From contig CM082579.2 of NCBI GenBank assembly GCA_040954595.2, forward strand, positions 12,215,834 to 12,279,833: a stretch of 64,000 nucleotides of DNA, in the 5' to 3' direction. A program made the position numbers and the translations under genes. Position 1 is the stretch's first letter, and each line of letters starts with the position of its first letter. Source of the stretch: Balanoglossus misakiensis. Its lineage: Eukaryota > Animalia > Hemichordata. This document shows positions 1-64,000 of this stretch, piece by piece. The notes beneath the pieces were generated by a model. It saw only the letters and a list, made by a program, of their open reading frames with translations. It did no database searches and was not told where the DNA came from.

Positions 1-3000
1 AGTAAAGAGGCAATGCAAGTGTGAGGTTTTTAAATTTATTTTGTTGCTGTGTACATAACGCAGATGCAATGACAACAGAGCAGCCAATCAGATATAGTAG
101 AAGCTACAGACAAGTCACATGACAGTATCCGATTTTTCATCATATTGTGTGTATCTCTCTTGCTTTTTGAGAAAAACTTTTTCAGGTTAGCTTGTTCCAC
201 ATCATAGCGTTATTGGTAAGAGATTCACAGAAACAAAATAGAAAATCAAAGCGTTGACACACATATCAACGTTACTATCATTTTAAAATAGGACCCACTT
301 AGGAACAGGCAAGTTATCTTCTTTTCTTCATTCATGACAAGTTAAAGGCCCGCGTTGATTATCAAATTAAACTAACAATTTATTTGTCTATTAAAACATT
401 TCAGTGACAAACAAAATACTATGTATTTTGCTAAGACAAAACACAAAACTAGTTAACATGTAATTTCTTAAGTAGCATGGCCCTTGGTACATTTACAGGA
501 ATCAAAAAATTAAGTATGAACTGTTTGTTTAGGTTTGTTCTTATTTTTAGTTTCATAATGTTTTGAACATGGTTGTTTTTGTGAAGAATATACAAATTTT
601 ATCTGTTTTATAGATTTAATTGCATTTTAAGAAATTAATAAGCTGGCAAGAATTTCATTTTGTATTTTTTTGTGGACTTTAATTTTTTTAATGATTTCAT
701 TCCTACTGGGAAAATGTCTTCCTATATTTTAACATCTTCTACTGAAGAAAATACAGTCACAATATTATCAGTGTAATTTTAAATTTTCATGAAATTTATT
801 CAGTTTGCTTGTAATTTATACATTTGGTTCTTGCCACACACAACTCAAATACTTAATTCGAAGCAATCATTTTGACACAATTTTCTAATTTAAACATGTA
901 TATGAATGCAGTACTCTTGAAATGTACTGGATATGTGAGAAAAAATGGTGTGCCTGTGTTCAAAATTTAACAAAAGTGACAAATAAGGTATACCCGTACA
1001 TTAACAAGAGTGACATTTTAATACATGGTGATGATTAACATACACTACTGTTTAATGTCAGAATAGGAGCCTATATTTCTATTTTTCTAGGTCATTTTAT
1101 CTTCATAGTCATATGATTACTTTTAGTTTTGGATTTCAAAGAAGTTGCATCTTAAGTACTATGTATGTATTATTCATTTATATGAATAATTGTTCATGCA
1201 TTATAGCAATAACAATATCAGGGGGAAATTCATGAAATGTGAACGTTTTATGTTCCAATAGCCTTTCCCATCATGATTGAACTGTTTCTTGTTGTAGTGA
1301 AGTTGTGAAATGCATTAGAGTTAACAAAACCTTCCGTCTCTGCACTTTGCCAACAGTATCAAGAGTGCCTTCAGGTCTTCCAATAATATAAATGTTGTCT
1401 GACTATTTCCATGTCAAATTGTAGTTCCAATTTGAATTTAGCAAATTTTGCTGACATTAAGTCTTAAATTGCAGAGTTTTCTGGCCATTTTCCAATACCA
1501 GATTCCTAAGATCAGGCCTTTAGTTTTCCAGACATGCAGTTGCAGTAAATTTTTCAAAGGATTTTCATGGTGGATTAAAGTTCATTTATTTTCTAAATTC
1601 AAGGACTTTCGAGAATTGTACAAAGTCTGGTGATATCAAAATTACCTAGATACTGTAATATATATTTGACATATATTACAAGAACTTCTGTTGTAAATTG
1701 CATTTCATATCATATATCAAATAAAGTAATGTTTTTTTGTAAAAAGAATATTTTTCAGTGTATTAACCTAATCAAGCAATCTGCTCCCAGTAGCACACTT
1801 CCAGTAATCTGCACTTGAACATAAGGGTTAGGAAAGTTTACTTGAAAGACCACTGCCTTCCATTGAAGGTGACACTCACAAATGAACCTTAAACTTGCAT
1901 CTACTGTCAGTAAAGCCATGTCTCAGATTTTGATATATTTGATATATAAAGTAAACAAAGGGCCCTGGGAAAGGACTATGTAGGTCAAGGTGTCATAGCA
2001 TTTAGCACCTACATTTGTGAAATTATCAAAAATTGCCGACAATAACTCTATTTCTGCAATTGTTATAACATAGTGGTCCCAACATGCAAATTTGGTCACA
2101 TGACTTCATTATTGATTTGAAATTTGATCACCGTGTTTAATAGTTGATGAGATAGGTCAATGACAAGAAGCATACAAGATGAAGTCAGTTAATGACTCAA
2201 TAAAATATTAAATCACAACTTAATTTGGTGCTGTGCTGCACTATATATCGTATTTTTTTCAATTTTCAGCGGTAAATCTCTTAGAGAAAGGAACTAGAGG
2301 TTGTAAAAACACATAATACTTCCACAAGTGCTGAGTAACAAAGGAAGTGCAATAAGGTTTGGGAAAGATGGTGAACGTGTCAGAATCTGATTAAAGGTTT
2401 GTATAAATTAAGAGTGCCAGATCTACTCAAAATCAATTATGTTATATTTAAAGCGTTACCACTCCGCTCAAGGATATTGCCTATTGTTATAGGATTGGGC
2501 ATGGGAATGGTGTCATTGAAGGCTATATCCTGAACAGAGTCTTCGGTGAATAAGGGTATGTGGGTTGGAAACCTACGCGGGCAAACCTCAGCTAGAAGGG
2601 GGACTTGTAAACCCAACCGTATCCCGCCCAACCCTCCCCTCTATCTTACACTTTCTTCGATTGCTTTGCTATCCAACTCCGCGGTCGAAGAGTAGTTACA
2701 CCGTTCTCACCTGGTCAATTTATATAGGGTTCTCATGAATGTTCATTAGGTGATTAGCACATGCGGATGTATTTCCCGTCGTGCTTCGGATTTAAATAGA
2801 GTTAGTGTTTATGTCCCATTTGTTCGTCACTTTTACAGCATCAGTGAACTTCCATGATAATATTTTTGATAGTGACAACTTTAGTGAGCGATAAAAGAAT
2901 ACATGAATCATGCCAAAGCACTTAAAGCATATTGAGCTGTGGTAACCGGTTTTTCAGCATATATAATATCTATAAAATCAAGAAAAACTAAATAATGTCA

Positions 3001-5124
3001 AAATTAAATGAATGGTCACATTTTATGTCTATGATGGATCCCAGGCAACTATCACAGGATATCTGAGGGCAAATGTCTGTGACCCTGACATGAAGCAGAA
3101 GGCTTTTTACAATCAATGTAGGAATACATTGAATTACAGCCAAAGTTGATCTGTGAAAGTTTTGTGGGGTATACAGATTCTTGACAACAATGGAAATGAA
3201 GGCTTCGAGTCTGTTTCAACTACTTTATAATTAAGGCTGGAAAGGGTTAAAACTACTGCTATAGTATGGATGTCAACTCCAGTATATGATAAAAAAGACT
3301 GTAATTGACTAAGAATGACTCATCTAGAATTGGTTGCAGTTAGCTAGTAAACACATCTGACCAGAGTTACTGATATTCTGTCAAGATCTTGAGTAGTTCA
3401 TTAACAGAAAATTCTAAACAATCCCTACTTAACTGAGCACCATAAAGTGTCTGTTTATTTATCAGTAAACTTTGTAAGTGCGCTGGAAAAGAATCCAAAC
3501 ATGGGCAAGTGTCTCTTCACATGTATCTGTCTATTAATGGCAGAATTTAGGATTTTTCCTGACTAAGCACTTTGTGACCACTGTTCAGTCCGACTTTAAC
3601 GAAGAAATGGACATCTACTTCTAAATGTACATAGTTAGGACTAAGATTTTCGTTACTGCTTGTCTCTGATCTCTGATAAATAGGAAATGGCTCGACTACT
3701 GTGTTTCAGCGATTTATACCAAAGAGGAAGCAAAGTTCAAGCGAGACTCTCAATTCTCAGTGAGTTGTTAGCTAAACTTGGCCCACACTTTGCTCTAAAT
3801 TTAAGTGCTAATGAAACTAATAAAAATATAGCACGTTCATGTTACTTTTCATTTGTATGTAGACGAGTATGTTATAATGGTGTCAGGCATCTTAAACCAT
3901 ACAATAAGTTGAGTTTTGAGGCTTTAACATAATAACAAATTCACAACACTCAAGTAAAGTTTTATGTCCAAGGGGCTATTGTAAAAAGTATGTCACCTTC
4001 ACGAAATAAGAAATGAATCTAGAGTACACCCACCAAAGAAAGTCACCTAAATAGCAAACATCAAATCTTAATGAAAGTGCTGTTATGATATCAGAGAATT
4101 CCTATGTCTGGCCCTCTCATGATACAGGTATGATAGCTTTTCAGAATTAAATTGATTTGTTTTAGACCATGTATTTATTGTCAACGCAATAAAGAGACTC
4201 ACTAGAAAATCCCCAAGTCCCTAATCACATATTTGTGCCACATTCCGCTTTTCCCGTGAAAGAAATGAACCCCTGCTCCAAATACTGGTGTCTTATACTA
4301 GGAATTTTAATTGCATACAGCCTATAGACAGTGGGTGATTCCTCTCCACTGTTTCTGTTGCAGTGGTATTAGTTTCCATGCGTTATTCAGGACAGACACT
4401 ATACTCAAATACCACACAATAAATGTGTATTCCATAAAGTGTACACAACGAAAGTTCACCAGGTCTGCACCAGATCTGGTGCATGCCCGGTGCATGTCTG
4501 ACCAACAGGTCATGTGCGGCAATATGGACCCAGACCTGCATCAGTCTGCTGGATCAGAATTCTATAAAATTCGAAATAAACTTTAAGGTTCATGTTTGTC
4601 AGCCAGTTTTATATGGCACCTATATCTAACATGAGCCATGAAGGGAACCTGCGAATAATTATGTGCCAGAATGTTAGAACAAGAACTGAATAAGTGACGT
4701 GCAATCGAAAACCTCTTTTCAATGAACAGTGCAAAGGCAAGACAGAGCTATGTTGAACAATGTAGACAAAGTTACATTTAAGGAGATTATCATCACGCAC
4801 ATTTGCTCTTAAAACAAGCGAAGAATACACTGAAATTTATTATGCACAGGTTAATGATATCATAGCTTCATGGTCCTATCTGTTACAGATTACATCATTA
4901 CGACACAATCTGCAGCTTCCCAAAGATAAAATTCCTAATATTTCTCAACATAGCCTGTTGTAGGTACATGTAATTAGCATTAGTCATGACTTGATTTCAT
5001 CTGTCAACAATAAATTGGTATGTACACGAGATTAAAATCATAACTTGTTTACTAGCGGAAATTGGATATTTTATTGTGAGGGGAATAAGCATATGTAGTT
5101 GATACACGGAAAGATAGTGGTCAT

Positions 5125-5410
5125 TTAATACATTATTGTGTCATACCCCATCTTTCCTACTAGAACAATTGCTATCAAGGACTGGTCATTCTTACATTTC
5201 TGTAACACCTGCTGGTCTAATTTATTTGGATCGATTTTGCATTCACTAATCTCCTCTTGAACCACTAACGATGTAAATATGCTATCAATTTCGCCATTAC
5301 AGAACCACAGCACTGATTTTATTTCTAGCTGTGAGTGATGGTCTCTGAACTGCGTAGCTTTCTTAAGTGCGTCGTTCCGCTGTGCAGCTATGTCTTGTAG
5401 GTTTTTTCGC
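5125..5410 (-). CDS. Putative alternative terminal exon C of the minus-strand gene (variable module copy 3)
   Basis: Strong acceptor ttttgtttatatttttccAG|g, phase 2. Open frame (x)RKNLQDIAAQ...KSVLWFCNGEIDSIF...QKCKNDQSLIAIVLVGKMGYDTIMY*. Collinear with the exons at 18594-18996 and 22683-23091. AATAAA on the minus strand at 5070-5075. Confidence 0.6.
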
Positions 5411-5993
5411 CTGGAAAAATATAAACAAAAATCAATTTATAATTGGGTCTAGAAAACAGTTTCTGACTCGTCGTGTCAGTAAAGCAGTCAATCAAGAAAG
5501 AATACACTTGCTCATCATCATGCATAAGTCACTGTATGAGATTTGGGCTTCTGGGGTCGGGCCGCCACCTAGCGGTGACATCGACCTTCTGCATTTGTCA
5601 CAGATGTTTTAGTGTGTAAGTTTGTTAGTTTGTTTGATGGTATTGATTGATATAATAAACAAAAATGTTCGGTTATTTATTTATTTATTTATTTACAAAT
5701 ATGGTCACGTTTGTTTGATATCCGTTGGCATGGGAGAATATCACAGAACTTCATGACCTCGCCAGGACGTTTGTGTAGTACTAAAGTTATGTTCATGAGG
5801 GATATGGTGTATCCGGCTTCCGTATTTTCGCGAGCACAGCGAACGAAAATACAGCAAGATAAATTGTATCCACCGTATCACGGGATGGAGTTGGCATATG
5901 GATTTTACTCAATGAACAGTTATTCGCCGCTCAGCTGGTCAGGACCCGTCACATACTAACGCTCACATCCACTCACATATGACGCTTCAGTAA

Positions 5994-6731
5994 GGCTGCA
6001 TTCACAAACGCCTCTGGAGAAGGGGGGGGGGGGGAGGCGAGAGAATTCAATTTTTGTTACCGTTAATTTTCACATGCCCCCCGTACACAACCCGAAATAT
6101 TTTCAAATCCCCCTTCCGAACTGCTACAATTTTGAAATCCCCCCCCTCCATTTTGTTTCACACAGCAAAACACATCACCTATCTATCTTGTAAAAAAAGA
6201 ATAATTATTTTTAATTATGTGTATTCTGTGTTGGCAGACATTCTAAACCGAGAAGTGAAGGGGGTGGGTTTGGGAGGGGGTGTCCCCCTCCCACGTAAGA
6301 AAATTTTATAAATACAGGGCTCAAAGCTGCATTTTAATGAACCCAAAGGCAAATTAACTCAACTACCGGTATGTTGGGGAGGACAAATTTAACCTTCCCT
6401 TCTCAAAGTTAGCATGGGGTGGGGGGTGGGGGGGGGGGCAAGTCCCCTGACCTGGGACACTAGATAAACCAGTCATTGATTGAAAGGTGTTGATGAATGA
6501 TGGGGTGGGTGTGGGAGGGGGTGTCCCCCTCCCACATTAGAAAATTTTGTATTATGAAGGGTTCAAAACTGCATTTTCGTGGACTCAAAATAAATATTTA
6601 GTCCTCAAAGTTTTCAAGTCCCCCCCTTTCAGTCCCTAAATTATTTCAAATCCCCCCTTACATACCCTCATTTTTTTCAAATCCCCCCTCAATTCTCCCG
6701 CCCCCCTCCAGAGGTGTTTGTGAATGCAGCC
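5994..6731. mobile_element. Non-autonomous PIF/Harbinger-like MITE
   Basis: TIRs GGCTGCATTCACAAACGCCTCTGGAG / CTCCAGAGGTGTTTGTGAATGCAGCC, flanked by TAA on both sides (5991-5993, 6732-6734). Confidence 0.8.
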
Positions 6732-6859
6732 TAAAATGTTTTTAAATGAAACTATTCGTATTTTATATCATTAAAACCAGAATTCGTATATAAAGTAACA
6801 AGAACAATAAATAGAACGTCAACATTTGGAGAGTCTTGTAAAATTTATCTTTGAATCGT

Positions 6860-7270
6860 TCAATCCAAGTCGTAATCGGAGTACATCACAGCTGGTCGGC
6901 GACGTTTGGCTGGTGGTTGTGACAGAGAACTGTTTCCAGTGATATTAAAGGTAAATTTTAACAATCCACCGCTTATTTGTGTTGGAGAACATTCGTGGTA
7001 ATTTGTGGCAATTGGTGAACTGAGGGAACTGGACCTCGAATAGCCGTCGAATGCGAAGGGCCAGCAACGGGGGGTTGGTATCAGGCTTGTTGTACTCGCT
7101 ACGGTCGGACGTGGATCAAATGTATTCTGAGTCCCTGTGAGTATGTTGCTCATTTGACACTGCTTTTAGTTGTGCACAGATTGGTACCTGCGGCTCGTGT
7201 GGGACAAAAAATCCCCAACTCGTGTGAGAAATACGATCCCAGGTCCTTGGGAGTGTGAGATTCTATTATT
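6860..7270 (-). mobile_element. Possible Crypton-like (tyrosine recombinase) C-terminal remnant plus dispersed repeat
   Basis: Tail QMSNIL...FTFNI...PPAKRRR..YSDYD resembles Crypton-type ORF tails (from memory; no catalytic motif seen). 7185-7270 matches 46780-46890 (gcggctc..ggacaaaaatcccc..ctcg; ccttgggagtgtgagat). Confidence 0.3.
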
Positions 7271-7289
7271 CCATTAGTGACACAGTGTT

Positions 7290-9420
7290 TAATTCAAGTC
7301 CCTTCAAGTATACAAGCAGCCCATTTTGCATAATCATTTTGGACATATTTCACATGATATTGCACTTAATACCATGAAGTTGACGAGACACTAGTCACTA
7401 CAGAGCAGGTATCTCCCTCTTTTAAAATGTAAGCTTATGCTGATCCGTCCCATTTACATTTACAAATGTGTTCTTTTTCCAAAGCACCAGAAGGTATACT
7501 TTCATCAGGCATTGAATGCAGGGTTCCCTCTTTTAGCAATTGATCGGAAAGAACTTGGTCGATCTGGTGTATTTACATTACAACCCTAACCACTTCTGTT
7601 GATTGCATCTTTGATAATTCTTTAATATGGGAATGTTATGTATAAGTTCTAAAACTGATGTTAGTACCTGGATTCCGATGCTGTTTCCTGATGCCTTCTT
7701 TGGCTTCCAGGAGTTTTGGATTTAACGCTGCAACTTTCTACATCTGGATTCATATTACGTGGTACTTCCTTGCTTTTCTGGTTCTGGTTCGCGACGTGAG
7801 GATTCCTTCTGTCCCTGTGAACAAAGCATCACAAGGAAGTGTTGCCTTGTTTATATACAACGTTTGATGATGTCATGGTTCAAGCACTGTGACAAATCTA
7901 TATAATAATTTCAAGCCGGAATATACTACTGATAACAGCAAGAAGATTAAGGCACACTGAATGACAGCCCCCCCCCCCTCCTTGCCCAAACTAGACATTA
8001 TACAGATGTTTTTGGTCAAAATAGCCGTATGTTAATATTCACGGATTTTCTTTGGGAGTGTACCTTAACAAGTGATCAACTATCTAGTGATTGGCTGTTA
8101 CATAAGCTGCTGCATTATCGTTTCTTCAATCGATTCAACAAACTCAATTTCGACATGATTAACATTATCAGTTCCACGTTGACATTCTTTGTAAAGATTA
8201 AATAAATGATTATACCACACATCAATAGGATGTCATTTTGAGAGTAACCTTTCTTACTGTCAACATATTTAAGAACATATCAGAAATCTTTAGAACATTT
8301 CAGAAGGCATCAAGCAACTGTAATCTAATACACTCTATGTACATTCTCTTATTGTCCCTGCAGATTTATTTGTAATTGATATGGTTCTATTCGGTAAGGA
8401 ATCTCTAGCTAAAATCAAAAGAGTTTGGACCTCCATCTATCACAAACTTTTGTTGGAAATTTGGTTTGCAGGCTTCCTCACATCAGTATCGACCAGCAGT
8501 GTGACCATCCGCATTTACCTCATTTGCATTACTGTTAGCAGCGATACCTGGTGACATATCCAAATTGCAAATCCGAGAGAAATTATCTGATTCGCTCATG
8601 ACCAAGACATTAAAAGTCAAACAGAGTCTAAACTGCACACGAAACCAAACAATAGTCAATAACACAAGCACCATTTGTAGTTACACAAGTCACATTCCCC
8701 TCTTTGACACCTGGAATTCTTCCAATGACAATATGCAGATTGAAGTGTTTACACATACTTAGAAGTGTTCGGCCAATCTCATTTATAGAATCATATGCGT
8801 GGCATAGAGAAAAGTCGGAGAAGTAGACTGGGTCTTCAATCGGCATATATTTAGTTGAGTCTTTTAAGATGAAGTCGATCTCTCTTCCAGATCTGGCATT
8901 AAAGTCTACAGTGAGAACTAAAACTGTGTTCAGGAGATTGCTATACGTGGCCTCGTTAAATAATGTTCTTCAAATTCTATTTCGTGGACTGATGTAGCAA
9001 CGTTCTAACACAGAGAAAGACACATTTATTCGGAGCATCATGTTACTAATCTTCGTACTTTGTTAATACATTTCTTACAAATATCCACAGAAGCACCTCC
9101 ACTCGGGCGTCCGCTCTAGCTGTATCTTATTGCATCAAAGCAAAAGCGCTTATGATCCTTTAGAAAATTCGTCGCTGTCCCAGCTATACGTGAGATTATT
9201 CACACAGTGAAACAAAATCGAATTACAGAGCTTGCTTTTCAAACCCCTCACATTCCAACATGACAGAGATAACTCGGAGTACTTCAGGCCGTGGCTACAC
9301 CCTTACCTAGGGTCTTCAGAATGCCGAATTCATTACTTCTCGATTTGTCGTGTTCTTTCATTAAGTTTTTGGGTGGTCTTTCTTCCATTTTCGTCAGTAC
9401 ATACTAGTCATAACATCACA
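7290..9420 (-). mobile_element. Decayed non-LTR retrotransposon (APE endonuclease and start of RT, many stops and frameshifts)
   Basis: Minus strand gives CWNVRGL (APE motif I, about 9240-9260) and IGRIPGVKEGNVTCVTTNGACVIDYCLV (APE C-terminal IDY motif, about 8645-8730). Confidence 0.75.
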
Positions 9421-9557
9421 TCACTGGTGCATGTTTGGCATAGGAAAATTTACCAAGTCTACATGACAGGAGCTTGAAGGCTGCTAGTTGCACATATTGA
9501 CATGACCAACAAGAGAACAAAGTTTGTGAATTTTCCACAAAGCCTGTATGTTGGCAT

Positions 9558-9650
9558 GGTATCAGAACAACTGCCCCCCCCCCGGACAACTGCCCCCAGG
9601 ACAACTGCCCCCGTATGACAATCGCCCCCGGACAACTGCCCCCTTCCCAC
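9558..9650. repeat. GACAACTGCCCC subterminal repeat cluster, probable terminus of the MULE element
   Basis: Five copies of (GG/A)ACAACTGCCCC-like units follow GGTATCAG. Linking it to the MULE is an inference. Confidence 0.5.
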
Positions 9651-10648
9651 CCAACAATCCAGCAATGCCAAAACATTGTAGTACTATTTTCTAAAACTGT
9701 CGCCATCGTTATTTAGTCTCCGTTTTTGTTTAAGTTGGTGAATTCTAAATACTCAAGTAAGGTCCTTATCGGCACCAAAATGGTGTAGTCAAACAGTTGC
9801 CGGCATCATTATGATATTATTATTACATGTACTATTAGAAAAGAAACCTAACTTAGAATACAGGTGATAGTGATATAAGGTGATAATGACATAATTGAAA
9901 AGGGTGTGGGACAAGCGTCAGTTTTTGCTTCTATTTACTAAATGAAGTACACTGAATAGAAGTTAGGGCGACAATAATCTATAAGGTTGTATCTAGATTT
10001 AAACTGTTTTGTTTCTCCTAGTTGTATGATAAACTACCCCACTGGAAAATTAAATTTTTTATATGTTCTATAAGTGTAAAATTTGTTCTGGGTTAATCTG
10101 AAAGCTAGGCTGCTTGGGACATTCCTTTGCTGTCAGCTAGCAACAACGTATAACTATCATCTATTCACGACGCCCAACAAAGAATTTTTAAACGCCTTAT
10201 TTTGCGTCTCCTCCAAACTTCCGTGAACAGCTTCTGTAATCAGCTGACAGCATTACGTTGTTTTCCCCAGTTGAAACGCTTTCAGATTGACCTTGTTCGA
10301 ACTATAGACTCAGGAAAATGGTGTATGTTGGAGGGGCTTTTCTCTCCAATCGTACTGAAAGACAATGTCCTTTATAACTTTAACAAACATAGGCCATGAC
10401 AAGTTGTGTGATGTGCGTCATGAACTGTTAGCAAACATGGTACCTTGTTCACACCTTCAGTGAAGATGTCGGTAATTTCTGTCATGTTAGGCTAATTATC
10501 TGTATATTCGGCAAACGGGTTGGTCGGTGTCACCTTTGGTTCCGTCATTTGCCGAAATTAGAAAGTGTATAAAATGGGTTCTGGGATGACAATTGTCATC
10601 ATACATCATGTGACCGACTGCACTATCCAGTTCGTTCCAAGTTGTCAG

Positions 10649-12418
10649 CTACGGCGCGCCAAGTGTTTCAAAATTATTTATCATTATTTTATAGAAAATT
10701 GATGTCTTTTAACAAAAAAATACGTACAAAAACACAATAAACTGATTGGTGCTTCAAAAAACAACGAGTGTAAAAAGTAATCCATCGTAGAGTAAACCCC
10801 CCCCCCCCGAAAAAAACAAAAAAACAAAAAAAAAAACACTAACACACACAGAAGAAAATCTCACCTGTTGTCAAAAAAAACCACCAAGCTTACCAAAAAA
10901 ATACGCCCACAAGGCAGTTGTCACAAAAAAGAGGCGCACATTTTTCACGAAAAACGCACACTTCACCCCCACAAAAAATACACACAAAGTATTAAAAAGA
11001 ACACTCTTTGTAAAAAAAAGAGAGACTACAACTTGAAAAAAATGCACACCCCAGAATAAACAACACAGGCAAACATAGAAAAAACACGAACATGTTAGCC
11101 ATAAAAAACGGAGATATTTGCTACCGAAAAAAACCGCACACATGTCACCCCAAAACTAACGGGCCACTTTAAAAAAAACGCAGATGCACTGAGGTTGCAA
11201 AAAATAACCACATTTTAATCCCCCCGAAAAAAAAAACACAGGCAATTTGAAAAAAAAAACAAAAACGAAGAGCAATTTCCAAAAAAAAAAATAGGAACAT
11301 TTGTCACCCAAAAAACAGGCAATTTGTAAAAAACGCAGAGCAATTTGAAAAAAATAGGAACATTTGTCGTCCCCCAAAAAACAGGCAATTTGAAACAAAA
11401 ACACGATATAAAATTTGGAAAAAAAATATATAGGCACATTTGTCACCCAAAATATTCAGGCAAATCCAAGTTGTAAAAAAAATGGTATATTTGTCATCCA
11501 AAAAATATAACAAGCGTATTTAAAAAAAACGAACATTCAGTTGTAAAAATAAATAATAGTCTTCAACAACTTGAAAAAAAAAACGGACGCATTTGAAAGA
11601 ATAGCGTATGCGCATGCGCCGAAAAAAATCTAGTGAGAAATCCTGGGGAATAAATGCGCATGCGCTCCAAAAAAAAAAAAGTGAGAGATTTTGCAAGAGG
11701 AGTCTGGGTGGTGTGTATTCCTTCACGAAGGAATCCCACAATGGCGACCATATATTCACGTCCACCACAGTAACCTTCAGTCGACTCGGATTCTAGTCGA
11801 CTCGCGTTCTATCCGACACATACACATTGCCTGTGTTTTTTTTCGGGGGGATTAAAATGTGGTTATTTTTTGCAACCTCAGTGCATCTGCGTTTTTTAAG
11901 TGGCCCGTTAGTTTTGGGGTGACATGTGTGCGGGTTTTTTTTCGGTAACAAATATCTCCGTTTTTTATGGCTAACATGTTCGTGTTTTTTCTATGTTTGC
12001 CTGTGTTGTTTGTTCTGGGGGTGTGCATTTTTTTCAAGCTGTAGTCTCTTTTTTTTTTTACAAAGAGTGTTCTTTTTAATACTTTGTGTGTATTTTTTGT
12101 GGGGGTGAAGTGTGCGTTTTTCGTGAAAAATGTGCGCCTCTTTTTTTGTCACAAATGAGTGATTTTTTGTGCAACTGCCTTGTGGGCGTATTTTTTTGGT
12201 AAACTTGGTGGTTATTTTTTTACAACAGGTGAGATTTTCTTCCGTGTGTGTTAGTTTTTGTTTTTGTTTTTTTTTACTCCACGATGGATTACTTTTTACA
12301 CTCGTTGTTTTTTGAAGCACCTATCAATTTATTGTGTTTTTGTATGTATTTTTGTTAAAAGACATCAATTTTCTATAAAATAATGATAAATAATTTTGAA
12401 ACACTTGGCGCGCCGTAG
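10649..12418. mobile_element. Foldback element with about 600-bp terminal inverted repeats
   Basis: Ends CTACGGCGCGCCAAGTGTTTCAAAATTATT... / ...GAAACACTTGGCGCGCCGTAG. Arms are about 10649-11245 and 11822-12418. 4-bp direct repeat TCAG at 10645-10648 and 12419-12422. Confidence 0.85.
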
Positions 12419-12443
12419 TCAGCACTTGCGCACGTCAATAAGT

Positions 12444-13430
12444 ATGGAGTTTGTCGAAAGTAGCGGAGTAAGAAGAAGTTGGTACACAGTGGTTATGTCT
12501 ATGTAAAGCAGAAAGCTTTAGCGAACAATCTCTTACGAATGTGAGAAACGTCGACGTAATGGCTGTAAAGCATAACTGAAGGTCCGTGGAGAAGAGATAG
12601 TTGGACACATCAACGAACACACAAATGCAGCCGACACCTGCCGAGCAGAAGCAATCCAAGTCCGTAACACAATAAAGATGAAAGCCATAAACACTGAAGA
12701 AACCTCCTAACAAATCATCACCCAAGCAGTGCAGAATATATCAGAGGGCTGCTCAACACAACTACCTCCAATCAGAGACATTCTCCGTGCTTTCAGGCAT
12801 TACAAGAAAACTGTTGGTGCCCCTCATCCTATTCCTTCAAGGCCTGTTAACATGGAAATTCCAGACGGGTATAATGTAAGAATAGTGGTCTTTTGTGTGC
12901 ACAATATTTTACCAAAAAACAAACTACAGCGTTTTGACACTTTCTTGTTTTGCTAGAGAAATTATTAATTTTCAAATTATACCAACAGCCTGAGAAAAAC
13001 ACGAATATTTGGTTATTTTAGGAACTTGTAAGTAAATCTGTATCAAATTGGTTGATTTTGTTCCTAGACTAACATAATTGTAAAAAATTAACTGGTAATT
13101 TAGATCTAAAATTACTCGCTGCTACAATGTACTCTATTTTGCTGCTAAACATTCAATGGCCAAATTATTTCCCCCGGCAAAATTCGATTAGTCAATCTAA
13201 CTTTCTTCTTAGGCCATGTTTTATACTAAAACAATTACAGAGGTAACCATTGTTAAATAACTCTCTCCCGCATTTCAATTCTTGCAGCGCACAACTTCTG
13301 GGGAAGACTTTTTACTGTATGATAGTGGCCCCAGTGATGATCGCATGCTGATATTTTCTACAGCGCAGAATATGCGACTTCTACAAAATTCCAGTGATTG
13401 GTTTTTAGATGGGACTTTTAAGATTGTTGG
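12444..13430 (+). pseudogene. Truncated FLYWCH-MULE (Mutator-like) transposase pseudogene
   Basis: MEFVES..KKLVHSGYVYVK..YECEKRRRNGCKA*LKV..HINEH (FLYWCH-like, with frameshifts and stops). After a likely intron (about 12873-13288): SGEDFLLYDSGPSDDRMLIFST..LLQNSSDWFLDGTFKIV, the WxxDGTF first catalytic Asp of MULE transposases. Truncated after this. Confidence 0.8.
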
Positions 13431-13811
13431 CATGACTTAAAGACAAGAAACTTAAACATTTTTTGTTATACAAATTTAGACAAAACTAGGACTACTAGTG
13501 CTTAATATATATGAATTACATAATACAAAGTGTACACTTGGACTTAGAGAAGTCTTGTCAGTCACTCTCACAGCATACACACGGGCTGTGCGAGCAGTTG
13601 GCAAAATATGTAGAAATTTTCAATCATAGTTAACTTAGAGGATGGTTATTTTTGAAACATGTTCGAAATGTGTCTATCCGTCATAACATCAACCGTGAAC
13701 ACAAGCAATGCTACACAGCTTACAGGCTACGTCATCACACAGCCTCCGTGCTGGATTTTTCAGGGTTAAAATCGTGGCTTTTCATTACGTTCTTCAGATG
13801 TTCGAGTACAC

Positions 13812-13982
13812 TATAGAAATAATGGACGACGCCCTGACCATTAACGTTTGTTTATGGGCAAAGGCGAGGGGAAAGCCCAAAATTCATGGGTGAAGCTTGC
13901 GAGCCCATGAATTTTGGCTTTCCTCGAGCCCGCGCCCATAAACACACGCTAATGGCCAGGGCGGAGTCGGTTATTTCCATTA
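13812..13982. mobile_element. Palindromic non-autonomous element
   Basis: Imperfect 170-bp hairpin centred on ccaaaattcatggg...cccatgaattttgg. Confidence 0.6.
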
Positions 13983-15895
13983 TATTACCAACGAACTCAG
14001 AAAACCGTCAAAATTTACGAAAATGTCCCACGCAAACAACTATAGGGCCCCGGAACTTGTGTTTCGCAAAATGTTGTATTCACTGAACTGTATGCTAATA
14101 TTACTATTCAGATTTACGGGCATGTAAACAAACCATTACTGAGTATTTGTGGTCAGTCACGTCGTTCATCTCGACCAATTAAAATGCGGCGTACAGGTCA
14201 TGGTAATATAATAAAAAATCAAACTTAATTTGGATTGATTGATATCAAACAGTCCTATGTATAAAAACAAACAGTCCTATGTATAAAAAATAAAAAAATG
14301 CAAAAAGACGCAGTGTTTTACATGACGATGGTTAGAAGATCGTTTCTGATGATAGTTTAACGAATGGAAACGTAATTGTGAAAAATGTTTCGATAGAAGG
14401 ATGGAAGTAGTAGTTTTGATTACACCACAGAGATTTATTCAGGGAAAGTGGAGAAATATTTATATGATAGAAACTGAATAAGTTTGTTGTTTGTCAACTC
14501 TTTTGTCTTTCTCTTACGGATACGCGCATACTTCTAGTGCACATACAGTATAAACAATAGCACAGTTCTTATATACATGATAAGATGCGCCCCTTTGGGT
14601 AGGAAGAGTTCACCAAAAGAGGGCGAATGGTGCGAGCAGAGCAGCCTGCTGAGTGTATCGGTAAAAGAAAGCTTAGAATCGTACCGGTAAGAGAAAGACT
14701 GACCAACAACTCTTTCAGTTTCTTTCATACCTACGAGAAAAATTATGAAAAGTAAACTCACCCTGTGATTTTGGCTGTTTCGGTGGCGTGAAAAAATGCC
14801 TAACATATCACAGGGAATTATGTCAGTGGCGGCGCTGTTCATTTGAAGGAAATTCTCATTAGCATATGCAAATAGGGTAGCCGTGTTTCAGAGTGTTAGG
14901 CCGTGTTTCAAATCGTATGACGCAGAGACGTTGATCTGCCGAATGTAATACAGGATTTTACGATGCATTTTCATTGATTGCCCGAATATCATTCATATCA
15001 CACATATGCATACAATAAACAACAAACCGGGTCTAAATAATTTTTTTTTATTTTTACATAACAGGTATACGTTCACCTACATGTATGCACATTTAGCTAC
15101 AGTAACCATGATGGCAAAGTGAGATCTATCCAATCACAAATTTTCAGTGGTTGGCACACGCAAAAAGAGCGCCACTATCACATTTTAGCCATTTGTAGAC
15201 ATATGTAAATTGGAGGAGAACGTGTAGATTTAAACTAAAGTGAAAACTGTTTTGCAAAGTTAGCTATCACTGCACTAAAAGTACAGCTAATTTGTGATCA
15301 GACGTTTCATTCAGTTCTGTGGGTGCGTTTCCGTTAATGAGGTGGCGCGTATCATCAACCAGCTAAATCAACCCTAAAACAATGTAAAATTGGCATTTAA
15401 CATATAACGCAGATATCGAAGTGTATAATATAATAAGGGTATGCATCGTAAATACGGTCCGGTATGAACTCGGGCTCAGTGAGTGACTTATTGGTCTAAT
15501 AATATTGAATAACACCTTATTATGCACAATACAAACTAGTGTGACAAGTACTAAAACCGTTAGTTGTACTTAAACTCGTTCATATACACAGTTGATTAAA
15601 AATATACATTTACATAAAAAAATTGCAATAGTGTCTACAGCAACAAAATGTTAGAATTTTCACATGAATAAGGGTCATAAACAAACGCACAAACACACTA
15701 TTTAATAATTCATATCAAATATATAAGCCATCATTTTTTCTCTTAAACACAATGTTTACCATATAAAAACAACATACGATTAACCAACGATGTACAATAT
15801 AATATAACACTAGACTGCAAACAATCAGTTGTGCCAAATTCTACCCACAGCCCTCCCTCAAAAGACTAGTAATGATCACCGTTTTAACATAATCA

Positions 15896-17892
15896 ATGGA
15901 CAAAGTCTCTCTCTCGCTGCACTTTTTTCCATTATTTATGTTCGACACAAGACACCTTTTATGTTATTTGACATGTGGATATACATGTGTAGTGAATCAA
16001 CCTTTGACCACACACAACTTCCATCCCACTTGCAGATACGAGACAATCTGATTAAAATCAGATGTAGGGAACGGCGACTTGGTTATTTTATGATGTCGCC
16101 TCACACTACATCTGACCAACTCTCAATGGAGATCCCGCTGAACTCTACGAGAATTACTGGGAATCTAATCCAATCAGAAGGCGCCTTATAGCAAATGATA
16201 GACAACCCACAATCGCATGACCTGGCCCCTTGCGGTTGTTACCATGGAGCTACCACAGACATATATCCCGGGCGCGAGAGTGGAATCAGCGTGGGGAATG
16301 GTTTCGAGCCAGTTCAGCGTGACGACTGAACCTCTATATTCCACCGGTCAACGAAATGTATAAGACGTGGCAACAAGTCGCAGTAAAATAGAGAATCGAT
16401 TACATTTGTGTAAGGCCGTCCCAGGGAGAGATTCTGTCGCCACGATCGTTTGTATACACCAGAGTGTACCGACCTACTGCACTGAGTTGACTAGCTCTGC
16501 GTGCAGGTCTGCGTGTTCCCGGCGTTACACGGATGTTAGAAGAAGTTAATCGCATCATATTTGGGGTCGGTTGAAGTAGACAGGGAAAGGTTTTTGCTTC
16601 GATAAAATCGAATTTCGACAGAAAAAGCTGCGGTCGGGCGTCCGGGTCCGGACCGCAGACGCACCAGTTTTGTCTATGGGGCCTTATGCAGGGCTGTGGT
16701 GCGTCGGGAACACACAGACCTGAACGCGGAGCAATGATGACTTGACATTCCTTAGCCGAAGTTAGCGTTCTTTTTAAAAATCTGTCACATAAATTGTTTT
16801 GGGATACATGGCAGTGAAATTTGGTTTATTTTTTATAAACTTTTACATGAAGTACGTCATTTTCCCGACTGGCAGCATGACTACGAGGGCGAACATGACG
16901 ACTTGTTAGGAGAGTTTATAAATGATCAACGACAGTTCATCATTTGTATATGGCTACAGCTCGACGTTTCACTGCTCTGCGAAAACCCCTCGTATACGAT
17001 GACGCCAAACAAAGAAAGATATCATGGGATTACATGTAATTGTTCACAAGAGAAAGCCAATCTTTCGTATTCTGTGCGATACTCGAAGTGAACAACAACA
17101 TTTCTCCCATCTCCCAGTGCAATTCTTTAGTCAGCATAACACGCAATCTGATTGGCCGGATCGGAACGCGAGAGTTCAGCGGGATCTCCATTGAGAGTTG
17201 GTCAGATGTAGTGTGAGGCGACAGCATAAAAAAACCAAGTCGCCGTTCCCTACATCTGATTTTAATCAGATTGGATACGAGAGTAAAACATCTCTTATAT
17301 ATACGAGAGTAAAAAAATCACCAAAATAAATAAACGGTCTCTACAGTCTATTCGAGCATGAGCTTCAATTGTCACCAATGTGTACATGCGCAAGTGTGTG
17401 TTACCGTCTGGAACTGGTAAACGTAAACGTACGTGGTCGCCCACAACTCACTGCATCGTGGTAGCTGAGTGTGCGCTCGCGCGTATATTCACTGAGTATG
17501 TGTAGCGGTATCCCAAGAACTGAAGATAGGACGTGAATTGTGTAGCCCTATATTCAGATTCTGCGATTTGTTCTAAAGCACGTATATGTGAAATCAAAGC
17601 GAGGCTAGGAACGTCAGCTCCATGGAATTCTAAAATAATCGACTATTACTGATTTTCAAGTCGGACTTCACTCGGTGATTTTACATTGTTTGCCACTGAG
17701 CGGGGTTCAAAATGGCGGCTTGTACAAATCGCGCATACGGCCAGATGTATTAAATTCACTAATCTTAGTGTAATTGGCAAAACATAGTTCATGGTAATCT
17801 TCAAGCCATGGATGGTCATCATATGAGTCACTTATATTGATTCGGAGTAGGTATTTAATGGATTTTTGACATAAAAGAGAGACTTTGTCCAT
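15896..17892. mobile_element. Longer member of the (A)TGGACAAAGTCTCTCT MITE family (non-autonomous Kolobok-like), interrupted by a nested element
   Basis: Left end ATGGACAAAGTCTCTCTCTCGC, right end AGAGACTTTGTCCAT|TTAA. Left arm 15896-16043 plus 17274-17340 is collinear with 30499-30665. Confidence 0.6.
16044..17273. mobile_element. Non-autonomous TIR transposon with 9-bp TSD (Mutator-like)
   Basis: About 105-bp near-identical TIRs starting CAATCTGATTAAAATCAGATGTAGGGAACGGCGACTTGG. TSD GATACGAGA at 16035-16043 and 17274-17282. Confidence 0.85.
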
Positions 17893-18593
17893 TTAAAACA
17901 AACAGAGCCGCCAGTTGTCCCTCAGACCGTTGTACCACATTATACATGGGCACAGTCTCATAGATAATGCCCTCTCGACCACAATTTTATGCCGTGTTCT
18001 AAATATGAATTTGTTCAAAACTCTTGAACTTACCGGGTATACAATGTTTTCTACAGGTTTTACTTATTGTGAACCAACTTCGATAAAAGACACATGTAGC
18101 TGTTTTCGCCCTTTTCCAAATTGCTCATACGTAACTATTTCAGTAATTGGCTTGAATAAAGGTATTCGAGTCTATCGAAAAATTGCCTGTCAGCCAACAA
18201 TTCTCTCTTAGATTCACAGTTAAAAAATCTACTTGGTTATACATGCATGATTTACATTGATGAAAAGTGGTACAGCGTTTACAGTGATCAAACTGGAAGT
18301 GAAACATTTGCCAGTCTCTTAATTACATGCGATTTTTGAAACTGTTGCTATGAATAGTATGGACCTTGCTGTGCTCACGCGTGAGAGGATATCCGGGCGC
18401 TTGAAGAGAGGCTATTTGTGATATATTATCAAACTTATGGTATATTTTTATTCTTTGTTAGAGTTGCACTCTTAAAATTAACATAGTAAGATGTGTTCTA
18501 CAGGACATCAGCGCCATATTTAAATATCCTAGCATCAAATACAAGCTAACCATTTACTGGAACCGTTTTGGACTTTTGTTTTAATTGATATTA

Positions 18594-18996
18594 TTAGAAT
18601 ATTGATGTAAAAGACTTCCACAACCTTCTTGGAATACGTGTGAGCTTCGTCAAATTTGAATCACTTTCAGAAATTGGATAAAGAACTACCAACCATGTAC
18701 CGTTTTTTAAAATGTAAGCTAACAACGATGGGTCTTGTTTACATTTTTTCATGTCCTCTCGGTTCCAGATATAATCAGGAATATCATTATCGGGCGTTTG
18801 AGGGATTCCTTCCTCACTTAATTGCTTGGACAACGCTTGGTTGATCTCACTTTCATGTGTAAATCCTACAACTCTGACCACTTGCATTGCGTTCTCCTTC
18901 TGTAATTTGTTGATACGTGATCTGATAATGTCGAGCCGTTCTTTTGGGAGCATTGCCTGGCCATTGTTCACTGTGACGGGAAGGTCTTTACTATCT
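18594..18996 (-). CDS. Putative alternative terminal exon B of the minus-strand gene (variable module copy 2)
   Basis: Acceptor tgctttgttcgcAG|a, phase 2. Frame DSKDLPVTVNNGQ...VVRVVGFTHESEINQAL...KKCKQDPSLLAYILKNGTW...SIF*. AATAAA on the minus strand at 18447-18452. Confidence 0.65.
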
Positions 18997-20927
18997 CTGC
19001 GAACAAAGCATCACACGGAATATTAGTCTAGTTTAATATGGTCGCTGATATCATAGTTCAAGCACAGACATTGTTAAACAAAATTTTCATATCGATTGTG
19101 CATTCAGATGTGTGATAATGTGAAATAGACAAAATCAGATAGCGAGCCACTAAATATCTGTTAAAGAATGTCAATGGAAATTTTTTTTAAATGGTCGCCA
19201 ATACTAATAATCTCATCCACAAGATAACAACTGAAAAACACTAATGTTAATTCAGATTAAAATATTTGAAACAATAAACAGTGGAAAGCGTGATTTGCAA
19301 AGTATTTATGGTTACTAAACTAGATACGGGGTAAATACAGGATCAAAAGCACAATCTAGCGTGTAAATTCTATGATTTTTGATCCTCTCCTACCGGTCTT
19401 AAAGGGTAAGTTCTGACAAGCCTAAAACCACATTGCATTGGTTCTTACTTAAGTCTTCCTCACTTCTGATTATGTTTGAGGCAAAAATTGTGATGTGCAA
19501 TGCATGTGTCTGTGAAATAGGCGCATAAAAATTGTATACCAGGGCAAAATGAAAAAACCCCTGTGCAACCATTTGGCAACTGCATGCTGGGAAAAGTATG
19601 CGGATGATGACCTTAAAAAGTTTCGGGGTTCCGTGCAGTGCTAGGGGTCCCATAACTAGGGGGCCTTTTAGAAACTTTTCACTATGGCCTACTGTGAACT
19701 ATATATGAAACGAAGACATCTGAAACAGACGGCTATGTACGCCATAAATATTAATGTTGCATTAACGATAGTGAACGAGACACAAACTTTATACTGACAA
19801 GGTCTTCTACATAAAATGACGGCTCTGCAAATAATGGTTCGATTTCAAGGACGACAACATCGACTGTAGGTATTCGTTTTTAGAGAAGGAAGACATGTTA
19901 ATTCTGTTGTATTCCTGTTTACGACCACGATCACTCACCAACTGCATCTAAAACCTACCTTACAATAAAATGTGGCTGTCGAACGTTAGTCCCAACTATA
20001 ACGTCGATACACAAGACGATAAAGATGTTTACTATGTGGCCTACTGGCCTCGTTTATCGCGCTGTCTTTGAAGGGCGTCCTCTTTTTGAAAAAGGCGTAC
20101 CGTGTACTCAACGTTGGAGTCCGTCGAGTACCCGAGTGACGTCAACAGGATGGCTACGCCCATGAGATGTTGATCCCAAAAGTTGCAGCTTGGAATTTCG
20201 CGTCTCGTTACGGACGTTGGCATGTTTGAACCACGCGGAGTTTCGTCATGTGTTTCAGAGAAGACACAATTCGTGTGTGAACATTTCGCGTGTAATTTCC
20301 GACGCGTGTTCAAGAGTTCAGAGCACCTCAACGGTAAGGTTTTAATTATGACCATACAGAAAGTTCTATTTGTGAACACTTACTTTTAGCTGATTACAGT
20401 TTTGATAGCTTGAAGCTGATATTTTCATATGTTTCGCAGTGTGTATTTGATATTGATGTTGCAGTGTATCTGTATTTTTTATATCTTTGGCCGCCGTAGT
20501 TTCGAAGAATGACGTCATACTTCTTGCGTGATTCTCGCAATTTTCATTAATTTTGACATCGTTATCTTTACTTCCAGTTTACGAAGCTCTAAAAAGTTTA
20601 GGGTCGGCGGGCTAAAATTAGTTTAGGTAGGGTATTTGGAACAGCACATATTTTTTATTTGGCCTGAAGCCAACGACAAACAAGAACCATGTGCCCCAGC
20701 TCGAGAAATTTATTTGGTTGAGTTTCCGTACGGTCTGTAAAACTCCCGCGACGAGAAGCCGATGGTTACATGACCATTATGTTTTAATCGCTTTATAAGC
20801 TTTGAGTTACCAGTAGACTAACTGGACTTTGCAAAGATAAGAAAGGCATTCTGGGATAGGGTTTCAACGAAAAGCAACACCCTCACGCGCAATCGCAGCG
20901 CTATGACAACCGTCCATCACAGTTTTT

Positions 20928-21640
20928 TACAAATTGAACTAAATTATACCATACCGGTTTTCTGCCCCTTTTTTCGGTTCTTCATCACTTAGTAATGACC
21001 AGGTTTGGTCTGTCGCAACTACATCTGTTGGAGAACTGAAAAAAGTATAGGAAACATTTATAAAACGTTAACAATTATCTTATGATAGGGAGGGGTAACA
21101 CTTAACAAAAGTCTTGTTTTGCCCTGTTCCATGTTTCAGATTCTTTCACTAATCAAGTGCAACAAGCGATCTACAAATTGAACTAAATTATACCATACCG
21201 GTTTTCTGCCCCTTTTTTCGGTTCTTCATCACTTAGTAATGTAGAGGTTTGGTCTGTCGCAACTACATCTGTTGGAGAACTGAAAAAATATAGGAAACAT
21301 TTCTAAAACGTTAACAATTATCTTATGATAGGGAGGGGTAACACTTAACAAAAGTATGTTTTGACATGTTCCATGTTTGACATTTTCACACAAAAACACT
21401 AATCAAGTAAAACAAGCGATCTACAAATTGTACTAAATTATACCATACCAGCGTCCAGTACTGTTTTTCGGTGATTCACCACTAGGCAATGCATAAATAT
21501 GATCTGTTGCTGCCATATCTGTTGCAGAACTGAAAAATATCGAAAAAAATAAAACGTTACACATTATCTTATGATAAAGAATGGTTAACACTTAAAGTCT
21601 GTTTTGTCACGTTCCATGTTTGATATTCTCACACAAAAAC
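20928..21640. repeat. Tandem repeat, about 3 units of 244-250 bp
   Basis: TACAAATTG(A/T)ACTAAATTATACCATACC recurs at 20928, 21172 and 21422, with collinear downstream sequence. Confidence 0.9.
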
Positions 21641-22099
21641 AATAATTATTGTAAATGTCAAACAAGGAACCTAGCGGCCAATATAGCTCCGCTGTGATAC
21701 TTTGCATTATGAGCAAGATAACGGCTTTAGACTTTTCAAGACAAGTTTATTTTCAAACTATTACAGTAAATGAGTGTATACCGGACAGGGACAGGTATTA
21801 CTATCAGAGATGTCTTAGCCAAACCTTGTACGCAAATGTTCTGAACCGTGTTTCAACTTACATGCTAAGTTAGAAAGGAAAATCAAACAGATTAGAAAAT
21901 AAGAAATTTGATGTGTAGCCATATACAAAAAGAGCAAGAGTGTAACCAGGATCACGGAATTTTAAGACGTTAATAAATACCCTTTATTAAACCATTATTT
22001 GATACCATCACTACTGACGTTTGCAAAATAGACTGCCGCCGTTTTTGCTAACTCGGGCCCAGAGTAATTCCTGCTATGTCACCGTATCGTGACAACCAA

Positions 22100-22520
22100 A
22101 CAGGCAACGATCTTCCGTGTACTGTTTTTAGCATCTCGCATGTGATGAGGTATATTATATTTTTGGACGTACATGTGTTGTGTAGTGCCATGCTTATTGT
22201 TATAAGTGTGGCTTTGAAAGTGTTTGGTGTGGAGTATTTGCAAATGTTGTATCCCCTAGTCGAATTACATTTTGCAGAAGCCTGTTGGAGTAGATGTATA
22301 TCGCTAAGGACTAGGACTTTTGTTGCGACGATAAACGATGATGGGAATCCCCGAGATGGCAATTTTGCAGCGAGTTTATTATATATATTGTAGAATGTGA
22401 AAATGACATTTGACAATTTCTTTGATATTGGGATTGTGCATGAACGTTGGTCAATGGTTTGGGTGGCGTTGGCGAACCCTTTAACTAAAGTGTACCGTAA
22501 GACTTAGACAATTGTAACGT
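22100..22520 (-). mobile_element. Penelope-like element fragment (GIY-YIG endonuclease region)
   Basis: Minus-strand KCNSTRGYNICKY...NTCTSKNIIYLITCE matches the Cys cluster and TCxSxNxIYxITC motif preceding the GIY-YIG domain. Decayed. Confidence 0.65.
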
Positions 22521-22682
22521 ACATTTCGATGCTATTCTGTTTGATACACAAAAACATTAAATTGTCTGTTCTGTTTTGTAATACACTGCATTGAACAATA
22601 AAACGAAGATAGCAAATAAGAAAACGGTGACTTTTTACTCTGAAATCAAAAAGTTAGGAGCACTTTTGAAATTAACATGCAA

Positions 22683-23091
22683 TTACCATGAAATTGAGGT
22701 GCGGTAAAATGAAAAATATACAAACCATTCTTCATCTTTGCATGATGGACAAGGCTTTATTGTCTCCACATCTATGGTCCAGCAATCACCATCCTTACAT
22801 ACAAACACAATATTGCTTCCAGATCTGTCATTTTTGCACTCCTTGTATTCTTTGAGTTCAATAATGTACGTTTTCAAATTTGTTGAATGTTGAAATAAAT
22901 TCTTGTTTTGTAACATTTCGATAAATTTCTTATCTACTTGTCCTTTGCTATCAAAAGCATGGATAGCAACAACTTTCTTTGCTTTTTCTTTTTCATTTAT
23001 CCAAAACTTTATCAGCTCGTGAGTGTGTGTGTCACAATAATTTTTCAATGAAGTGGCGTTTTCATCGGAACTACTGTCTGATTTCAGATCA
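22683..23091 (-). CDS. Exon A (variable module copy 1) of the minus-strand gene, terminal or internal
   Basis: Acceptor tttattttgtttcAG|t is phase 2, matching the phase-2 donor of exon 2 (AT+T=Ile). Frame DLKSDSS...VVAIHAFDSKGQVDKKF...KECKNDRSGSNIVFVCKDG...ISW*. A possible donor TG|GTAATT lies at 22687/22686. Confidence 0.75.
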
Positions 23092-25810
23092 CTGAAACAA
23101 AATAAAGATGACATTCATATAAATATACATACGCAAGTGGTGCTTCCGGTACACACACTGTACATACCAAGGATTTAACAAGAAAAAGTACACATTATTA
23201 AAACAAGAACATTTAAATTCTAAACATTTATTTTATAACATGCAGCGCACTGATATTTTAAAACTGTCTTCATTCACAACTCGCGCTATGTGAAGCGCAG
23301 CAGGTATATAAAACTATATGTATTGGGGATTTAGGATAAGCCTAATCCAAGTGTCCCGCTCCTCGTACGAAGTGCCAGGATTAAAGATTCACCAAACATA
23401 AGCTAGAACCAGATTCACATTCATTTCAATTGTGTCGATTCACCGAAACAGATAACTATATTCCGCATAGACAATATATATTTAGTAGACATCGAGTCCA
23501 GTCTTGAATTAACCAAGAACAAACATTGTCAATAAAGAAGGGAAAATAGCTAAGGAAATTGGGTACAAGTAGCCTTAGTAGGTGAAAAATCCTATGTTCT
23601 TGTAAAGATTGTACTTTAGGCAAGATCTGGGGATGCCAAATAAGTTGTTTACAACTATAGCCTTTTATGTGACTAATCATTCAAGCGTGTAAGCTAACGC
23701 TCTATAAACTATACATCAATGTAAATAAAGAAATTGCCGTTCATATAAATAAAAATGCACCATGCTGAACTAAAATACATAGCACTAGTACAGCAATCAC
23801 TCATCTGAAGTATGGCGTGAAAATTTACTTTATCATTATGTTCTCATAATTGACCCTTCACGATTGGGGGTACCGTGCACTGAATTATAACATGCTTCTC
23901 CTAATGACGAGGTCAAAAAAAGGTCAAGGTGTTCATGCTCAAATAATTGCAGGTTCAAACCCAATTTCAATCCCAAAAATAGCGGTTTTGCCAGATTAAA
24001 ACCACAGGTGTTTTTCTTTGATTGAGTAGTTATTTGTTAAGTTGAAAAGTTGTGTATTTTGGTATTGTTCTTTTGACAATAGGTGTCTAACTTGGTTGCT
24101 GTTTGTGTTTTACTATTAGTGGAGTGGCATACCCAAAATTTCATATCGATTGTGCATTTCGTGAGAAGAGCACCAAACTTGGCTCAGATGTTTGTTACCG
24201 TGTAATAAACAAATTCAGATATAGATAGGCACTAAATATCTGTTAACGGGTTACCATGGCAACCATTTTTCAAAATGGCCGCCATTTCAGATAATCTCAC
24301 CCTGCAAATAACGACTACAGAACACTGGTGACCCCGACGTGACGGTAGCTGCTATATGAGGTGTATACAGAGTGAATGGTGCGGGCGAAAACGAAGTGAA
24401 CAGTGTGCCCAGCAGTGAAGAATTACAGTGAAGCCTTGTACCACGTGAAAGTATGCGTGAAGTTGGGAGCACATATGTCTTTGGCTGTGATTTAGAAACT
24501 GTTGCTATAGTGACCAATCCATACTGTGGGCGCCCTAACAGTGGTAATTACAAAACAATATTGATTTGCATACATCTGAAGAGAGTGGGCATTGAGTGAT
24601 TTGAGGTACATGTATAGACTTTGAACTTTTAGCTTAGTAATTTTTTGGACATTTCAAGAAGTTGCGGAGATATTTTCAGGGATATTTTAAAACAAGAACC
24701 GAACTGTTTCATATTTTTGAACAAGCTTATTATGACAGACACCTACCGCAAAGGTAAGCAACCAGTCATCCACCTGAACAATTGAAAATGAGCGCCAGCC
24801 ACCCTCTGGCAAAACAAACTACAGCCATTCCACACCAGCAACTGGCAGACCACTGACTACACAACAACCGCAGACTAAAGCACTGATGTATGAATCCCCC
24901 CAGATGATGTTTCAAATATGAAGAGACATCCGATCACCTCAACCCCTAAAGTTCAGAGCACACAATTGGAAAGCCAGAAAGATTCTACCCAGCATGCCTA
25001 TTCAATAGTTACAACACATGGGTGGTGGCGTAGATGTTCCAGTGCACAACCCAGCTGTGTTGCCCAGTCAGCCTCAACAGTCAGCAGTAACCAGTGGTGA
25101 TTATTGCCTGGTTGGAGGTCCACTTGTGTATAATGCAGGCAGTCAACCACACCCACAGTACAGTGCTACAGGAAATCCGGGTAACATATTCCGAGTCTAT
25201 GAACAACACACAAGTGTGACGGGTACCACATGGTAATATTTGCACACCAACCCACAATATGAGGTCCAACCGAACTACAACAGTCCATCTCACTGTAGCT
25301 TGTCAACAAATTCCAAATGATAACCAGGTCATCAACCAATACCCAATATATATCTCACAATACTGTTTAAAATGGACGCTGCGATCACAGTCGAAGTAGG
25401 CGTTCTTTTCGGGGAAACAAACAAACAAACAAACACACAAACAAACAAACAAACAAACAAATAAATACATAATTTTGATGAACGCGACGCTAATCAACAG
25501 TCGCTCACTTGGCCTGGCGGCGCGTCATACGCAGTATGAAAGTTCCATTTCTTATCGACAGGAACATCGACTGCCAAAGAGTTTAATATACCCTGTATAA
25601 AAGAAGTATTATAGGTGATGAGGCCTTCTTCATCATAGTGGGTGGCCGAATGGCTACTCGTTTCTGTGCACATTGGCGGCAATCGATAAGGCAGGGAAGG
25701 TGTGATGGCAGCGTTGATTCTAAAACGAACAGTTTTGTGGGATATATAGTGAATTTCCGCCTTGTGCAAAGAAAGTTTTGTCCGCACGAAGAGTTAATTT
25801 TGTCCGGCGG

Positions 25811-26135
25811 AATTAGAGTTGTGTCCGACAAAATTAGAGTTGTGTGCAACAAATAAAGGGCTGTGACAGGCAAATTAGAGTTGTGTCCATCAATATGAGA
25901 GTTGTGTCCGACAAATTTAGAGAGTTGTGTCTGGCAAAGTTAGAATTGTGTCCACCAATTACAGCGTTTTGTGTCCACCAATTGGAGAGATTTTCCCGGC
26001 AAAATTAGGTTTGTGTCCAATAAATTAAAAGTTGTTTCCTGCGAAATTAGACTTGTGTTTGGAAAAAATAAAGTTCTGTCCACCAATTAGAAAGTTTTGT
26101 CCAGCGAAATTAAAGTTGTGTCCGCTTAACTAGAG
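25811..26135. repeat. Degenerate 21-23 bp minisatellite (AATTAGAGTTGTGTCCGACAA)
   Basis: About 14 head-to-tail units with no unique spacers. Confidence 0.9.
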
Positions 26136-27539
26136 ATTTTGGCTGTCATTTCCGGAAAGTGTTCCTATATTTAGTGGAGGTCAGGATTCTGAAGTATTGA
26201 AACTGTTGTTAAACCTGTCGGCCATAGAGAAATGGTGACATTTTTAGTGCTAATAAAATTTGCCCGCTTGTATGCGATTGCCTTGGAAGATATCCTGCGT
26301 ACCATTGAAAAATAAAATGGTTGGCATGGTTTTTCAAGATAGACACTTTAAACCTACACAGCAATTAATGCGGGCATTGCAAGACAGCGTTATTTACCGG
26401 CGTCTTGCTATCATGAGGCCTCGTGACATGGGTTTTAAAGCACGTACGTTACAGTAAGAAGGAAGCTGGATTGTTGGAGAAAACCAGGTAAGTATAGAAT
26501 CACCTACAGTTCTCTCGTGGGGCTCTGCAATCCAACCAATCCAAAAAAAACAAAAAAAAACAAAAAAACGGATGAACAAAGACACGCACATGGTTAACTT
26601 AATTTGTTGCAAGTACCATTGATTTGGCATGATTTCCAGAAGGCTCCAAATAGTTCATTTTTTTTTAGAAAATACGACACACCGACCTTGTCTACCGGTA
26701 TTGTCCGATCGGTGAAGTTTCAGAGATTTATCTACGTGAAATGACCAGGGAGATGTACGGAAAATTGTGACGTACGGAAGCTTGCCACTGACTGTAATGC
26801 GATATTTTTGATTGACGGTATTGGAGAGTCGTTCTATCTTCCTAAAAAAATCCTGTTTTACAACGTAATTTTACTGTGAGTTAGTGTCGTTCATTGATTG
26901 AATGTTCAAACAGTGTGTGTACCCGGCAGCGATCAGGCTTTCTCGGCTGTGGCCACTCCATGGCAACGATAGATTGTTTACGCATTACATAAAAAGTCCA
27001 CTTTTCAATTTTGCTGACAGACTGTTTATCGGAAGCGGTGACATTCTAGTTTTATTATTGCTGATAATTTTAATTTGCATATACTAATTTTGAGTAAAAG
27101 TTGTTGAATTTGCAGAGACATAATTCGACCATCGGGAGGATCAGCTCGCATTTATAAATGTGTTGATTTTCGCGGGGATTTGCGTGTTTATTTTGGTATA
27201 GACGATCTTGGTAGCGATGACATCTATACCCAACTAATGTAAAAAGACACTCAGTCGTTTGATAGGCATACTTGTCCTTTTTTATGAGCTGGCTCTCGAT
27301 AATAAATAAATATAAATATAAAATAGATAGTGAACACTTTCTTTGAAAATTCACGTAACGCCTAGTTCGGACCTGTTGAGTGGTGCAAACATCCGAAAAC
27401 AGATGAGTGTAGGATATGTGTCTGGTCACGAGGTACAGTAAGAGGGGGAGGAAACCTGGTAAACAAAAACACCAAGTACAGCTTGCCCTAGTGCTACTGA
27501 CAATAGTGAACAGCAAAAGATTCATTACCACGCAATGAA

Positions 27540-28370
27540 GTACTGTGGTAGAACAGAAAATAACGTGTATAAACTCTTAACGGAGACTTAGAACAGAACA
27601 AACTCTCTTTGGTCACGTTCCATGTTATATATTCTCACACATAAACATAATTTTAAGAATGAAAAATTCTTATCAAACTATCCCCATATGATAAGCAATT
27701 TCACATTAATAATTTTTACAGTAAACACATTGTTTAGCAAACTGATGATGATTAATGTCACATTGCTTTGATAAAAAGTTAGTATAGAATAAACACCATT
27801 CAGAAATTCATCTTTCACAATTATTACAAACTGTACTTAATTATACCATACCTGCTTTCCTCACTTTTATTCACTGGTTCATTTCTAGGCGATGGGGGCA
27901 CTGTGGTAGAACTGAAAAAAATTCACAAAAGTGTATAAACTGTTAAGGGGGGGGGGGGTTTAATAGGACTTAGAAAAAATATATTTTGTCGCGTACCATG
28001 TTATATATTCTGACTCATAAACAATAATTTTAAGAAATAAAACAATCTCATCAAACTAAGGTATATGATGAGCAATTTCACATTAATAATTTTTATACTA
28101 AAAACATTTTTTTAACAAACTGAAGCTTATGATGATTAATGTCACATTGGTTTGATAAAAAAGTTAGTATAGAATAAACACCATTCAGAAATTCATCTAT
28201 CACAATTATTACAAACTGTACTTAATTATACCATACCTGCTTTCCTCACTGTTATTCACTGGTTCATTTCTAGGCGATGGGGGCACTGTGGTAGAACTGA
28301 ACAAATACGCAAAAGTGTATAAACTGTTAAGGAAGGGTAAATCCCATTTATATATTTTCACACATTAACA
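27540..28370. repeat. Tandem repeat with units of about 360-385 bp, related to the 20928-21640 array
   Basis: ACTGTGGTAGAAC at 27542, 27900 and 28285. TACAAACTGTACTTAATTATACCATACC at about 27825 and 28210. Confidence 0.85.
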
Positions 28371-28758
28371 TTAATAATGGTGAGGATCAAAAATTCTTAT
28401 TTAACTAAAACTTATGTCTTGTTGGTTAGAAATAAACATCTTGTACATTTCATTCTATGTGCCTTTGTTTTTACTTCCTGACATTAAATTGTGTCATCTT
28501 GGTTTGTCTAGTGACAGGCAATATCACCAGATTATCCAGCACCATACTTAAAGAATCACAAGTACGTTATAAATATTACAATTTCAAGTTTCATTTATAA
28601 AAACAGACCTCAGCCCATTGACACAGGCAGGTTATTACAAAAGTTTGGTATCAGTTTAATAGTCTCCACAGATGTGATTGTTCAATCAATATAAGCTGCC
28701 ATCACAGGCGTTAACTTTTGCATCTGGTCTTGTGATGTCAAAAGCCTGTTATGAATCC

Positions 28759-29012
28759 TGGTACCAACTAGTGAGAATAAAGACTAAAAATAACATTTCC
28801 CCAAACTGGGTATCTTTTTTGACAATTTGCAAGACTTATTACTCTGTCTCACATCATTTTTAACATCTTAATTTTTTTTCAAAAATGGTACCAACTAGTG
28901 AGAATAAAGACTAAAAATAACATTTCCCCAAACTGGGTATCTTTTTTGACAATTTGCAAGACTTATTACTCTGTCTCACATCATTTTTAACATCTTAATT
29001 TTTTTTCAAAAA
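28759..29012. repeat. Near-perfect 127-bp tandem duplication
   Basis: TGGTACCAACTAGTGAGAATAAAGAC... starts at 28759 and 28886. Confidence 0.9.
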
Positions 29013-29339
29013 TAAATTAAATCAAAGGAATACCAAGCAAGAGACGTCAAAAACACAGAATAAAAGGAAGAAGGAGCACAAAGACCAGAACAAATCAAAC
29101 GCAAGAACCACATTAGAAGGCATTAAAGTGGCAGGATTGTTATCCATTTATCGTGACAATTTTCGATTTTTCCATTCCTTTTTGGGGGGAATAGCTGTTT
29201 TCTGCCATTACAACACTTTTAACTTTTTCATTGAAAACGAAAAAGAGACGGCTTCTCATTTAAAAACGAATAGCATATAAATGGTATTTTGCTATTATTC
29301 ATAAATGCTTTATTAGCGAGTTTCTGTTTTGAGGAAAGA

Positions 29340-29855
<516 letters not shown>

Positions 29856-30017
29856 GATTGATGGTGTAAATCACGCTATTTTATTGGTCGAGACACGACA
29901 CGTGACTGTGATATATTCGTCATATACCACAGTCATATATCACGCAAAACTCATAGTCAAAGAAAATGCCTTTTTAAAATGTTTTATGCAAAGTTTCAAT
30001 ATACTGGTATAATATAA

Positions 30018-30130
30018 TAGCAATAAAACACCCCCAGCCATGGTATACCACTCGATATCGCTCGCGCGTATATGTCGTGAACTGGTCAAAATCTCGTGGT
30101 ATACCATGGCTGGGAGTGCTTTATTGCTTA
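30018..30130. mobile_element. Small palindromic element
   Basis: agcaataaaacac..ccagccatggtatacca / tggtataccatggctggg.gtgctttattgct inverted arms. Confidence 0.6.
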
Positions 30131-30225
30131 AATATCTTTTGCCAGAGAAATTCCAAAATAAATTAACATCTAATTAGAGAATACACATAAGTGTATATTC
30201 ATGATTAACCATTCAGGGTACTTAC

Positions 30226-30469
30226 ATAGAACATTTGTCCGAGTGAGATATGTACATATCAACCTGGCAGCGGTCCTTCAGAAATGACCTAAGACACTCC
30301 CTATGGATATCTTCAGGGGTATTGTTCCATGAAAACACATGTCCCTTTGGTCCTTCAATATATGCTCTCCCAAACTGTGATGATATCTTGAAGCGTGCCC
30401 ATTGTGACAAAAGCTGTGACTTGTCAGTATAGTTATCATCATGTGCTATAACAACAATGACTCTGTCAT
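30226..30469 (-). CDS. Exon 2 of the uncharacterised minus-strand gene (second half of alpha/beta domain)
   Basis: Acceptor tttttttttAG|at (phase 1; A+AT=Asn), donor AT|GTAAGT (phase 2). Open frame DRVIVVIAHDDNYTDKSQLLSQWARFKISSQFGRAYIEGPKGHVFSWNNTPEDIHRECLRSFL...DKCS continues exon 1 in phase. Confidence 0.8.
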
Positions 30470-30498
30470 CTAAAAAAAAACGTTGGATGTTTATTTAA

Positions 30499-30841
30499 AG
30501 GGACAAAGTCTCTCTCTCTCGCCCTTCGATTAAGCATGTTTGATACAAGACGCTGTTTATGTTATTCTACATGTGGATATATAGTGAATCAACTGTAGGC
30601 CACACACAACTTCCACCCTGTTTGTAGGATATGAAAGTAAAAAACTCACCTAAATGAATAATCGATCTGTACCATTTATTCATTTGGGGCGAGTTTTTAC
30701 TCTCATATCATAAAACGGGATGGAAGTTGTGTGTGGTCGAACATTGATTCACTATATATCCACATGTAGAATAACATAACTGGTGTCTTGTATCAAACCT
30801 TATTAATGTAAAAAGGGCAGCGAGAGAGAGAATTTGCCCCT
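30499..30841. mobile_element. Palindromic MITE with TTAA TSD (non-autonomous Kolobok-like)
   Basis: TTAA|AGGGACAAAGTCTCTCTCTC ... GAGAGAGAGAATTTGCCCCT|TTAA. The whole 343 bp folds back around about 30668. Confidence 0.85.
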
Positions 30842-33800
30842 TTAATTGATTGATTGCCAGCACAGAAAGACTTTTAATATATTACTATGTGTGACTTACT
30901 GATCATGCGTGAAGCCCAAATTATAAACGATTTTTCATTAAGCAATCACCATGTGATGGGGATAAGCTTATTTAAAGAGAGTGTCACATAAACAATGCAG
31001 TTGTATCACCCCAATAAAATAATGAAACTAATTTGTAATACTAACCTAAATGGATTAACACTTTACCTTATATGTAAGAAAATATAACTTTATGTGTAAA
31101 ATAGCAATTGTCGCTGCAAAGTGATCTATTGATGGCATAAAACATGTTATGACGGTTGCCCAATCTTGTATTATGCTGAAACGTACAGTAACTTCAGTTA
31201 GGTTACTAATTGTTGCAGTTCTGGCTTCAGGTTTGAAATAAGCATTAAAGAGGAACGACACCCACAATTTTAGGCTTCAAAGTACAAACGGGATGTCAAA
31301 AACGGCAACGTTCCGATGCGTTAATTCACTTTCATTTCCCGCGCAAGCAGAAGACGCGAGTTTAAAATACTACAGTGACGTCAGCAACTTCCGTTGTGTA
31401 GCAGTCGACGCGCAGAGCTTTCACGCATCCGACGTATACACACACACAGCCAAATTGTGCGCTGCGCTGATCTGACATGGCGAAATGTCAAGTTCGCGAT
31501 TGTCAAAACAGAATAGGAAAATCGACAGGGACAAGTTTCTTCCGAATTCCAGACCCATCGAAGAGTCAAAGCAATGCTTTACTCGCAAAAACATGGCTTG
31601 AAAATATTGGTTTGGAGCAGCAAGTCTCGACTTTCAAGTTCACTCGAAACAAAGTTGTGTGTGACGTTCATTTTGAGCGTGCCTGTTTTGAGCGGAATCT
31701 GCAAGCAGAGCTTCTGAAATACGCACCAAAGCGAAAAATATTGAAGGCTGATGCTGTACCGACAATATTCATCGAGAGACTTACATACGAAGCTGAATCA
31801 AACATACAGGTAAGTGTTTGGAACTGATTGTAACCATGTCGACTTTATGATCATTGTAGTGTAAGAACTGTTACAGTAACGCACAACCACCAGGTCGTGC
31901 TAGCTAGAATTTGGGAAATAGAGACGATGGAACGTTTATGTTGGTTTGGTGTTTATATTTAGTTTGTACAGATAATTTTTTTTCTGGTTGCAGAGATTTT
32001 ATTCGACCAGTAAATTATCTTCATATGAATTCACGAAAATTCCGCATCGGACAATAAAAAAAAAACATTTATACGACTGCAATCTGTCACACAGCCCATT
32101 ACGTAGAAACAACTTTACGAAGTTATAATTGTCTGTACCAATGATTGTTGACGATGTTTCACAGGGAAATCTTTTCGTGCCAATTACTTGCTACTTCTGT
32201 ATTTGTCGATGCGTGCGGAAATAAGACCCTGCAATGTCCATGATGTCGACGTTTATGAACAAACCATTATACAAAGTTGTTCCAACTGCCGCTGCTAATA
32301 ATAAACGTACCGTTTTAAATCATTCCCGCACGCTTTGGGTATTTGGTTTAATTTCCATTTATTGACGATCGCCTTGTGATCAAATGAAAGAAACTAAAAG
32401 GGCAGTTTTGATATTCATTCAAGATACTAATCATGGATAGGATGGTATTGGCTTCCATTATACTACGGACGTACTACACCTGGCGAGAAGGGTGGTGCAT
32501 TTCCGTCCTTTTCAAATCCACAAAGGGTGACAAACTGTTTTTGTAAGAGTAGTATAGTGATTCGAAAAGGTGACAACAGGGACGAGGGAGGGTATTGTTT
32601 ACGGCATTGTCTCATCAAAGCAGATGTGTTTCACCCTCGCCACTTTCATAGTTTATTTCGAACAATAGTTCATGGACACCCGTCACTTTCATCGCGGTAA
32701 TTCTTTTTCACATATCATACCAGTATCGTATTATTGTTTTGATAAATTCTATTGCATTTGTCGCAGGAACAAATCACAAATATGAGTGACAGTGATGGAC
32801 TGCGTGTCGTGGATACCGTCGTTCCATGCCCAGTTGATGAAGAGAATGATCCTGTTCTGGCTGACAATACACAGGTACGTTTATTTCAATATGTGAACTG
32901 AGGATCGTAAAGAATGAGACATACATTGTATTGACTTATTTCTGCTTTTGTAAATGCACTTATTGGTATTTGCTCATTATCAATGGTTTCGCTTGGTTGA
33001 CAGTGTTATTTATTGGTATTTGTACATTTACAGGTGAAAGTTGATGGAAAGACCACACAGTGTGTTGGGACACAGACTGATCCTGTAATCATTGAGTCTG
33101 CACGTTGTGACACCCGTGAAAGTGAACCTCCTGCGAAGAAAAGACGGGATGATTCCCCCTGTTTCCAACGAACACCCGTTACACCACGTTTGAACATGAC
33201 ACCCCCACTGTACCAGTCCACACCGGGGCGAGAGAAAGATGATAGTCATCTAACTGAATTAGACAACACAGTACCCACTGATGGAGATGCCAGTTTGAAA
33301 CGAGACCCGAACTTTGAAATTGACTCTGAAACAGAAAGTGATGACTCTTACTCAGAAAATCATGTCAGTTTTGTTGAAGAACGTAAGTTTATTGTATTCG
33401 AAAGTGCACTGGACAGTTTGTGTAACCAATTGTTATGTCCAGATTGCAACTCACCCGTTGACGAAAAGAAAAAAAGTCTGGTGGGTTCTAGTCTGTCAGT
33501 AACTTTGTATTGTATAAATGGTCATGTAGTATACAATTGGAAATCTCAAATGGTAAAATGGCAGTTGGAAATTTATTGGCTGCAGGTTCAATATTGTTTA
33601 GTGGACAAACTTTCCAACATATCACTAATTGTACAAATCTGTTAAACTTGCAGTTTATTGGAAGATCAGCTTTTCAAGAGATCCAAAATGCTTATTTGAT
33701 TCCAGAAATAGAGAAAACCTGGAAGGGAGAGCAGGAGAGGGTTTTATTTTCGTTGAAAGGGAAATCAACGACTATGATTGGTGATGGCAGATGTGATTCA

Positions 33801-34478
33801 CCAGGTTATAATGCTAAGTACGGTTCATACACAATGATGGAGTCAGAGTCACAAAAAGTTGTTGATTTTTCAGTTGTTCAAGTCAGTGAAGTTTCATCAT
33901 CAGTCGCCATGGAAAAAGAGGGTTTCCAAAGAGTAATGGATAATTTGGAGAGTAGGGGGGCCAAACCCGATAGTATAGCCACTGATCGCCATGTCGGCAT
34001 TCGATGCCTAATGAAAAACAAATATCCTGATGTATCGCACCAATTTGATGTTTGGCACCTTGAAAAATCGATCAAAAAGAAACTCATTGAAAGGGGCAAG
34101 AACAAAAGGTGTTCTGATCTTCTTCCTTGGGTGAAATCAGTTGGTAACCACCTGTGGTATTGTTCTCAGGAATGTGGAGGTGATAAAGAGCTTCTTGTTG
34201 AAATGTGGATGTCAATCCTTCATCATGTCACAAACAAGCACTCATGGCGGGGCTATAAACACTTCCATAAGTGTGGCCATGACAAATTACCACGTCGCAA
34301 GCAGTCAGTCAAAAATTGGTTGAAGCCAAAGTCTGCTGCATACTTAGCCCTGAAAGAGGTTGTGCTTGATAAGCGTTTGTTGAAAGATATTCGCCAGCTG
34401 AATGAATTTTGTCATACAGGTTCACTTGAAGTTTATCATTCCATGATGACCAAGTATGTCCCCAAAAGGCCTGAATTT

Positions 34479-36623
34479 CTATTCAAAATTATGTGAATGA
34501 CTTAAACTGTAATGATGTAAGCAGTTCGGATGTCGACTGTTCAGCCTTAAACCAGACTATTTCCATGGCCGAAATTAAAAGTAGTATAGCAAAATTAAAA
34601 AATAATAAAGCTCCTGGGTATGATGGCATACAAGCAGAATTTTGGAAACATGCACCTGAAGGGATTTTTGATATGCTGTTCACACTTTTCAATGAAGTTT
34701 TTGATAAAGGGATTTTCCCCCAACAGTGGGCAATGGGATTGATTAGCCCTATACATAAGAAGGGAAACAGAGACACCCCAGAAAATTACCGTAGCATTAT
34801 GCTTCTTAACGTTGTAAGTAAAATTTATACATTTATTTTAACAGACAGACTTGTACATTGGTTTGATGAGTTCAATGAAATTGTGGAACCTCAGAGTGGA
34901 TTCAGAAAGAAAAGAAACACTTTGGATAACATTTTTATTTTACGTACACTTATTGAAAAGTATGTCTTCCACTTAAAGAGTCGCCTATATTGTGCCTTTA
35001 TAGACTATGAAAAAGCATTCGATAGGGTTCATCATTATTCACTTTTCTATAAACTAGCCATGACAGGCATGAGGGGTAAACTTTTGTCTTCTTTATACGC
35101 TATGTACTCGCATGTTAAAGCATCAGTTAAAACTCTGCATGGGGTGACTAATTTTTTTGATATTAATATAGGAGTCCAACAAGGTTCTGTTATTTCCCCC
35201 CTTTTGTTTTGCTTCTACATTAATGATATTGAAGACGCTCTTACACAAGGTAGAGAAACTGTTGTCTATGCCAACACAGTAAAATTGTTGTATTTACTCT
35301 ATGCTGATGATCTTGCTTTATTTAGCAGCACTCCCATTGGTCTACAGCGTTTGCTGAACAGACTGGCAGACTATTGTAAAAAGTGGAGACTCACTGTTAA
35401 TCTTAACAAAACAAAAATTATTGTTTTCCGTAAGGCTGGAAGTTTGAAAAAATGTGAAAAATGGTTTTTGAAGGGGAAAAAGATAGAAGTTGTTTCTAAA
35501 TATAACTATCTGGGTGTAATATTTTCAAGTTCTGGAATTTGGTTTCAAGCTCAAAAATATATTTCAGAACAAGCCAGGAAAGCTCTTCACTTAGTACAAA
35601 GTAGCCTCTGTAAAGTTGACGGAATACAACCAGACATTGCTTTCAGAGTTTTTGATTGTAAAATATTGCCAGTCCTTCTTTATGGCAGTGCAATTTGGGG
35701 GACCAATGATTGTGTAGATGTGGAAAAGATTCATCATAGATTTTGTAAGTTTCTTTTGGGTGTACGTATAAATACAACAAACTCAGCGGTGCGGGGAGAA
35801 CTTGGAAGGTATCCCATTCGCATACAAATTTATATACAAATATTACGTTTTTGGTTCAAATGTGTTAATCCAACCTCACCAAAAATAGTTACAGACTGTT
35901 ATAAATACCAATATAATAGGGCTGAAAAGGGTTATAAATGCTGGGGGCTGTTTGTGAAAAATTTACTCTGTAATTATGGTTTTGCTGAGATATGGGCTTT
36001 CCAAGACTCAGTAAATGGAGATTTCTTTTTACCTCGGTTCAAACAAAGATGTCAAGACATTTCAATACAGGAATGGCAAACTGAAATAAGATGTAGTTCA
36101 AAACTGAGAACTTACTGTATGTTTAAAAATAAGTTTTCATGTGAGAAATATTTAGAATGTATTTCAGACACAGTCCATAGATATGCGTTGTCTCGTTTTA
36201 GATTATCATCACACAATTTAAATATTGAACAGGGAAGAAAACATGGGGTTCCACGCGAACAAAGACTTTGTCCATTTCAATCTTGTGATTCTGTAGAAGA
36301 CGAGTTCCATTTTTTATTGGTATGCCCAGTATATCAGTGTATTAGAGAGAGATTTATCCCAAAATTCTTCTATGACACACCCCATGAGTGGAAATTTACT
36401 TTATAACTTCAGTCAAACAAGCCATTCACACTACAAAATCTTGCCAGATATATCTTTTATGCTTTTAAACAGCGACATAAACTCCTTGATGATGATCAAG
36501 AGTAAAACTGTACGAGGAACGAACCCTCAAGCGACTGTAAATTTTGATATTCTTTTTTTGTTATGTACAATATGGCTGGTGGCCAATAGTACTGAATAAA
36601 TGCATTATTATTTACCTCGGTGA
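34479..36623 (+). mobile_element. 5'-truncated non-LTR retrotransposon (RTEX-like) nested in the transposase
   Basis: TSD CTGAATTT at 34471-34478 and 36624-36631. 3' end tggctggtggcca hairpin, AATAAA, then short (ATT)n. Confidence 0.88.
34493..36505 (+). CDS. LINE ORF2 fragment: reverse transcriptase plus C-terminal CCHC zinc finger, with a premature stop at 36404-36406
   Basis: KAPGYDGI, NYRSIML, QSGFR, FIDYEKAFD, GVQQGSVISPLLF, YADD, YLG; then RFRLSSHNLNIEQGR..RLC..C..EDEFHFLLVCP. The frame continues past the TAA to NLARYIFYAFK..QE* at 36505, matching the 45251 copy. The endonuclease domain is missing. Confidence 0.92.
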
Positions 36624-37090
36624 CTGAATTTGACTACAAACAAATGGTAGCAAGAATGCAGTTAGCAGCGCTTGACCATAACAATAATGTAGGGCGCAAG
36701 CAGGCCGTCATCAAGAAAAGCCGGCGAAACACAGGTAGCAAGGGGGAGTTGCGCTTAAGAACTGTGTTTCACAAAGGCAGTGGTAAATGGATTGCACGTC
36801 CAATCCTCGAGAAAAAAAGTTATGGATATCTTTCCGATATGTTAGAAAGAGTTCTGTCCAGAAAAATGAATGGGGAAAAGTCATCTGTTGAGGCTGATAA
36901 GCGAAAACTTCCCCGAAATGTGGCCAAGGTTCCTCAGCCAAAGAAACAAGATTTAGTGAAAAACCACATCACACGATTTGGTTGAAATTATTTGTGGTAT
37001 TTTAATCGATGTAAAATTGAAAATGTCAGATGAGGCCTTAGTGTCTTTACCAATGGAAATACATCGTCATTGTAAATAAAAGTGTAAATA

Positions 37091-38006
37091 TTATTCAAAA
37101 CTCGTGGCTTCTTCTACTTCTTTGTAACCGGTGTACTTGCTACCGTCTTCTGGAAACCGTTTCCGTATCATGGAGACAACACAAGCAGGCAGTACACGTC
37201 TGTTATTCTTGCCCAGTCTTTCGCCTCGATGCGCCCATAAAATAAACTGTCTGTATTCCATCAAACGGGATTGCCTGAAAATGAGTAAGAGACGTTCATG
37301 AACTTAAAAAAAACACTAACGCGTAAATTGTACGGATAACATTGAGCTTCGACGCTTAAAATGTACAAATAGGGCCATTCTTTTTGACAGACTTGCCCGA
37401 CAAAAGAGTTCACAAAACTGCCGACCCGCCCCTATGGCTTCGCAAACTGACACACACACAACAACATCAGATGTTTCGTAAAATAAACGTGACAGGATAT
37501 TTAGTATCAGAAAAAAGTTAAATCGATAGCACACAAAGTTATTCGAACTAATTATGTCCATTTGAAGTCATCAACAAAGCTTACCTGTTGGTTAGAGTGT
37601 CGGGTGAGCGGCCAACACGCCGCTTATAAAGGTGGAATTGCACATAAGCAGTGGCAAGGATGGCAGGTTCCAAGCAAACCAAATCTAAATCAGGATGTTC
37701 TGTGACACACTTTCTCGTTTCCAATTGTTCTGAAATAACATCGATCTCGTGACAACAGCGACATTCCCTTGCAGTTGGCATGATCGGACAACGACTGCAA
37801 CCACACCAAGTAAGCGTTGACAAACGGGACACGTCGGAGATCGGAAGTGGAAAATCACAGTGGGGTGAATCAGTATCGTCGGAACTGCATGAACTATCAC
37901 TTTCTGCACTGGAGTCAGTTTCGTTATCTGAAAATTCAGTCGCTTGATCATGGAAGGGGATCTCTGGCTCAAAGTTGTAACCTACTACCCGAGAATATGT
38001 TGCCAT
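37091..38006 (-). CDS. KolX protein (P2X7 cytoplasmic-ballast-like Cys-rich domain), 201 aa, exons 38006-37585 and 37274-37091
   Basis: MATYSRVVGYNFEP..WCGCSRCPIMPTARECRCCHE..CVTEHPDLDLVCL..TNR|QSRLMEYRQFILWAHRGERLGKNNRRVLPACVVSMIRKRFPEDGSKYTGY. Phase-2 intron AG|GTAAGC...tttcAG|G; no stops. Confidence 0.9.
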
Positions 38007-40187
38007 GTTAGCGTCGTCGGTCGTTTGAGTGCAGGCGTGCATGAGCTTGTTTTGAACTTGCTTATACGCCTCAGCAGCGCTATCGCGCTAGCAGACGACG
38101 CCACCACGAGTTGCTGACGTCATCACTTCCGGGTTCGCGTAGTTTTTGGATGGCTGTAGCTCTGTTATGCGTAAGTGAAAGTGAATGAAACCAACGTTTT
38201 TCACAGTACTTTTTAATATGATTTCGCAGAATTAGCTATAAAACGGAAAACAACGTTCCACTTTAAAGATACAGAACGAAACATTGAAACTGGACACTTT
38301 GAAGACAAGACATTGGGACAAGAAAGAAAAAGAAAAATTTTACTGGAAGCTGAACTGTCGTACAATGATTCTGAAATGGCTTTCTGGGGGTATTCATGGC
38401 AGGCTAGTCTGAAAACCCGGACCGAGACGAGACTAGATGAGACAAAAAGATTCCCCATCTTACTGATAGAAAAGTTACTCTTTTTTTTCCGCATGGGAAA
38501 CATCAGTATCAATGCCACGAAAAAAAAAAACTTTTTTACAATAAATAAAGTTCTTGTTAATTATTACTACATTTTCAGCTTAGTGACTTTGATTCCATGG
38601 TCAAATGTACAATTAGGTATTCGGACAACCGGTGAATATCAGGTTGTCTTCGACATAGTATGTTGCCTCATACGATTGCAACTGATACCACCTGCACATG
38701 CTGAGTGGAAGGACCATCAACATTTCACTAACGGGTGGGTCGGGTATGAAGACAGAACGTGAATGAATTCAATTTTGCACATCACAATTGAAACCTAATC
38801 TGCCAAAAACATTCCAAAATGTTCATTTCACTGACATCTATCTTGATACCCATGTCTCAACATGGATATTTCTTACAGTTTGAGCATGGTCAACGTACCC
38901 CAAAAATGGTTTGTTCTCTCACAAATAGCGAACACATCTTTTCACCAGGACTGACCCACAACAGTATTTAAATAATAGCACATGATAGCGAGGGCAATAT
39001 CGCGATTTGACGCCTGCACGAGGGATGGTACCATCAATATTATGGTCAGAGGGCACCAGCCCGACAGCAGGCTTCAAATCGTGATGTTGCCCGAGCATCA
39101 TGTGTTATTAATTTTATTACGCCGAACATTTTAACGTGCATACACTGAAGCATAGAAGAACTTAGGGTTGCGTCCATGTCGTACGTTGCTGAGAATGTAA
39201 AATGTCTCGATCTCCAAAGAACTATACCTACTTCGAACTCAGATAATTTTGAGGATACTGTGCTGTTGGTTGCGATTTTGGTGTATATCTTGCCTGTTTG
39301 CAGTAAAATATCGTCCAGTTTAATAGGTATGAAGCCCGTGTGTCGTTTTGAAGGCCATTGATGCGGGAGTTGACTGATCGTGGAGGAAGCCATTGGACGA
39401 CAGTTTGTTACGCGCAGAAGTCGGGCGCAGAACCCCAAGACAATCCAATATCAACAGGGCTTTATCAACTCTTGCCATGTTATATCACTTTTTTTCTCTA
39501 TGTAACGTGAGCGCGTCTCAGCTAATCACGGATACGACATAATACGTGAGGTGTAATAATTTGTTCTATTACGCGAAACATCCAAGTGAATTGGAGTGGA
39601 CCTTGTTTTATCCTGGTAAACCACTCTCAAAAGACTTACGATGTGGTTTCAGAAATAAAATGGTGTCACTCAACGTATATTACGGGACTGGGAGCTTTGC
39701 GTGAGAAGTTGATCAACAGCGATTAGTTTTGGGTCTCTACCTTTGAAACCGGTGAAATCTCCCGTGAACACACCCGTAACAAGCTCATCGAAATTAACGA
39801 GAATTGAATTTGAAAAATGGATAGACCTTCTACACTATACCCACAAAGAAATAGTGGCTCAACTCATGCAATACGGCGCAATTAACTCAGTCTGCGTACG
39901 GTGAAGTGTGTGGGGGCTATTCGTAACTACATGTATTAAGCTGGCGGTCCTTGGACATGTACATGTAATCGGTGTACCTAAGTACGTACACACAGACCTG
40001 TACGCAGGGCTAGGTGTACCTAGGATTTGTAGTCAACATCGTTTTCCCATGGTTCGACCGAAGAAAATTTCAACTCTTGGGTTTTATCTTTCGTTCGCGT
40101 GTTGTGCTTCAGTAGAAAAGACATGAAGATTTAACTTATATATACTATAAAATAATGGAAAGGGGAATCACACACATTTTGCCGTGC

Positions 40188-42348
<2,161 letters not shown>

Positions 42349-43039
42349 AATTTGATATAGATATGATGGGAAGTTGAGGAAAGGAAGATTTCATGCTTAT
42401 CCCATGCTACTTTCTACTAATGTCATATTCATAAAATTTCATAAAATGAAACTTAACTGCATGCTCATTATTACAAAATTAAAAAAAGGGTGTCACCACG
42501 TATTTTTAAAGATATATCTCGATTTCTAACTCAGGGTTACTAAATATTGCATTTCCAAAAGCATTTTAAACGCCTGTGTTGAAAAAAATAAGTAGCCTAG
42601 GGGGTAATGTTCGTGAGGGGTCAAAGGTCCATGGGTCATCTTCATTATGAGATAGAAGTTAAATGTCTACACAAATGCATACTCATGTAATAACCCTATA
42701 ATCTTATTTTTACAAGGTACCCCAGTATGGTGAGTATTGGCTGACCTGAAACCTAATTCTGTCATGCTAGGGAGTAAATTGCGCGGACGCGTATTTGCAA
42801 GGGAATTCTTCGCACTCAACCTTAAACTAAAGCTTTCGTATAAAATAACTAAATTATGCAAAGTTCTACTAATTTTTCCGTGGGCAATTTGCGAAATTTG
42901 CAGTTTAAAAGTTGACGAATTATGATATATATGTTAATGAGGCCAAAGGTCACCCACGTCTGCCCACTTCATTTATATAAAGCAAGGTGATGGCTGAAAT
43001 TTTTACATCCAATCCGATTGGCAGGCACACAACAACAAA

Positions 43040-45010
43040 TACTACGATCCACTCAATACAAAAATGCGTTTTTGGCAAGTTTTAGCCCAAAAAGGCCCTT
43101 TTTAGAAATTAAAATCAAACTTTTCTTCATAAAGTTCAGAGATCATGCGATATATGAAAAGGTCATTATATGTAAAAATTGGTGCTGATTCTAGAAATAA
43201 CAGTCTCATTGACACCACTCAAGACAAAATTGCCGTTTTTGTCACTTTTTTGCCCCCAAAAGATCACTTTTAGAAAACATTCAAAACTCCAATATCTTCT
43301 TCACTTTCGGAGATCTGATAATGTATTATATACCCACTATATGTAAAATTGTGTGACTATTCCAAAAAAGCAGCTTTATTGACGCCACTCAAGACAAAGT
43401 GCCTTTTAGCAAGTTTTTGCCCCCAAAAGCCATTTTCAGGAAAACAATAAAAACAAGCTGTTTTCTTCATATTTGGAGATTTTACGATGTATGAAAAGTC
43501 CATTTTATGTAAAATGGGTGTTGTTTCCAAAAAAAGCACTCTTATTGACCTCGGTCATGATGGAAACACCTTTGTGGCTATGTTTTGCACAACTTTCAAA
43601 TGGTTATTTTTGTAGAAAATATTTATAACATTCTGTTTTCTTCACTTTTGGTGATCTTATGATAAATAAAAGCCCAAACTGAAGTCTTACTTACCCTATT
43701 CAAAAGGAAATTGCCATTCTGGCCACGTTTTTGGTCAAAAATGGTCATTAAAAAAACACTAAAGACAAATTGTTTTCTTCATATTCAGAGATCTCACCAT
43801 GAATGAAGTCCATTCTATGTAAAATGTTGTGACTATTCCAAAACGGCAGTCTGGTTGGCCCCACTCTGGTAAAAATTGCCTTTTTGCCATTTATTGCCTA
43901 AAATAGACCTACCGAAGACAAATTTATCACTTCACCCATTTTCTGGAGAAAAAATATTTGCCTAGGAGTTTTGCAAAATTAGCCCAAATTTAACTCATGA
44001 TGATGTTGAAACAGCGTCGAGAGGAAAAGAAGTTACGAGTTGAACCAAGTAGCGTCGTTTAATATAAACATGCCGCCTGGGACCAAGCATTAAACATGAT
44101 ACAGACGACTAAAAGACTGGCATAGCACAGGGAAAATTCCAAAATATTCCCATAGAGCAGTTGCAAATTAAAACGTCAAGGAATTTAAGTGTTTTTTTAT
44201 AATTATTTGGTTTTAACCCTCATTTTCCCTGTTGTGTGCTAGTTCAGGGGTCAGTTTTAGCTCTATTGAGTATTTAGCATCGTTGGATCGCACTCCTGTC
44301 CAATCGTAATGACGGAGGTGTCATGATATAATATAATTTCTGATTTTGTAATCAGATTGAAGAGGAGTAATGTCAACAATCTCTCCGGAGCTGGTATACC
44401 TGTACATAAACATTTTTATACCATGTATAATCGAGTTATAGTAGACAGTGTGTATACATGGATCGTCTCGTTTTATTGTTCCATTTTAGGCTAAATGTGC
44501 CAAATTGTGACAACTATGTCTTTCAATATAATCAATTCAACTGATATCATTATGGTTATGGCGTTTTAAATTTGCAAATACATCAGAACTCAAAAGCCAA
44601 AAAACAACAATTATTTTGTTTTCTGAAAAAGACAATTGTTGACCAAAAGGCAATTTTGTATTGAGTGGGGTGTCTCAATAAGACTATTGTATTGGTATCA
44701 GCATATTTTTTTGCAAAACAAAATGACTTTCCATTCATCATCAAACATTTAAATACGAAGAACAGCTTGTTTTCATTTTTTCTTGAAATGACAAAAAAAT
44801 GGCCAGAAGGACAATTGTGTAGGGCTGAAAAGAATGTTTGTTTTAGAATCGACTCCCTTTTTTAACAAAAAAGGACTTTCCATACAACATAAGATCTCTG
44901 AATATGAAGAAAGAAGTTTGTTTTTATCTTTTCTAACAGTTACCTTTTTTGAGCAAAGTGGCCAAAATGGCATTTTTTTGAGTCTGTGGAGTCAGTAAGA
45001 GTGCTTTTTT
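43040..45010. repeat. Degenerate satellite-like array of about 170-bp units, with inverted copies at about 44660-45010
   Basis: ccactc..acaaaa..tgcc.tttt motif at about 43050, 43215, 43385 and 43862, with recurring ttcttca..ttc.gagat and atgtaaaa motifs; reverse-complement versions at 44680-45000. Confidence 0.6.
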
Positions 45011-45049
45011 GGAAAATTCACTATACTTTTAAGATAGAATGAAATTTTA

Positions 45050-45050
45050 T

Positions 45051-45103
<53 letters not shown>

Positions 45104-45620
45104 TTATTTCTGCATAATGTAGGCCTCCGGCCCCTTATATGAATACAGAATCTTGAAGTCGTATAAGTGACACCGTCCTAAGACTGAATTATAATAGCAT
45201 GTCATGAGGAAAGAAGAACAAACAAACAAACAACCAACCAATTCTAACGCTCACTCTGCTTCTTTAACTCTGAACGCATGAAAGATAAATAAAGCTAAAT
45301 TCTTGATTTGATTTACATCTTTTGTCTCCATTAAAGTCTTTAAAGAGTATAGGAAAGGTGACCTGTAAAATTCACATGGCAGGTACTTTTTCCTAAAAAA
45401 ATCCCAGAAAGGGCATACTAGCAGAAAATGATATTCATCTTCTATATCTTTCTGATAAAATTTACAGATCCTCAACACCTTGTCTATTTGTCTGTGACGC
45501 CCAGTTTCAATTTCTAGTCGATGGCTTCCACATCTAAATCTTGCCAAGGCTCGGCGATACTTGAAAAAATCAATACATGAAATATACAGTTCGAGTGTTA
45601 AATCTGTTTTGAAGTGCCAG
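45050..45620 (-). mobile_element. 3' fragment of a second RTEX-like LINE with a long (ATT)n tail
   Basis: ARFRCGSHRLEIETGR..RICKF..EDEYHFLLVCP..KNLALFIFHAF (45251-45547). 3' ggccggaggcc hairpin, AATAAA, then (ATT)n at 45051-45103. Confidence 0.85.
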
Positions 45621-46000
45621 TAGAGGATATAACCTTAAATTCTGTTTTTATAAACGAAATGGATAAGTTCCTAAATGAGTTTGATCCATTTAGGGTACAT
45701 GAGTCGAGAAATGACTTTTATTTATTATTAGATCACCAAAGGGAAGGAAATGGCATGTCTTTAGTATTTTCTAAAAGCGACCCTTTTTGGACAAAAACTA
45801 TTTCCATTCGTGTAGGGTTTCCTACATAAGTTACTCAATATCATTTAGAAGCCAATAACTCGAAAATGCCCTGGTGCCCAGATGACAAACTTTACTATCA
45901 GTAACATAGGGGATCTTTTGGTCTTGTGTCGGTCCGGGTGTTCAGACTCGCCGTCCCTGGCCTTTTTTTCTCCGCGGCACGTCTACGCTCCAGTCCACAG

Positions 46001-46295
46001 GCGCTTGTACAGATGCTTTAATGGTATTTTATTGATTGTAAGGTAGCTAAAAACGATCAATCAGTAGCTTAGACAATCTCCAGATTTCGCGTCAAACGAG
46101 CGCTCACGCTATCTTCAGGCCTATACCCCACTGACACATAGATCTCTTTACATGTGTCAGCTGAGTGGGGTTTAGGCCTGAACATAGCATGAGCGCTCGT
46201 ATGGACGTGAAATCGGGAGATCGTCTAAGCTACTGTTTTATCGTTTGAGCTACCTTACAATCAATAAAATACAAATAAAGCATTTGTACAAGCCC
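46001..46295. mobile_element. About 295-bp palindromic element
   Basis: gcttgtaca.atgcttta..gtattttattgattgtaaggtagct... is mirrored by ...agctaccttacaatcaataaaatac..taaagcatttgtacaagc; centre about 46145. Confidence 0.8.
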
Positions 46296-47610
46296 GGAGA
46301 CACCCACCCACAATTACCTAGGATATGCAAGCAACTGGGCGCCGTAGCGCCATCTATAGCAAAATCTAACCATTCTTTCCTTTTATGTGATAATAAGGCA
46401 TTGGGTGCAACGCCCCTGCACGGTCCGCATCACATTATTTAATATCACTTCTACACCAGAACATGTTTAATCAATAAATATTTTTCTCCCGAAAACAACA
46501 TTTATATTTTATTATATTCATTGTAGTTATATGAGTTTTATTTTTCTCACACTCCTGGTATCAGAGTGTGAGAAGAAATCGAACCCACACTCTCACAGAA
46601 TCGAGAGCTGTTTATGAGGCGAGCGCTTATTGGATGACGAAACGTTCTTCACAGACAGAAACCACAACCTGCCGGATGGCAGTTCCATAGTCGATTATTC
46701 AATGTTTCTAATACGAATTTGTCCAAGGACCTTGGATCATATTTCACACACATCTCTGGGATATTTTGTCCTACACTCGCCTGCGGCTCTTGTTGGACAA
46801 AAATCCCCTACTCGGCACAGTGTGAGAATGTGATCCCATTTCCTTGGGAGTGTGAGATGAATAGAATCTCACACTCCCAAGGACCTGGAATTATATGGGA
46901 ATCATGAAGCTTGTGGATAGCATACATGCATATGACAGAATTAGTGAATTGGTGTATTTCGTCGGTGATTTTGTATTCAGGAAATAACACATGCACAATC
47001 AAAGATTTGACGGAAAAATTAGCTCCTGGAAAAGGTGATCCACTCCCAGGATAGGCTTGTAAAAAGGGATCCTATCCGTAATTCTGATGGCCCACCCCTT
47101 AGAATTACTGAAGGCCCCCTAAAGACGTTCTAATATGCTGTATGTATCACATGTTTGGTGTAATAAAATTAATAACAAATGATGTTCCAGCACTATCATG
47201 ATTTTTAGAATCTGTGGTACATTGCGGCCAGTCTATATTTTAATGTATTCTTTCATATAGAAAATAGAAGTTAGGCTAATTATCAATTTTTAAACTCTTC
47301 GCTGTGTTGACGAACCGCTTTTTGGTCCTTTTCGAAGTGAACGGGTTTTCGACGGATATACTATTATACACTTCAATTATAAATTTCTTTAAGAAATTTA
47401 GAATTAACACTCCGGCAGTGGACTTTGACCCTCATCTGTCGCTCATGTTGTACGAGGTCTCATTAGTATATTAATGGCAGTCACTTCCTACGGGTACGTT
47501 CCTACACCAGTCGTGCATGTCGTTGCAACTGCACAATTAGTATGGGGTTGGCACGCAGCTGTCCGTGGGGGTAATCAGCCCCCCCCCCCCAACGGTACAG
47601 CTGCGTACCA

Positions 47611-48778
47611 TAGTCTGGTTCCCTGCCCCAATCCCAGCGCTGGCTGCGCTACGCTAAAGGGAAAGGGTCAGGCACGGCCTATTGTAAACATGGCTCTCAT
47701 TGGTCAATACACACGAGTTAAGATGGGTCCCTAGGATCTTTTTGCTCGTTGCTATGGGCCTTTATAGGACACTACACTCAATTTTGATCGAAACCGTTAT
47801 GAACGTCCGACAAGGGGCTTGTAACTAGTTAAAAATAAACACGATTGTGTGCACACCCCCTGTCTGAGTATGTTTACGGCAGCTACCGCCCGGCCATAGG
47901 CCGCCACGCTAATACGGCAAAGCAGCGGTCAGCGATAGCGTGCGCGTCCTGTAACCACAGTAACTGGATCGAACGCTAAAAATCCAATGTTTTGTACACA
48001 GAGATTTTGTACCGTTCACGAAAATCCCTAAGGCTTTTTTCACAGGCGACGTAGGCCAGCCAAATTTGACCTGCTTGTTGAGAACGCACTTCCGCATAGT
48101 GTGACGGATCGTTTTTTCGGTTTTCGTCGTGCTAAGAAGCGATACCGGTGGAAGAGTGCGTCCAAAAACACCCAAAATCGATGACTTTTTCAGGTGTGGT
48201 ACGGGTATGCTGAAATCGTAGGATACAACGATAATATTCGAAAACAAAATCCGTCACGATCTTCCCTGGTTCAAGCAACTAATGAATACGTATCAAGTTC
48301 GTTTTTGAGGTCACGGAATAAAAAGCCTTAGGCTTTTGAAATTTGACCTAACTAATTTGCATATCAATGGCGTCAGGGGGCGCGCGCTCACAATCGTGCG
48401 TATTTTTAACTAGTTACCAGCCCCTTGTTAGACTCTGAAAACGGCTTAGTCCAAATCGGGGTGTAATGTCCTATAAAGGCCCATAGCAACGGGCAAAAAG
48501 ATCCTAGGGACCCATCTTAAGTTGTTGGAAGATACTCATTTCCCGTTCTCTCCTTCACCTCCATGAATGTTTATCATTCGATTTCTATCTTTACAACAAA
48601 CGAAACAAAATAAACTGCCTGGATGAATCTTGACTGGCGTACGGACATGGGAGGCATCCATCTTGTTTATGATCACGTGGTCTTCCCAGGTTTCTGGGCA
48701 TGAAATCGGGCCGTACCTGACCCCTTTCCCTTTAGCCTAGCGCAGCCAGCGGTGGGATTAGGGCAGGGAACCAGACTA
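47611..48778. mobile_element. Non-autonomous AcademH-like transposon
   Basis: About 70-bp TIRs TAGTCTGGTTCCCTGCCC / GGGCAGGGAACCAGACTA. 10-bp TSD CTGCGTACCA (47601-47610, 48779-48788). TAG..CTA ends with a 9-10 bp TSD fit AcademH. Confidence 0.75.
47722..48516. mobile_element. Nested TTAA-specific MITE (Kolobok-like)
   Basis: TTAA|GATGGGTCCCTAGGATCTTTTTGC ... GCAAAAAGATCCTAGGGACCCATC|TTAA, with TIRs of about 115 bp. Confidence 0.85.
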
Positions 48779-51700
48779 CTGCGTACCACAGCTTGAGCGC
48801 GATTCTCATTATCATAACACCGCAAAGCATGCTGAGAAATGTCAGCACTCATTTACCTCTATTTTGGCGGCCAAGAACCAAGGGTACGTGGCGAGATTTT
48901 AATCCAAATTTTACCATTTTTTTGTGAGTACATGACAGATTTTGTTATCTTTGTGAAAAGTATTGAAATAAAGCAATAAGAGAATCAAAGAGATGAATTC
49001 AGTAGATTTGTGAAAAATAAAAATAACAGAGTTACCTTTGACCCCTTCTATTTTAGCCTTCAGAGGCATATACCGACTTTGATTTTTTGTGCCTTTTCAT
49101 CCAAACAATCAATGGACGAGAAAAAATGTGGTATATACTCTATTCCATTAGAACTTTATGGGAAACTATCGTATATTATCATCAACGACTGTATAGGGAC
49201 TGTGGGATCTCCCCAATTCTTGTTGTTATTAAAATTGACGATTTTGTAGAAAATACCGTGATTTTGCCGTGTCGTAGTAAAAAAAAATCCAGACGCAAAT
49301 GTCATGCAGAGTGTTTATTTTAATCACTCACCACCTCTTATGCTCATTTTTTTGTCCAGAACATCTTGCCCGTAAATTTCACACATACAGCAGGTTCTTT
49401 CTGGCCAACAATGTTTTTGGGTCAAAATGCAGTGATTTGTTTGATTGTTTTTGCCTTTTCATCCACAGATTGAAAATGAATCAAACTCGAATTTCTGGGG
49501 TCATAAGTACTTGATTGGTATCATACGTACCTATTTTTGCTTGTGCAAAGCCTTTTTAAAAATATCCAGTCACATGAAGTGAGGCGTAAAATGTAGTTTG
49601 TTGTTATTTTGGTTATGAATGTTTCTGGGCCTTCAATCAATAATTTATCAGATACGACCATCCGCAGTGCCCAAAATACTTACGATACATGTTGTTATTT
49701 CATAATCACACCGATCGAACACAGATACCCCTTGTGGATGGGGTTAGCCTAATTCAAGATTCACGTTTCAAGTTTCAAGATTCACGTTTCAAGTTTCACG
49801 TTTCACGTTCCACGGCCCAAGATTCAACAGTGGACTTGGATTCACGATTCACTTCCAACACTAAACTTATATTCTGATTCAGATTCGAGTTTTGTCTAAT
49901 ATGTTTATGCTGCCGTAACCAGGGTGCGTACGATTGTTTATTGCGTTAGGGTTAGGGTTAATTCTGATATAATTGATAGGTTTAGGGTCCGGGTATATTT
50001 TACAACCGATAACTAAAGCAAAAGGACTAATTCCTATATTCGGAATCAAGTGAATGCTATGTAGACGGCGAAAGGACGTGACAGGCTTCTATTTTCCTGT
50101 ATGGGTGGGGATTGTCTTCTCGTGATTCGAACCTGGCCGATTATCGTTCAACGGTCATGCATTGACAGTTACTGCCACGGTACGGCCGTCACCGGCGCCG
50201 CGCTGGCTTCATATCCACCGTACGATGTTGATGATCGTGGCATAGACTCTCATTCGTTTTTGTGGAACTCACACGGGTGACTCCCGTCTAGGTAATGTGT
50301 TGCTGCAACCACGGCAAACAACTCCTTTTCCCATAGTGGTATTACACAGAAAAGCACGAAAACACCGTATGACACCTGTGAGCATCGCTAAAGCTGGTCT
50401 ACCTGACCGGTTCCTCTTGTGACGTCACGTCACGTGACCAAAATGCAGCAAATCTGTACTCAGACTTTTCAGGACGGGGTGGATTTTGAAGCATTTTATG
50501 AGAACAAAACAAATATTATAGAAATCGATACCCGAAAAATATAGTCACTTTTGGAAAATAGTACATTTCTTTTGAACATTTTTTAACCTTCTGATAAGAT
50601 TTAAAAAGGCAAGATATGCTCTTTAATGAGTGATAATAGACACGCCGACTTTGCGCGCTCAGTCTGAAGACTGTTCAGCGTGAGCAAATCTAGACAACAA
50701 AGTTGTAAAACTGCTACAATTTATCACATGACCTGACCGGCAGGAAATTCACTGTGAAATGATTGGTTGGGTACCCATGATATTTGGCGCGCTTTTTTGA
50801 TGACAATTCATAAAGTTGGTACCTGTTATTTGGTTGGAGGAGGAAGCGTACTTGACAGCTGAAAACAACATCTTTGGAAAAGCGTTGATAACACGTGGGG
50901 TAATTTGTTTAATATGTCAATCTAAGTTTTTCAACAAGCGTCATTATTTTCCATTGGTTGTTTCACGGTGTCAATCAACGCGCCACGGAGAAACCTGACA
51001 TTAGCCAACCCTCATAGGAAAGCCGTCATAAAGAGTCGGTGACGAGGAAAGCGTCAGGACTAAACCAGATATCGTCCCGGTAGGATCTATTTGTCGAGTA
51101 CCATTTATGTTTACATCATAGTTGGGCGTCCTTGAAAAAGTGGACGCCCAGATCAGAATGGGTAAGTCGCCGAACATAGACACTCCAGGTAACTGGAGTG
51201 CCTTGTCCAACAATGATTCGAGAACGGTCATTCCTTCGAACGTGATTTAAGGACCGGCTGATTTCTATTTATAGCCTTGGTAGATGTATCGAGCATATTG
51301 TTTTCATGCAGTGTCCGACCATCTGACTGGTTGGACGAAAGTTGTCGAAGATTAAATAGTATACGTCTGTAGACTTTCTCACATCACCTCTCGCCGCCTA
51401 CGCAGATTGTTCGTCTGATTGTATATATGCACTCAATGGTCTAGTGAAGCCCAACCTGCAAGTCGGTGAACCCGGACCAAGCGGTATTTCTCCTTTGCTA
51501 AACGGTTGAGGGCGCGTCAGTACAGAGCTTTGCAGCGAAGCATGGGCTGTAAATGTACGCCCTCCCTTTTTTATTTTGCCCCACTCAATTTAATACCCAA
51601 GTTAATTGTTAAACTCTCGGGCTACTGAACGAGAAATTGCCCCATGAGGGCGCTGTGAGATTACGCCTTTAAGCACAATAATGAAAATGAAAATATAGAT

Positions 51701-52194
51701 GCAACATACCTTGCCTTTTAATTAATATCATACTAGTAAGACATAGCATAATATGCGTAACTCATTTTTTGACAAAGCGACTAAGTGTTAAGTAAACCCA
51801 CTGAGTTTTCCATTAAAATGACGTTGATGACTCAGCTAAACCTTTGCAGTCTGTTTTATGTATATACAGTATGTTTTAGTAAACAGTTAATTTAAGAAAA
51901 GATCCTTAATATAAAAACAAAAACAAATAAAGCACTCATACATAGTCAAATAGCACAAGTGAATGAATATATTTTCCCTGGATAAGAGTGCAATGGAAAA
52001 TTGGGTAAAAGCAATTTGTAATTAACGTACGAAATCTTGATGCCGCAATTCATCACGTCATGTTAAACGGAAGTGTCTGGGTGTTTTTCACGGAAAATGA
52101 AGTATTATACTTTAAAACTTGTCCGGGATTGCAGGGTGTTGTACCTGCAGAGGTGAATTACGGGATATAAAATATAAGAAAAAAATGGACTCAC

Positions 52195-52492
52195 TTGTAA
52201 CTTTCTGTAATGCAGAGTAAATCTTTGTATACCCAATCCCTGCAGTTGGTTCGTTAATTGAAATTCTGGATTCACGTGCGTGAACGACGAATATTGCCAT
52301 GCTCGGTTTATTCCTCTCTTCAACCATGAGAATCTCTTGGCTTTTTTGGTCTATCCCGTCCAAGGGGAAAAATTCTAGCTCTACACTGTAGTTGCCCCAA
52401 TGATCTTCCGGAAACAATGTAGTTTTCACCTTTTCAAGGTCGACGAGTTTATCACAGTTCAGCATGATGATTCTTGACGGAGCGGAGGCCAT
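52195..52492 (-). CDS. Exon 1 of uncharacterised gene (alpha/beta, possibly TIR/flavodoxin-like domain)
   Basis: acaATGG start. MASAPSRIIMLNCDKLVDL...SMAIFVVHARESRISINEPTAGIGYTKIYSALQKVT. Donor A|GTGAGT, phase 1. Confidence 0.8.
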
Positions 52493-53200
52493 TGTTTCTG
52501 TCAGCGTAAAATGTATGCATATAGTATGTCAAAGAATACGTTTGGGTATGAGACAGCTTCGGCATAATAGACTAGACTCTGTGTGAAATCCTTTCATGAA
52601 TCATTTAAGTTTTCAAGGCACACCTTGCGTAGAGTGTTGGTACTCAACTTACCCTGAATCGTTCCCTCGTGTGTCACCGAGTCAGAGTAAAATCTTTAAG
52701 AAAGATGTAGCATATAATAACACACTGACACCAGCAGTAGGCGTGTCTTATTAAGCTGCATGTTTCTATGCTGACCAATCACACTATGCCACCTGCAATT
52801 TCCACGACAATAGGCCAACACAAGCCTTCCCGGGCCTTTTGTCGAACCCCTTATGTTAGCCACCTAAAATGCCCTTACGACTTTGTGTTGTTCCCTGTTG
52901 CTGTCCTCATATTGCTGCTCTAGTTGTCATTCGTCCAGAAAGTACCCATGAAGACTGTATGAGTGTGTTTGATTACTAATTTAGGGGGTTCAAGCACCTA
53001 GGCCCGACTTGTCTGTGTTTAAGACTTTGCACAGATAAACAAATACTTTGACAGGTCGTTGGCAGGGTGACAGGATTGTCAGTGTCAAAAGGCTTATTCA
53101 GGTAGGAGTTACTTCATAGCACCTGCTGACGAACTGATGTGAACATACTCATCGCAAATTTCAGTCAAATCTCGAAAGCAGAAGAATATTGAACTCAGTG

Positions 53201-53209
53201 ATGGGGGAG
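53201..53209 (+). CDS. Probable first coding exon (MGE) of IFI44-like gene
   Basis: ATGGGGGAG|GTAAGC is a phase-0 donor matching the phase-0 acceptor at 53526. The start could lie further upstream. Confidence 0.55.
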
Positions 53210-53525
53210 GTAAGCCGTATAATTTGACAACTACGCACTCTGTATTTCGAGCCCTCGCCGAAAAGAATACGACGCGCCATGAAATTCCTAAGCGCCTAAG
53301 TCATGCAACACATCATTGACACGGAACATGGCTGACCCTTGTGGTTGGGATATATAATATTCAACACGAATGACTCATATTGATATTCTTGTTAGTATAC
53401 CAATATCATGCGGGATATTTATTATGGCCAATCTTTACATTTACCTCATTATTAGTGACAATAACTAACTTTCTAAAAGACAGCTGGTGTCCGTTGAGTC
53501 ACCTTATAAACTTCCTGATTTTCAG

Positions 53526-53910
53526 TTTTGTGACCAGAAAAAAGTTGCCGCTGCTGTTGAGAAAGAAAAACAACGTCAGGAAAATGAAATGAAAAAGTTG
53601 CGTGAGGAACACGTTAAAGCGATGAAATTACTTGTTCCGACTAAAAAAAAAGAAGAGAAACGCATCTCGAACAAGGAAGAAATAGAGAAGGCAGTGCAGA
53701 AGGAGAGGAAGCGCCTTCAGAATGAGTTAAGAACAACAATGGAAGAAGAAGCTCTGCGTGAAAGGAAATGTACGGAAGAAAAAAATTACCAATGGTTGAA
53801 AGAGCATCTTTTACCAAAACTTAAAACCTACAAACCTACAGATATCATTGGTTCTTTGCCTTTTGAAAGACATGGGTTGCCTACCGAAGAAGTAACAGTG
53901 ATAAACATAT
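53526..53910 (+). CDS. IFI44-like gene, coiled-coil exon
   Basis: ttttcAG|TTT acceptor. K/E-rich helical segment, then LKTYKP...VINI. Donor T|GTAAGT, phase 1. Confidence 0.8.
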
Positions 53911-53953
53911 GTAAGTGACTATAAATCGAATTGTTTTATTACTTTAACTGATA

Positions 53954-54102
53954 TTCATTCATTCATTCATTCATTCATTCATTCATTCATTCATTCATTC
54001 ATTCATTCATTCATTCATTCATTCATTCATCAATCCATCCATCGATTCATTCATTCATTCATTCATTCATTCATTCATTCATTCATTCATTCATTCATTC
54101 AT
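53954..54102. repeat. (TTCA)n microsatellite
   Basis: Direct reading of the sequence. Confidence 0.95.
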
Positions 54103-54344
54103 TTGTTTATGTTATTTATTTCCTTGCAATTGCTTCTTTATTCAATCATTCAATAAGTTATCCAGTCATTAACTGAACTTTTTGTATAAAACTTACCTTA
54201 ATTAAGGACTGCTATTTTCAGTCCTATACTGTTTACAGTAGGGGGGCACAGCAATTAGACCCTAGAGTCATGTTCTGATAAACAAGAGAGAGAGGACACG
54301 CAACTCTAGTTTTTTTCTTAAAACAGTGCTCTTTTGTATAGTAG

Positions 54345-56375
54345 GGGTCACACACACCATCAAGACTGTTCTGAAGCGTCTCAGATCAGATACCGTCTTA
54401 AAAAACATGTATGGACGGTGTGTAGTGGTTCTGAAACGGCTTAGATTTGAGACGGCTACCGGGTTCATACAGGACAAAAATTGAGACACTATTTGCCTAT
54501 GGTAATCACAGAGCATTAATCTTTTATGTCGCGTTGTGTCCACACACACAACGTTTATCTATAGGCGCTGAGGCTCGACCCCATAGACAATAGGTTGTGG
54601 AGAGGTGTTAATCCTTACATCCGCTCAGGTCTGGCCGGAAAAGACGTCTCAAATCTGAGATGCTTCCAGGACCACCTACACCGTCCACACTTGTCTTTTT
54701 AAGACGGTATCTGATCTGAGCACAGGGGGCTGCAAACATGAAAGTTATAAATGGCGGAGTTCCTGCATTTCCCCCCCAATAAACATTACTTGATGAACAG
54801 TCTTTGTGCTTGTTTATTTTTCTGTGTTACCTCCACCTATCTTATCAGTTGCTAATCCAGAATACAAGCTATCGCATTTCCCATAACGACTTAATCTGTG
54901 TGCCCCATCCACGGATTTAGTGGATTAAGTAAACATCGGTCAGTTCTCACTCGGTAAAAGAAGAGAAAGGGGGGAAACTCGCTCAAGGCATGTCCAGAGG
55001 TTGCCCGTAAACCCGGATACCTCTTAATATTCATATATTCATAAATCAACAAGGAGCTAAACGCATGAATATGCATAAGTTTAATGCACGGAAGAATTAC
55101 GAACGCGTTGCCTGGCGCAGCGTCTGTTTATGTTCCGCGGCACATTCAGATTTTACAATATTTATAGAGTTATCACATGAACTGGCCCGTATAGCCACCT
55201 ATGTGAAGTAGAACTGGTCGAATTAAAATTTGCCGAATTTACCCTTGTTCTACGTCATCAATCCGAACTTTTTTTCACTGATTCGCCCGTCTGTCGCTGT
55301 AACTTTCTTGTTAAACGAAATTACAAGTGCATGTACTGGTGGCCCATGAGAATATCGGTGGGTAAAATCAATACGAGAAAGGTGGATTTGAAAAGTCGAA
55401 GTTACGATCGTGGACGTGTACCGGTCCCAAGCGAGCCAGCACATTTGTTGATTTTTCGATGACCGTCCACCGGTCATCGAAACTTGCGAGACCTGGAAAA
55501 ACGTCGCAGTTCATGTTGTTAGAGAATCGATAACGTTTGTCTGGGGTCCGAGGCTGTTATGCCGCTACGAGCGTTTGTAGGCCCATTTCTGCGGAAACAG
55601 ACGCCCGTATCTATATCTGTGCCTTCGGAGAACAATTTTTGTAGGCCTATATGGAAAGTTTGCCACTTTAATTTTAGTCAGCAACTTGTGAAACGAACGT
55701 AAACAAAACAGCTGCATGCTATGCATATCTTGGGTAATTTGTTTACCCCTGAAGCTCACGTGGTCTTGAAATAAACAGTCAAAAGTGGTTTCCGGCTTTA
55801 CGGGCGACCTCTGGACATCGCCGAGTGAACGTCCAGTCACGTTTTCTGAGACAACGAAGCAATTTCCACGCGTCCAAAGCGAGCTGCTCACATTTTTAAG
55901 CATAAGAAAACTGCAGACATGCCTTGAGCGAGTTTCCTCCCTTCCTTTTGTTATACCCAGTACTCGCTGACCGGTGTTTACTTTATCAAATTAATCCGTG
56001 GATGGGGCACACAGATTAAGTCGTTAGCAGGTGATTAATGGGAAATGGATATATTTTATTCTGGATTATGATAAGACAGGTGGGGAAAATTCAGATCGGA
56101 ACGTACTCCGCCATTTATAACTTTCATGTTTGCAGCCCTCTGTGATCTGAGACGCTTCAGGACCGTCTTAATGGTGTGTGTGTGACCCCAGGCTTTGTCG
56201 GCCAGACCTGAGCTGGTGTAAGGATTAACACCTCTCAGCAATCCATTGTCTATGGGGCCGAGCCTCAGCGCCTATACACAAACTTTGTGTGTGTGGACTC
56301 AAGGCAACTCAAAGGATTAATGCTCTGTGTTTACCATAGGCAAAAAGTGTCTCAAATTTTACTTTGTGTGAACCT
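54345..56375. mobile_element. Foldback/palindromic host element interrupted by a P-like insertion
   Basis: 54345-54395 mirrors 56143-56190; 54480-54640 mirrors 56198-56360. Confidence 0.6.
54721..56144. mobile_element. Non-autonomous P-like TIR element
   Basis: TIRs CACAG(G/A)GGGCTGCAAACATGAAAGTTATAAATGGCGGAGT. 7-bp TSD ATCTGAG (54714-54720, 56145-56151). Further internal inverted blocks at about 54885-54990 and 55920-56025. Confidence 0.75.
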
Positions 56376-56541
56376 GGTATTGGAATACATTGTCACCTGA
56401 TAATCCCCAATAATCCAATTTGCTAATAAACTATGAATAAACTAACCCAAAGTCTCGCGTTTTGCAAGAAGTTATCACGCACGCACCAGAACGAGAACAG
56501 ACGAGAAAACTGCAACGTGGTGGAACTGCAGTGATTATATA

Positions 56542-57366
56542 GGGACCGTTCAGTTTTTACGGCAGGGGCGGGGATGGGTGGGTGGCAAGTTTGTGTCATC
56601 GGTTTTCGAAATCAGGCAGGCCCCCTTCACCCAGGACCAAAAAAATAATGACCCCCTTTGACAGGCAAAAAATATGATGACCCCCCAAAAAAACACATTA
56701 TACAACTACTTGTGGAGGAAAAAAGCTTTTTTTCAAGAGCCTGCTCGCCGTCCTGATCTTATGTACACTGTATGCAATAAAGGGAAAGAGGCTCTCCACA
56801 CCTCAATTACAAATTTCTTAAAGAAATTTATAATTGAGGTGTATAATAGTATAGTGTTGCAATAATGAAATCTATGAATAAATTAAAATGACAAGTCAAT
56901 ACAATAGTGGGCAGAATTGGTAAAACAAGAAGTGAAGGTGGTGGGTGTGGGAGGGGGTGTCCCCCTCCAACATAAGAACATTTTCTAAAATACGAAGCTC
57001 AAAGTTGCATTTTAATGAACTCAAAAGCAAATTAACTCAATGTTGGGGAGGACAAATTTTACTTTTGCCACCCAAAGTTAGCCTCGGTGGGGGGGGGGGG
57101 GAGTGGTACTCTGCCCTGGTACACTAAACCAACCAACCAACCAATAAATGAAATGTGGCGTAGAATGAAGGGGTGGGTGTGGGAGGGTATACATCCTTCA
57201 TTAGAAAACTTTGTAAAATAAAGGGCTCGAAACTGTGAACTCAAAAGCCGAAGATGGGGAGCGAAAGTATGTGACCCCCCTTAATGTTTCGAAATAAAAA
57301 AGATGACCCTCCCTCCTTTTGGATTTCAAAATGTAAGTGACCCCAGCCGTAAAAATTGAACTGTCC
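56542..57366. mobile_element. MITE related internally to 5994-6731 (Harbinger-like)
   Basis: TIRs GGGACCGTTCAGTTTTTACGGC / GCCGTAAAAATTGAACTGTCC, flanked by TATA. Internal gaagtgaagg..gtgggt.tgggagggggtgtccccctcc is shared with 6250-6295. Confidence 0.7.
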
Positions 57367-57527
57367 TATACGGAAAATATCCGGACAAGTTCAACAGGAA
57401 TTTAGCACTTCTGAACATGGCAGCGTCCAAAACTAGCATTTTTTGTCTGACAGCCCGGGTACTTGACAAGGTTGTTAGCTCGTTGACCTACCGTACCTAA
57501 TGGCTGCCTGACGGTTTACGCCTAACG

Positions 57528-57745
57528 ACACGATCGTCGTGTGGATAAGGGTAAAAAATGCTTTATCGACACGATGATCATGTTGTTATCTATCGACACG
57601 ATGGTCGTGTTGATAACGTGTATATTTTTACTTATCGACACGATGATCGTGTCGATAAGAAGCATTTTCAACTTATTTTTACGAGCGTTATCGTTTCGAT
57701 AAGCAAAAACAATCACGCTATATACACGATCTTCGTCGATGATCA
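57528..57745. repeat. Cluster of ATCGACACGATGATC-like short repeats
   Basis: About 5 copies at 57528, 57566, 57592, 57634 and 57724. Confidence 0.7.
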
Positions 57746-59718
57746 GTCAATAAGAAACATTTTCGGCTTGTTTGCACAATCACACTATCTTGCTGTGGGT
57801 CGGCGGTCATTATAAAAACTGACGGGTAGCTTCAATGAATGTAGCGGGGAAAGGGATAAGGGTTGGAAAGAGGGTGGCAGAAAAGAGAAAAAATTACTAA
57901 GTAGACAGACAGAAGGAAAAAAAAAGAAAATAAATCATTGTGACAAAACTCCCTTCGAACATAAACACATGTTATAAGCTACGCTTGCGATCGATTTATT
58001 TGTGGTTTTACAGTTTGAGTTGAACACGTAAATATTGGTAACACGCTTTCTTTGTTGTTTTTCATTATAAAAGGTGATTGGATTATTTGGCGTTTACACG
58101 TACCGTAATGGAACGAAACAATTTTTGTCATGCGATGAAAATTAATTTCAACACGAAAGTCGTACATTTTATAACATTTGCTTAAAGTATCTGGAGCTGC
58201 TCCTTTTTGCATTATTTTCATGAAATTGGTCCATCTAAAAAAGCTTACTGATAGGTAAAAGACGGTATCTGATACCACCACCAACAATTTGAACACGCTA
58301 TGTATGAAAACAGTGCGGCACTGATTTATTCAGCCTCCATACAAATAGTACGTAGCTATCGTGGTATGCGTCGCCAAGAGATGACAAACTGGTGCAAATG
58401 CAAGTAGTATGGCTTAATGGTGAGGATTTTAGAGGATAGGGAATACATTTGATGTATTTTACTGCGGCAGCTCTAGGGGCTTTAAGCAAACTGGTGACAT
58501 TAGAGTAAATTTTGCATTTAATCATATTTGATTGTTGTGTCGATGCTTTATAACTGATCCAATACTCCATTGTATAGAAAAAAAGACTAAAGCAACAGTA
58601 GTTGTATAGTTTTGATGATTATTCCCCTATTTTTGTCCAATGCAAAAAGATCTTGTTCTACTCAATGAAGCATGTCCAAAATCATATTGTTCTATCATAT
58701 ACATATACATGTATATGGGTTTTCATCTGGTGCAAAAACCTCTTAACTCTCTCAAATTTCAACCAACTTGGCCAATTATTAGTAAAAATTATGCAGTTAT
58801 TTAAGAGAATATAGATAAACATGCTTTTCTTATATTTATCGCATAACAAAACTCACATTTTCACAAAATGGCATAATTGATATTTGCCCCTTTAAAACTG
58901 TCTGTACCTGAACAGATTTATATCCCGTCGATGTGAGGGTATCTGACAGGTATATTGTGAGTTTAATTCTGAAATTTTGATAAAAATGGTGCAGATTTGT
59001 AGTATAGACATTTTAGACAATTTATGCTTACCTAAATGTGGCATCACTGGCATATTTTATTTGTGGTAAAACATCAAGAAAACATTTGACTGATATGTAT
59101 AGTTTTGTCTATGAGCCCCTCAGATAACGTTTTGTGTGGATTTATAAATAAAATTTACTTTTGCTAACACATACACAGGCTGACTAATTTATCAGAAAAT
59201 GATTTCGCAGTCTGTGAGTGTGCAACAAGGTATATGTTCCAGACTAAATTATAGTAACACATTATAGATTTCTAGTAAACAACTGTCATTGTTGATAGAT
59301 GTGAGTAAAGTTTGGACTACTTTGAACCCCTTGCTTGAAAAAGAACTTGCAGGGTCAGACCATGGGAATATCCAGGTCGTAGCTGGAGGCTGACAGACAA
59401 CCATTTATATAATCCTTTTCACTGTCAGTTTGTAGTACGTGTTTATTTTGTGAGTTCTGTGTGCTTTCTAGTAAGAAAACATCTTCGTTATAGAGTGTGA
59501 GTGAAGTGTGTGTGATTTTAAACCTGAATGAGGCCAATAACCATACGGACAGCAGGTATCTTCAATGACAGCTGACACTCAATTGTGCAAGTACTTGGTT
59601 ATTATGAAGTATTTATTGCACATTTTGGCAAACTTTTTAGTTTTTTTTTATGCAGAATTCATGTTATAAGAGGTATCTACGTAATAATTGGGTTGATTTG
59701 AACTCGCCTGCCCCCCCC

Positions 59719-59721
59719 AAA

Positions 59722-59780
<59 letters not shown>

Positions 59781-60365
59781 AAATGGAGAGGTGTAAATAG
59801 CCTCGGCCCCGCTGCCGAGTCTATTGACACCTGGGTGTCAATCTACAAAATAACATCGCCATATGGATAATCCCCAATGCATTTAACCCTCCCCCTTCTC
59901 TCTCTCTCTCCCTCTCCCTCTCTCTTTGTCTCCCTCCCTCCCTCAACCTTCCTCCATCCCCATATGAATAATCCCCAATGTCTTTGACCCTCCCTCTCTC
60001 TCCTTCCCTCCATCCCCAAGCTTCCTCTCTCCCTCTCTCCCTCCCACTCCCTCCCCAACCTTCCTCTCTCCCTCTCTCTTCCCCCTACTCCCTCCCTCCC
60101 CACCCCCTCTCTCTCTCTCCCTCCCTCCCTCCCCCTCCCCACTCTCTCTACGTGTCTCTCTCTGTGTCTCTGTCTCTCCCTCTCTCTCACTAGCTCTCCC
60201 TCCCTCCCTCCCTCCCTCCCCTCCCTTTCTCTCTCTCCATCCCCCTTTCTCTCTCTCCCTCTCCCTCGCTCTCTCTACTCTCTCCCCTCTCCCCCCTCTT
60301 TGTCTTCTCTCTCTCCCTCTCCCCCTCTCTCCCCTCCCCTTATCTCTCCCTTTCCCCCTCTCTCT
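59719..60365. repeat. (AAAT)n microsatellite followed by a CT-rich polypyrimidine low-complexity tract
   Basis: (AAAT)n at 59719-59781; C/T-rich run at about 59888-60365. Confidence 0.9.
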
Positions 60366-60400
60366 AAAAGTAAGTCAATAAATAAATTAATATCTTTCAG

Positions 60401-60619
60401 TGGTTTTTGGTCCGACTGGTGCGGGAAAGTCTTCCTTCGTTAGAATGGCTGAAGAAGTGATGGGGAACGAACCTACTGCAATAGCACAATCTTCGGGAGG
60501 AGAAGGCACTGTGGCATTGGAGTCATATCTTAACAATTTCAACTTTCGGCTTCTCGACTCAAGGGGTTTTTTTGATGCCGATGATAAATATTTTGTAGAG
60601 TTAAAACAAATAATTGAAG
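60401..60619 (+). CDS. IFI44-like P-loop GTPase domain exon
   Basis: tctttcAG|TG acceptor (phase 1; T+TG=Leu) gives VINILVFGPTGAGKSSF (G1), EGT (G2 Thr), LLDSRG (G3 DxxG), ending ELKQIIE. Donor G|GTGAGG. The YKP..hLhhGPxGAGKSSF layout is typical of the IFI44/IFI44L family. Confidence 0.8.
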
Positions 60620-60999
60620 GTGAGGTGTTTATCTTCCTTTTTTCTTCGTTTATTGTTGTGATAAAGTTTGCATGGGCAGCGAAAGAGTATTTACAAATGG
60701 CCACAGCGCAAAATATAGCATTGTATGCTCTTGTTTTTAAATGAGATATTTTGTAGAGAACCAGCAGCACCAATTGGCTTTTGTTTTCGAAACGCAAGGC
60801 GATTGGAATAAAAAAACTCAAGTTATTATTCAAACACTTCGAATATGGGTTGCTGAGAACCCTTGCTGCGAACCCTTACACAGCAGCTATGCATAGATTA
60901 AATCTACGTAGAGTAACTTGAACCCTGGCGATTTCAATGTTCGTTTCAATTTCCATCCGGCGGGTCGAAATAGGTCATGTCGAAGGCGAATAGTACACC

Positions 61000-61540
61000 A
61001 CAACTCACAGGCGGCCTGATTCAACATGTAAATAAGAAATAATTACATGTTGAATCAGGCAGTCAGTGGATTCCGCCGCTTGTGCCACAACCCTTTGTCG
61101 TTTTACAACTGATATCTGCTGATATGTCCCTGCTATAGATCGTGTAAAATCGATCGAATATTTCGGAATCAAAAATGTCACTCCGAAGTCACGAGTCTGT
61201 AAGTACAGCTTTGTCAAAGTCGCGTTCACTGAAATGGACAGATAATTCGTCGAGTTTTCGCACAACACTGCGACATTCTGGTACTAAGTTTATGTACTGG
61301 ACCAGGGTTTAGTTGAATGTCCCCACATAGTAGTAAGCGGAAACGTGCACGATGATTTGCATAATATGGCAGAGGCGCAATGTACTGCAATTCTTGTGAA
61401 TGTTCAAAATTGTTCACAAGTATCATCAGATGTTACACTATTAAACAGGTTTTTCGTACAGTTTGCAAACTGCGGGACGGTCAAAATCACGCTCAAAGCC
61501 AGAGCCGTTTGAGTGCGTGTCGACTGGTCGACGCCATTGT
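61000..61540 (-). mobile_element. Decayed 5' end of a CR1/L2-type LINE with a 2A-like motif
   Basis: RFRLLLCGDIQLNPGP at 61298-61345, followed by a frameshifted Cys-containing segment. Confidence 0.55.
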
Positions 61541-62406
61541 ACTATAACGCCGGTTCTGTATAACTACAACCACTAAATTTTAAGCACAAAATACCTAGCC
61601 TTCACTCGTGTGATTTAAAATGACAATGAACAACCCTAATGTCTGCTTGCACTAGATACCCATGAGAGAGTAGAAAAACGTACATCCGTATTAAAAACTG
61701 CAAATAATCAAATGAACTGCTCAGCTAACTCAAATGTCAACTGTTTGCAGGTTTCCCAAGTTTCCCAATGTTTCCCCGTCTCTCTTGCTGAATAAACTAC
61801 TGACGAGCAAGTTGCAATTTACCGTTGCTTAGTTTTTCTCTCGATATTTTCAAGTATACAAACCTCGTGTATAGCAGGTCAAAACTCACATATAGTGAGA
61901 TCATCATAAGCCATGAAACAACTATGCAAAAAGTCACGAGTCCATTCAATAATTTCACGACATGTGTATTTTCATGGCAACATTATGTATATGAGTAAAC
62001 AAAGAGGGACTACGTTTTGTTTGTAAACATTCAACGCAAAAAAAATCTACAGCTATGTTATGATCACCGAAAAATTGTGATTTTTCAACAATCTGGCATG
62101 TCATTCCCAAAAATCGTAAGAATAACAAAACATTAAGTTGTCAGTATATTTGGAAACCTAAACAATTACGAAACTCTCCCGCTTTCGCCAGTGTTCTCAC
62201 ATATTGCCGATGCGATCTCTCGACTCGAACTAAACCACTGATGAACTGCCCAAACATGACCCTTCTTTGCATAACACAATTGCATTTTTTTGTCCAATGA
62301 ACGACCGTCCCAGGGTTAATACATCATCTCTGCCTCATCAATGTACTGAAAATCTAAACGCCAAGATCGAAACTTTTCTGAAAATCTGAGGAAATATATG
62401 CACTGA

Positions 62407-62537
62407 GAACTCCATGACCTCTGCTCGCGACCTGTGTCGTATAGAGCTGAAGTTATTTTCACGGGTGATGCGGTTAAATCTGCGGTAGTACTTTCACGTG
62501 TGCAGCAAGCAGATCACGCGCAGAGGTCATGGAGTTC
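62407..62537. mobile_element. Small TIR element remnant
   Basis: GAACTCCATGACCTCTGC / GCAGAGGTCATGGAGTTC inverted ends; no TSD seen. Confidence 0.5.
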
Positions 62538-64000
62538 GTTATAATATTATGCTACATGTATACGTTATTTGGCGCGTGCAAAACCAGTGCGGCACCAGTG
62601 CTACACCATCATTCTTTTGAAATACGCGTGGTTTAGTGCATGTGTATAAGGTATACGTAATGTTGGATATGTTGTTTCAATTCATTTCATTCTATTGGAT
62701 GCATCATTGTCGAGTTGGCAGAGTATGCTTTCACATAATGAGGCTTTGTTGGGAGGGGGTGGAGACCAAACACAATTACATGTAGGTGGCTTACCTGAAA
62801 AGTGTTTGCAAGAAAAAAGTGACCCTCCCCTGCCTGTCACAGTCAACATACATGTGTCATAATTGTTATGGACGTTAAAAAATACTGTTAACCTTTACAA
62901 ATAATCATTTTCTCCAAGATTCCAAGTAAATCAATGAAAAGAGACCACAAAGCACATAAATTATTATCTCTATACTACCTAAAGAGCAATTTCCTATTCG
63001 GGCGGTAATGTTTACTATATGCTAGTTTGGTTGGTGTTGTGGATGTAGAAAACACTATAATTTCACATATGAACCAAGTTTGGAAAATATTGAACATTTA
63101 CCCCCCCACCCCGACTACATGAAATGGTAAGACCTTTCGAAAATGCTTGCGCGAAAATGGCGACCCAATCCAAAGTCACCGGCCCTTCCCATCTATAATT
63201 TGTGTCCAGTCCCCAGTTTCTTCATTCCACTATTTCGTCGAATATCATTGGCTATGACCTCGGCTAGCAACATAAGAATGTGTGCATTGAGGACGACCCT
63301 AGCTTATCTTCAGTGCATGTCCGCAGTAATTCAGTTCAAATGTTACAGAAATATGTGCGGCGATAACCACAAGTGTATCGAAAGAAAGACGACTAAAGAT
63401 GCACCATGTGGATGCTTCATATATTTGGGTATTTTGAGAAATTCGGGAATCACTAAAATTGAGTTATTAAATTACGCTCCTACATAATGCGAATCAGTAA
63501 ATTGTCGAATGCACAACTAGTTCCCAAGCTGTTATTCACGGTGCCGACCCAAGACTGCCGTGGGGACAGACATGCAGGTATCGCTACTATAACACAACCA
63601 TGTGTTAATGCATTCAGATTGTGAACACTTTAGTCATGAAATGGCACGTCATCAGTTCTTGCGCTGATACCCGGAACTATGTTTATGAAAATCGCGACCT
63701 TAAATGTAAACAAACATAACCCGATACAGGGCCCGGTTTCATGAGATTTGATATACCGGTAGTCAACATCGAAAGTCATGGGGTTCTGATGGCCTCGGAC
63801 ATTTGTTATAAATAAAAGATTTATCTTGTATGATTGATTTAGAAAAAAACACGATTGTCAGTTACACCTGTAAAAAATACCGCCTCGCTCAGACAGCAGG
63901 AAGAGATGTCAAACATCCTCGCCCAATCTTCATCCAAACACGTCGAAAATCGGGCAATTTCACATGTGAAATCTGGTTCGACCAGTTCAAGTACGTGTCA

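What the first reader, a model, noticed from the sequence alone, without database searches (positions are those of the whole stretch)
5125..52492. One constant domain spliceable to three paralogous variable terminal exons: candidate diversified gene
Seen: exon 2 ends in phase 2 (AT|GTAAGT, 30226). Three downstream exons, at 23091, 18996 and 5410, all have phase-2 acceptors, giving ATT, ATA and ATG with exon 2. Each runs to its own stop and has a downstream AATAAA. They are collinear homologs: A 'VVAIHAFDSKGQVDKKF..KECKNDRSGSNIVFV', B 'VVRVVGFTHESEINQAL..KKCKQDPSLLAYIL', C 'KSVLWFCNGEIDSIF..QKCKNDQSLIAIVLV'. The F-to-CK[NQ]DxS spacing is 39, 40 and 36 aa. Splicing A directly to B's first acceptor creates TGA, which favours mutually exclusive use; A to C would stay in frame (TGG). 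Inference: alternative last exons give one N-terminal domain three divergent C-terminal modules. I do not recognise the module as a named domain.
Basis: partly seen in the sequence, partly recalled or inferred. Interest (0 to 1): 0.85.

Follow-up and report, generated by a model that had tools for sequence, protein, structure and literature searches.

The report
Swappable tail cassettes on pseudo-GTPase gene
This gene, likely from an acorn worm, has one conserved front domain predicted to fold like a switched-off GTPase, followed by three intact and one decayed copy of an unnamed tail domain, so it likely makes several proteins with the same front and different tails, a layout known from a few fly genes but seen here in an unstudied protein family whose tail has no close match among solved structures.

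Summary
In detail: junction codons, stops and the homology of A, B and C check out. Still, B ends in a stop, C has no front exons of its own, and A's tail resembles a relative's true C-terminus. So alternative 3' cassettes remain the best reading (0.55), with an A+B chain as main rival. Closest relatives are acorn-worm proteins. The front domain is predicted to have a GTPase-like fold without G motifs; the module folds confidently with no solved match at Z 5 or more. No RNA run was listed, so splicing is untested. The scan reported a similar last-exon layout in another gene of this genome, but not this family. New variant of a known kind.

The parts
52653..52700 (-). Likely non-coding first exon (3' end only; 5' limit unknown, 52700 is arbitrary), donor CAGG|GTAAGT
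   Evidence: Sequence shows the donor and an AG acceptor 5 nt before the ATG; inferred
52195..52497 (-). Exon 1: ATG at 52492, 99 codons, first half of the constant domain; phase-1 donor
   Evidence: 87 phmmer hits, best real ones acorn-worm proteins at 45-52% identity; same intron position and phase in six coral genomic loci printed
30226..30469 (-). Exon 2 (244 nt, phase 1 to 2): second half of the constant domain
   Evidence: Matches residues about 100-166 of the exon-1 relatives, E down to 1e-21; family profile E 9e-24
28237..28296 (-). Linker micro-exon L1 (60 nt, phase 2-2)
   Evidence: Splice-site scan; homologous to L2-L5 with shared acceptor and GTATGG donor
27852..27911 (-). Linker micro-exon L2 (60 nt, phase 2-2), tandem copy of L1 (59 of 60 nt identical)
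27520..27581 (-). Degenerate sixth linker copy that has lost its acceptor AG
   Evidence: nhmmer E 0.002 with the linker profile, and the sequence shown
22683..23091 (-). Module exon A (135 codons to its stop); candidate phase-2 donors at 22686 (TG|GTAATT) and 22725 (TG|GTTTGT) could make it internal
   Evidence: tail resembles the Saccoglossus C-terminus
21449..21529 (-). Linker micro-exon L3 (81 nt, phase 2-2)
21199..21279 (-). Linker micro-exon L4 (81 nt, phase 2-2)
20955..21035 (-). Linker micro-exon L5 (81 nt, phase 2-2), 78 of 81 nt identical to L4
18594..18996 (-). Module exon B (133 codons), terminal; only weak phase-2 GT sites near its end
   Evidence: AlphaFold model of its core pLDDT 91.7
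7366..7814 (-). Decayed module exon D, a duplicate of B: shared acceptor intron (79 nt, 75%), 43% protein identity, early stop, frame change and two further stops
5125..5410 (-). Module exon C (94 codons), terminal, strong acceptor, AATAAA 50 nt after the stop; no linker exon found before it

Best explanation
This is one gene with a constant two-exon front domain and a tandem array of 3' cassettes that are likely used as alternative ends: linkers L1-L2 plus module A, linkers L3-L5 plus module B, a dead copy D, and module C. Shown: every linker and module acceptor is phase 2, so all listed joins except A-to-B and L3-to-B keep the frame; the cassettes arose by tandem duplication of linker-plus-module or module-only segments. 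Inferred: the end used is set by competition between 3' splice sites and each cassette's own poly(A) signal, and linker skipping tunes spacer length. A two-module A+B form may be made as an extra isoform. Predicted: the front domain has a GTPase-like fold without G motifs and works as a scaffold; the fast-evolving 90-residue module is the variable binding part; the tails hold the protein at a membrane. A role in immune or conflict-type recognition is the likeliest function but rests on context only (about 0.3).
For: B has a stop and only weak phase-2 GT sites near its end, and the window has a single exon 1 and exon 2, so C can be translated with this front only by skipping B. A, B and C are only 17-22% identical yet open for 135, 133 and 94 codons (chance 0.0006, 0.0007, 0.006 per frame), whereas D, closer to B at 43%, has decayed. 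A's last 24 residues align without gaps to the true C-terminus of Saccoglossus XP_006824037 (10 of 3000 open-frame controls, 6 of 1500 T-rich controls) and not to the internal linker of Glandiceps XP_077984307 (post hoc, one of four comparisons). Only 1.15 kb separates A's stop from L3, too little for another front half. All five linkers keep splice sites and have no indels within pairs, while flanks have gaps. Coral RefSeq isoforms skip 13-18-residue linker pieces, and Oculina LOC144663044 X1 and X3 join one first exon to two different bodies. Front domain: all top 50 of 48,161 chains are P-loop NTPases, 49 of them GTPase entries, Z 8.6-10.7, best rmsd 3.7 over 143 residues; 0 of 71 family domains have the G1 or G4 motif. 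8 of 29 named relatives end in Cys at position -4 and 5 more have a hydrophobic tail segment.
Against: E1-E2-L1-L2-A-L3-L4-L5-B is one open frame of 570 residues through the 22686 donor, and that donor scores in the top 5% of GT sites, near exon 2's own (1.7 against 2.5). Two modules in one chain occur in 16 of 76 full-length relatives (redundant set; two of the 16 repeat the whole unit), in Glandiceps XP_077984279 and in 3 of 11 intronless coral contigs. None of the database isoform sets aligned swaps only the module after a shared front domain. The part of A's tail beyond the weak donor is 47.5% T and its match is not significant against T-rich controls (p 0.07). A coral locus shows a duplicated terminal exon that simply decayed (L057), as D did. 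The poly(A) signals are individually weak. PurE, a non-GTPase, ties with many GTPases at Z 9.1.
Confidence: 0.55

Rival explanations
1. A is an internal exon. The main product chains front domain, linkers, A, linkers and B (570 residues), as in the two-module Glandiceps protein. C is a minor alternative end or an orphan.
For: Open frame through either candidate donor of A; the stop of A sits inside the donor itself (TG|G TAA), the pattern of a read-through phase-2 intron; two-module chains recur in the family.
Against: A's tail matches a terminal tail better than an internal linker. Linkers before B are equally expected if a linker-plus-module segment was duplicated as an alternative cassette; a 143-nt intron piece is shared upstream of A and of B. 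This reading still leaves B against C as alternative ends if C is expressed.
Confidence: 0.23
2. Only one cassette is really used. The others are leftovers of partial tandem duplications, or of neighbours that lost their front exons, on their way to decay like D.
For: D is such a leftover; a coral locus has a decayed duplicate of its terminal exon; relatives sit in clusters of whole-gene duplicates (three Glandiceps genes on a contig of the same length, several Stylophora genes on one 212-kb contig).
Against: A, B and C are as far from each other as from other species' modules yet all are open and keep the family profile; L3-L5 keep their splice sites and frame, with pN 0.30 below pS 0.43 for L3 against L4 (only 26 codons).
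Confidence: 0.15
3. B (with L3-L5) or C belongs to a separate transcript with its own unrelated first exon or internal promoter, giving module-only proteins.
For: 13 kb separates B from C; the splice-site scan lists several unassigned short open candidates there.
Against: No copy of exon 1 or 2; the candidates I could identify are repeats or transposon pieces; all module-bearing relatives examined were found through the front domain, so module-only proteins were not surveyed.
Confidence: 0.05
4. Separate question, on the front domain: it is not a pseudo-GTPase but a flavodoxin-like or TIR-like enzyme or ligand-binding domain with its own active site.
For: The model has five strands with no extra antiparallel strand between helix 1 and helix 2, a layout shared with TIR, receiver and PurE folds (own knowledge); polar motifs after strands 1 and 3 (N-C/S-D; H/N-A-x-E-S-R-L-S-I-N) are each kept in 64 of 71 domains, more than a dead enzyme needs; PurE reaches Z 9.1.
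Against: GTPase domains fill the top of both VIA searches, best Z 10.7-11.1, close to the Z 12.2 reported between the AAGAB pseudoGTPase and HRas (PMC12490416, passages).
Confidence: 0.25

Closest known systems
Drosophila 3' variable regions: PGRP-LC, CG42235 and pipe (PMC6191721, passages read)
   Same: Common 5' exons followed by tandem duplicated multi-exon 3' cassettes, each able to end the transcript.
   Different: Those are shown by RT-PCR and RNA-seq and are chosen through docking-site/selector pairing; here use is untested and no such pairing stood out. The domains are unrelated.
Clusters of 3'-terminal exons used through multiple poly(A) sites (Kassiopeia, PMC3923563, passages read)
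   Same: Neighbouring similar exons with the same frame and their own ends; the paper counts tens per genome (34 in C. elegans, 41 in Arabidopsis).
   Different: Here the units include linker micro-exons, and one module may also be internal. The paper warns that tandem gene duplicates mimic such clusters.
Class i pseudoGTPases: p190RhoGAP pG1/pG2, CENP-M, AAGAB (PMC5593906 and PMC12490416, passages read)
   Same: GTPase-like fold with degraded G motifs; adaptor role proposed. CENP-M and the IRGQ entry appear among the fold matches.
   Different: No sequence similarity was found; the fold is predicted, not solved; nucleotide binding is untested; the family has its own conserved motifs.
Unnamed family of Glandiceps XP_077984307/279/289, Saccoglossus XP_006824037, Ptychodera, Branchiostoma, Nematostella, corals and one Physarum transcript
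   Same: Same front domain, same first intron, low-complexity spacer, one or two C-terminal modules.
   Different: Relatives mostly diversify by whole-gene tandem copies or by chaining modules; one front domain with several separately terminated intact cassettes was not seen in the database proteins or in the 79 metagenome loci examined.
Marine-invertebrate conflict domains with GT4 and TRIM fusions (PMC8195603, passages read)
   Same: Lineage-specific expansion in cnidarians, amphioxus and hemichordates; the front domain is fused to GT4-conflict in Oculina models and to RING/B-box in Ptychodera.
   Different: The passages read concern TRADD-N, STAND and AP-GTPase domains, not this one; the fusions are gene models and may join neighbours.

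Membership tests
3' variable region with alternative tandem cassettes (PGRP-LC/CG42235/pipe type) | Shared 5' exons followed by tandem homologous 3' cassettes with compatible phase | tested here: met
3' variable region with alternative tandem cassettes (PGRP-LC/CG42235/pipe type) | Each cassette has its own stop and 3' end | tested here: inconclusive
   Stops present; AATAAA individually weak; A also has a usable donor
3' variable region with alternative tandem cassettes (PGRP-LC/CG42235/pipe type) | Transcripts join the shared exons to one cassette at a time | not testable with these tools
   No RNA run could be obtained for this DNA
3' variable region with alternative tandem cassettes (PGRP-LC/CG42235/pipe type) | Competing docking-site/selector pairing (found in some such genes only) | tested here: inconclusive
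   18 donor-acceptor pairs against 15 controls each: 2 of 18 beat all controls, no common docking site; only 300 and 400 nt were scanned and no sister genomes were available
Active P-loop GTPase | G1 GxxxxGK[ST] and G4 [NT]KxD motifs | tested here: not met
   0 of 71 family domains and not the window's own domain
Class i pseudoGTPase | GTPase fold | tested here: met
   On a predicted model of the Glandiceps relative (pLDDT above 84 in every block to residue 190): Z 10.7, rmsd 3.7, 143 aligned; moderate Z, PurE close behind
Class i pseudoGTPase | One or more G motifs lacking | tested here: met
   definition from PMC5593906
Class i pseudoGTPase | No nucleotide binding or hydrolysis | not testable with these tools
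   Needs a binding assay
TIR / flavodoxin-like domain | Best structural match to TIR or related five-stranded parallel folds | tested here: inconclusive
   Only 50 rows are shown per search; PurE at Z 9.1; Pfam gave no shared family for 43 members
Any named domain, for the module | Profile or fold match | tested here: inconclusive
   Best Z 4.3 of 48,161 chains; a weak match does not prove a new fold

The most novel reading that the evidence does not exclude
An acorn-worm recognition gene built like a receptor with constant and variable parts: one conserved pseudo-GTPase scaffold is spliced to a choice of rapidly diverging modules of a new fold, alone or chained, with spacer length set by skippable micro-exons. 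It would belong to an old, unnamed membrane-tethered family (slime mould, cnidarians, amphioxus, acorn worms) that diversifies by birth and death of 3' cassettes for immune-type recognition.
Probability: 0.2. Interest if true: 0.75.

Novelty: new variant of a known kind. Interest (0 to 1): 0.5.

Why it matters
The splicing layout is a known kind, but it marks a protein family with two undescribed domains: a conserved domain predicted to be a pseudo-GTPase and a 90-residue module with a confident model and no close solved structure. If the cassettes are alternative ends, one locus gives a natural set of specificity variants on one scaffold, which makes the module's ligand and the scaffold's partner easy to test. 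The locus also shows each stage of cassette evolution side by side: recent linker duplication, old intact modules and a dead copy.

Tried and rejected
No whole genome is held for this window, so cassettes beyond it could not be sought. RNA runs for 18400-23200: none was listed; this is no evidence either way, and read laying could not be used. A word-based search with exon 1 for longer proteins found nothing, though phmmer later found 87 (its top hit P0001 and P0038 are repeat artefacts and were dropped). Pfam: no family for exons 1, A or C, and only a chance-level row for B; none shared by the 43 aligned members. PDB sequence searches: nothing under E 0.1. ESM Atlas: no usable hit for B; unnamed animal clusters for the front domain, and DUF4630 on 18% of one cluster at score 0.87, a lead only. 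Foldseek gave no E under 0.001 for either model; the module's best VIA rows (HK97-type capsids, Z 4.3) are at background level. TIR domains were not among the rows shown for the front domain. The module tree is an unresolved star apart from B+D and the two Glandiceps first modules. Docking/selector pairing: nothing consistent. A 14-bp stem between A's end and the intron before L3 was rejected, since L1 scores the same and 14% of controls pair as well by energy. Positive selection on linkers was rejected: L3 and L4 differ more in the exon (54 of 81) than in the flanks (160 of 184; p 0.0003), but pN is below pS. Complex prediction of front domain with module: no answer, score 0.00, not evidence. 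Homology of coral and amphioxus modules to the acorn-worm module is weak (hhalign P 0.05 and 0.0004-0.01; 0 of 60 column shuffles for two pairs, 20 of 60 for coral against amphioxus), so it is treated as likely, not shown. Literature: six family locus IDs gave 0 papers in main texts; (listings and abstract starts only) showed nothing on this family. Supplementary tables were not searched and could list these loci as expressed genes.
Full report
Observation. A, B and C are homologous beyond chance: local z 9.9, 5.5 and 3.4 against 2000 shuffles, though global A-C is not significant. A profile made only from four modules of other species scores them 35.7, 42.1 and 21.2 bits, above all 500 shuffles each. 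The AATAAA signals are weak one by one: 29%, 15% and 6% of random positions have one as near.

A fourth module, D (7814-7366), is a decayed duplicate of B with the same acceptor intron, 43% identity, stops and a frame change. A splice-site scan (weights recalled from textbook consensus) then showed five short phase 2-2 exons: L1 and L2 (60 nt) between exon 2 and A, and L3, L4 and L5 (81 nt) between A and B. They are homologous, share acceptor and GTATGG donor, and a sixth copy has lost its AG. They code low-complexity spacers. No linker copy was found before D or C. With them, exon 1-exon 2-L1-L2-A-L3-L4-L5-B is one open frame of 570 residues, through either of two candidate donors at A's end. 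All other listed joins are in frame except L3-to-B.

Relatives. phmmer with exon 1 gave 87 hits. The closest real ones are from Glandiceps and Saccoglossus, then amphioxus, Ptychodera, anemones and corals, plus one Physarum transcript; so the window is likely an acorn worm. These proteins continue with an exon-2-like segment, a spacer, and in the acorn worms an A/B/C-like module. The first intron sits at the same codon and phase in coral genomic loci, and 11 intronless coral contigs run through it. Among 76 full-length relatives (a redundant set with isoforms), 48 have one module, 16 two and 12 none detected. Glandiceps XP_077984279 chains two modules behind one front domain. Coral RefSeq isoforms skip short linker pieces, and two isoforms of Oculina LOC144663044 join one first exon to different bodies; none of the three isoform sets aligned swaps the module alone. 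Coral loci mostly show whole-gene tandem copies, and one (L057) has a decayed duplicate of its last exon. The link between coral, amphioxus and acorn-worm modules is collinear but weak.

Alternative ends or a chain? For alternative ends: B has a stop and only weak phase-2 GT sites near its end; the window has one exon 1 and one exon 2, so C needs B to be skipped; A, B and C are 17-22% identical yet all open, while the younger D has died. A's tail matches the true C-terminus of the Saccoglossus protein (10 of 3000 and 6 of 1500 controls), not an internal linker, but this was noticed after the fact, is one of four comparisons, and the part beyond the weak donor is not significant against T-rich controls. 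Linkers before B are expected under both readings, because duplicating a linker-plus-module segment gives exactly this order; a 143-nt intron piece shared upstream of A and of B fits such a duplication. For the chain: the open frame, a fair donor at 22686 (1.7, top 5% of GT sites) and two-module relatives. I put alternative cassettes at 0.55, the A+B chain as main product at 0.23, leftovers at 0.15 and separate transcripts at 0.05. In the first two readings B and C remain alternative ends if C is expressed. No RNA test was possible.

The domains. An AlphaFold model of the Glandiceps relative is confident over its first 190 residues. Of 48,161 chains, the top 50 matches are P-loop NTPases, 49 of them GTPase entries (best Z 10.7, rmsd 3.7, 143 aligned); a second look gave the same order with PurE at Z 9.1. 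None of 71 family domains has the G1 or G4 motif, while two other motifs are kept in 64 of 71. By the definition in PMC5593906 (passages) this works like a pseudoGTPase; nucleotide binding is untested, and a flavodoxin- or TIR-like enzyme is not excluded (0.25). Module B folds with pLDDT 91.7 from 11 sequences into four helices and three strands. No solved chain reaches Z 5 (best 4.3). That makes a new fold possible, not proven. Of 29 named relatives, 8 end with Cys at position -4 and 5 more have a hydrophobic tail segment; A and B end in aromatic tails without Cys. Membrane attachment is inferred.

Mechanism. Shown: exon order, phases, homology, duplication and decay. Inferred: cassette choice by competing acceptors and poly(A) sites, and spacer tuning by linker skipping. 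Predicted: scaffold fold and module fold. Speculative: immune-type recognition, from tandem expansion in marine invertebrates, a front domain near 50% identical between species against about 20% for the module, fusions to GT4-conflict and RING/B-box domains in gene models (context in PMC8195603, passages), and a head-to-head P-loop GTPase gene next door.

Comparison and novelty. Tandem 3' cassettes behind shared exons are known from Drosophila PGRP-LC, CG42235 and pipe (PMC6191721, passages) and are catalogued by the tens in other genomes (PMC3923563, passages). I found no common docking site here. The family has no Pfam entry among those scanned, and six of its locus IDs returned 0 papers in the library's main texts; supplements were not searched. 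The scan's earlier notes describe a similar last-exon layout in TNF-like genes of this genome (unchecked) and nothing like this family. Verdict: a real feature, a new variant of a known kind, interest 0.5.

Noticed in passing
window 53469-53918 and 60401-60620, + strand: A neighbouring gene lies head to head with this one, about 0.8 kb away. A coiled-coil exon is followed by an exon with an intact P-loop (GPTGAGKS) and a DSRG motif. It resembles IFI44-like GTPases (name recalled); the only database hint was a weak match to Irgb10 (E 1.6).
   Followed up: partly
window 31471-38087: Intron 1 holds, on the + strand, a THAP plus Mutator-like transposase element interrupted by a LINE reverse transcriptase ORF (34475-36406), and a Cys-rich ORF on the - strand at 37581-38087 with no Pfam match.
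   Followed up: partly
window 21449-21529 against 21199-21279: Linker exons L3 and L4 differ more (54 of 81 identical) than their flanking introns (160 of 184), at synonymous and non-synonymous sites alike; intron conservation or conversion is unexplained.
   Followed up: partly
window 10649-12418: A 600-nt inverted repeat (89% identical arms) lies between B and D; other foldback or MITE-like elements lie at 30495-30845, 16044-17273, 13813-13980 and 46003-46293.
   Followed up: no
window 24135-24326 and 19081-19242: A 143-nt plus 24-nt segment (73% and 96% identical) lies upstream of both A and B in the same orientation; either a trace of the cassette duplication or a dispersed repeat.
   Followed up: partly
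proteins P0210, P0100, P0206 (Oculina LOC144663044): RefSeq isoforms mix two first exons with two gene bodies in a tandem cluster: combinatorial splicing between neighbours, or a model artefact.
   Followed up: partly
protein P0048 (Physarum polycephalum transcript): The front domain occurs outside animals (family profile E 4e-63), followed by a Pro/Ser spacer and a segment that resembles the module by eye only.
   Followed up: partly
proteins P0111, P0229, P0078: The front domain is fused to a GT4-conflict glycosyltransferase in Oculina models and to RING/B-box domains in a Ptychodera TRIM-like model.
   Followed up: partly
L057 3077-4166: A coral two-module last exon with a frame break is followed directly by a decayed copy of itself.
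   Followed up: partly
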